Positions 1 through 44,097 of a stretch of 44,097 nt of DNA are shown piece after piece (within the stretch, counting starts at the first letter, position 1; each line of letters opens with the position of its first letter). The stretch comes from Thermoanaerobaculales bacterium (GTDB lineage: Bacteria; Acidobacteriota; Thermoanaerobaculia; Thermoanaerobaculales; Sulfomarinibacteraceae). A program made the translations under genes and the position numbers. The stretch is taken from NCBI GenBank assembly GCA_029938595.1, contig JAOZUP010000001.1:1774-45870 (forward strand), in the 5' to 3' direction. Below the pieces are notes generated by a model that was not told the DNA's origin, did not search any database, and worked only from the letters and a program-made list of their open reading frames with translations.

Positions 1-901
1 ACGGGAGGAACTTCGCGAGGTCCTGCGGCGTCGGGCATTCGATCCGGAGTTCCTTGCCCGTGGCCGGATGGGGGAGGGTGAGGGAGGCGGCGTGGAGCAG
101 GGGACGATTCGCCTCATCGGCTCGCTTCGAGCCGTACAACCGATCCCCGAGGACCGGGTGGCCGACGGCGGAGAGGTGGACTCGAACCTGGTGGGTTCGT
201 CCGGTGATCAGAAGACATCGGACGACACAGAGACCGCCGTGGAGTCGCGCCACAACCTGCACCTTGGTTCGCGCCGTCCTGCCGCTCTCGTGGCAGCGGA
301 AGCGCCACCGGTGGCCGCGGTCGCGGGCGATGGGCCGATCGATCTCGAAGCCGTCCGTGGTCGGATGGCCTTCCACGACGGCGAGGTAGGCCCGCTCGAC
401 CTGGCCCTCGGCCCAGGCCCGGGTCAGGGGAGCCAAGGCGCTCGAGTTGCGGGCGAAGAGCACTGCGCCGCTGGTGATACGGTCGAGACGGTGGAGCATC
501 CGCAGGAAGGGCCGTTGCCCGGTGCTGAGGGCGAGTGCGAGCAGCACCTGGTGATCGAAGGATGGATCGTCGGGCGATCGGTCCTCGGCCGGCTGGGAGA
601 GCACACCCGCCGGTTTTGCCGCGACCAAAAGAAACCGATCGTGAAAGAGAAGGTCCGGAGTCGTAATCTCGGGCAGTGGAGGCACCCCGAGCTCCTCGGC
701 GGGGCGAAGAACATCGACCACGTCACCGAGCGTGAGCGCCCGGGACTGAACCCGCAGAGGGTCACCGTTTCGCCGCACGAACCCGTCCGCCACCAGCCGT
801 CGTGCGGCGCGACGGCTGAGCTGGGTGGTTTCGGCTAGAAACACGTCGAGACGCTCACCCTGCCGATCTGGGCCAACCAAGAGCCGGGTGAAGTCGGTCA
901 C
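1..901 (-). CDS. RluA-family (RluD-like) pseudouridine synthase, 3' end runs off the window
   Basis: My own minus-strand translation. It is absent from the ORF track because no stop lies in the window. S4-like N-terminus: GERLDVFLAETTQLSRRAARRLVADGFVRRNG. Catalytic Asp motif: HRLDRITSGAAVLFARN. Conserved motif: GRTHQVRVHL. GTG start at 901-899 overlaps the TGA (900-898) of the upstream AAA gene. The listed + ORF 68..838 is its antisense shadow. Confidence 0.8.
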   Translation of the reverse strand, partial: MTDFTRLLVGPDRQGERLDVFLAETTQLSRRAARRLVADGFVRRNGDPLRVQSRALTLGDVVDVLRPAEELGVPPLPEITTPDLLFHDRFLLVAAKPAGVLSQPAEDRSPDDPSFDHQVLLALALSTGQRPFLRMLHRLDRITSGAVLFARNSSALAPLTRAWAEGQVERAYLAVVEGHPTTDGFEIDRPIARDRGHRWRFRCHESGRTARTKVQVVARLHGGLCVVRCLLITGRTHQVRVHLSAVGHPVLGDRLYGSKRADEANRPLLHAASLTLPHPATGKELRIECPTPQDLAKFLP

Positions 902-2370
902 ATTTCGGGCTTGGCCACCCGGGTGGCCGGCAGGGCTCGGGTGCGCGCCCATGAGCGGATGGCCTTCAGCTGCTCCTCCATGGTTCGAGACAGGGGGATG
1001 ATCTTGCTGAACGAGGACAGGAGGTCGTTCTGCGATACCTCTTCACCGCGCGCGTGGCCTGTGATTTTCGCCGAGACCACCGCCTGCTCGATTTCGGCGC
1101 CATTCCAGGTCCGGGTCGCCGAGGCGAGGAGGATCAGGTCGTACGTTGATGGGTCCATCCCGTTGCGCTGGAGGTGGATGGACATGATCTCCTTGCGCTC
1201 CTCGTCATTGGGAAGGTCGACGAAGAAGACCTGGTCGAACCTGCCCTTGCGCAAGATCTCCGCGGGCAGCAGATGGATGCGGTTGGCGGTTGCGGCGACG
1301 AAAACGTCCGCCCGGTGTTCCTGCATCCAGGTGAGGAAGGTCGAAAAGATGCGGGTATTGGATCCGGTCTCTCCCTCGTGGTACCCGGCGATTCCCATCT
1401 CGATCTCGTCGATCCAGAGAACCGCCGGCGACACCGACTCCACGGCCTCGAGAGCGCGGTGAAATATCCACTCCGCGGAACCCTGGACACCGGCGAAGAC
1501 CAGGTTCATGTCGAGGCGAAACAGCGGCAATCGCCACTCGTGGGCGATCACCTTGACGGCGAGGCTCTTTCCGCAGCCCGAGATGCCCATCATCAGCACG
1601 CCTCGCGGCCGGGGAAGTCCCTGGGCGCGGGCTTCCGGCAGGAAGAGGCTCGATCGCTCCTCGACCCAGTCCTTGAGCTGGTCTAGACCGCCGAGCTGAT
1701 TCAACGCCGGGTCAGGAGGGACGAACTCTAAAATCCCCTCCTTGCGAGTGATCTGTTCCTTCTCTTGGAGTACCTCGCTGAAGAACTCCTCGTCGAGGTC
1801 GGAGTGCTTCTCGAGCAGCCGCCGCAGGAGGTGCTCGGCCTCGGTGAGGGACATGCCCCTGAGTGATGAAACCAGCCGTCCGACGAACTGCGGGTCGATG
1901 TCGCGCCCGCCTAGCAGCGGGCCGACCAGGGCGGCAAGCTCGCTGTCATCCGGAAAGAGCGAGACCACCACATAGGTCAGAGGTTTGAGTGAGTCCGGGA
2001 GGTCGACGTTTTGCTGCAGCAGGAAGATGAAACGTCCGCTGTTTCGGATCTTGACGGCGATGTCCCGAAGCCGCCGGCAGATTCTGCGGTCATCGAGCAT
2101 GTCGCCGATGTCTTTGAGCAGGTACAGACCCTTCGGAGCATCCCGGCCGATCCACGCCAGGGCCTCCATGGGGTCGCAGTGGTTTTCCGACCCCTGATCG
2201 ATGAATCCGTCGACGCAGTTCCAGACGAACACCGGCAGCTCTTCCGGTTTGGCGGCAGCGGCAAAGCGATCGAGGAGCTGCTTCTGGCGTTCCTCCTCCG
2301 GACTCACCAGGAGGGTGATCGGATAGGCGGAGGCCAACGCCGTGCGGATCTGCTCGACGGTGCTGTGCAT
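898..2370 (-). CDS. AAA+ ATPase (single C-terminal classic AAA module, N-terminal non-ATPase domain)
   Basis: 490-aa ORF. Walker A: GISGCGKS. Walker B: VLWIDEIE. AAA second region of homology: ATANRIHLLPAEILRKGRFD. Confidence 0.85.
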   Translation of the reverse strand: MHSTVEQIRTALASAYPITLLVSPEEERQKQLLDRFAAAAKPEELPVFVWNCVDGFIDQGSENHCDPMEALAWIGRDAPKGLYLLKDIGDMLDDRRICRRLRDIAVKIRNSGRFIFLLQQNVDLPDSLKPLTYVVVSLFPDDSELAALVGPLLGGRDIDPQFVGRLVSSLRGMSLTEAEHLLRRLLEKHSDLDEEFFSEVLQEKEQITRKEGILEFVPPDPALNQLGGLDQLKDWVEERSSLFLPEARAQGLPRPRGVLMMGISGCGKSLAVKVIAHEWRLPLFRLDMNLVFAGVQGSAEWIFHRALEAVESVSPAVLWIDEIEMGIAGYHEGETGSNTRIFSTFLTWMQEHRADVFVAATANRIHLLPAEILRKGRFDQVFFVDLPNDEERKEIMSIHLQRNGMDPSTYDLILLASATRTWNGAEIEQAVVSAKITGHARGEEVSQNDLLSSFSKIIPLSRTMEEQLKAIRSWARTRALPATRVAKPEM

Positions 2371-2425
2371 GACAGCCTTATTGTAGCTTGTATTCCGCCG
2401 AAGACGGCGGGCAGGCCAGGTCGCT

Positions 2426-3130
2426 TCACTGCTGGCCGCGACCGAAATCGCGAACCGCCCGTCCTGCGCGGCGTACGGCGCTCGTCGTGCGCGGCTGCCA
2501 CGATTGGCGGGAGTGCCAAAGGACTACCACCATGGTGGCGGTGACGAGGGCGGCCGCCATCCAGGCTCCGGCCACTCGTGTGGACTCAACGGAGGTCGCG
2601 AGTCGCTCCATGTCGCCGGCGAACCACCAGCCCAGGCCGGACCAGACGCCGAGGTGGACAATAAGAGCGGCGAGATCGACGGCGGCAAATCGAGGCCACG
2701 GAATGCGCACCACACCGCAGGCCGCGAGCCAGGCGCCGCGGCCGAGCGGGAGGACCCGCGCAGGCACGAGCCCGAGCAGGGCACCGGGCGAGTCGGCGAG
2801 CCGCGCCGTGATCGTGCGGAAGCGGGCCTCGATGCGCGGAAAACGACCGAGCCGGGGGCGCAACCAACGCCCTCCGAGATAGACCACCTGGTCGGTCACG
2901 AAGTGGCTCACCACAACTGCGCCGAGAATCAGTGCCGCCGTTTGGGACGAGTGGCTGCGGGCCGCGAGAGCGCCCATGGCGACCATGAAAAGCTCCTCCG
3001 GAATCCAGTGACCGACGACACGGATGACCGGCGGCAGTGCGAGAGCGAGGATGACTGCGTGGGGTTCGAGCCAGGCGATGAGGTCGGCGATCTGTTCCAG
3101 CACGGGCTCGATTATAGCTGAATCCAACAA
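2426..3130 (-). CDS. DedA/VTT-domain-like integral membrane protein
   Basis: 234-aa ORF with multiple hydrophobic segments. The stretch LVPARVLPLGRGAWLAACGVVRIPWPRFAAVDL resembles the DedA re-entrant loop region. Family assignment is tentative. Confidence 0.5.
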   Translation of the reverse strand: MLDSAIIEPVLEQIADLIAWLEPHAVILALALPPVIRVVGHWIPEELFMVAMGALAARSHSSQTAALILGAVVVSHFVTDQVVYLGGRWLRPRLGRFPRIEARFRTITARLADSPGALLGLVPARVLPLGRGAWLAACGVVRIPWPRFAAVDLAALIVHLGVWSGLGWWFAGDMERLATSVESTRVAGAWMAAALVTATMVVVLWHSRQSWQPRTTSAVRRAGRAVRDFGRGQQ

Positions 3131-3156
3131 GCGCCGGTGTGAAAAGGGGACTAGGG

Positions 3157-3188
3157 GTTAGGAAGTTAGGAAGTTAGGAAGTTAGGAG
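3157..3188. repeat. Tandem octamer repeat (GTTAGGAA), about 4 copies
   Basis: Direct reading: gttaggaa gttaggaa gttaggaa gttaggag. The core TTAGGAA recurs in reverse orientation as a heptamer array at 42660-42693. Confidence 0.9.
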
Positions 3189-3198
3189 GTGAAGCATT

Positions 3199-3224
3199 GG
3201 AACGTTAAACGTTTGAACGTTTGG
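3199..3224. repeat. Cluster of three AACGTT palindromes
   Basis: Sequence ggaacgttaaacgtttgaacgtttgg. A related ggaacgttaaaacg occurs at 42612-42625 and gaacgttagacgtc at 3518-3531. Confidence 0.85.
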
Positions 3225-3242
3225 GGCGTGGGGCCGCCATTT

Positions 3243-3507
3243 CTGTCATCCTGAGCGAGCGAGTTCGACTCGGTTGCTCCGCTCCCTCGCTTCCATTGAC
3301 ATAGGTGGGACTGTCAGTCTGAGGGGGACCAAACCCGCCAGCTCGCTATCGGTATCGCTATCGGTATCGCTACCGAATGGCCGGATTGGCACGGGGCACA
3401 TCGATAGCGATTGCGATTCCGATAGCGATAGCGATCACGTGCCGGCCACCCGTTGGAAATTATTGTGTTGTCGGCCCGCACGGGCCCTGGATTGCTCGGG
3501 GTAGGGG
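3243..3507. repeat. About 265-bp palindromic (hairpin-forming) intergenic element with (GCGATA)n arms, REP/MITE-like
   Basis: Left end is ctgtcatcctgagc. The left arm gctcgctatcggtatcgctatcggtatcgctaccgaat pairs imperfectly with the right arm atcgatagcgattgcgattccgatagcgatagcgatcac (29/37 by hand). The right half 3395-3501 is the reverse complement of 43991-44097. Confidence 0.8.
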
Positions 3508-3522
3508 TGGAGCTTCAGAACG

Positions 3523-4323
3523 TTAGACGTCTGGATATCTGATACGCGGCGCGGCGTCGAGGAGCATCCTGGTGTAAGGGTGTTGCGGGCGTTCGAGCAC
3601 CTCGGCGGTTTGTCCGGTCTCCACGAACGATCCGTGGTGCATGACGGCGACCCGCTCGCACACCTCTCGCACGACCTCGATATCGTGCGAAATCAAGATC
3701 AACGACAGTTGATGGTGGCTGCGCAGATTGTTGATCAGATCGAGGATCTGCGCCTGAACCGAGACGTCGAGCGATGAAACCGGCTCGTCGAGGATCAGCA
3801 GCCGCGGTTTGGGCGCAAGTGCGCGGGCGATGGCGATGCGCTGTCGTTCGCCGCCCGAGAAGGCGTTGGGTCGCCGTTGTCCGGCGCCGGCCGGCAGTCC
3901 CACCTGCGCCAGCAGGTCAGCCACGCGCAACCGACGCTGTGAGCGGTCGCCGATGCGGTGCGCCGCCAACGGCTCGGCGATGATCGTCTCGACCCTGAGG
4001 CACGGGTCGAGAGAGGTGCTCGGATCCTGGAAGACGGCTTGAAATCCTCGGCGCAGGGGGCGGAGCCGTGCTTCCGATAGATGGCTGATGGGATGGTCCT
4101 CGAAGATCACCGACCCGCGATCCGGGCGCTCGAGGGCGAGGAGCAGCCGGGCCAGGGTGGATTTTCCGGAGCCCGACTCGCCGACAATGCCGACGGCCTC
4201 GCCGGGCGCCAGCGAAAGATCGACGCCGTTCACCGCTCTCAACCGCTCCCCTTGTCTTCGCCCGGGGTAGCTCCTGACGAGATCCCTGGCGACGAGAATA
4301 GGATCAGCCACGGATTTCTCCAC
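3523..4323 (-). CDS. oppF: ABC transporter ATP-binding protein, OppF/DppF type
   Basis: Walker A GESGSGKST, signature SGGERQRIAIARAL, Walker B LLILDEPVSSLD, and HPYTRMLL near the C-terminus. The ORF-track N-terminus (to 4587) overlaps the upstream gene in another frame. I place the start at GTG 4323 (or 4311), next to the oppD stop. Confidence 0.8.
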   Translation of the reverse strand: MEKSVADPILVARDLVRSYPGRRQGERLRAVNGVDLSLAPGEAVGIVGESGSGKSTLARLLLALERPDRGSVIFEDHPISHLSEARLRPLRRGFQAVFQDPSTSLDPCLRVETIIAEPLAAHRIGDRSQRRLRVADLLAQVGLPAGAGQRRPNAFSGGERQRIAIARALAPKPRLLILDEPVSSLDVSVQAQILDLINNLRSHHQLSLILISHDIEVVREVCERVAVMHHGSFVETGQTAEVLERPQHPYTRMLLDAAPRIRYPDV

Positions 4324-5296
4324 CCACCGGCTCCGCCAGCCTGCAGCGGACTCGGCGGCCTGGTGCGACCTGTTGTAGCGGGGGTTCTTCTTCGCTGCAC
4401 CCGGGCTCGGCGATCGGACAGCGGTGGCTGAAACGGCAACCGCGGACCGCCGGTTGCTTGAATGACGACACGGGATTTCGAAGCGAGGGGCTGAGATGCT
4501 TCCGGCGACCAGGCACCGAGCCGAGCAACATCTCGGTGTAGGGGTGGAGGGGCGAAGAAAACACGGCTTCGGTCGGTCCTTCCTCAATTACCCGCCCGGC
4601 GTACATCACAATCACCCGCTCGACAGCGCTCTCGACAACCAGCAGGTCGTGACTGATCAACAGGAGCGCCAATCCCTGCTCGCGGGTGAGCCGTTCGAGC
4701 AGCTCGATCACCTTCGCCTGGGTGACGACGTCGAGGGCCGAAGTGGGTTCATCGGCGATGAGTAGCTGCGGCCGGCCGGCCAGGGCGAGAGCCAGCATCA
4801 CCCGTTGTGCCTCCCCCCCAGAAAGCTCGTGCGGGTAGGCCCGGATGATGGTATCGGGTGAGTCCACCGCCACCTCGGCGAGCAGCGCGATGGCTCGGTC
4901 CAGCGCTTCGCGGCGCGTGACTCGATGGTGGCTGGAGACGGTTTCGGCGATCTGAAATCCAACCGTGTACACGGGGTTGATCGCCTCTGCCGCTTCCTGG
5001 AGAGCCAACCCGACCATGCCGCCGCGCAACCGGCAGAGCTCGTCCTGAGACGCCGACTGGACGTCGATTCCACCGGCTTTCGAAGATCCGCCCAGGACCC
5101 TCCCGGGATCCGGCACCAGCCCGAGAGATGCGAGCGCGGTCAGGCTCTTGCCGCTGCCCGATTCGCCCACCAGCCCCAACCTTTCACCGGCGGAGACCGT
5201 CAGCGAGACCGCTTCGACGGGGTGCGACCAGCCCCCAGCTGAGGACGGAAATCCGACCGTCAGGTCGTCCAACTCCAGGACGTAGTCAGGGCGCAT
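4304..5296 (-). CDS. oppD: ABC transporter ATP-binding protein, OppD/DppD type
   Basis: Walker A GESGSGKS, signature LSGGEAQRV, Walker B LLIADEPTSALD. The C-terminal oligopeptide/dipeptide-transporter extension carries Cys residues: GCRFSHRCPIAEPGC. Confidence 0.85.
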   Translation of the reverse strand: MRPDYVLELDDLTVGFPSSAGGWSHPVEAVSLTVSAGERLGLVGESGSGKSLTALASLGLVPDPGRVLGGSSKAGGIDVQSASQDELCRLRGGMVGLALQEAAEAINPVYTVGFQIAETVSSHHRVTRREALDRAIALLAEVAVDSPDTIIRAYPHELSGGEAQRVMLALALAGRPQLLIADEPTSALDVVTQAKVIELLERLTREQGLALLLISHDLLVVESAVERVIVMYAGRVIEEGPTEAVFSSPLHPYTEMLLGSVPGRRKHLSPSLRNPVSSFKQPAVRGCRFSHRCPIAEPGCSEEEPPLQQVAPGRRVRCRLAEPVGGEIRG

Positions 5297-6416
5297 AACG
5301 AAGGAGATCCACAGCGGTCACCGCCGGGTCCAACGCGGCGAAGAGGGTGGTTCGTTCGGGCGGGCGCCCCCAGCAGTGGAGGATCGTGTCGGCGGTGTCG
5401 AGGATCCCGTTGCCGTCGTCTCCGAGGAGAACGAACCAGTGGCTGCCGTGAACCAGGAGGTCGCCCGAGCTGACGTCGTTCTTCCATGCCAGAGGCCGGC
5501 CCCGACGGAGGATGCGATTGTCTGCTACGGACAGCCTCCCGAGAGGAGAGAGCCGGGCCGGGTCGAGGTCTGGCGAGCCGCTCACCGCGACCGCAGCAAG
5601 GGTCCAGGACGAAACCACGACCCGCTCGCTGACGAGCTCGGTGAATTGTCGGCCGAAAGCGGCGACCGTGACGTCATTCCATGAACCGTGTGAATCCTTC
5701 TCCGGTTCAAAGCCCGGAAGGCCAAAAAGTTCACCGGTGGTATGGTGCACCGATTCGGCAAGCTTGGCGGCCCGGAAAAGGGCCGGAAATTCCGGTTCGA
5801 AGAAGTGGCTGACATCGAGGGTGGTCACCGCCTGGAGAGGGCGCACCTTCTCGGCCTTTTCTGCCACCTCGACCCTTGCATACAGCCGGACAGTGCCCGC
5901 GCCCTCCGGGGCGACGACCGGCTGCCCGATATGGTCGTCGTTGTGGGTGTCCGGCATCCGTGCTGCGTGCAGACCCCGCCCCATCTCTGGCGCGAGATAG
6001 CTACGGTAAAGGAGGCGCTTTCCCGCGTTCTCGGCGGTGAGCTTTCCGCCGAGGTTGGTGCTCTCGATCGAGAACCAGAATACGCGGATGACGCGATCGT
6101 CATCCGGCCAGGAAGCCGTTTCGACGTGGGCGACCTCCACGCCATTGATCTCGAGCTCGCTGACCGGGGCCAACCAATGGTCGTCCCGACCTTGTCGCGT
6201 GACACGGATGGCGAGGGCCGCCTCGACCGTTTCCCCGGGGGCCGGATGGCGCGGGCCCTCGCGGAACACCGGGTCGCTCGCGATTGCGGTCACAACCCGC
6301 GCCTCGGCTAACACAGGTCTCCGCCTCTCCTGTTGGTGCCCAATAAAAAAGGGCAGAACGATCACCGCGGCAATGATGGCAAAGATCGCAAACGGCAGCT
6401 TCCAGTCAGAGGTCAT
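5286..6416 (-). CDS. Hypothetical protein with N-terminal membrane anchor
   Basis: Long ORF. Internal ATG at 6416 gives MTSDWKLPFAIFAIIAAVIVLPFFIG, a single TM or signal anchor. Its stop overlaps the oppD start by 11 nt. No recognisable catalytic motif. Confidence 0.55.
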   Translation of the reverse strand: MTSDWKLPFAIFAIIAAVIVLPFFIGHQQERRRPVLAEARVVTAIASDPVFREGPRHPAPGETVEAALAIRVTRQGRDDHWLAPVSELEINGVEVAHVETASWPDDDRVIRVFWFSIESTNLGGKLTAENAGKRLLYRSYLAPEMGRGLHAARMPDTHNDDHIGQPVVAPEGAGTVRLYARVEVAEKAEKVRPLQAVTTLDVSHFFEPEFPALFRAAKLAESVHHTTGELFGLPGFEPEKDSHGSWNDVTVAAFGRQFTELVSERVVVSSWTLAAVAVSGSPDLDPARLSPLGRLSVADNRILRRGRPLAWKNDVSSGDLLVHGSHWFVLLGDDGNGILDTADTILHCWGRPPERTTLFAALDPAVTAVDLLRYAP

Positions 6417-6445
6417 GGATGAATTGTAGCGCGCACCGATGGTTG

Positions 6446-6625
6446 AGTCCGCGTTTCTCACCGCCTCGCTACTGCGGCCCGCGATATGCCGCAATCTGCG
6501 GCGTTTTCTCGCCTCGGGGTACTCAACGTACTGCCAAGTATGTCTCCGCGCCCCTCATGCTCAAAAACGCCACATCTCACAACATTTCGCGGGCCTCGCA
6601 AAGCGACGCGGTGAGAAATGCGAGC
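6446..6625. repeat. About 180-bp imperfect palindrome (IR-A)
   Basis: Outer arms gtccgcgtttctcaccgcctcgc (6446-6468) and gcgacgcggtgagaaatgcgagc (6603-6625) are reverse complements at 19/23. Further partial complementarity continues inward (cgctactgcggcccgcga vs tcgcgggcctcgcaaagcg). Confidence 0.75.
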
Positions 6626-6626
6626 T

Positions 6627-6770
6627 AGTTCTCGTCCAGAAACGGCGCTTTTTGGCAATTTCATCGTCAGACGGCGGATTCCCTTGTGCGGCGTACTCGA
6701 GTACGCCTCCGCGGAAATCCTTGTCTTCCTGGAACTTGAACAAAAATCGCTCGTTTCTGGATCGAGAACT
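6627..6770. repeat. 144-bp nested imperfect palindrome (IR-B) centred on CTCGAG
   Basis: Perfect 18-bp palindrome ggcgtactcgagtacgcc at 6690-6707. The pairs ggattccc/ggaaatcc (6676-6683 / 6713-6720) and agttctcgtccagaaacggcg / cgctcgtttctggatcgagaact (6627-6647 / 6748-6770, 21 matches with two 1-nt bulges) are all concentric on 6698/6699. Confidence 0.85.
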
Positions 6771-6854
6771 GCGCAGTTCCCACCAGAGTTTCTGGATGGG
6801 AACGAGCTATCATCCGGTGGTGAACACGAAGCAGTTGGAAATAGGGGTTTTCGC

Positions 6855-7727
6855 ATGATGGACCCAATGGCGGGAGTCGTCGTGGTTCATTTTGGAAATC
6901 CCGAATCGACCCTGCGCTGCTTAGCCTCGGTTTCCGAGGATCCGTCGGAGGTGGAGCGACGCATAGCCGTGGTGGACAACTCGGGCAATTTCGACGCTCG
7001 GCGATGCGATCCCGGCGTCACGGTGGTCAGCTGCCCCGACAACCCGGGCTACGGAGCGGGCGCCAACGCGGGTCTTGTCGAGATCGACCAGGAACGAGAG
7101 TGCACCCTGTACCTTGTCCTCAACAACGACACGGTTATCTGCCCGGGCTTTCTGACCGCCGCGGCGCATGCGCTCGAGGTAGGGGTGGGAGCCGCGGGCG
7201 GACCGGTCCGCGACGCGACCGAACCGTCCCGCCTCTGGTACGCGGGCGGGGGCATTAACTTCGCCACCGGAACGGTGTGGCAGCGGCAGTCCGAGGCAGC
7301 TTCAAAGAGACGTCGTGATGTCGGCTTCATCCCCGCGACGGCGATGGCGGTTTTGCCGGCGGCCTGGCGGGCGGTGGGAGGGTTCGACCCCCGGTTCTTC
7401 CTTTACAACGAGGACGTGGACCTCTGTCTGCGTCTGCGGCGGACTGGATGGCGGTTGTTGTTCGAGCCTGGAATGATATGTGAGCATCGGCTCGGCGGCG
7501 CCACCGGTTCCAACGAACGGTCACCGCTGTATCTCGAGAATCTCACCCGGACCCGGCTCCTGCCGTTCAGATCGTGGCCTTACCGGCTCTACCTGGCGGG
7601 GCTCCACACCGCGTACAATTCTGCGCGCGTTCTCGGGCTCGGGCTGCAGTACGGATTCCGGTGCGGGCCGTACGTGTCGGCGGTGGCGCGAGGCCAATTT
7701 CATGCTCTGGAGACGGTGTTCGACTAG
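6855..7727 (+). CDS. Family 2 glycosyltransferase
   Basis: From ATG 6855: MMDPMAGVVVVHFGNPESTLRCLASV, then VVDNSGN, NPGYGAGANAGL, LNNDTV, YNEDVDLCLRLRRTGWRL. The track ORF start at 6618 runs through non-coding palindromes. Confidence 0.8.
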   Translation: MMDPMAGVVVVHFGNPESTLRCLASVSEDPSEVERRIAVVDNSGNFDARRCDPGVTVVSCPDNPGYGAGANAGLVEIDQERECTLYLVLNNDTVICPGFLTAAAHALEVGVGAAGGPVRDATEPSRLWYAGGGINFATGTVWQRQSEAASKRRRDVGFIPATAMAVLPAAWRAVGGFDPRFFLYNEDVDLCLRLRRTGWRLLFEPGMICEHRLGGATGSNERSPLYLENLTRTRLLPFRSWPYRLYLAGLHTAYNSARVLGLGLQYGFRCGPYVSAVARGQFHALETVFD

Positions 7728-7774
7728 GGAGTTTCTTGAGCGGGTTATGGCGATTGGGCATGCGATCGAGCGCC

Positions 7775-7908
7775 GAAGGCGCGACAGATTCATAGCCTGG
7801 GGCGTCAGCCCCAGGTGGCGAGTACCACAAGACCATGGAGCCCTGAAAGGGCGACAGATTGTGGCTGCGGCGTCAGCCGCGGCCACCATCTTCCGGTTGT
7901 CTGTCGCC
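7775..7908. repeat. Two degenerate tandem hairpin repeat units (REP-like) between convergent genes
   Basis: Unit 1 is gaaggcgcgacagattcatagcctggggcgtcagccccaggtgg. Unit 2 is gaaagggcgacagattgtggctgcggcgtcagccgcggccacc. Each has a GC stem around the loop cgtcag. An inverted gtctgtcgcc lies at 7899-7908. Confidence 0.75.
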
Positions 7909-7980
7909 GCTTCGCGGCTGGTCCGAGCCATTACGACGAAACGCGGGAGGTAACTGAGAGTGTGAGTTGGGGCGGTCGCC

Positions 7981-9147
7981 TCAGCGTTGCGCCGCCTGGT
8001 AGGTCTCATCGAGAAGCGTCACTATGCGAGCCGGATCGTGACGGGTCGCAACCATATTTCGTCCGGCCACGGTCAGCTGCTTCCGGAGCCCTGCCTCCTC
8101 ATTGAGACGCCGGATGGCGTCAGCAAATTCGCGCCCATCACGGGCCAGGAGGAGCTCGCGGCCGTCATGGGCCTCGAGGCCTCGCACGGCCTCGGGTGTG
8201 GCGACGACGGGTATGCCGCGCGCCCAAGCCTCGATGATTTTCATCCGGATGCCCGAAGCGATGCGCAGGGGAACCACCAGGATTGCCCCGCGGCAGAAGA
8301 TGTGCCTGCTGTTGGAGGGTGACGGGTGCCAGGATGTTGCTGGCGTGCCCAGGCTGGCGTCGATCCCGAATACGTGGGCGTGGGCCTTGGGGTTCTCGCG
8401 CCGAACGTCGTCCCAGATCGAGTCGAAGAACCACGAGATCGAATCGCGATTCGGGAGCCAGCCGCCCCCCAGTAAGAGGAGAGGTGGAGCACCCGATAGC
8501 TCCTCGCTGCCGGTGGGGAGATCGCTGGGGAAGGGTGGGGGAATAATGTGGATGCGGTTCGCGCGCATGCCACGGCCGCCCGCCAGCGCTTCACCGTCGC
8601 AGCGGGTGAGCACCACCGTTGTCGATGCCGTGCGAACTGCGCGCGCCTCGGCTGCCGCCATCTTTCTCGCCTCGCCGCGGGCGATCCATCCAAACCTCGG
8701 GCGGACGCCGCCCACCATACGCCACAGATGGCTCTCGACGTTCTGCGCGCGGAGGACGATCGGTGGCCGCCCGACCCGTTCAGGGACATTGAAGATCGAC
8801 TGCACCTGCTCCGCGTGAATGACGTCGTATTCCTGCTGGTCGAGCTCCTCGCGTATGACCTGCAGGAGTGCTTTGTGGGTGTGGCGAAGAACAGACATCG
8901 GTTGCCCCGTGAGCTGTGCCCTGATCATTGATGGCAGTAGTCGTCCGGGCCGGCAGGGAACGAGGCGTGGACGGCAGACCTGAGCGATGTGCTCAACCGC
9001 CCCCTGGCGAGTGGCGCCGAGATCCGGTGCGACAAACGTCACCCGGTGCCCGCGAGAAGAAAGCTCCCTCAACGTGTGCCACATCAGGAGCCTGCCGCCA
9101 TCCGATGTCGGGAACGGCGCCTTGGTTGCGATGAAGAGAACCCGCAT
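7981..9147 (-). CDS. Family 4 (group 1) glycosyltransferase
   Basis: From ATG 9147: MRVLFIATKAPFPTSDGGRLLMWHTL. C-terminal GT4 motif: GIRMKIIEAWARGIPVVATPEAVRGLE. The track N-terminus (to 9279) is probably an extension. Confidence 0.8.
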   Translation of the reverse strand: MRVLFIATKAPFPTSDGGRLLMWHTLRELSSRGHRVTFVAPDLGATRQGAVEHIAQVCRPRLVPCRPGRLLPSMIRAQLTGQPMSVLRHTHKALLQVIREELDQQEYDVIHAEQVQSIFNVPERVGRPPIVLRAQNVESHLWRMVGGVRPRFGWIARGEARKMAAAEARAVRTASTTVVLTRCDGEALAGGRGMRANRIHIIPPPFPSDLPTGSEELSGAPPLLLLGGGWLPNRDSISWFFDSIWDDVRRENPKAHAHVFGIDASLGTPATSWHPSPSNSRHIFCRGAILVVPLRIASGIRMKIIEAWARGIPVVATPEAVRGLEAHDGRELLLARDGREFADAIRRLNEEAGLRKQLTVAGRNMVATRHDPARIVTLLDETYQAAQR

Positions 9148-9294
9148 CCCTGTGGCGGTGGATGGACGACAGCCCGACGTCATCGCGTGGTCCGTGCGAG
9201 GGACGAATATGTTGACGACACGGTGACGGCCTCCGCGAGGATTGTCGCATGGCGTCAACCGTGGGCCGGCGCCTGTCACGTCGTGCTGCCGGAT

Positions 9295-10281
9295 TTATTG
9301 CGGGTGGCAGTTTGAGGTGTCCAGCTCCTCGAGCGCCTTCAGCGCATCGATGTATATGGAGGTTTCGGCCTGCCAGTGACTCCTGTGATCCTCCGAGACC
9401 AGCGGCGTTGCGAGACGGCGCCCGAGGAGGCGCAGTCTTCCGCCGATCTGCAGGGCACGGTTCGACCTTCGCGCTCCCGTCGATCCCCGTCGTTTGCGGG
9501 CGAAGCGCAGCAGGTCGGTCCACATGAACTCCGGATGTGCGGAACCCGCCGAACCTCCGGACTCCGAAATCGTACCGCCGTGATGATGGAGGACCGTGAA
9601 ATCTGGGAGAATCTTGATCTTCCAGCCCGCTTCGACCGCACTCTGGCAGAGGTCGAGATCCTGACAGTAAAAACGGTAGCCGAGGTCGAAGGGCCCGACC
9701 CCCTCCCAAACCGATCGTCGCACGGCCATGGCGGAACCCGCGACCCAGTCCACAGGTCCGCCGCCGGAGCCGGACGGGGGGCGCAACCAGCGCCAGCCCG
9801 GCATCCTGCCCAGGAGAGCCGGAATGCCGGAGGCGAGAGCAAAACACCATGCAGGTGTCGGTCTCCGGCCACCGCTCCACTGGGGCGCACCGTCCAGATG
9901 CTTGAGCGCTGCCCCCGCAATACCGAGATGCGGGTCTTCAGCGAATGCCCTGAACACGGCGCCGAGAGAGAAAGGCTCCACCTCGGTGTCGCTGTTGAGC
10001 AGGAGCAGTAGATCCCCCGACGCCCTGGCCATGCCGTGGTTTGCCGCGACCGAAAACCCTTCGCTCTGGGGCAGGCGGACCACCACGTGCCGAGGGTACT
10101 TGCGGAGCACCGAGTAGGCGGTGTTGTCCGAACTCCCGTCATCGACCACGACCACCTCGTCCGGCTGCGGGTCGCACAGCCACAGGGAGGCCAGACAGCG
10201 CAGGGTCAGCTCGCGGGTGTTGTGAGTCGGAACGACAACGGAAAGTTTCGGCATATTCGTCATCAGCGGTGAACCCATCAT
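9295..10281 (-). CDS. Family 2 glycosyltransferase
   Basis: Motifs: KLSVVVPTHNTRELTLRCLASL, VVVVDDGSSDNT, LLLLNSDTEV. The start is ambiguous among ATGs at 10281, 10263 and 10254. Confidence 0.8.
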   Translation of the reverse strand: MMGSPLMTNMPKLSVVVPTHNTRELTLRCLASLWLCDPQPDEVVVVDDGSSDNTAYSVLRKYPRHVVVRLPQSEGFSVAANHGMARASGDLLLLLNSDTEVEPFSLGAVFRAFAEDPHLGIAGAALKHLDGAPQWSGGRRPTPAWCFALASGIPALLGRMPGWRWLRPPSGSGGGPVDWVAGSAMAVRRSVWEGVGPFDLGYRFYCQDLDLCQSAVEAGWKIKILPDFTVLHHHGGTISESGGSAGSAHPEFMWTDLLRFARKRRGSTGARRSNRALQIGGRLRLLGRRLATPLVSEDHRSHWQAETSIYIDALKALEELDTSNCHPQ

Positions 10282-10324
10282 AACAGCCGGGAGCCGACGC
10301 TAAGAGCTTGCGTGGTAGTATCTT

Positions 10325-11161
10325 GTGGTGTCGATCACACAAATACCCATTCTCGTCAACTCGGCTGACGAGAAGTTCAGCAGCATCAAGGAACTCCGTG
10401 ATCTTTTCAACAACTCGCACCTGTTGATGAACCTCGTCCAGCGTGATCTCACGGTGCGTTACAAGCGGTCAGTGATCGGGTTCTTCTGGACAATGTTGAA
10501 TCCGCTTCTCCTCATGATCATCCTGACCATTGTCTTTTCCACCATTTTCCGATTCGCTGGGATCGAGCATTTCGAGACGTACTTCTTGTCTGAGTACCTG
10601 GTTTTCGGGTTCTTTTCCCAGACGACCACAACCGCGATGGGAAGCATGGGGTGGAACGCCTCACTCATGAAACGCGTGCGCGTACCAAAATCCATCTTTG
10701 CGATTTCCACCACAATCTCCGGGCTCGTCAACCTCGCTCTGGCATATATCCCGCTTTTCGCCATCATGATCGTTCGCGGCGCCCCAGTCTGCTCAACGGT
10801 CTTGATCTTGCCGTTGAGCTTCTTGATCATCGCCATGTTCACGTTAGGGGTGTCGCTGCTTCTATCGGCATTGGCTGTCTATTTCGATGACGTCCAACAG
10901 ATGTGGCAGGTGGGGACAATCGGCCTGATGTATCTGACCCCCATCATTTATCCAATCAGCATTATCCCGGAGAGGTGGCTCTGGTTGATTCGTATCAACC
11001 CTCTCACCCAGCTCTTCAAACTTGCCCGCGACCCGGTGTACAACTGCGCGCTGCCGTCGGCCCACGTGTTTACGGCCTCTCTAGTCGTATCGGTGGTCAC
11101 ACTTGGAGTGGGTTGGGTGGTTTTCAATCGCCTCGCACGAGGTTTCTACCTTCACATTTGA
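10325..11161 (+). CDS. wzm: ABC-2 type polysaccharide/teichoic-acid export permease (Wzm/TagG family)
   Basis: N-terminal signature LVQRDLTVRYKRSVIGFFWTMLNPLLLMIILTIVF, followed by about 6 hydrophobic segments. GTG start. Noticeably lower GC than the flanks. Confidence 0.85.
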   Translation: MVSITQIPILVNSADEKFSSIKELRDLFNNSHLLMNLVQRDLTVRYKRSVIGFFWTMLNPLLLMIILTIVFSTIFRFAGIEHFETYFLSEYLVFGFFSQTTTTAMGSMGWNASLMKRVRVPKSIFAISTTISGLVNLALAYIPLFAIMIVRGAPVCSTVLILPLSFLIIAMFTLGVSLLLSALAVYFDDVQQMWQVGTIGLMYLTPIIYPISIIPERWLWLIRINPLTQLFKLARDPVYNCALPSAHVFTASLVVSVVTLGVGWVVFNRLARGFYLHI

Positions 11162-11177
11162 GCGCTCTGGAGGACAG

Positions 11178-11969
11178 GTGGGCGAACCGGCAGTTGAGTT
11201 TCGAGACGTTTCGTTGCAGTATCGCCTGCTGTCGGAACGAGGCATCGTGTCCTTCAAGGAATGGGTGATTCGCCGGCTGACCTCTAAAATGACCTATCAG
11301 GAGCTGATCGCACTTTCACACGTGAGCGTTTCAGTCGAGAAGGGTCGTGCCCTGGGCGTCATCGGCCACAACGGTGCAGGAAAGTCGACCTTTTTACGAC
11401 TGGCGGCAGGTATTCTCGTTCCCACCGAAGGCGTGGCGATCATGCGTGGGCGGTTGGCGCCGGTCATCGAACTCGGACTGGGCTTCGAAGCAGAATTGAC
11501 TGGACGCGAAAACATTTTTTTCAACGGTGCCCTGCTCGGGCGATCGAAAGCTGAGATGGCGACACGTGTCGACGAAATCGTTGAGTTTGCCGAGCTGGCG
11601 GATTTCATCGACCAACCGATCCGCACCTACTCGACAGGGATGGTAGCCAGGCTCGCATTTGCGGTTGCGACGACGGTTGACGCCCAAGTCCTGCTCCTGG
11701 ACGAAGTGTTGTCGGTGGGAGATGAGAGCTTTCGTCGCAAATGCAACGAGCGGCTTGAAAGCTTCCGACAGGCCGGCGTCACCATCCTTCTCGTCTCACA
11801 TGATCTTGGCGCGGTGCAGAGCATCTGCGACGAAGCGGTGTGGCTCGAGCACGGATTGATCCGCGGACACGGACCGGCGTCGGAGATCGTGGCCCTGTAC
11901 AGGACGTCAGTAGGTGATGAAGCAGTCGTAGGTGGTGCGGTTGCGCCAGTCTCAGTGGTTCCAACCTGA
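11178..11969 (+). CDS. wzt: ABC polysaccharide export ATP-binding protein (Wzt/TagH family), short form without C-terminal extension
   Basis: Walker A GHNGAGKST, signature YSTGMVARLAFAV, Walker B LLLDEVLSVGD, H-loop VSHD. In-frame GTG at 11178 is preceded by GGAGGA (11169-11174), 16 nt after the wzm stop. Confidence 0.85.
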   Translation: MGEPAVEFRDVSLQYRLLSERGIVSFKEWVIRRLTSKMTYQELIALSHVSVSVEKGRALGVIGHNGAGKSTFLRLAAGILVPTEGVAIMRGRLAPVIELGLGFEAELTGRENIFFNGALLGRSKAEMATRVDEIVEFAELADFIDQPIRTYSTGMVARLAFAVATTVDAQVLLLDEVLSVGDESFRRKCNERLESFRQAGVTILLVSHDLGAVQSICDEAVWLEHGLIRGHGPASEIVALYRTSVGDEAVVGGAVAPVSVVPT

Positions 11970-11970
11970 C

Positions 11971-12846
11971 ATGGCCCGCCCGGTCATCTCGGTTGTCATC
12001 CCGACGCGCGATCGCTGCACGATCCTCCGGTTGACTCTCGAAGCGCTCGCCCGGCAGGAGGGCGTGGACGGCACATTCGAGGTCATTGTCGTCGACGATG
12101 GCTCGACCGACGGCACCCTCGAGATGCTGCGAACCAGTGACTTCTCGACGTTCGATTTGAGATCGGTCCCGCTGGAGCACGGCGGGCCGGCCCGTGCCCG
12201 CAACTGGGGCATCTCGGAGGCCACGGCTGAAAGGATTTTGCTTCTTGGCGACGACATGATCCCCGCCCCCGGGAACTTGAATATCCACCTCGCAGCTTCG
12301 GGCGAGCCCGAACGAGGGGTGCTGGGGATGATCGAGTGGGACCCGGAGCATGAGATTACTGACGTGATGCGGTTTCTCGCGCCCGAAGGTCCGCAGTTCT
12401 GGTTCAAAGGTCTTGAGGAAGGATCTCTCGTTCCAACGACGTCCCTCGTTAGCGCCAATCTTTCAGCACCCAGGCGGTGGTTTCTAGAGGAACCGTTTGA
12501 CGAGAGCTTCACAGAGGCCTGCATGGAAGACACCGAGCTCGGCTACCGGTGGTGGCGGCGAGGATGGGTTATTCGGTTCCGGCCCGGGGCGGTCTGTCAC
12601 CACCGCCATTCCTACCGAAGCATTGAGCCGTTTCTCGAACGACAGCGTCGTGCTGGACGTTGGACGCGGTTAGCGGTATGGCAGCATCCTGCTCTTTTTG
12701 CCACGTTAGTGGCCCGACCGGTAGCTTTGGCGCCGCTGCTGGCGGCTCGTACAGGTCTACGATTTCTCGGGGGCCGTGGCCGGCGTGACGATGTATGGGA
12801 CCTCCACTGCCGCTGGAAGTTTGTAACGGGTTTCGTCAGAGGCTAG
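11971..12846 (+). CDS. Family 2 glycosyltransferase
   Basis: MARPVISVVIPTRDRCTILRLTLEAL, VIVVDDGSTDGT, LLLGDDMIP. The ATG lies 1 nt after the wzt stop. Confidence 0.8.
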   Translation: MARPVISVVIPTRDRCTILRLTLEALARQEGVDGTFEVIVVDDGSTDGTLEMLRTSDFSTFDLRSVPLEHGGPARARNWGISEATAERILLLGDDMIPAPGNLNIHLAASGEPERGVLGMIEWDPEHEITDVMRFLAPEGPQFWFKGLEEGSLVPTTSLVSANLSAPRRWFLEEPFDESFTEACMEDTELGYRWWRRGWVIRFRPGAVCHHRHSYRSIEPFLERQRRAGRWTRLAVWQHPALFATLVARPVALAPLLAARTGLRFLGGRGRRDDVWDLHCRWKFVTGFVRG

Positions 12847-13016
12847 TGACCCTCGTCGGCCAAGTTCTTCCCGGAGCCGAGCTCATTCACGTAATTTGCT
12901 GTCAGGGGCGGCGGTGAGGTGGAGGTGCGGACTGGGCAGCCAAGCAGGACTGATTTCCAGATAAACGCCGCTGCCTGATAGGATAGAGCGCGTAGCCTGA
13001 TGGAGAAGCATCGACA

Positions 13017-15791
13017 GTGAGGATTTTGTCACGTTGCACCGAACTGGCCGGCAAGGCCATCACATCCTGCAAACCCCACATACCTTACATTGCACTGCTC
13101 TGGGGCCTCATCTGCATACCGTTTGGGCCGGTGATCTTCTCGGACGGCAGTCTCGTTCCGTCCGACATTCTTTACACAATGGAGCCCTGGTACTCCGAAC
13201 TCGGGGAGGTTGCCTCTTCCCACAACGTGAGTGGAGTCTTGACTCTGGACTCGATCGACGCTGTGTACACCGTACTCCCGGTTGCACATGCTACTCAACG
13301 CCAGTTGCGCGGAGGGCATCTACCGATCTGGGATCCGGACATACTTACCGGATTCCCGCTTGGAGCCTTTTCCCCGCTGTACCCTTTCCAGATTTTGGCA
13401 TACCTGATCCTCGCACCAGAGACCGCGCTGAATGCTCTGGTCATTTTCCACCTGTTCCTGATTAGCCTGTTTGGATATTTCGTGGTCACGAGCCTTGACG
13501 CCCATCCGCTGGCCGGTGTGCTGGCCGGGCTTGTGGCAGCGATTAACGCCATGGTTCTATACTATTTAATCGCGCCGGGGATGCTGCTGGCTATAGCTTG
13601 GATACTGGGCCCCTTCCTCTGCTTCATACGTTTCAGGAGAAGCGGGTGCTGGAGGTGGACCATCGCGGCGGGGCTCTGCTACGGGATGCTCCAACTTACG
13701 GCCAACCCCCAGCTGGTTCTCTACACCTCTCTCGCCTATGGATTCTACGTTCTCGTATGGTCTGGCACCGAGCTATGGCGCCGCGAATACGCGCGGGCCG
13801 GACGCTATCTCATGCACAGCATCGGCATGGTTCTGATAGGCGTTCTTATCGGTTTGCCCTCTCTGCTGTTGATGTATCACTTCAGCCTCGGGGTTCAACG
13901 GGCACCGCAGGTCAAGGTCTTCACCGAGCTCGCCTCGTGGATCAGGGTGATCGTGCCGGATTACTGGGGCACACCGTCAGAACTGGCACCGGGATTCAGT
14001 AACAACACCCGCCTCTACATCGGTGTCCTACCTCTCGTCCTGGCCGGCATCGGGGCTCTGGCCGCACGTAAGCTGGAAGCACGATGCTTTGCTTTCATCG
14101 CAGGCGCATTCGCGGCGGTAACGCTGGGATGGCAGCCGTTCTCCACGATCTTTTACCTGTCCATGCCAGAGCTGTTCCTGGATCACGGCCGGGTGTTGGT
14201 ACTTTCCAGCCTGTTGCTGGCGGTTTGCGCGGGCCTGGGAGCGGATGTCTTGCTCCGGAACAAGCGATACCGGAGCTGGGCTGGTGGTCTTCTCATGATG
14301 ATCGCGGCGGGAGTCGCGGGCATGCTGATAGTAGTTTTGACAAATCCAACGCTGCGTCAGAGCGATCCCTTCTTCCACGTCCGCCTGGAGGCGACGCAGC
14401 TCGCCCTGACAGTCACACTCGTCGGCCTGGCGGCGGTTGCCGCCATGAGCTGGACCTCGATGCGCGTGGCAGGAGTCGTGCTCATCCTCGCGGTCGCCTT
14501 CGACCTGTTCGCGACCTTTTGGCTCTTCTTTGGAATCTTTCCGGCGGGCCTGATGCTGCAGCCTCCTCTTATCGAGAGGCTTGCGGAGCGGGTCAACACC
14601 TCTGGCAGTGTTCCTGCACGCGTGTTCTTTGTGGAGGGCGACGTCAGCGGCCCAAAGCCCAAAGTCCTGACTTACTTTGACATTCCTCAGATAACAGGCT
14701 ACACGTCGCTGCCGTCGGAACGCTACAATCGCTATACATTTGCCAGCGGCGCCCGCCGCTACGAGAGTTGGTTCTGGCTGCGTTTCATGGAAGTTGAAAA
14801 GCCTCGGGTTCGACTTTTCGACGCGCTTGCGGCAGAGTACGTTCTTCTCTGGCGGGACGAGGTCATCGACGGGGAGCACCGGACTCCCTTGCTGGCTGAG
14901 GTGCCTCGCGAGGCGCTGCAGCTCTCACGGTATCAGCTGAGAACCCTGCCCGCGGAGGCTGCTGATCTGAAGATCGCTACCGACGTCCCGGAACACGGCC
15001 GCTCCTTCCTGCTGACCGGCCTTGCGGTGCTGGACGGCTCGATGGGCTACGAGATCAGAGTCGATGGGGAGTCCGTGCACAGCGGGCATCTGGCCAAGAC
15101 CACGGAGATTCCGTTTTGGAAAGCGCTGGCTACGGAATTGAGTCCTCACGCAGGACATTTGGTCACAATAGAGTTGCTGGTAACCCCTGGTCCGGGCGCC
15201 TCTTGGAGATGGGTCGATCCGCAACTGCACTTTAACCCCGAGGAGGCCGATCTGGAGTTGGTGGACGCTGGAGGCCTCCTTGTATACCGCAACCACAACG
15301 CCTTTCCTCGAGCCTGGCTTGTATCCGAAATCCTGGTTGTACCACCTGACGACCTGGACAGGGCCGAATCAGAAGTCAGCCGATCTGAGCTAGATCTTCG
15401 CCGAGTGGCGATCGTAGAGAGCGGGCAGCCGCTGAGCCTGGGCAGACCCAGCCCGTCTGACCGGGTTGAGATCACGCGCTACGAACCCTCCCTGGTCGAA
15501 GTCCATGTATCGACAACCGAGGCTCGCTTTCTAGTGATGCCAGATCTCTTCCACAAGGCGTGGCGAGCAAACATTGATGGAGAACCTTCGAGGATCTTTG
15601 CTACGAACCTGACGATGCGTGGTGTGTTGGTCGCACCCGGGCAGCATAGGGTGACCTTCGAGCTTGGGCCCCCGGGCTTCAGGCTGTCGTTGTTTTTCTC
15701 TGGTATTTCGATCCTCTTGTGTGTGTCGGCACTCGTCGTCACCGCATGCAAGCGGGGGGCGTGCACAGCGAAGGAGGATGCTCAGCCATGA
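13017..15791 (+). CDS. YfhO-like (GT-C-type) polytopic membrane protein
   Basis: 924-aa ORF with many TM segments in the first ~500 aa. HLPIWDPDILTGFPLG resembles the YfhO lPLWNPyifsG.P motif. It also has a large soluble region, a NHNAFPRAWLV motif and one terminal TM (LSLFFSGISILLCVSALVV). Family call is from motif memory only. Confidence 0.6.
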   Translation: MRILSRCTELAGKAITSCKPHIPYIALLWGLICIPFGPVIFSDGSLVPSDILYTMEPWYSELGEVASSHNVSGVLTLDSIDAVYTVLPVAHATQRQLRGGHLPIWDPDILTGFPLGAFSPLYPFQILAYLILAPETALNALVIFHLFLISLFGYFVVTSLDAHPLAGVLAGLVAAINAMVLYYLIAPGMLLAIAWILGPFLCFIRFRRSGCWRWTIAAGLCYGMLQLTANPQLVLYTSLAYGFYVLVWSGTELWRREYARAGRYLMHSIGMVLIGVLIGLPSLLLMYHFSLGVQRAPQVKVFTELASWIRVIVPDYWGTPSELAPGFSNNTRLYIGVLPLVLAGIGALAARKLEARCFAFIAGAFAAVTLGWQPFSTIFYLSMPELFLDHGRVLVLSSLLLAVCAGLGADVLLRNKRYRSWAGGLLMMIAAGVAGMLIVVLTNPTLRQSDPFFHVRLEATQLALTVTLVGLAAVAAMSWTSMRVAGVVLILAVAFDLFATFWLFFGIFPAGLMLQPPLIERLAERVNTSGSVPARVFFVEGDVSGPKPKVLTYFDIPQITGYTSLPSERYNRYTFASGARRYESWFWLRFMEVEKPRVRLFDALAAEYVLLWRDEVIDGEHRTPLLAEVPREALQLSRYQLRTLPAEAADLKIATDVPEHGRSFLLTGLAVLDGSMGYEIRVDGESVHSGHLAKTTEIPFWKALATELSPHAGHLVTIELLVTPGPGASWRWVDPQLHFNPEEADLELVDAGGLLVYRNHNAFPRAWLVSEILVVPPDDLDRAESEVSRSELDLRRVAIVESGQPLSLGRPSPSDRVEITRYEPSLVEVHVSTTEARFLVMPDLFHKAWRANIDGEPSRIFATNLTMRGVLVAPGQHRVTFELGPPGFRLSLFFSGISILLCVSALVVTACKRGACTAKEDAQP

Positions 15792-15918
15792 TAGAGACTC
15801 GTGCGGCAATCCCCGCAGACCTGGCACAGGTTCGGCTCAACGAATTCGGCCGCCAATGGACCGCCGTCGGTCCTGAGGTTCTCGCGATTCTTCGCGTTGG
15901 AGCGATCCCTGTCTCGCC

Positions 15919-18441
15919 TTATTGAGTGGACCCGACGGAGGACGACCAGGCGCTCGTGTCGCCAGACTCAACTCCATCGGCAAAGACAAGACCCACCGAC
16001 GGTTCGCCCACCCATACTGTCGTTTCGGAGAACGCGCCACCTTCTTCGGTGGTGGCAAAGATCCGGTACGTCGTGGTCACATTCGGGGAGACGGCCACCG
16101 AACCGGACGCCCCTTTCTCGCCGGGTGTCAGGCGGACGCCTGAGTCGAGGTCAACGTCAAGATACGTTCCTGCGGTCAACGTCCACTGAAGTGTTGCCGC
16201 TTCACCGCTGCTGATTACCAAGGGGGTGGCTGACAATACGATGGCTGATTCCGGCGCTGCGGTCACAAAAACCTGCGCCTGGACGCCGTCAACGTCCAAA
16301 GCGGAGATACCAGTGCTCGCCGACCTGGTTCCCGTAGTCGCTGCGAGTGGCGACCCGTTCAGGGTCGCCGTGGAACCGCTCCAGGCCCAGGCCACGAATG
16401 CCTCGGTGCTGCCATCCCCATCACCGGCGGCGCCCACTGGCAAGACCTTCGAGGGCACTGCGTTCAGGACGGCAATCGATGGGACGGACGCGAGCGCCAC
16501 ATTGTTGTCCTGAGACTTCTCGGTACTCGGCACGCCTCCATTTCGAGACACCGTGAGGGCGTTGAGTTGGGAGACGTTTTGCGGACTGACCAGAGAGTCC
16601 CTGTATACGTCCGTGCCAAATGCCGCCGAGTGGATTTCGTTGCGGTTGTAGACGACCCCGTTGATTGGGCCCGCTGCGCGGTCGTCATCAAAGATCGGCA
16701 GCCCGTCATTCGACGCGAACACGCAATCCTCCACCGCTCCCCCCATTGGGAGAGGCGAGCCCCCGAAGCTCACGATCGGCCCGGAAAAAATGGCCGCTCC
16801 AAATGATTGCCATGCCGTTTCTGCGGTTCCGGGGCTGAAAGCATTTTCCAGGAAGACACATTGGTCGAGATCGAGTTGACTGCCTTGCGCAAAGATCGCG
16901 CCACCGAACTGTTCCGCTGAGCTGTTGGCAAAACCGCTCCCGAAAATAGAACCGACAGAGTCGATGACGAATCTGAGGGCTCCTCCCGTGCTCTCGGAAC
17001 CAATGGCGTCGGAGTCTATGAATAAGGAGTCAGTGACGGTGAGGTCGCCAAGCTCCACGCTCAATCCGCCTCCCAGACCTTTGCCGCCTTGTGGCGTTTC
17101 AGTGACATCGCAGTCGCTGAACACGACGTTCTGCAAGACGACTGAGGAACGGTTGGCCGAGGTGGGACCCATCTCGGCAACTCCAGCGAAACCGTACTCC
17201 CTGTTTTTGTCGCCGGCAACGTAGGCGCCTCCGGCAGTTTGAGCCACAGTCGTTACCGAACCGTACCTTCCCTGGATCAATGTGTTCGTTATCACGAGGG
17301 TGCCGTTGGGCCGATTTGTCGATCCGTCAACCGCAGAATCGGCGGAGGCTATGGCCACTGCCGCTCCGAATCCAGTGGACGCATCCCGTCCATCCACCCA
17401 GTTGCCCTGGAAAACCGAATCGTGGATCTCGAGGCGTGCCCGATAGGAGTTGGCGCCACCACCCTTTTCAGCTGTGTTGGTCACGAATCGAGAGTTAAAC
17501 ACCCTCGCGATCGTCTGGTTTTCTACGTGGAGTCCGCCGGCTTCGGGCGGTGAAGGGGTCGTAACAGAGTCATCCGCTTCTGCTCGATTGTCGATGAACG
17601 TACAGTTGGCGACCAGGACCTCCGTCCTTGGAACCTCGACCGGATCCTGCCAGGTTCCGATGGCGTAAAGGCCCCCACCAACGTATCCGGCGTCGTTAGC
17701 CGACAGACGGGTATTCGTGATGCGGAGGGTCGCGTTTCCCACGTGGATCCCGCCGCCGGCGGCGGTGTTTCGGTGATTGGGCAGGGACACGGAGTTGTTG
17801 TTGAATTGCGAGCTGTGGATTACGGCGATGGAGTCGGTGCTGACCCGCAGTCCTCCAGCTTCGTTTTTGGCGACGTTGCCCTGCCACACGCACCGCAGGA
17901 AGTGGGCTGCAGAGGCAGTGACCACCGCGACGCCGCCTCCACCCGTTGTCGGGGCCAATGACGAGTTGTTTTCGAAGGAGCAGTCGATGAACGTGGCGTC
18001 GGCTCTGCTCAACGTGACGCCACCGGCTATCCCGTCGCTGGTCGACCTGCCATTGCGAATCACCAGGTTCTGAAACACTATGGATCCGCCCGCCGATGGC
18101 GTCGAGTTGTGGAGTTGGAAAACCGGTTGAATTCCTGCTCCGTCCAGGACTACGGATTCGGCCACGAGTGCCCGAATGGTGAATGCCTTTCCGAGATTGT
18201 TGTAAGCGAACCCTCCGGAATACGTGCCTGCAGCCAGCTCGACGATCCCGCCGTCTGGAACCATCGAAATGGCCTGGTCCAGGGTCACGGCATCGCCCGG
18301 AACGTGAATGACCGTCGTGCTGTATCCCGGTGTACTGGTGAAGGCAGCCGCCATCACCACGATCGGCACGAATAGACGTTGCCATCGGTCTTTTGGGAAT
18401 GTCCAGAAAATCAACGATCGACCCCTATTCCACTTTAACAA
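15919..18441 (-). CDS. Secreted right-handed parallel beta-helix repeat protein (Pmp-like GG[AGL][ILV] / FxxN repeats)
   Basis: 840-aa ORF with signal-like N-terminus KDRWQRLFVPIVVMAAAFTS. Many repeats, for example GGVTLSRADATFIDCSFENNSS, GGLHVENQTIARVFNSRFVTNTA and FGGAIFAQGSQLDLDQCVFLENAF. The C-terminal tail is FADGVESGDTSAWSSSVGSTQ. The start is uncertain: TTG 18441, or TTG 18414 preceded by AGGGG. Confidence 0.7.
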   Translation of the reverse strand: MLKWNRGRSLIFWTFPKDRWQRLFVPIVVMAAAFTSTPGYSTTVIHVPGDAVTLDQAISMVPDGGIVELAAGTYSGGFAYNNLGKAFTIRALVAESVVLDGAGIQPVFQLHNSTPSAGGSIVFQNLVIRNGRSTSDGIAGGVTLSRADATFIDCSFENNSSLAPTTGGGGVAVVTASAAHFLRCVWQGNVAKNEAGGLRVSTDSIAVIHSSQFNNNSVSLPNHRNTAAGGGIHVGNATLRITNTRLSANDAGYVGGGLYAIGTWQDPVEVPRTEVLVANCTFIDNRAEADDSVTTPSPPEAGGLHVENQTIARVFNSRFVTNTAEKGGGANSYRARLEIHDSVFQGNWVDGRDASTGFGAAVAIASADSAVDGSTNRPNGTLVITNTLIQGRYGSVTTVAQTAGGAYVAGDKNREYGFAGVAEMGPTSANRSSVVLQNVVFSDCDVTETPQGGKGLGGGLSVELGDLTVTDSLFIDSDAIGSESTGGALRFVIDSVGSIFGSGFANSSAEQFGGAIFAQGSQLDLDQCVFLENAFSPGTAETAWQSFGAAIFSGPIVSFGGSPLPMGGAVEDCVFASNDGLPIFDDDRAAGPINGVVYNRNEIHSAAFGTDVYRDSLVSPQNVSQLNALTVSRNGGVPSTEKSQDNNVALASVPSIAVLNAVPSKVLPVGAAGDGDGSTEAFVAWAWSGSTATLNGSPLAATTGTRSASTGISALDVDGVQAQVFVTAAPESAIVLSATPLVISSGEAATLQWTLTAGTYLDVDLDSGVRLTPGEKGASGSVAVSPNVTTTYRIFATTEEGGAFSETTVWVGEPSVGLVFADGVESGDTSAWSSSVGSTQ

Positions 18442-18495
18442 GAGGTTGACTCACGTTCGGCGTGTTTAACAAGAGATTGACTCGCGTTCTGCGTG
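18434..18495 (-). promoter_or_regulatory. Head-to-tail tandem 31-bp direct repeat at the 5' end of the beta-helix gene
   Basis: tttaacaagaggttgactcacgttcggcgtg and tttaacaagagattgactcgcgttctgcgtg are 28/31 identical. In gene sense each unit reads ...GAAC-N16-TTAAA.... A regulatory role is inferred, not shown. Confidence 0.5.
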
Positions 18496-18564
18496 GACCG
18501 ACGGTGCCCTGTGATCCCCGACACACGGGTCAGCTCAGTGTATCGACAACGATACGGGCTCGTA

Positions 18565-20538
18565 TCACTCCGGGCTGTTCGGAATCAGATATCCGAGAGC
18601 ACGGAGTCGTTCGACCTCTTCATCGGTAAGCGACGAATCGCTTGGAACAGAGACGACAGCCTCGTCAACCATTCCGGTGGTTGTTGCGACAATCGACTGT
18701 TGGCGAAGCGAAGTGGCGATGTGCCGCCATTCCGGGTCCTCGATCAGGTTGTTGCTTTCCGTCGGATCGTTTTGGACATCGAACAACTGTTCGCCGCTTG
18801 CGATACGGGCCACCAGTGGTGAGTTGCCCTTTGGATGGAGATGACGTTTCAGCACGTAGTCTCGAGGAAACGACCAACGGGAAATGTATTTGATGTGCTC
18901 GGTACGCACATAGTGTGCACCTGTGTTTGAGCTCGTGCCAAAGGCCAGTGGTGAGTCTTCCTTCCGGTCTCCGCTGATGGTCGGTAAAAGGCTCCGCCCT
19001 CGGAACGTCTCCGGGGCCGGTACTCCGATTTCGTCGAGAATGGTCGGTGCGACGTCAATGAGTCGGGTCAGCTCGTTCACTCGAAGGCCTGCAAAGCGGT
19101 TGTCCCCTAGCTTTATGACAAGGGGGATACGGATTTCGTCCTCCTTGAGGAACAACCCGTGTCCAATCCAGATCTCGTGATCAAATAAGCTCTCGCCATG
19201 GTCAGAGGTGACGACAATTGTCGACTTCTCGTAAAGCCCCGAGTCTTGGAGGAACTCGAGCATTTCACCAATGGCTGCATCCACTCTCATGATTCCCTCG
19301 TCGTACGCCGCAATGGTGTCTTCGACGCACCGGAAACGATCCAAATCAAGGTAGTCGTGGTACCCGAGAGTCTTGAAAACCGACATCGGTGGGTAACGAG
19401 TTTCCTCCGGATTGATGAGCTGCCGTAGCCGGCCGGCAAATGGAGACTGTGTCCCGTACGGGCCGTGCACATCCATGATGTGCCAGAAGACAAACACCCG
19501 ATCAGCGGATGCGTCAGAGAGCCATTCCAAGAGACGCTGTTTTGTGATTCCGACCCCCCACCGCGGGGCCGGTCGCGGCGGCGCGGTGGCGTCGTAGTGA
19601 TCGAACCCCCGGTCGAATCCGAATCGACCCAGCCAAGGAGTGTCCACAAATCCGGCCGAAGTCCATCCGGCCTCCGAGGTTGCCTCGGCAATCGTCACCA
19701 ATTCACTCGGAATGTCCTTCTCTGCCGTGGTGCCATGGAAGAAGGGGTCCGTCGAGGTGAAAAGTGAGGCATGTGAAGGAATCGTCCAGGGCGATGGCGC
19801 AACCGTTTTGTTGAATACGACGCTGTCCTCAGCGAGTCGGATCAAGTTGGGAGTGGGGGCCATCCCCCCGTAAAGCTCCATTCGATCAGATCTGAGAGTG
19901 TCTACCGATATCAACAGGACCATCCCTGTTGGACGGATCGTCGATGAAATCTCGTACTTGATATGTGGATCTCCCCAGACCACCTGAGCGTTTTCGCACG
20001 ATCCGCTCTGACACTCAGTTCGCAGCACGAGTTGGGTCGATTGACTGGAGCAGGGATCGAGAGAAACCTCGCGATCACCCCAGCTTTGGGCTGTGCGATC
20101 AGAAACATTCGACAGCTTCTCGCGGAGCAATTCAACCTCGGCGCCACCCTGGCCAAGACATGTGATGTGAGCCACTATTCCGTCCCCCGGGTGTCCAGGA
20201 GCCGCAACAGTTGAAGCCAAACCGAGCAGAAGCCGATTTCCTGGCCCAGATGGTACTTTCTGAAAAACCAGTGCGGACTCGACAGCCTGACCAATCGACA
20301 ACCGGCGATCGAATCCTAATTGAATCCACCCGAGAGTGGCGTCGGGTTTCTCGTTACCATGCCGTTTCGCAGTGTGGAGGCTCGCCACCAGGTGGTATTC
20401 CTGCCGCGATGTTGTTGGTGCGATTTCTCGGGCGCTATCGCAACACACCGTCGCTGAAAAAAGCCCCGGGACCAATACGAGTCGGGCAAGACGGGCTGGA
20501 CTAATGCGAGCACGATTGAATAGAATCCTACGTGTCAT
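18565..20538 (-). CDS. Alkaline-phosphatase-superfamily (sulfatase-fold) protein, Thr-type, with N-terminal beta-rich module
   Basis: LLISVDTLRSD, SPWTIPSHASLFTS (Thr at the Cys/Ser formylglycine position, His at the Arg position) and VVTSDHGES. N-terminus has a hydrophobic signal, LVLVPGLFSATVCC. The tail is EEVERLRALGYLIPNSPE. Confidence 0.8.
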   Translation of the reverse strand: MTRRILFNRARISPARLARLVLVPGLFSATVCCDSAREIAPTTSRQEYHLVASLHTAKRHGNEKPDATLGWIQLGFDRRLSIGQAVESALVFQKVPSGPGNRLLLGLASTVAAPGHPGDGIVAHITCLGQGGAEVELLREKLSNVSDRTAQSWGDREVSLDPCSSQSTQLVLRTECQSGSCENAQVVWGDPHIKYEISSTIRPTGMVLLISVDTLRSDRMELYGGMAPTPNLIRLAEDSVVFNKTVAPSPWTIPSHASLFTSTDPFFHGTTAEKDIPSELVTIAEATSEAGWTSAGFVDTPWLGRFGFDRGFDHYDATAPPRPAPRWGVGITKQRLLEWLSDASADRVFVFWHIMDVHGPYGTQSPFAGRLRQLINPEETRYPPMSVFKTLGYHDYLDLDRFRCVEDTIAAYDEGIMRVDAAIGEMLEFLQDSGLYEKSTIVVTSDHGESLFDHEIWIGHGLFLKEDEIRIPLVIKLGDNRFAGLRVNELTRLIDVAPTILDEIGVPAPETFRGRSLLPTISGDRKEDSPLAFGTSSNTGAHYVRTEHIKYISRWSFPRDYVLKRHLHPKGNSPLVARIASGEQLFDVQNDPTESNNLIEDPEWRHIATSLRQQSIVATTTGMVDEAVVSVPSDSSLTDEEVERLRALGYLIPNSPE

Positions 20539-20597
20539 CAGTTGCCGATTGTAACAGCTGTAGCTGGGGAGATTTCAGTATGTTCTTCGAGACGGGA

Positions 20598-20617
20598 AAC
20601 GCCGAATCGTGAGTCAA
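20598..20617 (+). promoter_or_regulatory. Third copy of the 19-nt core of the 31-bp repeat, in sense orientation upstream of the GT2 gene
   Basis: aacgccgaatcgtgagtcaa. Its reverse complement ttgactcacgattcggcgtt matches 18446-18464 at 18 positions with a 1-nt insertion. Confidence 0.45.
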
Positions 20618-20628
20618 CACGCTTCTTC

Positions 20629-21783
20629 ATGATTCCTGTTAGTGACACCATGCGGCGTAGTAAAAGTCGGCCGGAATTTTCGGTCGTGATGCCGACGTAC
20701 AACCGGGCCGCCACCCTGAAGAAGATGCTCGGTGCCTGGGAGAGACAGACTCCGGGTGATCTCCCTTTCGAGGTCGTAGTGGTGGATGACGGGTCCCAGG
20801 ACGAGACGCCCGAAGTGATTGCCTGTTGGCAACCGTCGCGGTACTCGCTGGTAGGGCTGCGACAGGAAAACCAGGGACCGGCGATGGCGCGGAACTACGG
20901 GTTGGCGGCATCAATGGGGAAGTGGGTCCTCTTCACCGGTGATGACATCGAGCCGGCCCCCGACCTGTTGAAATGGCACATCGATTCCCACCGGCACCTG
21001 AATGACGATCGTTGGGCCGTACTGGGAAGAATTTCGTGGCCTCGAGAGCTCGAGGTCACATCGACCATGCGCCACGTCGACGGGGTCGGAGCGCAACAGT
21101 TCAGCTACCACTTCATGAAGGATGGCGACGAGTTCGATTATCGTCATTTCTACACCTCCAACGTTTCGGCATCGAGACGAATGCTCGACGAAGAGACTGC
21201 TGGCTTTAGCGGTGACTTCTCCGCGGCAGCGTTCGAGGATGCCGAGTACTCGTACCGACTCTGCCGCCGTGGGATGCGGATCGTTTACCAGGCGTCCGCG
21301 CGAGCTTGGCACCACCACCCCTATGATGCCCGCTCGTTCTTCAAGCGTCAGGTTTCGTGTGGGCGGATGGCCGCAGTTCTGATTCGCAAATGGCCGCAAA
21401 CACGGCGGCTCATCGGCGGCCACCAGATCGCGCGATCGCGCCTTCGGGAAAGGCTAATTTTTGGCGCCCACCGGCGGCGTTTGAGAGAGGTTGGGGAGTG
21501 TCTCGAAACGGTGGAGGATTGTGCGCTCGAGCTCGCGTCGGGGTTCGATGTGCCGGCTACGACCGTGGTCGATCCGTTTCTGCAGAAGCTCTTCCACTAC
21601 GGCTACCTCAAGGGTCTCGTGACGGCAAACAAGAGCGAGGGCGTGGCGAGGCGCCTGTGCGCCTTCTGGTTCACAAACCTAGTGGGCGATGGTTTTTTGA
21701 GCATTCGGCATGAGTTCGAAAAACGAGGCTCAAAAGCCGATGCCGAGAACCTGAACGGGCTTCTCGAATTAACTCGGCGTTAG
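20629..21783 (+). CDS. Family 2 glycosyltransferase with ~150-aa C-terminal extension
   Basis: EFSVVMPTYNRAATLKKML, VVVVDDGSQDET, VLFTGDDIEP. Start is uncertain: ATG 20629 or 20650. The track ORF begins at TTG 20542. Confidence 0.75.
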   Translation: MIPVSDTMRRSKSRPEFSVVMPTYNRAATLKKMLGAWERQTPGDLPFEVVVVDDGSQDETPEVIACWQPSRYSLVGLRQENQGPAMARNYGLAASMGKWVLFTGDDIEPAPDLLKWHIDSHRHLNDDRWAVLGRISWPRELEVTSTMRHVDGVGAQQFSYHFMKDGDEFDYRHFYTSNVSASRRMLDEETAGFSGDFSAAAFEDAEYSYRLCRRGMRIVYQASARAWHHHPYDARSFFKRQVSCGRMAAVLIRKWPQTRRLIGGHQIARSRLRERLIFGAHRRRLREVGECLETVEDCALELASGFDVPATTVVDPFLQKLFHYGYLKGLVTANKSEGVARRLCAFWFTNLVGDGFLSIRHEFEKRGSKADAENLNGLLELTRR

Positions 21784-22748
21784 CCCGCAGCGGCCAGGGT
21801 TGCGACGGCTGCTCCGTGGAAGGGGTGCGACGGGTCGATGATCGCGTCGTACGCCGGCGACGGCTGTTCAGAATTTCCGCGAAGCACAAGGAGTCGGTCG
21901 AGAATCCCGTCACAGCCGAAGCTCGGCATTGAGTTCCACGCCAGTTGGACGAGCTCGTCCAGGCCGGAGCCCTCTCCAAGGGAGGAGCCGAGCAGCCGAT
22001 ATGCGTGGCGGGCGACGACCCATTGGATCTCGAACCGCATCGGTCCGACCTCCGTCCCGGCACCCTCCTTGATCGTATTATCGGCGTGGACGCGGTACTT
22101 GACCAACGGTTCGGGAACCAGCCTGAGCCCTCCATGGTGGCATGCCGCCAGGATGAACTCCCAGTCATGAGCATAGCGCAGGGGTTGGAATCTTAGACCA
22201 TGCTCCTCGACCAGGGAACGGCGGAACACGAGGTTCGAAGTCGTTGAGACAAAGTTGGTCTCGAGCAACGCCAACGCGGGGTGCCCAAGGTCGGAGAGAT
22301 AGGGGCCGCCGGTCGGGGGCGGCCACGGCGGAAGGTTGTGCCAGCCCTCCTTGACCCCGAGCTCGTTTCCGTGGTCGTCGATGATCTGGATCCAGGAGGA
22401 GGCGAGTGCGGCTTCGGGGTGGGCGCGAAGCTCGTCAACGAGCCGGGGGAGGCGATTCGGTGGGAACGCGTCATCCGAGTTGAGTATGAACAGAAACTCG
22501 CCACGGGCGTTCTCCAAAGCGCGGTTGAGGGCTGCGTGGGCGCCGCGGTTCTCCTGCTCGAGGACGCGTACCCTGTCGTCGCGCGACACCAACCGAAGCC
22601 GCTCCCTCGAATCGTCTGTCGATCCGTCGTCGACGACGACGACCTCGATGCCATCGATCTCCGAAGCAAGAGCGCTCCCGATCGCCTCCTCGATGAAACA
22701 ACCGTGGTTGTACGAGGGCACGAGCACGCTGACGGTGGGTTGGGTCAT
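21780..22748 (-). CDS. Family 2 glycosyltransferase
   Basis: From ATG 22748: MTQPTVSVLVPSYNHGCFIEEAIGS, VVVVDDGSTDDS, LFILNSDDAF. An ATGA overlap (22745-22748) joins it to the upstream gene's stop. Confidence 0.8.
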   Translation of the reverse strand: MTQPTVSVLVPSYNHGCFIEEAIGSALASEIDGIEVVVVDDGSTDDSRERLRLVSRDDRVRVLEQENRGAHAALNRALENARGEFLFILNSDDAFPPNRLPRLVDELRAHPEAALASSWIQIIDDHGNELGVKEGWHNLPPWPPPTGGPYLSDLGHPALALLETNFVSTTSNLVFRRSLVEEHGLRFQPLRYAHDWEFILAACHHGGLRLVPEPLVKYRVHADNTIKEGAGTEVGPMRFEIQWVVARHAYRLLGSSLGEGSGLDELVQLAWNSMPSFGCDGILDRLLVLRGNSEQPSPAYDAIIDPSHPFHGAAVATLAAAG

Positions 22749-24607
22749 CTCTTCGGAAAGATAGCAGTTTCGTAGTCCGACACAAACCGCTCGGCTCCAA
22801 ACCTGGCGCTGACCTGGAAGCGTCCACGGTGTCCCTCGCGTCGCCGTCGATCGGGGTCCATGAGTTCCCGGATCCCCGAAACCAGGCCGTCGATATTTCC
22901 TGGCGTGTCGACAACCACGCCGCCGCCGTCCTCCAGCAGGAGAGGAATATCTCCGACGCCAGGTGCGACGCACGGGATAGCCCGTGCGAGACCGTCGAGG
23001 AGGAAGACCGGCAGGCCCTCGAAGGACGAGGTGAGCAGACAGATGTCTATCGCGTCGTAGAGATCGAGAACGTCGCCCCTCATCGGCAGCCGGGTGAGGT
23101 TCGGAGGGCCGTCCCTACGCAGCTCGTCATCCACCGCGGCATCGAGGGGGCCGCCGCCCACCAATAGGAAATGAACGCCGTCGTTCACCAGGTCTCTTGC
23201 GACCCGTATCACGTCGAGGGGTCTTTTCTGGGGGTGCATTCGGATGAAGGTACCGACTACGACCTTGTCTTGAGGGAGATCAAGCGCCTCGCGTCGTTCA
23301 TGTTTGAGCACGTCTCGGCGCTCAGCGGATTGTTCGACGGGGATATCGACGCCGTGGTGAATCGCGGTGATCTTGGCGGCTGGAACGGCCCGCTCATCGG
23401 CGAGCGCGTGGGCGATTCGGGTGTTGATGGCGATGTGAAGGTCGGTTGACTTCATCACGGTTGGACAGTAGTGCTCGATCCAGCCGCCGCTGTGGTTGTA
23501 GAGCTGGTTGACGATGCGGATCGACGGAAAGCGCCGTTTGATCGCATCGACGTGGTCGTAGAAACAGATGTTCCCGTTCCAGCACACGAGGCTCTCCACG
23601 CGCCAGCGACGGAGGAGATGGCGGAGGGCAGAGGGGATGGCCTCCGGCGGAAGCCAGTCACCGAGGGTGTAGACGTGGGAGGTCAGCTCGCGAAAAGTAT
23701 CCACCGTCTGTCCGAGGCTCGAGAGATGCGGGTCGGTGGTTACGACGAGCAGTCGATACCGGTCGCGAAGACCGTGGATGAGTGCAAGGAGGAGCTTCTC
23801 CGCGCCGCCGACCGCGAGGTAAGGGAGCAGGAAGAGGGCGGTTCGTGGCCCGTCCACTGCCGGGAGGTCTTGCAGAACCGCCTCCACGTCACGCACCGGG
23901 CTGCGGACGATGGAACCGGGTCTCACGCCGTGGCGCAACCTGTAGACGCCGGAGGCCGTCGAGAACGGTTCGGCAGAATCCACGCAGTTCGCAAGCCGAG
24001 CGGCGCTGCTGAGATGTGGGACCGCCCTTCCGGTGACGGCTTGCCGGTCGCGCCGATCGGCGTGAGGGAGCTTCACGAGAACGCTGGAGGCTTCGTCGAG
24101 CTCAGGGTCTCGTGCGATCCGGCCGGACGGACCGAATCGCCCCGGCGCGGGTTCAGCCCATCCGGCGACCGTCCATTCGAGGTCCTCGGCACAGGTTGCC
24201 ATCAGGAGGGACTCCAGGTGAGTGAAAGGCAGGCCGTCGAGTCCTTTTCCCGCCGAGAAAACAAATTCCGGGCTCGACCCTGTCTCCGACGTTGTGATCA
24301 CCGAGTGCTCGGTCTGTTGGTCGAGGAAGCTCGAGATCAGCTCGGCTGAAACACTCTGTCCGGCAGTGATGACGATCGCGGGGTGGGGGATGGCGACCGC
24401 CTCTGACGGTGTCGGTGTCGGCACTACACGGGGCGGGCTAACGTTCCCCAGGCGACCACGGAGGGAGTAGACCGCGAGCGAGAGCACCCGTCGAACTCGG
24501 CGGCCGAGTGCGCGCAGCGGCCGATTGTGCTCCCAGAAGAGCGCCTGAACGCGGTATCGAAACCCCTGGGACCGCAATTCAGTCGGCCCCGAGAAAGACC
24601 GCCGCAT
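22745..24607 (-). CDS. Two-domain protein: unassigned ~300-aa N-domain + GT4 glycosyltransferase
   Basis: GT4 part: LLPYLAVGGAEKLLLALIHGL ... FEGLPVFLLDGLARAIPCVAPGVGDI. N-domain contains LPFTHLESLLMATCAEDL. Start placed at ATG 24607 (MRRSFSGPTELR...), overlapping the upstream stop by 29 nt. Confidence 0.7.
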   Translation of the reverse strand: MRRSFSGPTELRSQGFRYRVQALFWEHNRPLRALGRRVRRVLSLAVYSLRGRLGNVSPPRVVPTPTPSEAVAIPHPAIVITAGQSVSAELISSFLDQQTEHSVITTSETGSSPEFVFSAGKGLDGLPFTHLESLLMATCAEDLEWTVAGWAEPAPGRFGPSGRIARDPELDEASSVLVKLPHADRRDRQAVTGRAVPHLSSAARLANCVDSAEPFSTASGVYRLRHGVRPGSIVRSPVRDVEAVLQDLPAVDGPRTALFLLPYLAVGGAEKLLLALIHGLRDRYRLLVVTTDPHLSSLGQTVDTFRELTSHVYTLGDWLPPEAIPSALRHLLRRWRVESLVCWNGNICFYDHVDAIKRRFPSIRIVNQLYNHSGGWIEHYCPTVMKSTDLHIAINTRIAHALADERAVPAAKITAIHHGVDIPVEQSAERRDVLKHERREALDLPQDKVVVGTFIRMHPQKRPLDVIRVARDLVNDGVHFLLVGGGPLDAAVDDELRRDGPPNLTRLPMRGDVLDLYDAIDICLLTSSFEGLPVFLLDGLARAIPCVAPGVGDIPLLLEDGGGVVVDTPGNIDGLVSGIRELMDPDRRRREGHRGRFQVSARFGAERFVSDYETAIFPKR

Positions 24608-26456
24608 AGGAATCGGCACAGTTTTCGACTGAGAATCGCGGCGCCGCACGAAGAGCCTTGTGCGCGAGCTGGGAGCGGAATTCCGCGTCGGCGAGGCGGC
24701 GAACCGCCGATTCCAGCTGATTGAGATCTCCGGGGCGATCCACGACCACCCCGGCGCCGGTCTCGTCGAGCACTCGTCCCAGGTCTCCGACCCGGGTGCC
24801 AAGGAACGGTCGGCCCAGCTGGAGGCACTCCAGCATGAAGACGGGCAGGCCTTCAAAGTCGGACACCAGGCAGCCGATATCGGCCGCGACGATCAGATCC
24901 GGAATGTCCATGCGAAAGGCCAGTCGGCGGATGTTGATCCCGGGTCGGGCCGCGATGGCCTCGTCGATCCGATCCTCGAGATCGCCGCCGCCGACTACCA
25001 GAAAGTGAATGTGCTCCAGGTCCCGAACTCGTTCAGCCAGCTGGACCAGATCGAGGGGCCGTTTCTGGGGGTGCATCCTCGCCGCGGTCAGAAAAACGAC
25101 ATCGTCCTCGCGGAAACCGAGTTCCTTCCGCAGAGAGCGTCGAATCTCGTCACGCCGCGTCGGGGAGGGAAGATCGTCGTCCGCTCGCCCGCACGGCCAG
25201 ATCACGGGCACGCGTTCCGCCGGCCAATCACGAGACTCCGTCAACGCCTGCGCAATATGGTGGTTTTCGGCCACGCACGCATCGACCGCCGCCAGGAGCC
25301 CACGATCATACCGTTCGATATAGCCAATCTCGTGATCATAGAGGTGATCGATGATCCGCAGATTCGGCCGCTTTTCTTTGAGGCGTGGCGCGAAGTCGTA
25401 GAAGAGAGTCGTTCCATTGGCGTTGTAGATGATCTCGGCACCGGTCGTATCGAGAATAGATTCAAGGATTCCGAGCATGACGTCGGGGTGTACGAGGTCA
25501 CCCAGACAGAACAGCCTGTCGGTTATAGCCCTGAAATCATCGCGTCGATCGCCGAGGGTCTCTCGATGCGGGGCAAGGGTGGCGATGGAGAAGTCGAAGC
25601 GGTCAGCGAGCTGGTTCATGGTCGCGTGGAGCGTCTGCTCGGCCCCGCCGCGAGCGAGAAAGGGCACCGTTACCAGCACCGCCGGGAGGGGGTGTAGGCG
25701 CGGACGGCGTTCGATGAGGGCCGCGTCCCGCACAGGGACCATCAATGTCTGTGGAAGCTCGGTCGTGCTGAGGTAGGGCCCTCGCCGAAGATGGTTGAAT
25801 CGGTCGGAGTCCCGTGCGGGTTCCGACCCATCACGCGGATCGATGAGCTTGACCAACCGCGGGTTCTTCAGTGGCCGAATCTCATCGGCGCTGACGTCCC
25901 AAGCATAAGCGTCGGACCGATAGAGTCCTCTGGTGCAGTGTGGTTTCTCGTGGGCGTGGTCCGCCTCTGTGAGAGGCACATCAGAGTCCGGGCACCCGCC
26001 TTCGAGAAGGACGACCGCATCGACATCCTCCGCCGCGGCTACGAGAAAGCAGGACTCGAGGTGGGTGGGGAGCACCTCCGGCAGAGAACCGGGGGCCGCA
26101 AACCAGAAGGGGGGATCAGACGGCGATGGAGCGTCATCCGGGGGTACTCGCCACAGCTCCCCTCCATCCCCGTCGACTCCAACCACCACGAGCTCAGTCA
26201 ATGTCTGCCGGTCGTGCCACGTCTGCGCCTCCGACCAGGAAACGCCGTTCGGCCCGTCGGACCTGCACCATAAAGTTACCGGCAGTTGTCCCGGCGGGCC
26301 CTGATCGGCAAAGTGGTAAGCGAAGGATCCAGCCGGTTCGCCGTGTGCGAGTCGACCCAGGTACCGACGATCTTTGATCCATCGGAAGATGGGTTTGAGT
26401 GCGCTGCGGGCTGTTTCGAGCATTTCCAATGGGCTCCCAGGGCTCGCGTCCGGCAT
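24579..26456 (-). CDS. Paralog of the previous gene: unassigned N-domain + GT4 glycosyltransferase
   Basis: GT4 part: VPFLARGGAEQTLHATMNQL ... FEGLPVFMLECLQLGRPFLGTRVGDL. N-domain contains LPTHLESCFLVAAAEDV. Start at ATG 26456 or 26423. The track extension to 26807 overlaps the divergent GT2 gene. Confidence 0.7.
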   Translation of the reverse strand: MPDASPGSPLEMLETARSALKPIFRWIKDRRYLGRLAHGEPAGSFAYHFADQGPPGQLPVTLWCRSDGPNGVSWSEAQTWHDRQTLTELVVVGVDGDGGELWRVPPDDAPSPSDPPFWFAAPGSLPEVLPTHLESCFLVAAAEDVDAVVLLEGGCPDSDVPLTEADHAHEKPHCTRGLYRSDAYAWDVSADEIRPLKNPRLVKLIDPRDGSEPARDSDRFNHLRRGPYLSTTELPQTLMVPVRDAALIERRPRLHPLPAVLVTVPFLARGGAEQTLHATMNQLADRFDFSIATLAPHRETLGDRRDDFRAITDRLFCLGDLVHPDVMLGILESILDTTGAEIIYNANGTTLFYDFAPRLKEKRPNLRIIDHLYDHEIGYIERYDRGLLAAVDACVAENHHIAQALTESRDWPAERVPVIWPCGRADDDLPSPTRRDEIRRSLRKELGFREDDVVFLTAARMHPQKRPLDLVQLAERVRDLEHIHFLVVGGGDLEDRIDEAIAARPGINIRRLAFRMDIPDLIVAADIGCLVSDFEGLPVFMLECLQLGRPFLGTRVGDLGRVLDETGAGVVVDRPGDLNQLESAVRRLADAEFRSQLAHKALRAAPRFSVENCADSYAAVFLGAD

Positions 26457-26589
26457 CGTGGTGTGCCCACGATACACCAGGGCGGCGGTCGGCGAATAAA
26501 TCCTCAAGCCTCCAATGCGATCGATGTTCCTCGAGAAGTCGACTGGCCGCCAGAACAGTACCGGGAAACTTGGCGGCGGGCTCTGTAGA

Positions 26590-27570
26590 ATGCGCGTGAC
26601 GATGACAAGTTTTTCACCCGACGTCTCCGTGGTCGTGTGCACGCAGAACCGATCCGCTCTTCTGGGCCGGGTGTGTCGAGAAGCGCTCCAGCAAAAACTG
26701 TCCGGGCAACAGTGGGAGCTTGTGATCGTCGACAACTGCTCGACCGACGATACCCAGGATATCGCCCGGGCGATTGAGTCCGAAAATCCCGAGAACGTGT
26801 GCGTCATCCAGGAAACCGAGTTGGGTTTGTCGGCGGCCCGAAACGCGGGCGTTCGTTCGTCGCGGGGTGAGTATGTCGTTTTCCTGGATGACGACGCCTT
26901 CCCGGAGCCGGGTTGGTTACAGGCGATTGTCGGAGCACTTCAATCAGGAGGGATCCGGTGTGCTGGAGGCCCGGTCCAGCCGCTGTTCCAGGGCGAGCTG
27001 CCGCGCTGGTTTCTTGGCAGGTTCCTGCCGTATCTGTCGGTGTGGGATCTCGGTGACAAAGAGCGCGAGCTCACCTACGACGAGTATCCACGCGGGGCGA
27101 ACATCGGTTTTCGGAAGAACGCGCTCGAAGCCGCCGGTGGTTTCTGCACCGACCTCGGCCGAAAGGGAAACAACCTGCTGTCGTGCGAGGAGACCGAACT
27201 CTGTCTCCGAATCGAGAGATTGGGCGGACGAATCGTGTATGCGCCGGAGGCGCGGGTCCGCCATCTCATCAATATCGAACGCATCTCGCCAACGTGGCTG
27301 ATCGAGAGGTTCGAGGCACAGGGGAGGTCGGAGGCAATTATCAATTGGCGCCACGGTGGACTTCAGGCGCTGATCCAGGGGACACGAACCTTCTCAAATC
27401 GTTGGCGGGCGGCGGCGAGCGAAATCGACAACGGCGGCGACCTCTTTGTCCGTTGCCAGCGCCGTTCGTTCTTCGGCTACCTGAGAGGCAGTCTCCCAGC
27501 CCTCCTCACGGTTGATCGCTGTCGCTGGCCCAAGGGATCAAGACCCGCCCGGTGGGCGCCGTCGCGATAG
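26590..27570 (+). CDS. Family 2 glycosyltransferase
   Basis: DVSVVVCTQNRSALLGRVCREAL, LVIVDNCSTDDT, VVFLDDDAFPEPGW, CEETELCLRIERLGGRIVY. Start at ATG 26590 or 26602. Confidence 0.8.
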   Translation: MRVTMTSFSPDVSVVVCTQNRSALLGRVCREALQQKLSGQQWELVIVDNCSTDDTQDIARAIESENPENVCVIQETELGLSAARNAGVRSSRGEYVVFLDDDAFPEPGWLQAIVGALQSGGIRCAGGPVQPLFQGELPRWFLGRFLPYLSVWDLGDKERELTYDEYPRGANIGFRKNALEAAGGFCTDLGRKGNNLLSCEETELCLRIERLGGRIVYAPEARVRHLINIERISPTWLIERFEAQGRSEAIINWRHGGLQALIQGTRTFSNRWRAAASEIDNGGDLFVRCQRRSFFGYLRGSLPALLTVDRCRWPKGSRPARWAPSR

Positions 27571-27610
27571 CTCGCTGACGACCCGAAACGCTCACCGAGG
27601 AACCCACTGG

Positions 27611-30484
27611 CTAGTGGAGCACTCGCCGCAAGAAGTGGTTGCCCCACCACAGGGCAGCGGGTCTCAGGAGAGGGAAGGCGATCTCGGCGATCAACCGTGC
27701 CTCATTCTGTTGCAGACCGAAGCGGAGTTCCCGCCAGACCTTCGGCGTCAGCACGTCGGATATGGCGTCGATGAGTCGGTATTTTTCTCCGAGAGTACGC
27801 CAGCCGTAGCCTTCGCTCGCACACCGCCGGAAGAGGCTGCGCAGCCCGTAGTTGTGCGAGTGAAAGATCCGGACATCCGGCAGAGAGACGATCTCATACC
27901 CGGCGTCGATGATCTCGCGTTGCCACTTCTTGTCTTCGAGAATCGGTGCCCAACCGAAACGATAACGGTCCCAGATCACGCGTCGTATGGCGCAGTTGGC
28001 TGTTGAAAACCCGACGCCGCCGTATCGCTCGATCCACCGGTGCGATTCGCTCGTGAAGTAAAACCGTTCACCGGCGGTGCCCCAAAAAAAGCGCCGCTCT
28101 GGATCGAGCACGTCCGTGCTTCCGCCCTGCACCGCGGCGACTGTCCCGGATGCGTCGCGTCGGAGTGGTTCGACGAGCTGCTCGAGCCAATCGTTGCGGA
28201 TAGGCACAGCGTCCTGGCTCAGAAAGACGAGGATCTTGCCCCGTGCGAGCGACGCGGCGTGGTCACGGGTGAAGCCGTGGTTGAAATCCCGCTGCTCGAC
28301 ACTGGAGACTCGGGCTCCGTGACGCCGCATGAGGTCGAGATCGCGGTCACTCGATCCCGAGTCGACGCAGACGATCTCGTACTCGAAATCCGTTTTCTGG
28401 TTGCGGATCGATTCCAAACAACGCTCGAAATCCGCCCCACCGTTGAGGGTCGGTATGACGATCGAGACACTGGGAGCAGTTTCCCGGTCGATGCCGCGGA
28501 CGTCGACGGGGATAGTCTCGTCGGCCGTGGCCGCGGAATTCGCAGACCGTCTCTTTTCTTCCGGTATCAGTTCGAGGTAATTCCTAAACGTCCTTTGTGC
28601 GACAAAGCGCCAATCGTATCGGTCTCGTGCCAGCTCGCATGCGGCGGTCGATATGGAGGTGTTCAAAGATTCATCCGTCAGCAGGCGTTCGATGGCGCCG
28701 GCGAAGTCCATCGCCCGGTCCGCGATCAGAATATTCGTGCCGTCTTCAGCCTCGATTCCCTCCGCCCCGAGAGTAGTTGAGACCACAGGGATCCCGGCGG
28801 CAAAGGATTCGAGAATCTTGAGGCGAGTACCGGACCCGGCGCGAATAGGGGCCACCATGACGAGGTGGCGGTGGTAGTACGGGCGTGGATCGGGCACCTC
28901 GCCCTCGATGGTGACCCCGGGTTGGTCCGTAATCTGGCGCACCCGATCCGACGGGTTGGCACCGACGATCGTCAGCCGGGCGTCCGGCACGCGGAGGCGA
29001 AGCAGGGGCCAGATGTCCTTGAGCAGGAATTCGAGGGCGTCGACGTTGGGAAGATGGTTGAAGTTGCCGACAAACAGCACCCCATGGCGAACCGAATCGG
29101 GGTCGGGGGCACGGAATTCTTTGGTATTTACCGCATTGGGTGCGACGCAGAGGCGGGACGTTCCATCGGCGAGGAACCGGCCGAGGTATTTGGCGTCGGT
29201 CTTGGACATGGCGTACATCTGTTGGACGCGGCGGCAGATCTGAATCTCGTAGCGAAACAGCCTCAACAGGTCCACTGTGGAAGAGCGGACAATCCGTGCC
29301 TCGGCGAAACGGTTGTGGAAACCGAGCTTGCGGCGTCGGCGATGGCTACGGAAGGCGACGTCGTGTTCAGTTAAAACGACGGGTACGCCCGCGGGGGCCG
29401 CGTCTCGGTACTGTCCCAACTCCGCGTGCTCGAGCTGCACAATATCGATATCGTGAGCGACGATGATGTCTCGTATTTTTGCAGCCGCCCGGTCGGACCT
29501 GAAAACCTCGGCGATGGCCGGTCTGAGACCAAATGGATCCGGTTTCAACTTTGGGACCAACGGATGGTAGCTGATCCGGGAACAATAGGGCTCGAGGGCT
29601 TCTCGTTCCTCCGGATTTTCCCCGTGGGGGGAGAAGATCAGGACGTGAATCTCGCAGCTGTCAGAGAGCTCACGAATGAGGTTCACCAGCCGCACCGCGG
29701 AACCGTGGTTGGGTGGGTGGAGGTGGTAGGGGGAAACTACCAGCACCCGGGGACGGAAGGATTCCTTGTGATTGTCGGAGACGTGGGCAGGAGATTCGAG
29801 ATCGGAGTGTCCGTCTGCACGCAGTTTCGACCGAAGAGTGGTCGCCGCGGCCCACGCCGCCGTGTAAATTGTTCCGGGGAGCTTGGTGGCATGTGTGACC
29901 ACCAGGACGACAGCCCGCACGGGCAACAAGAGTGTTTCTTTCCCAAGCCTGCAAATGGCCCCCAGCAGAGAGAGGAAAGACCTCAGCCTTTCCTGAAACC
30001 TCCGATAAGGACGCCACCCGTACCACAGATCCGACGATCGGATATCCCGCAGGCGGTGTTCCGCGTGTCGCCACTCGCCGTAGTAGCCGTCACGCTCGTA
30101 GGTGATCCGATTCAGCTGCGATTCCAGGTCCAGCGCCTGTTGAGGAAGCCAGCGTGCTGCGGAGCTGGGCCCTGCCGAAGCGGGAATTTTCTTGGGGATC
30201 CTGTCTTCGGGAGGACGAGCCTCGATCGCCTCCACAAGCGAGTCCGGGATGCTCTCGGAATTGGGCCGATCCAGAAACCGTCCGATGGCCGTCGATGGCT
30301 TGGACACACGCCACATGAGAGACGAACGGATCTTGCGGATTCTGTCTTCCGCGTGCTTCCACTCGTTGTAATAGCAGTCGCGCTCTTCCTCGATGCGCCG
30401 AAATTTCCTTTCCCTTGTATCGATCGGCCGCAGGCGATCATCGGATTCCGTTCGGGTGGGTTCAGACTTGAATGCCGTGGTCAT
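27611..30484 (-). CDS. Tri-modular glycosyltransferase: duplicated N-terminal helical motif + GT4 domain + GT2 domain
   Basis: GT4: RVLVVSPYHLHPPNHGSAVRLVNL ... GTRLKILESFAAGIPVVSTTLGAEGI. GT2: VSIVIPTLNGGADFERCLESI, IVCVDSGSSD, LVFLSQDAVP. Start placed at ATG 30484 because it forms an ATGA overlap with the upstream methyltransferase stop. The track start is 30517. Confidence 0.8.
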   Translation of the reverse strand: MTTAFKSEPTRTESDDRLRPIDTRERKFRRIEEERDCYYNEWKHAEDRIRKIRSSLMWRVSKPSTAIGRFLDRPNSESIPDSLVEAIEARPPEDRIPKKIPASAGPSSAARWLPQQALDLESQLNRITYERDGYYGEWRHAEHRLRDIRSSDLWYGWRPYRRFQERLRSFLSLLGAICRLGKETLLLPVRAVVLVVTHATKLPGTIYTAAWAAATTLRSKLRADGHSDLESPAHVSDNHKESFRPRVLVVSPYHLHPPNHGSAVRLVNLIRELSDSCEIHVLIFSPHGENPEEREALEPYCSRISYHPLVPKLKPDPFGLRPAIAEVFRSDRAAAKIRDIIVAHDIDIVQLEHAELGQYRDAAPAGVPVVLTEHDVAFRSHRRRRKLGFHNRFAEARIVRSSTVDLLRLFRYEIQICRRVQQMYAMSKTDAKYLGRFLADGTSRLCVAPNAVNTKEFRAPDPDSVRHGVLFVGNFNHLPNVDALEFLLKDIWPLLRLRVPDARLTIVGANPSDRVRQITDQPGVTIEGEVPDPRPYYHRHLVMVAPIRAGSGTRLKILESFAAGIPVVSTTLGAEGIEAEDGTNILIADRAMDFAGAIERLLTDESLNTSISTAACELARDRYDWRFVAQRTFRNYLELIPEEKRRSANSAATADETIPVDVRGIDRETAPSVSIVIPTLNGGADFERCLESIRNQKTDFEYEIVCVDSGSSDRDLDLMRRHGARVSSVEQRDFNHGFTRDHAASLARGKILVFLSQDAVPIRNDWLEQLVEPLRRDASGTVAAVQGGSTDVLDPERRFFWGTAGERFYFTSESHRWIERYGGVGFSTANCAIRRVIWDRYRFGWAPILEDKKWQREIIDAGYEIVSLPDVRIFHSHNYGLRSLFRRCASEGYGWRTLGEKYRLIDAISDVLTPKVWRELRFGLQQNEARLIAEIAFPLLRPAALWWGNHFLRRVLH

Positions 30485-31077
30485 TGTCGGTTCATGATGT
30501 ACGGCTGTTGATTCCATTCGGCGCGATGAAAGCCGTCGCTCATTTTTCGAAAAACCGAGGTCTTTGCGAACTCCATCACAGAGTCCCAGTAGGGATCTTC
30601 CGTCATGAAATCGCGCAGAACAGCGCCGGTGAGGAGTTGGGTGTCATCGACGACCATCAAACCGCCGACGTCGAGCATCAGGGCGCCGTAATACCAATCA
30701 ATGTAGGGAGACGGAAACGCGTGCCGACCGTCTACGAGGAAGAGATCAAGGTCGTAGGTGTCGAGCAGGCTTGGCAGAGTTGTTTCCGAGTTTCCTTCCT
30801 TTAGGGTGGTCTGTCCAAGATCGATGCCGTGTCGTCCGCAGAATGTGCGGATTTTTTCAAATTCATAGGGTGACGGGGCGATGGCAGTATGCAAGCACTC
30901 CGAGTACGCAAACACGACTGTGCTCATCCCGGCGCCGGTCTCCATGGTCCGGCTGCCACGCTGCACATGATCCGCGATAAATTGCAGAACGTCGTCCCCG
31001 ATGGCCCACGATATGGGCTCGCCGTTCTCATCCTGGTGAAATTGGGGATGGAGGCTCAATAATTCTGTGATGTTCAT
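30481..31077 (-). CDS. Probable class I SAM-dependent methyltransferase (Methyltransf_24/CmcI-like)
   Basis: From ATG 31077: MNITELLS.... Glycine-rich motif-I-like TMETGAGMSTVVFA, then DLFLVDGRHAFPSPYIDWYY and GGLMVVDDT. Assignment by motif resemblance only. Confidence 0.55.
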   Translation of the reverse strand: MNITELLSLHPQFHQDENGEPISWAIGDDVLQFIADHVQRGSRTMETGAGMSTVVFAYSECLHTAIAPSPYEFEKIRTFCGRHGIDLGQTTLKEGNSETTLPSLLDTYDLDLFLVDGRHAFPSPYIDWYYGALMLDVGGLMVVDDTQLLTGAVLRDFMTEDPYWDSVMEFAKTSVFRKMSDGFHRAEWNQQPYIMNRQ

Positions 31078-31281
31078 CAGACGAATCTCCTTCGAAATCG
31101 AGGGTAACTCCCTCCACAAACGAGCCGACACTCACTGCCGGCCATTTAAACCGCCACGGAGTCCCAAACATCCTACCCTCATCCGTTACCTCCGGGCCTC
31201 GAACTCGTCTTATACTACAAGGGTTGGGAAAGCGTTCGGCTTGACCGATCCATAAAACCGCTAAGGGGAGGTACGACGCTC

Positions 31282-31941
31282 ATGACCAAGAAGCAACTAG
31301 TTGTCCTGGTGGGTGTGCTTTTGTTAGCAAGTCCGGTTGCCTTTGCGAACGACATGGCTGTCAATGATACGAACCCGATATCGGGATCGTGGGATCTGCA
31401 ATTGACCATGACAGGTGACAGCACTCCGGCTTATGTTGAGACGGACTCTCCGATTGCGGAGCCGGGAATTTCGATCGAATTCAAGCTGATGGTCACGGAT
31501 CTGGACATGGGCGGTTCCTCCGGTATGCGCAACCTCCGTGTTGTAAAGGGGCTGTCGACGTTTCCTGCGCCCGGTGCGGTTGGGATGGAACACATGGTCC
31601 TGTTCTTGAAGAGGCCATTTGATGGTTCTTCCAACTACCGGATTCGACTCATGACGGGCACCGATGCAGGTTTCTTTACCTCGTGCGGGGAGGGTTTCTT
31701 CGCGATACCGAATGTGGCCAAAACGGTCAGGATTGAGTGGGTGACGGGCACTGGGGCCTGGACCAACGATGCTCGATGCAGTCTCTTTATCAACGATGTA
31801 TTGGTTGGGGAACAAACCACCTCGAACTTCCAGGATTACAATGTTGACGCTGTTCGTTTCGGTATCTTCCAACCCACGGTTCCGGCGGAAGGCAGCGGGT
31901 CGTACCAAGTCGACGACGTCGTCCTGACTCGCCTCCCGTAG
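31282..31941 (+). CDS. Secreted hypothetical protein (beta-rich, lectin/LamG-like impression)
   Basis: Signal peptide MTKKQLVVLVGVLLLASPVAFA. AAGGGGAGG ribosome-binding site 8 nt upstream. Followed by a strong intrinsic terminator. No catalytic motif recognised. Confidence 0.6.
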   Translation: MTKKQLVVLVGVLLLASPVAFANDMAVNDTNPISGSWDLQLTMTGDSTPAYVETDSPIAEPGISIEFKLMVTDLDMGGSSGMRNLRVVKGLSTFPAPGAVGMEHMVLFLKRPFDGSSNYRIRLMTGTDAGFFTSCGEGFFAIPNVAKTVRIEWVTGTGAWTNDARCSLFINDVLVGEQTTSNFQDYNVDAVRFGIFQPTVPAEGSGSYQVDDVVLTRLP

Positions 31942-31994
31942 AGGTGTCAGAGCGGTTGCCTCGGTCTCTCTGACGCAATCGCAAGGTGAACGTG

Positions 31995-32030
31995 GTAGCC
32001 CGGAGATAGCTCCGGGCTACTGCTTTTTTT
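31995..32030 (+). terminator. Rho-independent terminator
   Basis: Perfect 11-bp stem gtagcccggag / ctccgggctac with loop atag, followed by tgcTTTTTTT. Confidence 0.85.
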
Positions 32031-32051
32031 CTCGTCGGTGAGATGACCGGG

Positions 32052-33902
32052 TTAGGGAGCGACCATCTGAGGGTTGATAGGGGCCGACGAAACGGTGGCT
32101 CTTTCAGGAAAGATTTCTGACTGAATCGTGATTCGGAACGCCGGAATCGCCCTCGGCGGGCTGTCCTTCGAGACGATGACGAGGGACACCATCTCCGAAT
32201 GGAGCCCGTTCAGGACATCCGGGCTTTGTCGCGGATGCGCTCGCATCTTGACGATCGTCGACGAGGCTGGGATGAGGTCGAACATTTGAACTCGGTCGTT
32301 TGGGTCGCGAGACGATTTGGGAACTCCCTTGAGGATCGTTTGACCATCCATCAGAAGTCGGAGAGACACCACCTGGCGTTCGCTAACAATTTTCGCGGAG
32401 GGTGGCCCATTCCCCAGGGTAATCCGCACCAATTGAAGTGGCTCGTCTGTGGTGTTTCGCAAAAGGACCCTTCCCAGAACACCAAACCTGGACTCGATCT
32501 CCCCTATGACGGCAGACTGAGCGCCTCCGTTCGAAAAGCGAAGTTCGGCCTCAATTACCGCGCCCGCTTTCAGAACGCGCTTCAGTGGCAGATACATTAT
32601 GTTCGAGCCCGTCGACAGGTCGATCAGGCTTCGGGTTCCGGTTTCCTTGAAGCTGAAGCGCCGCGTGTGACCCGGGAGGCCGGCGTTGGTCACAAAAACT
32701 CCAATTGGTTCCGATTCGATTCCGAGGTAGACCTCCTTCGCGTGATCGAGGGCGATCGTCCGATCACGAATTCCAATTTTGGCGTCTTCCGGCCAGCCGC
32801 TTCTCGAGGCCAATTGGATGCGTGTTTGGCGTTCGCCGGCCAGCAGCGATCGGTACTCGCTGGCGGCCATCTTGTTGCCGAGGGCGCTCAGATGGCCCTT
32901 TGGTGCTCGATAGATGCCGGACATCTTCCAGCTCAGTCGAGGTGTTGACAGGCGGAAGAAATGGTCCTTATAAGCAGGCAGGAACTCTCTAAGCGAAAAG
33001 GATTCTTCGTCGTTACACCCGGCGATGAAGTTCACAGACTGGTTGATGAGATCTTCGAGGATCAGCGTGTAGATTTGATCGAGCTCTCCCGGGCCTCTGA
33101 AATAGTAAAAGGGGTTGAGATCCAGCTGCCGGTGCCGTGAGATCACCGATCTAAGGAGGGTAGGCGGTTTCATGTCGAACCGAAGATAACGCCACGGCGT
33201 AATAAAGCGGGAATACAGTGCACATGCCTGTTCTCGGTCCTTCCCCAACACCGGAACGAACTCGAGTTTTCCTTCACCATCCAGGACATACCTCGCATGA
33301 ACTGGGCCGTAAGCGCCATAGAGCTGGACGAATGTCGCGTCCCTCTGCCGGTGAAATGAAAAGAGGTGAAAAATAGTGTAGTCGAGGTCGTACGCGGCGC
33401 CGAGTTCCTGCCAGAGCAGATATGCCTGTTGTAACCCGTAGCCCCCTACACCGAAGTTGATGACCTCCACGTCCGTCATTGACGCCGATTCGAACTCGCG
33501 TTGGAGAAGATAGGGGAAATCTCCTCCCGGTTGAGTTTCTGCGCCGCGAGCGAACGAACACCCGAAAACACCTATTCGGATAGTGTCTGGTGCCTTTTTT
33601 GAGGGGTGCAGCTGATATGAGCTCGCTGGACGATTCTCTGGCGAGTGAGCTGTCCCGAGCTGAAGGAGGGCTTCATCAGAGAGTGGAGAGAAATCGCGTG
33701 CCAAAAACTCCGGCTCGTGTGTGGTCTCGAAAAATTGGAGGCTGGTACGGTAACTCAAAAACCGTCCGTAAAGGACGGCAGTGATTGCCGCGACTGCAAT
33801 GAATAGAAGCAGGAATTTCGGGGCGAATCTTCTCATCCTTGAACCGGTGCCGGTCATCAGTGGCCCTTTCCCTGGGAATATAGCTTGTGTGGAGAGAATC
33901 AA
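32052..33902 (-). CDS. Membrane-anchored hypothetical protein, possible SGNH-like N-terminal domain
   Basis: 616-aa ORF with TM anchor FAPKFLLLFIAVAAITAVLY. IRIGVFGCSFARG is GDS(L)-block-I-like, with Cys in place of Asp. INFGVGGYG is block-II-like. Start is ambiguous among three ATGs. Domain call is speculative. Confidence 0.5.
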   Translation of the reverse strand: MILSTQAIFPGKGPLMTGTGSRMRRFAPKFLLLFIAVAAITAVLYGRFLSYRTSLQFFETTHEPEFLARDFSPLSDEALLQLGTAHSPENRPASSYQLHPSKKAPDTIRIGVFGCSFARGAETQPGGDFPYLLQREFESASMTDVEVINFGVGGYGLQQAYLLWQELGAAYDLDYTIFHLFSFHRQRDATFVQLYGAYGPVHARYVLDGEGKLEFVPVLGKDREQACALYSRFITPWRYLRFDMKPPTLLRSVISRHRQLDLNPFYYFRGPGELDQIYTLILEDLINQSVNFIAGCNDEESFSLREFLPAYKDHFFRLSTPRLSWKMSGIYRAPKGHLSALGNKMAASEYRSLLAGERQTRIQLASRSGWPEDAKIGIRDRTIALDHAKEVYLGIESEPIGVFVTNAGLPGHTRRFSFKETGTRSLIDLSTGSNIMYLPLKRVLKAGAVIEAELRFSNGGAQSAVIGEIESRFGVLGRVLLRNTTDEPLQLVRITLGNGPPSAKIVSERQVVSLRLLMDGQTILKGVPKSSRDPNDRVQMFDLIPASSTIVKMRAHPRQSPDVLNGLHSEMVSLVIVSKDSPPRAIPAFRITIQSEIFPERATVSSAPINPQMVAP

Positions 33903-33955
33903 CGGTGACGCCGCATGAAAACCGAAATGTCTTCATCGCTCGGAATAGAGGATGA

Positions 33956-35371
33956 TCAATCAAGGTACCCGAGAGCCTTGAGCCTCTCCTCCTCCTCAGC
34001 ATTGAGTGAATTCGCCGCCGTAGTCGGCGTCGTGGCGAGGATGGCGGCATGTTGTCGGAGGGCTTTGATTCGCTCCTCCATCATCACCGTTAAACGGTGA
34101 ACGACATCTGGGTGCCGGTCACTGACATCATGGAGCTCGGCAGAGTCGCTGGAGGGCTGGAAAAGGGCTGTCATGCCCGACTGTCGATCTCGAACAAGCT
34201 TCCAGTTCCCGGTGCGAAGACCCCACGCAGGCTTCCAGAGCTTGTCCTGGAAGAGGACCGAATCACGACCGTCGAAACCAAACCCGCCGGTATCGGATTT
34301 CCGGCGAGGATCTGTTGGCGATTGGTCTCCGCCCGCCATCGCCAACACCATTGTGTGTATATCCATAAGGGTGACGAGTGAGCCGATATGCTCACCGGCG
34401 TTTTCGTGTTTCGGCAGTTTGACCAGAAGAGGGACCGCCACTGACTCTTCGTACACCTGCGAGTGGATGAACTTGCCGTGCTCCCGGAACTCCTCTCCGT
34501 GATCTGATGTCAGGATGATCACGGCACCCTCGTACAGACCCCTCTCCCTGAGGCCAGCAAAGAGGGCCTCGAGGTCGTGATCGAGGTGGCGACATCCTCG
34601 GCGGTACAGGTCGTGGATCAACTCCGTCTCCGCACTCGAAACCTCTCGCCGTTCTTTGTCCGCAGCGAGGAGGTAGCTGGTCGCACAGTTGCCCTCTCGG
34701 TCGCAGAAACGATCTTCTACAGTCTCCGCCAGGTCCTGTCGATATGCTTCGGGCGAATAGTAGGGGAGGTTGGTGCCGCTCTGTTTGACGAAATCCGAGT
34801 GCGCATCATAGAGGTGCAGAAAAAGGAAGAGCGGTCTGTCATCGTCGGCGCGGCCGTCGACAATCTCGAACGTGCGACGGATCGCGCGGTCGGCATAGGT
34901 GGCTCGATGGGGTATGGTCTCGTAGCTTTCAAAGCCCCGGTCGAAACCGAACTCTGGCTTGAGCCAATCGGAGGTGTAGATCCCTGCCGTCGCGTACCCC
35001 TTTTGCCGGAGTTCCTCAGCCACGGTCCCGGTACTCGGTCCGAGAACGTCCTTGCGGCCTTCGACGCCATGTTCCACATGGTGAAGGCCTGTGAACATGG
35101 ACATATGTGCGGGAAGCGTGAAGGGGATTGTCGTGTAGGCGTTGTCAAAGACGACGGCATCGCGCGCAAACCCGGCGAGTGCCAGGGCATTTTCGGCGCC
35201 GTGAGCGGCCACGGCGTCTCGTCTGACGGTGTCCAGCGAAACCAGAAAGATGTTGGGCGGAACAAACTCGGCGGCCGGCGGTCGACCGCAGCCGGAAAAG
35301 ACCGCCAAAAACAGCCCTGCTACGGCAAGGGTTGCGGCTCGGCCTGACGATCCATTGCTGCGCAGGGTCAT
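33956..35371 (-). CDS. Alkaline-phosphatase-superfamily (sulfatase-fold) lipoprotein, Thr-type
   Basis: Lipoprotein signal LAVAGLFLAVFSGC. Motifs IFLVSLDTVRRD, IPFTLPAHMSMFTG and ILTSDHGEEF. Tail is EEEERLKALGYLD. Confidence 0.8.
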   Translation of the reverse strand: MTLRSNGSSGRAATLAVAGLFLAVFSGCGRPPAAEFVPPNIFLVSLDTVRRDAVAAHGAENALALAGFARDAVVFDNAYTTIPFTLPAHMSMFTGLHHVEHGVEGRKDVLGPSTGTVAEELRQKGYATAGIYTSDWLKPEFGFDRGFESYETIPHRATYADRAIRRTFEIVDGRADDDRPLFLFLHLYDAHSDFVKQSGTNLPYYSPEAYRQDLAETVEDRFCDREGNCATSYLLAADKERREVSSAETELIHDLYRRGCRHLDHDLEALFAGLRERGLYEGAVIILTSDHGEEFREHGKFIHSQVYEESVAVPLLVKLPKHENAGEHIGSLVTLMDIHTMVLAMAGGDQSPTDPRRKSDTGGFGFDGRDSVLFQDKLWKPAWGLRTGNWKLVRDRQSGMTALFQPSSDSAELHDVSDRHPDVVHRLTVMMEERIKALRQHAAILATTPTTAANSLNAEEEERLKALGYLD

Positions 35372-35503
35372 TCTTTCTTTTCTCCCGGTCGCGACAGAAT
35401 CCAGAGCAAAAGGCCGCTCACCGATCCGTATGAAAAAGCCGCGATTGCGCCGGTTGGTCGAAGGCGCGGCGACGAGCCTGCTTAATGTATCATCGAACCT
35501 CTG

Positions 35504-36952
35504 GTGGAGGGTTGGTTGGAGTTGTCCTGGGCGTGTGGGCCGATCGGCAGGAACCTGCTGAGAATCTCCTCAGCGGCGATTCTCGTAGCAGGAGCGGCTG
35601 CCTGTGCGCCTGAACCCCCGCCCGCAGAGCACACCGTGGCTCGTCATGCCATTCTCATCGTCATCGACACGTTGAGGGCGGATCGAGTCGGGTACATGGG
35701 GGCGGACCGGGCGACCTCGCCTCGTGTGGATCAACTTGCCCGTGATGGAACGTCCTTCTTGCGTGCGTACGCCAACTCACCGTGGACAGTCCCCTCGACG
35801 GCCACGATCTTGACCTCTCTCTATCCGTCTGAGCATGGGGCAGAGGTTATCGGAGATGTCCGCAATCTCGCCGAAATGCCTCCTCGGCAAATCCATGCCG
35901 CCGTTCGATCTGTCGGAGAGATTCTCCAAGAATCGAGGTTCAGGTGCGGGTTGTTCTCGGCGAATCCATATCTTTTCGGACGCTTTAAAGACGGGTATGA
36001 CACCGCATTCGTCGACCGGCAATCTGCCACCACAATCACCGATCTGGCGCTCGAGTACATAGCATCGGTCCAAGGTGATCGATTTTTTGTCCACATCCAG
36101 TACATGGACCTGCACCCTCCGATCGAGCCGCCGGCACCCTATTTCAATTTGTTTCCGACGCCAGAGGCCGGCCCTCGGGGCGAGCGACACAAGGAGTGGG
36201 CGTTCAGTCGCGGTCGAGATCTCAGCTCTGACGAATTCGTGGAGTTTCGAGACAACAAGCTGGCTTTGTACGACGGAGCTCTGCGTTACATCGACGACGA
36301 AATCGGTCGTCTGATGGATACTCTCGAATCCCTGGGAATCCTCGAGGACACGCTGATTGTGGTGACCTCCGATCACGGAGAGGAGTTTTGGGATCACGCC
36401 GAGCTGGAAGCATTTCTGGGAGGCGACCCACGAGGGTATTACGGCATCGGCCACGGGCACACCCTGTTTCAGGAGCTGCTGCGAGTTCCCCTGCTGTTCT
36501 TTGGTCCGGGCGCTTCGCCCGGGCTCACGGTCGACGACCCGGTCTCATTGCTCGATCTCGCCCCGACGATGCTCGGTCTTCTGGATGTTCGGATCCCGGA
36601 ACAGATGCGGGGAAAAAACCTTCAATCGGTCAATGGGGGAGGGATAATGAAAACTCCGATTTCGACCCCCATCTATGCCGAGTCGCCCGCTTATGGGCCC
36701 AACGCGTGGTGTCTGATCGAGGGAGGTCGGAAATTCATAGCCCGTGATGACGGAGTCAGGCTTCTGTACGATCTGGTTTCGGATCCGCGAGAAACGCATG
36801 ATCTAGCGTCCGACAATCCGGAGCTCGGGCAGGAAATGCAGGATCGACTCGACAGCTTTCGATCGACTTTGGCCCCCGTCGGGCCCACGGACTCCGTGAA
36901 CATCGACGGGAGAACCGAGGAGCAGCTCCGCGCTCTCGGATATGTTGAGTGA
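35504..36952 (+). CDS. Alkaline-phosphatase-superfamily (sulfatase-fold) lipoprotein, Thr-type
   Basis: Lipobox-like ILVAGAAAC. Motifs ILIVIDTLRADR, SPWTVPSTATILTS and VVTSDHGEEF. Tail is TEEQLRALGYVE. GTG start at 35504 is uncertain. Confidence 0.8.
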   Translation: MEGWLELSWACGPIGRNLLRISSAAILVAGAAACAPEPPPAEHTVARHAILIVIDTLRADRVGYMGADRATSPRVDQLARDGTSFLRAYANSPWTVPSTATILTSLYPSEHGAEVIGDVRNLAEMPPRQIHAAVRSVGEILQESRFRCGLFSANPYLFGRFKDGYDTAFVDRQSATTITDLALEYIASVQGDRFFVHIQYMDLHPPIEPPAPYFNLFPTPEAGPRGERHKEWAFSRGRDLSSDEFVEFRDNKLALYDGALRYIDDEIGRLMDTLESLGILEDTLIVVTSDHGEEFWDHAELEAFLGGDPRGYYGIGHGHTLFQELLRVPLLFFGPGASPGLTVDDPVSLLDLAPTMLGLLDVRIPEQMRGKNLQSVNGGGIMKTPISTPIYAESPAYGPNAWCLIEGGRKFIARDDGVRLLYDLVSDPRETHDLASDNPELGQEMQDRLDSFRSTLAPVGPTDSVNIDGRTEEQLRALGYVE

Positions 36953-37015
36953 GGATTCGCCGGCAACTCCCGGACGTCCCCGTCGAGACCGTCTATCGTC
37001 GCGTTTGAACGGTCG

Positions 37016-37231
37016 CTACTCCTCGGCTCCGTCGGAATCGGCCTCGGTCTCTCCTGAGGCCTCCGTCGGCATTTCAGACTCGCCGGACTCGAAGTCCATA
37101 GTGGCGATCGGCTCCTCCTCTGTCGCAGTGGGTGCTTGCTTGGCAGGGGGTTCTTGCGGCTGGGTCGGCCCGGCACACCCGATGACGGAAAGTATGGAGA
37201 TGACAAAAACGACGGCCAGCAGTTGCTTCAT
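37016..37231 (-). CDS. Small acidic lipoprotein (71 aa)
   Basis: MKQLLAVVFVISILSVIGC is a signal plus lipobox, followed by a Pro/Glu/Asp-rich tail. GGAGGG lies 8-13 nt upstream of the ATG. Competing overlapping ORFs lack such features. Confidence 0.55.
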   Translation of the reverse strand: MKQLLAVVFVISILSVIGCAGPTQPQEPPAKQAPTATEEEPIATMDFESGESEMPTEASGETEADSDGAEE

Positions 37232-37515
37232 CTTGGAGCCCTCCTCGAGCTCGATTGATGACGCAAGGCTATCCCAGCCAGGGGCAATCGTCTATCAGAT
37301 GCGAGATTGGTGCGGGGAAACCGGCGATTCGGAATAGCGAAGCCTCCACGGGAGGGTGGGACGCCGGTTCAAAGTTCATATTTGAGACATTTCATCCGGA
37401 CTCGTCCGACCCACTACAGATGGACCCTCCCGAGTTGGTCGTTGGGCGGTGGAGATTGAGGTATTATTCCGCGTCAATCGAAGCGAGGGGCGGGGGAAAA
37501 CCGGTGAGACAACGA

Positions 37516-40266
37516 ATGTGCAGAAAGAGTAGGAGGCTGGCCGAGCTGGTAGCTGGTGGGGCTGTCGCGATCATTGTTGTCGTGTCCGGCGGCTGCACTG
37601 GTGGCGACGCGATCACGCTTGCCGAGGGTCAGAGCTCGCTCCGCTTCGTAGATCTGCTGTCCGTCGCGGAGGTGAGCAGTCCCCTGCAGGGGGTAGAGGC
37701 GATCCATGCCATCGGCGATCTCGAAAGCGTCAAAACCACGCGAACTGTGGAAGCGAGGATGGTGACGGAGGGGGAAGGCGGCTGCCGAGCCGAGGAGCTG
37801 GCGGTCGTTTGTGACGGCGACGACATCAAGGCCTTCTGGGATGTTCCTGTGACCCTCAACAGCTATTCGCGAATCCGGCTGACTGTACGCACCGACAACG
37901 CCGAGTGCTTCGAGATCTCGGTCCAGAACGGCAAGCAGGAGGAGATCTTCCTGGCTCTCGACGGGAACCGCCAGGGCGAGTGGCAGGAGTTGTCGACCCT
38001 CGTAGTGGCGGCTCCTGTGAGCCAGAGCGGGCCACGAGTCCACATCCAATCGCAACCCGGTCGTTCGGGCTGCGATCTCGAGGTGGCGGACGTCCGCGGC
38101 GAGGAGCTCGACATGAGCCCCGACGCCGAACTCGGCTTCCTCAAGGGCCAAAACACGCTTCCGGGTTCCGATCCGGAACTGGGGATCGCCAAGAAGGGCA
38201 TCATGCTGCCGACGGCGGGAAACGTTGGCGCCTTGGCGCCCTTCGACGACAACTTCACGATCATTGAGGCGCTCTTGGCGCCGGCGCCGACCGAGATCAC
38301 CTACCGGGTTGCCGTCCCGGAGGATTCCCGGCTGCTGTTCTCGTACGGCCCTTATCGCGCTTCGATGTCCGTGGATGCGGTTGGTTTTGAGGTTCGCGTC
38401 AAGCGGCGTTGGCGGGCCGCGGAGACCGTCTGGTCCGAGGTCGTCAGGGTCGATGAGAAGAGCTGGTACTGGCAGGAGGCCACGGTCGACCTCAGCCGTT
38501 ACTGGGGCATGACGATCGACCTGACGTTTCGCAGCTTCGCGCCGAACGGCGGTCGTGCCCAGGCGGTGTGGGGGACGCCAACCCTCGTTCTGCCGCGCCA
38601 TCCCGAGGACCCTCCGAATATCATCTTGATAGCGATCGACACGCTGAGGGCGGACCACCTGTCGTGTTACGGGCATCCCGGATCGGTCTCACCGAACGTC
38701 GATGCGTTGGCGGCCGACGGTGTTCGGTTTGCGGACGCCTTCGCTCAGAGCAACTGGACCCGGCCGTCGTTTGCGTCGATCTTCAGCGGTCTGACAGTCG
38801 AAGCGCACGGCCTGGTCGGTATGTTGGATGAGCTTGCGCCGTCCGTGACCACGCTGGCCGAGATCCTGAGGGGGGCCGGCTGGTTGACCCAAGGGATCGC
38901 CTATAAGCCGGCACTGGCCGGCCGGGGCTTCGAGCAGGGCTTCGAATCGTACTTCAACATTCCCAAGGCGACCCACTTGGCCCAAGAGAACCTGAACAAG
39001 GCGATCGCGTTCATTAACCGGCACGGTGACCAGCGGTTCTTTCTCTTTCTCCACTTCAACGACCCCCACCTCCCCTACACCCACCCGGTGCCGTTCTTCA
39101 GCGCCGAGTCGAAGGCGGACATTAAGTCCTTCGGTATGAGGCGGCCCGTCTGGATCTACCCGGACCTGCGGAACTGTTCGTGGTGCGGCTTACCGGGAAA
39201 CCGGGCACCCCGTTTCGACCGCATGAGTCGCCGGCTCTACGTGGAGGAGGTGCGCTACCTGGACGACCGCATCGGAGCGCTGATCGAGGAGCTCAAGTGG
39301 CGCGGCCTCTACAAGGATACGATCATCGTCTTCGTCTCGGACCATGGAGAGACGCTCTGGGACCACTACGACCAGTTCGGCCACGGCGGTAAGAACCACC
39401 ACGACGAGCTCATCCACGTCCCGATGATCATCAAACCCCATCGGGGCTGGGGAGCGGCGAAGGCCGGAGTCGTTGACACCCAGGTGCGGGCCTTCGACCT
39501 CATGCCGACAGTGCTCGAGCTCGCCGGAGTCGATGCCGGCGGCATCGATCTCGAGGCCGAGAGCCTGGCGCCGATGCTCCGGCAGCCTCTTGGCGACGGG
39601 CCGGCACGCCTGGTTGTCAGCACCAACGAGTGGGCGTCAGCCGTGAGGCTCTGGCCATGGAAGTACATCCGGCCCCTGCCGCCGCACAGCGGCCCGGAGC
39701 AGCTCTTCGATCTCGAGGATGATCCCGGTGAGAACCGAGATGTCGCGGCCCATCACCCCGAGATCGTGCGAAAGCTACGGCTCGAGGCGGCCGAACATGC
39801 TCTCATGCACCACGGCGGGCGTTTCGTCGTCGTGATCGAGGACGAAGGGGAGCATGCCGTGCGCGTGATGTGGAGCACCGATGCCGTCCTTGGCCCGGCG
39901 GGCCACATAGGGCTGCCTCCGGCCGGGACCGGCGGCAGAGAAAGACTGCGATTCATAGCCCCTGACTTCGCGTTCGCCGGTCCGGTCGGGACGGATCCGC
40001 TGGCTTTGGTCGCTGGATTCCAGGTTGCCGAGGATGGTTCGTTGCGGGTGTCCGTCGACGGTGGGCCCGAGGTGATAGTCGATCAGTTTCCGATCTACAC
40101 CGCTGGGAACCTCGGTCGGATCGTCGATCGCGGCGAGCCCGGTGTCTTCGCATTCACCTCGCCCGCCAGGTCTCACCGGAGTCGGAGCGGATTCACGCCC
40201 AGCGAGACCCGGGTCGATGCCCGGCAGCTCGAGGCGCTCCGCGCGCTCGGCTACATCGATGATTGA
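37516..40266 (+). CDS. Large lipoprotein: unassigned ~365-aa N-region + Thr-type sulfatase-fold domain
   Basis: From ATG 37516: MCRKSRRLAELVAGGAVAIIVVVSGGC (lipoprotein signal). Motifs IILIAIDTLRADH, SNWTRPSFASIFSG and FVSDHGETLW. Tail is QLEALRALGYIDD. The track start at 37255 adds an unlikely leader. Confidence 0.75.
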   Translation: MCRKSRRLAELVAGGAVAIIVVVSGGCTGGDAITLAEGQSSLRFVDLLSVAEVSSPLQGVEAIHAIGDLESVKTTRTVEARMVTEGEGGCRAEELAVVCDGDDIKAFWDVPVTLNSYSRIRLTVRTDNAECFEISVQNGKQEEIFLALDGNRQGEWQELSTLVVAAPVSQSGPRVHIQSQPGRSGCDLEVADVRGEELDMSPDAELGFLKGQNTLPGSDPELGIAKKGIMLPTAGNVGALAPFDDNFTIIEALLAPAPTEITYRVAVPEDSRLLFSYGPYRASMSVDAVGFEVRVKRRWRAAETVWSEVVRVDEKSWYWQEATVDLSRYWGMTIDLTFRSFAPNGGRAQAVWGTPTLVLPRHPEDPPNIILIAIDTLRADHLSCYGHPGSVSPNVDALAADGVRFADAFAQSNWTRPSFASIFSGLTVEAHGLVGMLDELAPSVTTLAEILRGAGWLTQGIAYKPALAGRGFEQGFESYFNIPKATHLAQENLNKAIAFINRHGDQRFFLFLHFNDPHLPYTHPVPFFSAESKADIKSFGMRRPVWIYPDLRNCSWCGLPGNRAPRFDRMSRRLYVEEVRYLDDRIGALIEELKWRGLYKDTIIVFVSDHGETLWDHYDQFGHGGKNHHDELIHVPMIIKPHRGWGAAKAGVVDTQVRAFDLMPTVLELAGVDAGGIDLEAESLAPMLRQPLGDGPARLVVSTNEWASAVRLWPWKYIRPLPPHSGPEQLFDLEDDPGENRDVAAHHPEIVRKLRLEAAEHALMHHGGRFVVVIEDEGEHAVRVMWSTDAVLGPAGHIGLPPAGTGGRERLRFIAPDFAFAGPVGTDPLALVAGFQVAEDGSLRVSVDGGPEVIVDQFPIYTAGNLGRIVDRGEPGVFAFTSPARSHRSRSGFTPSETRVDARQLEALRALGYIDD

Positions 40267-40281
40267 GGCGAGGAATGCGGG

Positions 40282-40908
40282 TCAGAACCCGTCCTCGCCG
40301 CTCGTAGGCTCGGTCTTCGCCTTCATCCGATCCCTGATCGCGGCGACGATGAAGTAGACGCCGAGCAGGAAGACCGGGACCGGCCACCAGTCATAGAGCC
40401 AGTCCATGTCGAACAGGTCGAGCTTGTCGGCGAGGACGACGGCGGCCGCGACGGCGAGGAAGACGCCGAACATCAGACGGCCGTGGCTGTCGGCACGTGG
40501 CATGGGTGTCTCCTGGTCCTCTGCGCGCATGTTGAAGAACTGGGCCTCGCGGTAGGCGTCGAAGATGCCGAAGAAGTAGACGAAGGCGATGAGGAACGAG
40601 AACCCCCAGAAGCCGCTGATGATTATGAAGACGCTGACGGCGATGGTAGCCCAGATCATGAAGGCGCGTTCATAGGCCCACACGTAGAGGTGTCCGAGAC
40701 CGGGGATCAGGAAGGACAGAAAGGCGGCCAACGGCGGCGACTTGGGTGGACCGGGCACCGGTGTGTAGGCCGGCAGGGGAGCGCGCTCAGGCTCAGGCGC
40801 AGGCGCAGGCGGCGGCGCTTCACCGGGGGCCGGCGGCAGGGGAGGAGTCGGCTTCTGCAGATCCTCGGAGAATTCGATTTCCGGTGTGTCGTTGGGTGTG
40901 TCGTTCAT
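40282..40908 (-). CDS. Pro-rich N-terminus, multi-TM membrane protein (third gene of the ECF operon)
   Basis: PPLPPAPGEAPPPAPAPEPERAPLP, followed by FLSFLIPGLGHLYVW and about 4 hydrophobic segments. AAGGAG lies upstream. ATGA overlap (40905-40908) with the anti-sigma stop. Confidence 0.6.
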   Translation of the reverse strand: MNDTPNDTPEIEFSEDLQKPTPPLPPAPGEAPPPAPAPEPERAPLPAYTPVPGPPKSPPLAAFLSFLIPGLGHLYVWAYERAFMIWATIAVSVFIIISGFWGFSFLIAFVYFFGIFDAYREAQFFNMRAEDQETPMPRADSHGRLMFGVFLAVAAAVVLADKLDLFDMDWLYDWWPVPVFLLGVYFIVAAIRDRMKAKTEPTSGEDGF

Positions 40909-41651
40909 GTGCTTTCTCCTTGCTGCTCCACGGTGTCCCCGGTGTCGGAGTTATTATTCTCATCGCTCTTGCTCACAAAGTCTCGTACCGCCTCGACCTT
41001 GCTCTCGCCCCACTTCCAGACCCGCCACAGCATGATGCGCGCCTCTCCGCGCCCCTCCTCGGCGGCTTCGCTGACCTCGGTGCTGACGACATCGACGACC
41101 CGCCCGACGGTGGTCCCCGCCTGGCTGCGGGCGAGAGTGACCGGGTTGCCGATGATCAGCGAGGTCAGGACGGCAAGCAGATACGCCGCCGCGGTGGCGA
41201 GGCGGCGGTTGAGGATTGGGCGTACGCTCGGGCGTTTCTCACGCGCCCGGATGCACAGGTTGACGAGATGGGGCGGAGGCTCCATCGCCTCGCTCACCTG
41301 GTGGATGAGCGTCAGATCCTGCCAGGCGCGCCGGCACGATGGGCACGCCTCGAGGTGGGTGAGGAGCCGTTCAAGGTTGTGCTGAGAGATCTCGCGGTCC
41401 ACGGCCTGGAAGAGCAGGCCCATCCAGCGCCGGCACGGCGATGCCTGGAGGTCGTCGGCGAGGTAGTCGGGCGGCTCCACCCCGGCCAGGGCGGCGCCGG
41501 CCCCGGTGATGAGCTCCATCGTCTCGGCAAGCTCGGTGCACTCGCTGCAGTCGGCCAGATGGTCTCGCACCGCGCACGCCTTCCCTTCCTCCAGCTCGCC
41601 GTCGAGATAGAGGCTGAGAAGATCGCGGACGTCGGTGCAGGAGAGCATCAT
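40905..41651 (-). CDS. Anti-sigma factor with two zf-HC2 (H-x3-C-x2-C) motifs and one TM segment
   Basis: Motifs DHLADCSEC and THLEACPSC. TM segment is AAAYLLAVLTSLIIG. ATGA overlap (41648-41651) with the sigma factor stop. Confidence 0.75.
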   Translation of the reverse strand: MMLSCTDVRDLLSLYLDGELEEGKACAVRDHLADCSECTELAETMELITGAGAALAGVEPPDYLADDLQASPCRRWMGLLFQAVDREISQHNLERLLTHLEACPSCRRAWQDLTLIHQVSEAMEPPPHLVNLCIRAREKRPSVRPILNRRLATAAAYLLAVLTSLIIGNPVTLARSQAGTTVGRVVDVVSTEVSEAAEEGRGEARIMLWRVWKWGESKVEAVRDFVSKSDENNNSDTGDTVEQQGEST

Positions 41652-42253
41652 GCGCTCCCCTCGGCCATCGTTCCGGCAGGAGGCACGGCACGGATCTGCA
41701 CCCGCCGGCGAACGGACGTCGCGAGCTCGAGGCGGGCGCGGTTCAGCCGCGATTTGACCGTACCGAGCGGCAATTCGGTCGCCTCGGCCATTTCTTTATA
41801 CGACAATCCGGCAAAGTCGCGCATCAGCACCAGGGTCGCCAGCTCTTCGGGAATCTGGCGCAGGCTGGCGGCAATGAGGCGAAGGCGCTGGCGGCGCTCG
41901 GTCTGCTCGTGAGGGTCGTCGGCGGCCGGCAGGCGGTCGATGATCTCGGGGTCGAGCCAGGCCGCCTCGCGCTCCCGGCGGCTGCGGCGGTAGGAATCGA
42001 TGATCAGGTTCTTGGCCACCCGCCATGCCCAGGCCATGAAGTTGGAGCCCGGCTTGTAGCGGTGGAGGTTCTCCCACAGCTTGAAGTAGACCTCCTGGCA
42101 GAGCTCCTCGGCCTCGGCCGCTGAAGGCGCGTAGCTCGCGCACAGACGGTAGATCGGGCGCAGCGTGGTGCTCACCAGCGCGCTCCATGCGTCCTCGTCG
42201 CCCTCGCGACAGCGCTCGACCGTGACTTCCAATTCAGCCATGTCCATTCTCAA
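41648..42253 (-). CDS. ECF-subfamily RNA polymerase sigma-70 factor
   Basis: Region 2: FMAWAWRVAKNLIIDSYRR. Region 4 helix-turn-helix: LSYKEMAEATELPLGTVKSRLNRAR. Confidence 0.85.
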   Translation of the reverse strand: MRMDMAELEVTVERCREGDEDAWSALVSTTLRPIYRLCASYAPSAAEAEELCQEVYFKLWENLHRYKPGSNFMAWAWRVAKNLIIDSYRRSRREREAAWLDPEIIDRLPAADDPHEQTERRQRLRLIAASLRQIPEELATLVLMRDFAGLSYKEMAEATELPLGTVKSRLNRARLELATSVRRRVQIRAVPPAGTMAEGSA

Positions 42254-42361
42254 CCTCTACAAACGGAGAGTGGTCGGCAAAAGTTCGCGATATCGGGTCG
42301 AAACATCATGTGGGAATGATACGCCACCCGGGACGCGTTGAGTTGAGCGGACGGAGGAAAC

Positions 42362-42610
42362 GTGGAATCAAAGCCGTGGCCGCAGGGGAGTATCGAAGAC
42401 CGTGTCGCATTTGCCATAGAAGAGGTGCGGCCGGCGATCCAGGCCGACGGAGGAGATGTGGCGCTTGTGGGCATTGAGGACGGCACGGTGCAGGTCAGCC
42501 TCCAGGGAGCGTGTCGCCACTGCGCCATGGCGAGCTCGACCCTCACCGATTTTGTCGCCGAGCGCATCAAGCTCTACGCACCCGAGATCACAGACGTCGT
42601 CGCCGAGTAA
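42362..42610 (+). CDS. NifU C-terminal-domain (Nfu-like) Fe-S cluster protein
   Basis: 82 aa. IEEVRPAIQADGGDVALVGIEDGTVQVSLQGACRHCAMASSTL carries the CxxC motif. GGAGG precedes the GTG start. Confidence 0.8.
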   Translation: MESKPWPQGSIEDRVAFAIEEVRPAIQADGGDVALVGIEDGTVQVSLQGACRHCAMASSTLTDFVAERIKLYAPEITDVVAE

Positions 42611-42630
42611 CGGAACGTTAAAACGAGCAC

Positions 42631-42657
42631 GAAAAACCCACCCTCGGTCGGGTGGGC
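42631..42657 (-). terminator. Intrinsic terminator (minus-strand U-tract), possibly bidirectional hairpin
   Basis: Stem cccaccc / gggtggg with loop tcggtc. On the minus strand it is followed by TTTTT. It lies 62 nt downstream of the fur stop and 27 nt downstream of the Nfu stop, with no U-tract on the + strand. Confidence 0.6.
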
Positions 42658-42659
42658 GC

Positions 42660-42693
42660 GAATTCCTAATTCCTAATTCCGAATTCCTAATTC
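42660..42693. repeat. Tandem heptamer repeat (TTCCTAA, one TTCCGAA variant), about 4 copies
   Basis: gaattcctaattcctaattccgaattcctaattc. This is the reverse complement of the core TTAGGAA, the same core as the octamer array at 3157-3188. Confidence 0.9.
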
Positions 42694-42718
42694 GCTGCGA
42701 TCCACCAGGATTGCAGCG

Positions 42719-43126
42719 CTAAGCCTTCTTCGGCTCCTGTTGGAGGCACCCGGCGCAGCGTCCGGTGAAGATCACCTTCTGATCGGCGACCTCGCAGCCG
42801 ACGAGGTCCTTCAGGGTCCTCCAGTCGATGTTCTTGACGTTGCGCACGTCGGTGATCTGGTCGCACGAGTCACAAATCAAGTGAGCGTGGGGCGAGACGT
42901 CCGCATCGTAGTGAGCGCGACGGTCGTTGCCGTAGATTTCCTGAACCAGGCCCTCTTCCTTGAGCACACCGAGGTTGCGGTAGACGGTTCCCAGCGAGAC
43001 CTTTGGCAGAGTGTGTCTGACCTGGTCGAAAACCCAGTCTGCGGTTGGGTGGGAGTACGTGTTCTTGATCGTTTCGTACACCACGCGACGTTGCTTGGTT
43101 TCGCGGGTTCGTGGACGGTGCTTCAT
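42719..43126 (-). CDS. fur: Fur-family metalloregulator (Fur/PerR/Zur not distinguished)
   Basis: Winged-helix motif SLGTVYRNLGVLKEEGLV. Metal sites HAHLICDSCDQ and GRCAGC. Confidence 0.85.
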   Translation of the reverse strand: MKHRPRTRETKQRRVVYETIKNTYSHPTADWVFDQVRHTLPKVSLGTVYRNLGVLKEEGLVQEIYGNDRRAHYDADVSPHAHLICDSCDQITDVRNVKNIDWRTLKDLVGCEVADQKVIFTGRCAGCLQQEPKKA

Positions 43127-43260
43127 GGTTTCCCCCCAGAGCTGGCAATTTGCTACTGGTTCCTTTTACCACAGTGAAATCGCGGAGTCGAGTAAGGGTC
43201 GTGCTATATTTTCGGCAGAACCCGTCCACGCCCGGGAGATCGACTCCCCGGGAGAATCCA

Positions 43261-43953
43261 ATGTCTCAATGTATCCGTGATATGGAACCGTCGCAGAGGC
43301 CCCGTGAGCGTCTGCTCGAGTACGGACCCCGATCGTTGTCCGATGCCGAGTTGCTGGCAATTCTCACGCGAACCGGACGCCGCGGCTGCGGCGCCGTGGC
43401 CGAGGCCCACGCCCTGCTGGCCGATGCCGGCGGTTTGGCCGGTGTCGCGCGGCTGGATCTCAACGAGTTGGTGGCGCGGCCGGGTCTCGGCCCCGCGAAG
43501 GCTGCCAGCGTCCTGGCCGCGATCGAGCTTGGCCAGCGCCTCGCCAAGGCCGAGGTGCGGACTGCCGAACGCCTCGACCAGCCGCAGATCGCGGGCGAGT
43601 TCCTGGTCCAGCGGCTGCAGCGCGAGAGCCGTGAGGTCTTTGGTTTCATCAGCCTCGACGGTCGTCACCGCTTCCTCGCCATCCATGACCTGACTCTGGG
43701 CACCCGGACCCAGGCGCCGGTCGATGGAGCGGAGCTCTTCCGCCTCGCGCTGCTCGACCGCGCGTCGGGCGTGCTGCTCTTCCACAACCACCCCTCGGGC
43801 GATCTCGAGCCGAGCCGCGATGACCTCGATCTCACCCGGCGGCTGGTGCTGGGCGGCCAGTTCGTGGGAGTGTCGGTGCACGATCACCTGCTGGTGGCCG
43901 GCGGGCGGTGGATTTCGCTGCGTTCGGCAAAAGCAGAGCTGTTCACCGGTTGA
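43261..43953 (+). CDS. radC: RadC-family JAB/MPN-domain protein
   Basis: From ATG 43261: PRERLLEYGPRSLSDAELLAILTRTG, GLGPAKAASVLAAIELGQRL, and the JAMM motif HNHPSGDLEPSRDD. Confidence 0.85.
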   Translation: MSQCIRDMEPSQRPRERLLEYGPRSLSDAELLAILTRTGRRGCGAVAEAHALLADAGGLAGVARLDLNELVARPGLGPAKAASVLAAIELGQRLAKAEVRTAERLDQPQIAGEFLVQRLQRESREVFGFISLDGRHRFLAIHDLTLGTRTQAPVDGAELFRLALLDRASGVLLFHNHPSGDLEPSRDDLDLTRRLVLGGQFVGVSVHDHLLVAGGRWISLRSAKAELFTG

Positions 43954-43983
43954 GCCACATGAGCCTGATGGAAAACCCCCATG

Positions 43984-44097
43984 GCTGTCATCCTGAGCCT
44001 TCCAGGGCCTTTGAGGGCCGACAATACAAGAAATGACAACGGGTGGCCGGCCCGTGATCGCTATCGCTATCGGAATCGCAATCGCTATCGATGCGCC
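43984..44097. repeat. Second copy (left half, truncated by the window end) of the palindromic (GCGATA)n element
   Basis: ggctgtcatcctgagcc ... gtgatcgctatcgctatcggaatcgcaatcgctatcgatgcgcc. Positions 44037-44097 are the reverse complement of 3395-3455 at 59/61. Positions 43991-44036 match 3456-3501 at 34/46 by hand alignment. Confidence 0.85.

Follow-up and report, generated by a model that had tools for sequence, protein, structure and literature searches.

The 44,097-nt stretch of DNA from a Thermoanaerobaculales bacterium analysed here (the window) probably carries a variable surface-glycan island that depends on an ABC transporter and includes, as an accessory, a periplasmic GT-C glycosyltransferase of the YfhO superfamily. 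This enzyme would decorate the polymer after its export in the manner of seroconversion. An earlier note on this DNA had read the same genes as a teichoic-acid-style system of extracytoplasmic glycosylation. The general idea of decoration outside the membrane stands, on the predicted outward-facing YfhO-like GT-C and its linkage to Wzm/Wzt exporters, but a csbB-like GT2, a teichoic-type polymer and conserved synteny do not.

Gene organization of the block

The + strand carries all four open reading frames (ORF calls and sequence reading), and the close spacing reported in the earlier note for the first three, with gaps of 16 nt and 1 nt, was confirmed by reading the sequence. The block comprises the following features:

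10325-11161, + strand: wzm, ABC-2 type polysaccharide-export permease (278 aa, ~6 TM segments)
11178-11969, + strand: wzt, short nucleotide-binding subunit (263 aa) without a C-terminal glycan-binding domain
11971-12846, + strand: GT2c, cytoplasmic Leloir-type GT-A glycosyltransferase (291 aa), conserved core
12847-13016: spacer of 170 nt upstream of the YfhO-like gene, forming the left-hand junction of the accessory segment
13017-15791, + strand: divergent YfhO-superfamily GT-C glycosyltransferase (924 aa), accessory gene specific to this genome

The wzm gene ends with TGA at 11159-11161, and wzt starts with GTG at 11178, preceded by a GGAGGA Shine-Dalgarno sequence, and stops with TGA at 11967-11969, 1 nt before the ATG of GT2c at 11971. 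This close packing of wzm-wzt-GT2c is ordinary operon structure and in itself not unusual. GT2c terminates with TAG at 12844-12846, and the GTG start of the YfhO-like gene at 13017 follows only after the 170-nt gap, which the earlier note did not mention. Neither a consensus promoter nor a terminator was found in this spacer, and a search for flanking repeats around the accessory segment found none. The four family assignments were correct, as profile searches matched PF01061, PF00005, PF00535 and PF09586.

A conserved export core and its accessory gene

The wzm product matches PF01061 (ABC2_membrane, 8.5e-15), with Wzm/RfbD as its top NCBIfam match, and the wzt product matches PF00005 (ABC_tran, 7.6e-19) and, under the equivalog cut-offs in both cases, Wzt/RfbE (1.3e-62) and TagH (2e-56) of NCBIfam. 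Orthologues of wzm share 67-81% identity in the genomes G024, G001, G010 and G005, those of wzt share 67-80% in sister species, and the pair is kept in 73 of the 80 closest Wzt loci. Further genes of the island lie on both sides of the block:

6618-7727, + strand: GT2a (Pfam GT2), conserved left part of the island
7981-9279, - strand: GT4a (Pfam GT4), conserved left part of the island
9295-10281, - strand: GT2b (Pfam GT2), divergent from wzm, end of the conserved left part (6618-10281)
15919-18441, - strand: beta-helix protein (840 aa; PF13229, 3.8e-7), convergent with the YfhO-like gene, conserved core
18565-20538, - strand: AP1, Thr-type sulfatase-fold lipoprotein (PF00884, 6.5e-31), second accessory gene specific to this genome
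20542-31131: rest of the island, annotated by Pfam (GT2d, GT2e, GT4b, GT4c, GT2f, a 968-aa GT4-GT2 fusion and a methyltransferase)

In total, the island contains Wzm/Wzt, 11 glycosyltransferase genes and one methyltransferase gene. Among the ORFs of the window that were scanned, none encodes Wzx, Wzy or Wzy_C, and no initiating phosphoglycosyltransferase or ligase to the final acceptor was noted in the window. The genome has four Wzy_C/WaaL-like genes at other places. Adjacent Wzm and Wzt amid cytoplasmic glycosyltransferases, with no Wzx/Wzy, are the hallmarks of an ABC-transporter-dependent polysaccharide pathway.

Most of this arrangement is shared with sister species. GT2a, GT4a and GT2b have orthologues (50-66% identity) with unchanged order in G024, G001, G010 and G005; the stretch from GT2d to GT4c is shared with G024, G010 and G005, and the GT4-GT2 fusion with G010 and G024. 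The wzm-wzt-GT2c segment recurs at 59-81% identity in G024, G010 and G005, where GT2c (59-60%) stands immediately 3' of wzt and no YfhO-like gene is present. In G024 and G010, the order oppDF-hyp-GT2a-GT4a-GT2b-wzm-wzt-GT2c-bhelix-GT2d... is retained at 50-81% identity without the YfhO-like gene or AP1; the beta-helix gene (62-65%) directly abuts GT2c, with the two convergent stops ~20-70 nt apart, and no match to AP1 was found at the corresponding position. In G005, a different polytopic membrane protein occupies the spot of the YfhO-like gene, and no orthologue of the 924-aa protein was found in 24 genomes of the same genus. The core common to sister species is wzm-wzt-GT2c, and the YfhO-like gene is a species-specific add-on, an independent accessory insertion in a hot spot between GT2c and the beta-helix gene. 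Its closest homologues elsewhere all reside in glycosyltransferase-rich glycan clusters, with no wzm/wzt in the available contig stretches around them. Conservation of the four-gene order, on which, together with membrane association of the GT2, the earlier note had made its reading depend, is therefore essentially lacking, since the core is kept without the YfhO-like gene and the homologues have no exporter in those stretches. A 31-nt tandem repeat is located near AP1, at 18434-18495.

The 924-aa protein is a divergent GT-C enzyme

The protein encoded at 13017-15791 (924 aa) has a confidently predicted GT-C fold and counts as a diverged YfhO-superfamily member; its predicted catalytic loop and carbohydrate-binding-like domain face outward. 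The direct match to PF09586 is marginal by itself, as it scores 30.1 bits, 1.6 bits above the gathering threshold of 28.5, and is restricted to residues 817-894 (78 residues; profile positions 756-834), but other evidence supports membership. PF09586 was found in 19 of 19 first-round relatives, and in phmmer searches residues ~27-620 align to P0026, P0047 and P0063 (E 8e-57 to 2e-31), which in turn match positions 26-596 of the profile, the YfhO TM domain, at 1.8e-20 to 4.6e-31. This transitive link indicates that the polytopic N-terminal domain is homologous to YfhO. Relatives number 23,036 at E<=1e-3, the nearest of them, from other metagenomes, sharing just 47-53% identity.

No structure of YfhO exists in the PDB for direct comparison; the AF2 model (pLDDT 93.3, pTM 0.92) retrieved the GT-C enzymes AftD, EmbB, STT3, ArnT and PglB as top Foldseek matches. 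For the C-terminal domain, Foldseek returned CBM-like carbohydrate-binding beta-sandwiches and the polysaccharide-binding modules of AftD, CITase and BcsB. The predicted layout comprises 13 TM helices, a first outside loop (41-133) and an outside beta-sandwich domain (502-887, 386 aa) followed by the last TM anchor (888-910). The acidic residues D50, E56 and D81 of the first outside loop are conserved across 60 relatives, and the count of lysine and arginine residues is 12 inside versus 2 outside. The YfhO-like character that the earlier note had assigned to the fourth protein is thus borne out by the profile match, the relatives and the fold, with the catalytic side predicted to lie outside the membrane.

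GT2c does not resemble CsbB or GtrB

The same cannot be said of the proposed csbB-yfhO pair. GT2c matches PF00535 (3.9e-20), its top NCBIfam matches are EpsD (6e-44) and MftF, and its top PDB matches are chondroitin synthase (2z87) and TarP (5tze), with neither GtrB nor DPMS among the best. A topology check for C-terminal TM helices, suggested in the earlier note, gave a single weak hydrophobic segment (241-259), whereas the GtrB-like enzyme encoded in this genome has two strong C-terminal helices (257-275 and 298-316). These matches and the absence of paired C-terminal helices rule out a CsbB/GtrB-type polyprenyl-phosphate glycosyltransferase, and GT2c is not the GT2 with C-terminal TM helices that partners the GT-C in three-component systems. 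Instead, it resembles cytoplasmic chain-building enzymes and is conserved where the GT-C is absent. A hydropathy scan of the other GT2s of the island, covering all but GT2f (26515-27570), revealed no TM helices.

Envelope type and the Thr-type neighbours

LpxC is present in the genome, and the organism, which is uncultured, is a diderm with LPS. A TagF/TarL-type polymerase (PF04464), detected in B. subtilis as a control, was absent from this metagenome-assembled genome, which is 84% complete, so that absences elsewhere in the genome are provisional. Since LpxC is present and no TagF-type polymerase was found, the locus is read as a variable ABC-transporter-dependent surface-glycan island; nothing indicates the teichoic-acid-like system that the earlier note had suggested.

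The neighbouring enzymes described there as LtaS/EptA-like are indeed of the Thr type, as all four sulfatase-fold proteins of the window carry Thr at the nucleophile position (AP1: WTIPSHASLFTS), but they are soluble proteins with lipoprotein-type N-termini and no multi-TM domain. Their top NCBIfam matches are arylsulfatase and PehA, and LtaS/EptA reach only 1e-5 to 1e-3. An assignment as LtaS/EptA-type phosphotransferases is ruled out by the lipoprotein N-termini and the absent polytopic lipid-donor-binding domain.

Linkage to exporters across the order

Among 41 genomes of the order, 40 contain YfhO-like genes, 101 in all. Of these genes, 35 have a Wzm gene no more than 10 kb away, compared with ~1.7% expected by chance, and for 23 of the 35 the distance is at most 3 kb; this ties YfhO-like genes to Wzm/Wzt exporters in this lineage. 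Wzy_C/WaaL-family proteins are often found within the conserved wzm-wzt-YfhO-like loci of relatives. The genome itself has a second wzt-wzm/YfhO-like locus on contig C407, and a third YfhO-like paralogue located among PMT_2-like genes and not adjoining an exporter. In a survey of this one flippase family, GtrA proteins were detected in 6 of the 41 genomes and were absent from the other 35. Given the near-universal YfhO-like genes, the canonical three-component scheme may not apply. No GtrA is encoded in the window; the single copy of this genome, on contig C178, belongs to a separate GT2/aminotransferase/PMT_2 operon. This Arn-like operon, whose GT-C is of the PMT_2 type, holds the only GtrA/GtrB-like pair of the genome.

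Proposed function and alternatives

In the favoured model, cytoplasmic GT2 and GT4 enzymes, including GT2c, would build a polyprenyl-diphosphate-linked polymer that Wzm/Wzt would carry to the periplasmic face. The 924-aa GT-C, an inner-membrane protein whose catalytic loop and carbohydrate-binding-like domain are predicted to lie on the periplasmic side, would most likely transfer a sugar from a lipid-phosphate-linked donor, presumably a polyprenyl-phosphate monosaccharide, onto this already exported polymer, with glycan diversification as the expected outcome. The locus encodes neither a donor synthase nor a flippase; both would have to come from genes elsewhere. Several observations speak against the model: no polyprenyl-phosphate GT2 or flippase is co-located or was co-acquired with the GT-C, every GT2 of the island also occurs in species without it, GtrA is scarce in the order, the only GtrA/GtrB-like pair of the genome belongs to another operon, the closest homologues have no wzm/wzt in the contig stretches available, and the direct match to PF09586 is marginal.

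The acquisition of the GT-C gene without donor synthase or flippase would suit an en bloc transferase or polymerase, which would use the exported polyprenyl-diphosphate-linked glycan itself as donor and graft it onto a second glycan, lipid A-core, lipid or protein. Here, the ABC exporter would serve as the flippase and GtrA/GtrB would not be needed, in keeping with the near-ubiquity of YfhO-like genes beside scarce GtrA, with the 35% of them found beside Wzm/Wzt and with PglB and STT3, users of diphosphate-linked oligosaccharides, among the fold matches. Nevertheless, this mechanism is considered improbable. The ligase or polymerase role is probably already taken by the Wzy_C/WaaL-family proteins of the relatives' loci, sister species operate the core island without the GT-C, which therefore cannot be an essential transfer step, and every YfhO protein characterised so far draws on monophosphate-linked monosaccharides (PMC8035078); moreover, the scarcity of GtrA reflects a survey of that one flippase family. 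It is equally doubtful that the GT-C is unrelated to the exporter and glycosylates proteins (PMT/PgfM-like) or another envelope molecule, having landed in the recombination hot spot of the island. Its separation from the operon by the 170-nt gap, its independent insertion, a weak NCBIfam match to the protein-glycosylating PgfM2 (4.9e-4) and the third paralogue without an exporter would agree with this, but the strong lineage-wide linkage speaks against a chance position, and the similarity of the C-terminal domain to polysaccharide-binding modules and the glycan clusters around the closest homologues count against this reading as well.

The model of the earlier note, in which GT2c and the YfhO-like protein form a csbB-yfhO pair decorating a phosphate-bearing teichoic-like polymer with TagG/H-like export and LtaS/EptA-like modification, is very improbable. 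The wzt product scores well against TagH, the Thr nucleophiles are real, and AP1 and the GT-C, both genome-specific, flank the same gene, so that a joint add-on of sugar and phospho-substituent is conceivable. However, Wzt/RfbE outscores TagH, GT2c is of another type and is kept without the GT-C, LpxC is present with no TagF/TarL polymerase found in the 84%-complete genome, and the Thr-type lipoproteins do not have the polytopic lipid-donor-binding domain of LtaS, EptA and GacH.

Comparison with known systems

The earlier note knew of no such system in this kind of organism, but equivalent logic is known in Gram-negatives, mycobacteria and Firmicutes (PMC11127046, PMC8035078), and the 924-aa GT-C would be a further instance of an already known strategy of post-export decoration. 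GT-C decoration of ABC-exported polymers with unlinked donor genes is established for Listeria wall teichoic acid (PMC8035078) as well as the O antigens of Klebsiella and Citrobacter (PMC11127046). CsbB/GtcA/YfhO glycosylates lipoteichoic acid in B. subtilis and S. aureus, and TagGH/TarGH-exported wall teichoic acid in L. monocytogenes 1/2a (PMC5836110, PMC8035078). Shared features are the PF09586 GT-C, with a polytopic N-domain, large outside C-domain and terminal TM in both, and, in Listeria, an acceptor exported by an ABC-2 transporter and GT2 and flippase genes unlinked from yfhO. In contrast, the system described here belongs to a diderm with LpxC, no polyol-phosphate polymerase was found, the GT2 beside the GT-C gene does not resemble CsbB, few genomes of the order (6/41) have GtrA/GtcA, and the GT-C is a divergent, species-specific accessory protein with a Pfam match of 78 residues.

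Periplasmic O-antigen glycosylation in Gram-negatives includes GtrABC of Shigella and Salmonella, three-component galactose addition to the ABC-exported O2a of Klebsiella, and the O-antigen-modifying Citrobacter youngae ORF12 (GT136), which has a CBM (PMC11127046). These are also diderms, in which a polymer completed in the cytoplasm is exported (by Wzm/Wzt in Klebsiella) and then modified by a GT-C using a lipid-linked donor; accessory modification genes driving antigenic diversity and an extra carbohydrate-binding-like domain on the GT-C are further parallels. The protein described here differs in belonging to the YfhO superfamily rather than to the GtrC type or GT136 and in having no donor synthase or flippase adjoining it. 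In mycobacterial arabinogalactan synthesis, Wzm-Wzt exports galactan, on which the GT-C arabinofuranosyltransferases AftA-D and EmbA/B then act (PDB 6w98, 6x0o; PMC13018209). This pathway provides the best structural matches to the model, the same succession of ABC-2 exporter and outside GT-C with CBM-like domains, and the galactan-export models of NCBIfam against which Wzm and Wzt score best. However, at the level of sequence the 924-aa protein is unrelated to the Aft and Emb families, genes of a decaprenyl-phospho-arabinose pathway were not seen, and one accessory GT-C stands against an essential multi-enzyme arabinan machinery.

The group A carbohydrate cluster of streptococci combines the GacDE exporter with GacI/GacJ/GacK/GacL, which add side chains (GacI, GacK and GacL: PMC8035078), and with GacH. 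There, too, an ABC exporter occurs together with an outside GT-C and an enzyme of the alkaline-phosphatase superfamily, but GacL is PMT_2-type rather than YfhO-type and GacI, unlike GT2c, is a genuine polyprenyl-phosphate GT2. GacH is a glycerol-phosphate transferase with a polytopic membrane domain, in contrast to the soluble Thr-type lipoproteins of the window. This gene combination follows the same logic as the idea of the earlier note.

An accessory gene in a conserved exporter island

The four co-directional genes claimed by the earlier note were found exactly at their positions by ORF calls and by reading of the DNA, and all four proposed gene families were borne out by Pfam:

10325-11161, + strand, wzm (ABC2_membrane); stop codon TGA in the DNA reading
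11178-11969, + strand, wzt (ABC_tran), 263 aa; start codon GTG preceded by a GGAGGA site, 16-nt gap after wzm
11971-12846, + strand, GT2c, a glycosyltransferase (Glycos_transf_2); start codon ATG, 1-nt gap after wzt
13017-15791, + strand, YfhO-like GT-C (YfhO), 924 aa; start codon GTG, 170-nt gap after GT2c

According to Pfam, the wzt product is devoid of a C-terminal glycan-binding domain. A scan of the 170-nt gap for consensus promoters and terminators returned nothing, and the YfhO-like gene is flanked by no repeats or target-site duplications beyond short, chance-level matches.

Orthologues of wzm are present in the same-genus genomes G024 (81%), G010 (74%), G005 (72%) and G001 (70%). The fetched sister loci display the conserved island order oppF-oppD-hyp402 | GT2a-GT4a-GT2b-wzm-wzt-GT2c-bhelix-GT2d-GT2e-GT4b-GT4c-(GT2f-GT4GT2), with amino-acid identities of 50-81%, a right border formed by LiaF/anti-sigma/ECF/RadC genes in G010 and synteny that stops after wzt in G001. 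Here, the interval 12847-15918 between GT2c and the beta-helix gene (bhelix, 15919-18441, - strand) contains the YfhO-like gene. The same interval is empty in G024 (locus L122) and G010 (locus L124), where ~20-70 nt separate the stop codons of GT2c and the convergent bhelix gene; the adjacent sulfatase-fold lipoprotein gene AP1 is also missing at its position in both genomes. In G005, a different polytopic membrane protein of 545 aa, encoded on the opposite strand and with a sub-threshold DUF2079 match, takes the equivalent spot (locus L125, 9632-11269). Neither this protein nor a polytopic protein near wzt in G001 matches the YfhO profile, and no orthologue of the 924-aa protein was detected among 24 congeners. 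The GT2c-bhelix interval is a hot spot and the GT-C is an accessory gene within it. Since sister species keep wzm-wzt-GT2c without the GT-C, these three genes form a conserved core trio whose function is independent of it, and since every island GT2 also occurs in species without the GT-C, no donor-making enzyme was acquired together with it.

The proposed synteny of all four genes is thereby essentially refuted, as G024 and G010 retain only the trio, and the clusters of the closest homologues of the 924-aa protein have no wzm/wzt in view, being rich in glycosyltransferase, methyltransferase and PhyH genes instead. Among these homologues, a tandem YfhO-like pair is found in one metagenome contig (L007, 174-5739), and a GT2 and GtrA pair lies 4 kb downstream of another (contig of P0003). 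A profile search of genome contigs with five close homologues found no relative. Across phyla, in which the nearest Wzm/Wzt (55-56%) belong to Thermoanaerobaculia MAGs, a YfhO-like ORF lies within 10 kb in one of the 80 closest Wzt loci (L051, an Actinomycetota MAG) and a GT2c-like gene adjoins wzt in none; the four-gene block is therefore not a widespread module.

Family, fold and topology of the 924-aa protein

The Pfam match to YfhO is marginal (30.1 bits with a cut-off of 28.5) and restricted to the last 78 residues. A search of 5.8 billion proteins turned up no more than four close relatives, all from metagenomes and 47-53% identical, before a tail below 30% identity; every relative carries PF09586. 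At E<=1e-3, an exhaustive phmmer search collected 23,036 representatives; in many of them the alignment extends over the membrane domain (~27-620) and the C-terminal domain (~700-915) alike. Because relatives including P0026, P0047 and P0063 match the YfhO profile with positions 26-596 covered (E 1e-20 to 1e-31), the N-terminal domain can be classified as YfhO-like by transitive homology. PDB sequence searches, whether with the protein itself or with its 60-sequence profile, brought no useful match, and no YfhO structure has been solved. The AlphaFold2 model obtained from the 60-sequence alignment reached a pLDDT of 93.3 and a pTM of 0.92, and its Foldseek comparison with the PDB placed the mycobacterial arabinofuranosyltransferases AftD and EmbB at the top, followed by STT3, ArnT and PglB, while the C-terminal beta-sandwiches resemble carbohydrate-binding-type domains of CITase, BcsB and GH2 enzymes. 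The soluble domain is preceded by 13 helices and followed by one, with a K+R ratio of 12:2 toward the predicted cytoplasmic side; this 386-aa domain (502-887) and the first loop (41-133), which harbors the conserved residues D50, E56 and D81, are therefore predicted to lie outside the membrane. The protein is thus a divergent yet genuine YfhO-superfamily GT-C glycosyltransferase, predicted to act on the periplasmic side of the inner membrane, and the match to an unrelated family that the earlier note had named as refuting did not occur.

GT2c and the csbB-yfhO model

The role of a CsbB/GtrB-type partner of YfhO, which the earlier note had given to GT2c, is contradicted by several features in addition to its conservation in species without the GT-C. 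Its best NCBIfam matches are EpsD (6e-44) and MftF, with ArnC, GtrB and DPM-type models missing from the hits altogether, and among solved structures it is closest to chondroitin synthase, TarP, GalT1 and PglI. Hydropathy analysis identifies a single marginal segment (241-259) that is broken by an Arg residue; the GtrB-like GT2 of the same genome (contig C178) has two strong C-terminal helices (257-275 and 298-316). A conserved GT2/YfhO pair was likewise rejected, as GT2c bears no relation to the GT2 that adjoins the closest YfhO-like homologue (L006). For annotation, a GT2 adjoining a YfhO-like gene is by itself no ground for calling a csbB-yfhO pair.

YfhO-like genes and ABC exporters across the order

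Of the 41 genomes that represent the order here, 40 carry YfhO-like genes, in several copies each. A Wzm gene lies <=3 kb away for 23 and <=10 kb away for 35 of the 101 copies listed, with a chance expectation of ~1.7% derived from ~3.4 Wzm per 4-Mb genome. The Wzm to YfhO-like spacings recur at ~0.2, 1.9 and 5.5 kb and therefore indicate conserved locus types. In a second locus of the window's own genome (C407, L100, 6223-10554), a 418-aa wzt and a wzm are divergent from a YfhO-like gene (741 aa), which has a radical-SAM/SPASM enzyme, a GT4, a GT2 and a GNAT-like gene next to it; at least six congeners share this arrangement and the distance of ~0.2 kb that separates the YfhO-like gene from wzm. 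A third paralogue (675 aa; contig C135, L101) lies between two PMT_2-like GT-C genes, so that three outward-facing transferases are clustered. The GtrA-like flippase sought by the earlier note does exist on contig C178, as the only GtrA of this genome, but is part of a separate minus-strand operon (L099, 4218-9504) that encodes a hexapeptide acyltransferase, a 164-aa ORF, GtrA, the GtrB-like GT2, a DegT aminotransferase and a PMT_2/ArnT-like GT-C. This operon is like Arn-type systems and seems to be a self-contained unit for lipid-linked aminosugar transfer. As GtrA-family flippases occur in only six of the 41 genomes, the classical three-component scheme is unlikely to apply across the order as a whole.

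Proposed mechanism and alternatives

In the mechanism that we favor, cytoplasmic GT2 and GT4 enzymes would assemble a lipid-linked polymer, Wzm/Wzt would export it and the accessory GT-C, whose active loop and CBM-like domain face the periplasm, would take a sugar from a lipid-phosphate donor synthesized outside the locus and add it to the polymer, the expected outcome being a polymer altered in this species only. The mechanism as a whole is considered moderately probable: the fold, topology and accessory status of the GT-C and the statistical link to exporters come directly from the analyses, and the acceptor, donor and outcome are inferred. Alternatively, the GT-C might transfer the exported chain en bloc, and YfhO-superfamily GT-C proteins and Wzm/Wzt might form two-part systems throughout the order, in which the transporter-delivered lipid-linked glycan is the GT-C donor and is transferred or grafted en bloc, the window gene being an accessory example. 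Both the local and the order-wide form are regarded as unlikely. They are favored by the near-universal presence of YfhO-like genes with about a third beside Wzm/Wzt, by the near absence of GtrA flippases and by the lack of GtrB-type GT2 genes alongside YfhO-like genes. However, Wzy_C/WaaL-family genes often share the conserved wzm-wzt-YfhO-like loci, with one or two large Wzy_C proteins (e.g. G039:C113, G030:C4, G036:C77 and G032:C2). This frequent co-occurrence weakens the idea of YfhO-like and Wzy_C proteins as mutually exclusive Wzm partners, which would favor a ligase role, and speaks against the YfhO-like proteins being simple ligase replacements. We know of no description of en bloc glycan transfer for the YfhO family. 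A GT-C target unrelated to the exporter, such as proteins, is similarly doubtful, and the csbB-yfhO/teichoic model is the least credible, given the GT2c features and the envelope genes of this organism.

The earlier note knew of no such system in this kind of organism; the same strategy is already established in other bacteria. Streptococcal rhamnose polysaccharides provide one example. In Listeria, wall teichoic acid is exported by TarGH before YfhO acts, with csbB/gtcA unlinked (PMC8035078; PMC5836110), and the strategy is shared by the O antigens of Klebsiella and Citrobacter (PMC11127046) and by mycobacterial arabinogalactan (PMC13018209). If the favored mechanism is correct, an uncultured diderm lineage diversifies its surface polysaccharide by swapping outward-facing membrane transferases in one hot spot of a conserved ABC-exporter island, an environmental counterpart of the phage-borne or accessory seroconversion genes of enterobacteria. 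It would also extend to LPS-bearing bacteria a family that, to our knowledge, has been studied so far in Firmicutes only. How the order's numerous YfhO-like enzymes obtain their donors without GtrA deserves to be followed.

Envelope type and sulfatase-fold lipoproteins

The genome, a 4.1-Mb MAG of 84% completeness, encodes LpxC and four Wzy_C-family proteins. Judging from LpxC, the organism is a diderm that probably bears LPS, and O-antigen or capsule-like pathways that depend on ABC transporters are the best comparison for its Wzm/Wzt system. The teichoic-acid-style logic of the earlier note thus finds no support here, a TagF/TarL-type polyol-phosphate polymerase also not being found in this 84% complete MAG. 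The LpxC match (C145, 4588-5388) is located within a 441-aa open frame, longer than stand-alone LpxC, which suggests a fusion protein.

Four sulfatase-fold lipoproteins, all sharing the C-terminal motif L-[RK]-A-L-G-Y-[LIV], are encoded in the window:

18565-20538, AP1
33956-35371, sulfatase-fold lipoprotein
35504-36952, sulfatase-fold lipoprotein
37255-40266, sulfatase-fold lipoprotein

Of their description as Thr-type LtaS/EptA-like enzymes, one feature is confirmed: Thr (WTIPSHASLFTS and variants) occupies the nucleophile position. However, the families that they match best are arylsulfatase and PehA, and the polytopic domain present in LtaS, EptA and GacH is lacking in these lipoproteins. 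A phospho-substituted polymer is conceivable but finds no support in the present results. The sulfatase-fold proteins vary between species: AP2-AP4, the three besides AP1, are missing from G010 together with a methyltransferase, and G024 has two other paralogues of ~30% identity. An acidic stretch precedes the C-terminal motif in all four, and a 31-nt tandem repeat (18434-18495) is found at one end of AP1 (region 18434-20617). DedA proteins are implicated in undecaprenyl-phosphate recycling, and a DedA/VTT-domain membrane protein (2426-3130, - strand; 29.1 bits, under the Pfam cut-off of 33.9) is encoded 3.5 kb left of the island.

Follow-up and report, generated by a model that had tools for sequence, protein, structure and literature searches.

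The closest described relatives of the proteins analyzed here are the S1 sulfatases and the phosphonate monoester hydrolases (PMHs), which are the best sequence matches of their clade (profile E 1e-78 to 1e-49). A Thr nucleophile is found in other enzymes, EptA/MCR-1 and LtaS on the one hand and NPP on the other. In the known Thr-type transferases, a polytopic membrane domain gives access to lipid donors. PF00884 proteins that bear Thr cannot be formylglycine sulfatases, and the SulfAtlas authors exclude them for this reason (PMC5066984). Apart from this remark, the literature that we found on Thr-type sulfatase-like enzymes consists of work on EptA, LtaS, YejM, and NPP; it holds nothing on the clade described below, and no characterised member of that clade was found in it.

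We analyzed a stretch of 44,097 nucleotides of a Thermoanaerobaculales genome (the window), in which an earlier note had singled out four sulfatase-fold paralogs, here P1 to P4, as candidates for an undescribed activity. Given that the exclusion of Thr-bearing PF00884 proteins is already published, the principle is not new; what appears to be new is this particular clade.

Four paralogous genes and their products

The genes lie at 18565-20538 (P1, minus strand, 657 aa), 33956-35371 (P2, minus strand, 471 aa), 35504-36952 (P3, plus strand, 482 aa), and 37516-40266 (P4, plus strand, 916 aa); features within a gene are given below on the strand of that gene. All four open reading frames and their nucleophile motifs, WTIPSH, FTLPAH, WTVPST, and WTRPSF for P1 to P4, are present just as the earlier note had them, and pairwise identity among the products is 27-33%. 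Gene calls on near-identical contigs give 478 aa for P3 and either 916 or 1002 aa for P4, whose reading frame starts upstream, at 37255 (TTG).

Each product begins with a lipoprotein signal, TVCC in P1 (20440-20451), FSGC in P2 (35288-35299), AAAC in P3 (35594-35605), and SGGC in P4 (37585-37596), which makes an envelope location plausible. At the other end, all four carry a conserved LxxLGY motif, in the tails LRALGYLIPNSPE (P1, 18568-18606), LKALGYLD (P2, 33959-33982), LRALGYVE (P3, 36926-36949), and LRALGYIDD (P4, 40237-40263). We rejected a C-terminal sorting signal as the sole reading of this motif because tandem-domain and TPR-fusion proteins carry it internally.

Following the signal, P2 and P3 consist of nothing but the catalytic domain. 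P1 has an N-terminal domain of ~200 aa with four conserved Cys ahead of its Thr-type catalytic domain; the conserved Cys pairs are compatible with an extracytoplasmic location. In the model of P4, two beta-sandwich domains (~aa 40-200 and 245-358) precede the catalytic domain (~365-765), which is followed by a C-terminal beta-sandwich (~769-881) and a disordered tail. These extra N- and C-terminal domains of P1 and P4 have no Pfam match.

The sulfatase-fold assignment holds for all four proteins, which match PF00884 well above its gathering cut-off of 25 bits (95.6-155.7 bits, E 4e-27 to 2e-45). PF01663 (NPP) gives a weaker match that overlaps this one (41-51 bits, cut-off 23). None of the four reaches a curated NCBIfam cut-off: the best scores with the arylsulfatase PRK13759, choline sulfatase, and PehA models are 64.8-174 bits against cut-offs of 433-900, and those with the EptA, LtaS, and CptA models are 15-33 bits against 404-1250. 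The AlphaFold2 model of P3 (pLDDT 88) shows a two-domain fold of the alkaline phosphatase type with a C-terminal subdomain, as in SulfAtlas S1, and all of its best 50 Foldseek matches in the PDB (TM 0.62-0.68) belong to the S1 sulfatases or the PMHs. The earlier note drew its comparison with NPP, EptA, and LtaS only; by fold and sequence the closest enzymes are formylglycine sulfatases and PMHs, and the catalytic set matches that of EptA. No solved structure was found for any clade member with the whole proteins, the family profile, or the nucleophile segment as queries.

Thr replaces the formylglycine residue

Alignments made with phmmer and with the profile place the Thr of each paralog on the Cys/Ser (formylglycine) column of solved S1 sulfatases: Thr252 of P1 (19783-19785), Thr85 of P2 (35117-35119), Thr95 of P3 (35786-35788), and Thr415 of P4 (38758-38760). 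The (C/S)-x-(P/A)-x-R signature with its oxidisable Cys or Ser is therefore absent from all four. Four residues past the Thr, the column of the signature Arg reads His in P1 and P2, Thr in P3, and Phe in P4. Both replacements had been called from the motifs and are borne out by these alignments. With Thr as the nucleophile rather than a formylglycine-converted Cys or Ser, no maturase is needed; as the earlier note had said of FGE and anSME genes, neither FGE (PF03781) nor a radical-SAM maturase occurs among the 36 larger ORFs of the window that we scanned, 32 of which are at least 200 aa long.

The differences from S1 enzymes extend beyond the nucleophile. In the clade profile compared with PDB sequences, the S1 Lys-x-His columns hold variable residues and Pro, and the column of the S1 catalytic Lys holds an invariant His, so that nothing is left of the S1 signature Arg, Lys-x-His, or catalytic Lys. 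The two named residues of Lys-x-His and the catalytic Lys are the equivalents of Lys123, His125, and Lys302 of ARSA. In the metal site, the clade has Thr in place of the second DD Asp, and a clade-specific Asp stands two residues ahead of the strand His; the LxxLGY end motif is likewise clade-specific. What the clade has in common with the S1 and PMH structures compared, including PDB 9fo1 (S1_16), 7oz8 (BT1918, S1_46), 6ust, and 2vqr (PMH), is the two-domain architecture with its C-terminal subdomain, the first-strand Asp, the Pro two residues past the nucleophile, the P-H-x-P strand His, and the Asp-(His/Asn)-Gly.

In translation, the first-strand motif reads VDTLRSD in P1, LDTVRRD in P2, and IDTLRAD in P3 and P4, so that the consensus [IV]DT[LV]R.D proposed earlier describes P1, P3, and P4 but not P2, which has LDT. 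Past the nucleophile come HIMDVH in P1 (19465-19482), HLYDAH in P2 (34799-34816), DLH with Asp202 and His204 in P3 (36092-36115), and NDPH in P4 (39046-39069). The SDHGE motif follows at 19192-19206 (P1), 34493-34507 (P2), 36368-36382 (P3), and 39337-39351 (P4); the proposed form [ST]SDHGE fits the first three, each TSDHGE, but not P4, which reads VSDHGE. Farther on lie His460 in GHG of P1 (19156-19164), His303 in IHS of P2 (34460-34468), His317 in GHG of P3 (36449-36457), and His623 in GHG of P4 (39379-39387).

The active-site set is conserved across many phyla

The Thr on the nucleophile column is not there by chance: it is found in 98 of the 99 members examined, which come from ~80 genomes and many phyla, and it is invariant inside the P1, P3, and P4 orthologous groups. 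Across these 99 members, in P3 numbering, Asp55, Thr95, His204, and His291 are each conserved at 99%, Asp290 and His317 at 100%, and Asp202 at 89%, with Glu in a further 7%. The near-invariant set is thus Asp, Thr, (Asp)-x-His, Asp-His, and His, and by alignment it would provide one complete metal site (Asp, Thr, Asp-His), in agreement with the earlier claim that the metal-site elements are kept. Beside the active site, each of three paralogs has invariant residues of its own, His/Asp in P1, Thr/Asn in P3, and Phe/Lys in P4; it is probable that the four enzymes differ in the group they act on.

The clade is very large: at 90% identity its clusters number over 7,000, nearly all from uncultured bacteria and labelled in databases just "sulfatase" or "arylsulfatase A-like". 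Among the 216 homologs with an annotated start Met, ~88% have an N-terminal signal. Some relatives are fused to a PF03706 12-TM lipid-handling domain, in an overall plan like that of EptA and LtaS, and some multi-domain relatives combine one Thr-type with one Cys-type domain.

The catalytic set corresponds to that of EptA

A comparison of HMMs with hhalign (probability 98.5%), by sequence only, aligns the catalytic set of the clade one-to-one with that of E. coli K-12 EptA. The clade Asp falls on an EptA Glu, the Thr on the nucleophile Thr, and the Asp-His on the Asp-His; His204 of P3 falls on the His of GSHGP, and His317 on the His of YLHG. These two are presumably the counterparts of His395 and His478 of MCR-1. 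The proposed phosphoryl-transfer signature is in this way supported, residue for residue, together with the loss of the S1 sulfate-binding residues. Shared by the clade and EptA/MCR-1/LtaS are the acidic metal ligand, the Thr nucleophile, the His after the central strand, and the Asp-His, and also a His 13-14 residues past the Asp-His, a distance that is 27 in P3 owing to an insertion. Some clade relatives resemble EptA and LtaS further, in that a polytopic membrane domain precedes their catalytic domain. In contrast, overall sequence similarity is low (hmmsearch domain scores of 14 and 30 bits), the first ligand is Asp and not Glu, P1 to P4 retain the sulfatase-type C-terminal subdomain, and they are lipoproteins without a membrane domain, having only the signal/lipobox segment.

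NPP (PF01663; PDB 2gsn) has its Thr nucleophile in T-x-P-x-H...TG..P..HG, to which the segments of P1 and P2 are closely similar, and NPP-type neighbours of family members end in the same LxxLGY tail. The overall match is nonetheless weak (E ~0.005 on the nucleophile segment), and the D-x-x-x-H spacing and distant third His of NPP are absent from the clade. In P3, a second metal site might comprise Asp202-x-His204 and His317, whose spacing is unlike that of NPP. A mapping of this site through an NPP-type neighbour was dropped, with an hhalign local probability of just 27%.

A glycan locus in the window and mixed neighbourhoods elsewhere

The description of the region as a glycan island is accurate. 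P1 lies inside a glycan assembly block (10325-30517) that includes GT2/GT4 genes and the ABC transporter genes Wzm (10325-11161) and Wzt (11103-11969) and that also encodes a 12-TM protein resembling YfhO (13017-15791) and, at 15919-18441, a beta-helix protein. In all, the surroundings have at least ten GT2/GT4 genes and a methyltransferase gene. Adjoining P2, in an arrangement preserved on related contigs, is the gene for a membrane-anchored 616-aa protein (32052-33902, minus strand) with an SGNH-like motif, IRIGVFGCSF...NFGVGGYG, which may be a co-acting envelope enzyme. This neighbour and those at 31282-31941 and 5286-6494 have no Pfam match. Downstream of P4, on the minus strand, are genes for a zf-HC2 anti-sigma factor (40905-41651) and an ECF sigma factor (41648-42253). 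In an unrelated genome (L087), a five-paralog cluster encloses a similar sigma/anti-sigma pair; an ECF module common to both was considered and rejected, since neither the SGNH-like protein nor the membrane protein next to the sigma pair shows significant similarity between that locus and the window.

In related organisms, the P2-P3-P4 block is syntenic beside glycosyltransferase genes, and the glycan-locus neighbours of relatives are GT2, methyltransferase, PMT_2, and GDSL genes. A Pfam scan of 111 flanking genes from ~40 genomes found no conserved partner. NPP-type, GT1/GT4, methyltransferase, PMT_2, FG-GAP, and TPR families flank the family members, each at most four times; given that no Pfam family exceeds this count, guilt by association fails family-wide. 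The suggested link to a glycopolymer therefore stands for this locus and a few relatives but not across the family, and with neighbourhoods this heterogeneous the glycan target may be locus-specific or wrong.

Discussion

The best reading of these data is that P1 to P4 would be active envelope Thr-nucleophile metallo-phosphoesterases or phosphotransferases, not sulfatases. Put more specifically, we think it reasonably probable that they are exported, lipid-anchored metalloenzymes of the S1 fold whose chemistry has switched from sulfate-ester hydrolysis to phosphoryl transfer. In such an enzyme, the ligands of a divalent metal would be the Thr itself, the first-strand Asp, and the Asp-His pair within SDHG, and the metal would activate the hydroxyl of the Thr. 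The Thr would attack a phosphate ester to form a covalent phospho-Thr intermediate, while the invariant His204 and His317 (P3 numbering) might coordinate a second metal or hold the phosphoryl group, and would supply the proton for the leaving group. The intermediate would then be resolved by water or by an acceptor hydroxyl. Given that the conserved cationic residues for sulfate or a dianionic phosphate are lost, the substrate would most likely be a phosphodiester, either a phospho-substituent or a phospho-linkage. In P4, a Lys (K464) is conserved beside the site, and a more highly charged substrate would fit there too. We infer that the target here is likely the glycan that the adjacent ABC-transporter pathway exports, or else some glycolipid of the envelope.

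General phosphate scavenging or nucleotide degradation would also account for several observations, if P1 to P4 were PafA/NPP-like phosphomono- or diesterases that sit in the glycan locus by chance. All four have the secondary PF01663 match above its gathering score, most family members are exported, and their neighbourhoods lack a conserved partner and include NPP-type genes. We nevertheless judge this unlikely: the Arg/Lys pair of phosphomonoesterases is not conserved, no pho-regulon genes are nearby in the window, the paralog types with extra beta-sandwich domains are each kept as an orthologous group, and the synteny of P2-P3-P4 with glycosyltransferase genes speaks against a chance location. 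Strict headgroup transferases of the EptA/LtaS/OpgB type, moving phosphoethanolamine or phosphoglycerol from phospholipid to glycan with the help of a separate membrane partner and not acting as hydrolases, would share the EptA catalytic set. Such a role would suit the lipid anchor, which holds P1 to P4 at the membrane surface, the PF03706 fusions of relatives, and the large membrane proteins close by (YfhO-like here, PMT_2 and Spermine_synth-type in relatives). Yet P1 to P4 all lack a membrane domain, the 111 flanking genes include no conserved partner, and the EptA, LtaS, and CptA scores are far under their cut-offs, which leaves this role quite improbable.

Two further readings concern what the fold still does. 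That P1 to P4 are inactive binding proteins descended from sulfatases would agree with the absence of a formylglycine signature and of several catalytic residues of the S1 enzymes, and a binding role is conceivable for the extra beta-sandwich domains. However, across phyla and in paralogs that are ~30% identical, conservation is 89-100% at the nucleophile and at all the metal and active-site positions that remain, the pattern that selection for catalysis produces; going by this conservation, the view that they are not pseudoenzymes is supported, and we give the inactive alternative very little weight. That they are true sulfatases which use Thr without formylglycine strikes us as highly improbable as well. 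Their nearest relatives in sequence and structure are S1 sulfatases, sulfotransferase and APS kinase genes are occasional neighbours of family members, and Thr-type and Cys-type domains are joined in some multi-domain relatives; but every S1 sulfatase binds sulfate through an Arg, a Lys, a His, and a further Lys, none of which the clade conserves. To our knowledge, no sulfatase that uses Thr as its nucleophile has been described, and Thr-bearing proteins of this Pfam family are those that the SulfAtlas authors leave out (PMC5066984).

Beyond the phosphoryl-transfer reading that we prefer for P1 to P4, we entertain tentatively, as possible though doubtful, that the clade is a distinct and very large family which arose from formylglycine sulfatases through a nucleophile swap and a rebuilt anion pocket. 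Its soluble lipoproteins, without a membrane domain, would carry out an undescribed envelope reaction, the hydrolysis or transfer of phosphodiester-linked substituents on exported glycans or glycolipids, docking through LxxLGY, possibly to TPR partners. If this is true, a large part of the "sulfatases" counted in genomes of Acidobacteriota, Planctomycetota, Myxococcota, and their relatives are not sulfatases.

The database name "sulfatase" is probably wrong for this clade. Counts of "sulfatase" genes are widely used as a proxy for the degradation of sulfated polysaccharides by a bacterium, and if the clade lacks sulfatase chemistry, such figures are too high for several phyla of soils and sediments. 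In enzymology, the clade would represent a natural switch from a formylglycine to a Thr nucleophile, with a rebuilt anion pocket and an unchanged fold, and it would be useful for studies of the interconversion of sulfatases and phosphotransferases in the alkaline phosphatase superfamily. For envelope biology, it points to soluble, lipid-anchored enzymes that would process phospho-groups in the glycan loci of uncultured diderm bacteria.

Four divergent Thr-type paralogs

All four ORFs that an earlier note placed in the window are there, and the motifs it quoted can be read in their translations: P1 (18565-20538, minus strand; 657 aa; VDTLRSD, WTIPSH, TSDHGE), P2 (33956-35371, minus strand; 471 aa; LDTVRRD, FTLPAH, TSDHGE), P3 (35504-36952, plus strand; 482 aa; IDTLRAD, WTVPST, TSDHGE), and P4 (37516-40266, plus strand; 916 aa; IDTLRAD, WTRPSF, VSDHGE). 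Its consensus strings were slightly too narrow, given that P2 reads LDT and P4 reads VSDHGE. The reading frame of P4 is open from 37255, with 87 codons (37255-37515) lying 5' of the lipoprotein-signal Met, and public gene calls are divided between a 1002-aa and a 916-aa version; in near-identical metagenome contigs the called lengths are 471 aa, 478 aa, and either 916 or 1002 aa.

Pairwise identity over the catalytic domain is 27-33%, so these are old paralogs. The note had also suggested a comparison with Pfam PF00884; all four proteins (4/4) pass its gathering score, with PF01663 (NPP) as an overlapping weaker match. None of the four reaches a curated NCBIfam cut-off: the nearest models (arylsulfatase, PehA, choline sulfatase) score 65-174 bits against cut-offs of 433-900, and the EptA, LtaS, and CptA models only 15-33 bits. 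In line with the note, scanning 36 of the larger window ORFs turned up neither a formylglycine-generating enzyme nor a radical-SAM maturase. All four paralogs have a lipoprotein-type signal at the N-terminus; in a set of 216 homologs whose start Met is annotated, we counted 113 lipobox-like signals, 78 other hydrophobic N-termini, and 25 with neither.

A sulfatase scaffold with an EptA-like catalytic set

For an AlphaFold2 model of P3 built from 52 orthologs (mean pLDDT 88), the first 50 Foldseek matches in the PDB are all formylglycine sulfatases or phosphonate monoester hydrolases (TM 0.62-0.68, 17-22% identity); LtaS, EptA, and NPP are absent from those 50. The modeled scaffold is therefore that of the S1 sulfatases, including the C-terminal subdomain. 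In the P4 model (pLDDT 84), the catalytic domain comes after two N-terminal beta-sandwich domains and is followed by a C-terminal beta-sandwich and a tail without order.

Against solved structures, phmmer sets the WT-V-P-S-T of P3 on S-S-T-P-A-R in 7oz8, an S1 sulfatase from Bacteroides, so that the Thr falls in the formylglycine column and the residue at +4 pairs with the signature Arg. The Thr keeps this register when a profile built from 34 diverse members of the family is aligned with 9fo1, 7oz8, and 6ust, bearing out the claim that Thr stands at the sulfatase Cys/Ser position. Compared with S1 sulfatases, the family retains the His of the P-H-x-P strand (His204; P3 numbering) and the Asp-His of SDHG, and adds an Asp two residues before the strand His. 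In contrast, the second Asp of the D-D metal pair aligns with Thr, non-conserved residues and a Pro stand in place of the G-K-x-H-L-G motif (ARSA Lys123/His125), and where the G-K-G...Y-E-G-G-x-R-V-P segment has its catalytic Lys the family has an invariant His317.

Comparison of the family profile with E. coli K-12 EptA gave the same mapping by hmmsearch and by global hhalign (probability 98.5%). Asp55 aligns with the Glu of GETSR, Thr95 with the nucleophile Thr of G-T-A-T, Asp290-His291 with the Asp-His of SDHGE, and His317 with the His of Y-L-H-G, the position of MCR-1 His478; His204 aligns with the His of G-S-H-G-P, the position of MCR-1 His395. Across 99 members from about 80 genomes, Asp290 and His317 are conserved in 100%, Asp55, His204, and His291 in 99%, Thr95 in 99% (the single exception is Cys), and Asp202 in 89%, with Glu in a further 7%; these 99 have no conserved Arg or Lys in the pocket. 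The proteins thus carry a catalytic set of EptA/LtaS type on the fold of a sulfatase. Such strong conservation, between paralogs only 30% identical and across phyla, argues against the proteins being pseudoenzymes. With the cationic residues for sulfate or dianionic phosphate lost, the substrate would be mono-anionic and hence a phosphodiester, judging from how NPP, EptA, and LtaS compare with alkaline phosphatase and sulfatases. Together, residue mapping and conservation support the proposal that a Thr nucleophile would transfer phosphoryl rather than sulfuryl groups.

Different residues are fixed in each orthologous group, beside the nucleophile and on the column replacing the sulfatase K-x-H: His256 and Asp299 in the P1 group, whose N-terminal domain also conserves four Cys; Asn154, and mostly Thr99, in the P3 group; and Phe419 and Lys464 in the P4 group. 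This pattern would fit four distinct specificities, not redundancy.

A shared C-terminal motif

P1-P4 and about 85% of the family end in an acidic stretch and then L-x-x-L-G-Y-[ILV]-[DE], 1-7 residues before the stop (18568-18606 in P1, 33959-33982 in P2, 36926-36949 in P3, and 40237-40263 in P4, where disorder is predicted). Further examples lie at L052:7472-10201(-), L052:2864-4153(-), and L080:12959-14593(-). NPP-type (PF01663) proteins encoded beside family members, otherwise barely alignable to them (hhalign probability 27%), end with this tail too, and relatives with tandem domains or TPR fusions have the motif internally, closing each catalytic module. One idea is that it serves for docking, perhaps to TPR partners. 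An APS kinase (PF01583; L040:14972-15580(-)) about 5 kb from a family member has an extra C-terminal tail of this style, ...SEEEEEKIRQRLRDLGYI; the likeness may be chance, as some 3,000 ORFs should yield about one C-terminal match of this kind.

Genomic context

The window is an ABC-transporter-dependent glycan locus, encoding Wzm, Wzt, a methyltransferase, and at least ten GT2/GT4 proteins, including 700-970 aa proteins with more than one glycosyltransferase domain. Directly upstream of P1 (13017-18441) lie genes for a 924-aa, ~12-TM protein that weakly matches YfhO and is probably a periplasmic glycosyltransferase of the GT-C type, and an 840-aa right-handed beta-helix protein. P2 adjoins a small secreted protein and a membrane-anchored SGNH-like-motif protein. 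The latter (32052-33902, minus strand; 616 aa, one N-terminal TM segment, block IRIGVFGCSF...VINFGVGGYG) has no Pfam match, is kept beside P2 in related contigs (L084-L086), and may be a glycan acyl-modifying enzyme. The block of 219-aa, 601-aa, P2, and P3 genes is syntenic, with adjoining glycosyltransferase genes, in a contig carrying an 88%-identical P3 ortholog; P4 and the ECF pair are present too in near-identical contigs.

The genes after P4 (40282-42253, minus strand) encode a LiaF-like protein with four TM segments, a zf-HC2 anti-sigma factor, and an ECF sigma factor. In an unrelated genome of 9.3 Mb, five clustered Thr-type paralogs likewise enclose a sigma/anti-sigma pair (L087:14901-16715); the small proteins accompanying the two pairs are not homologous. 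These neighbors may reflect envelope-stress control. At two of three P4-related loci looked up, ~840-aa Spermine_synth-domain membrane proteins lie near family members (L087:10792-13317(-), L089:11416-13935(-)).

Among distant orthologs, P0024 is surrounded by GT2, methyltransferase, PMT_2, and epimerase genes, and P0140 lies next to PMT_2 and GDSL genes in a locus that also has four more paralogs and a pair of ECF sigma and anti-sigma genes. Other members break this pattern, and a Pfam census of 111 flanking genes revealed no conserved partner, so the glycan link holds for the lineage yet is no rule for the family. In this locus a glycopolymer substrate is plausible.

Distribution and domain fusions

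Searching 90%-identity clusters with P3 (E < 1e-10) gave more than 7,266 matches, named by any source only "sulfatase", "arylsulfatase A-like enzyme", or "choline-sulfatase"; among the best 120, W-T-x-P and the C-terminal LxxLGY each occur in 105. At one genome per species there are at least 571 loci, all in MAGs. Among the matches listed, the nearest are Acidobacteriota (46-51%), and the other phyla include Planctomycetota, Myxococcota, Gemmatimonadota, Eisenbacteria, Krumholzibacteriota, Desulfobacterota, and Spirochaetota. A profile search of 1.84 billion representatives (E ≤ 1e-3) gave 295,892 matches, genuine sulfatases included, of which the best 150 are mostly Thr-type domains, many in tandem.

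In some clade members the Thr domain is fused to C-terminal TPR arrays, to further Thr domains, or to a 12-TM PF03706 domain on its N-terminal side, and in a few cases to a Cys-type (CxPxR) domain. Five large multi-domain proteins among the top profile matches (P0267, P0268, P0276, P0287, P0311) include a domain with canonical, formylglycine-type CxPSR. Relatives of ~960-1040 aa (P0201, P0203, P0211, P0216, P0222, P0229, P0234, P0237; e.g. L089:6279-9389) join the Thr-type domain to an N-terminal 10-13-TM domain with PF03706, the LPG-synthase transmembrane region. Like EptA and LtaS, these relatives pair a membrane domain with a catalytic one, a hint that the substrates of this subgroup may be lipid-linked.

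Relation to known Thr-type proteins

The observation made on P1-P4 is confirmed, and the principle behind it is already known: 30 of the 59 PF00884 seed sequences have Thr, from which formylglycine cannot be obtained, making the name "sulfatase" wrong for such proteins (Barbeyron et al, PMC5066984). The phenomenon is thus expected and published; that paper takes the TxNxE (LtaS-like) group as its Thr-type example. Literature and structure searches gave no paper and no solved structure for the S1-like WTxP clade, and this clade, with its soluble lipoprotein form, His-for-Lys replacement, and end motif, appears uncharacterized.
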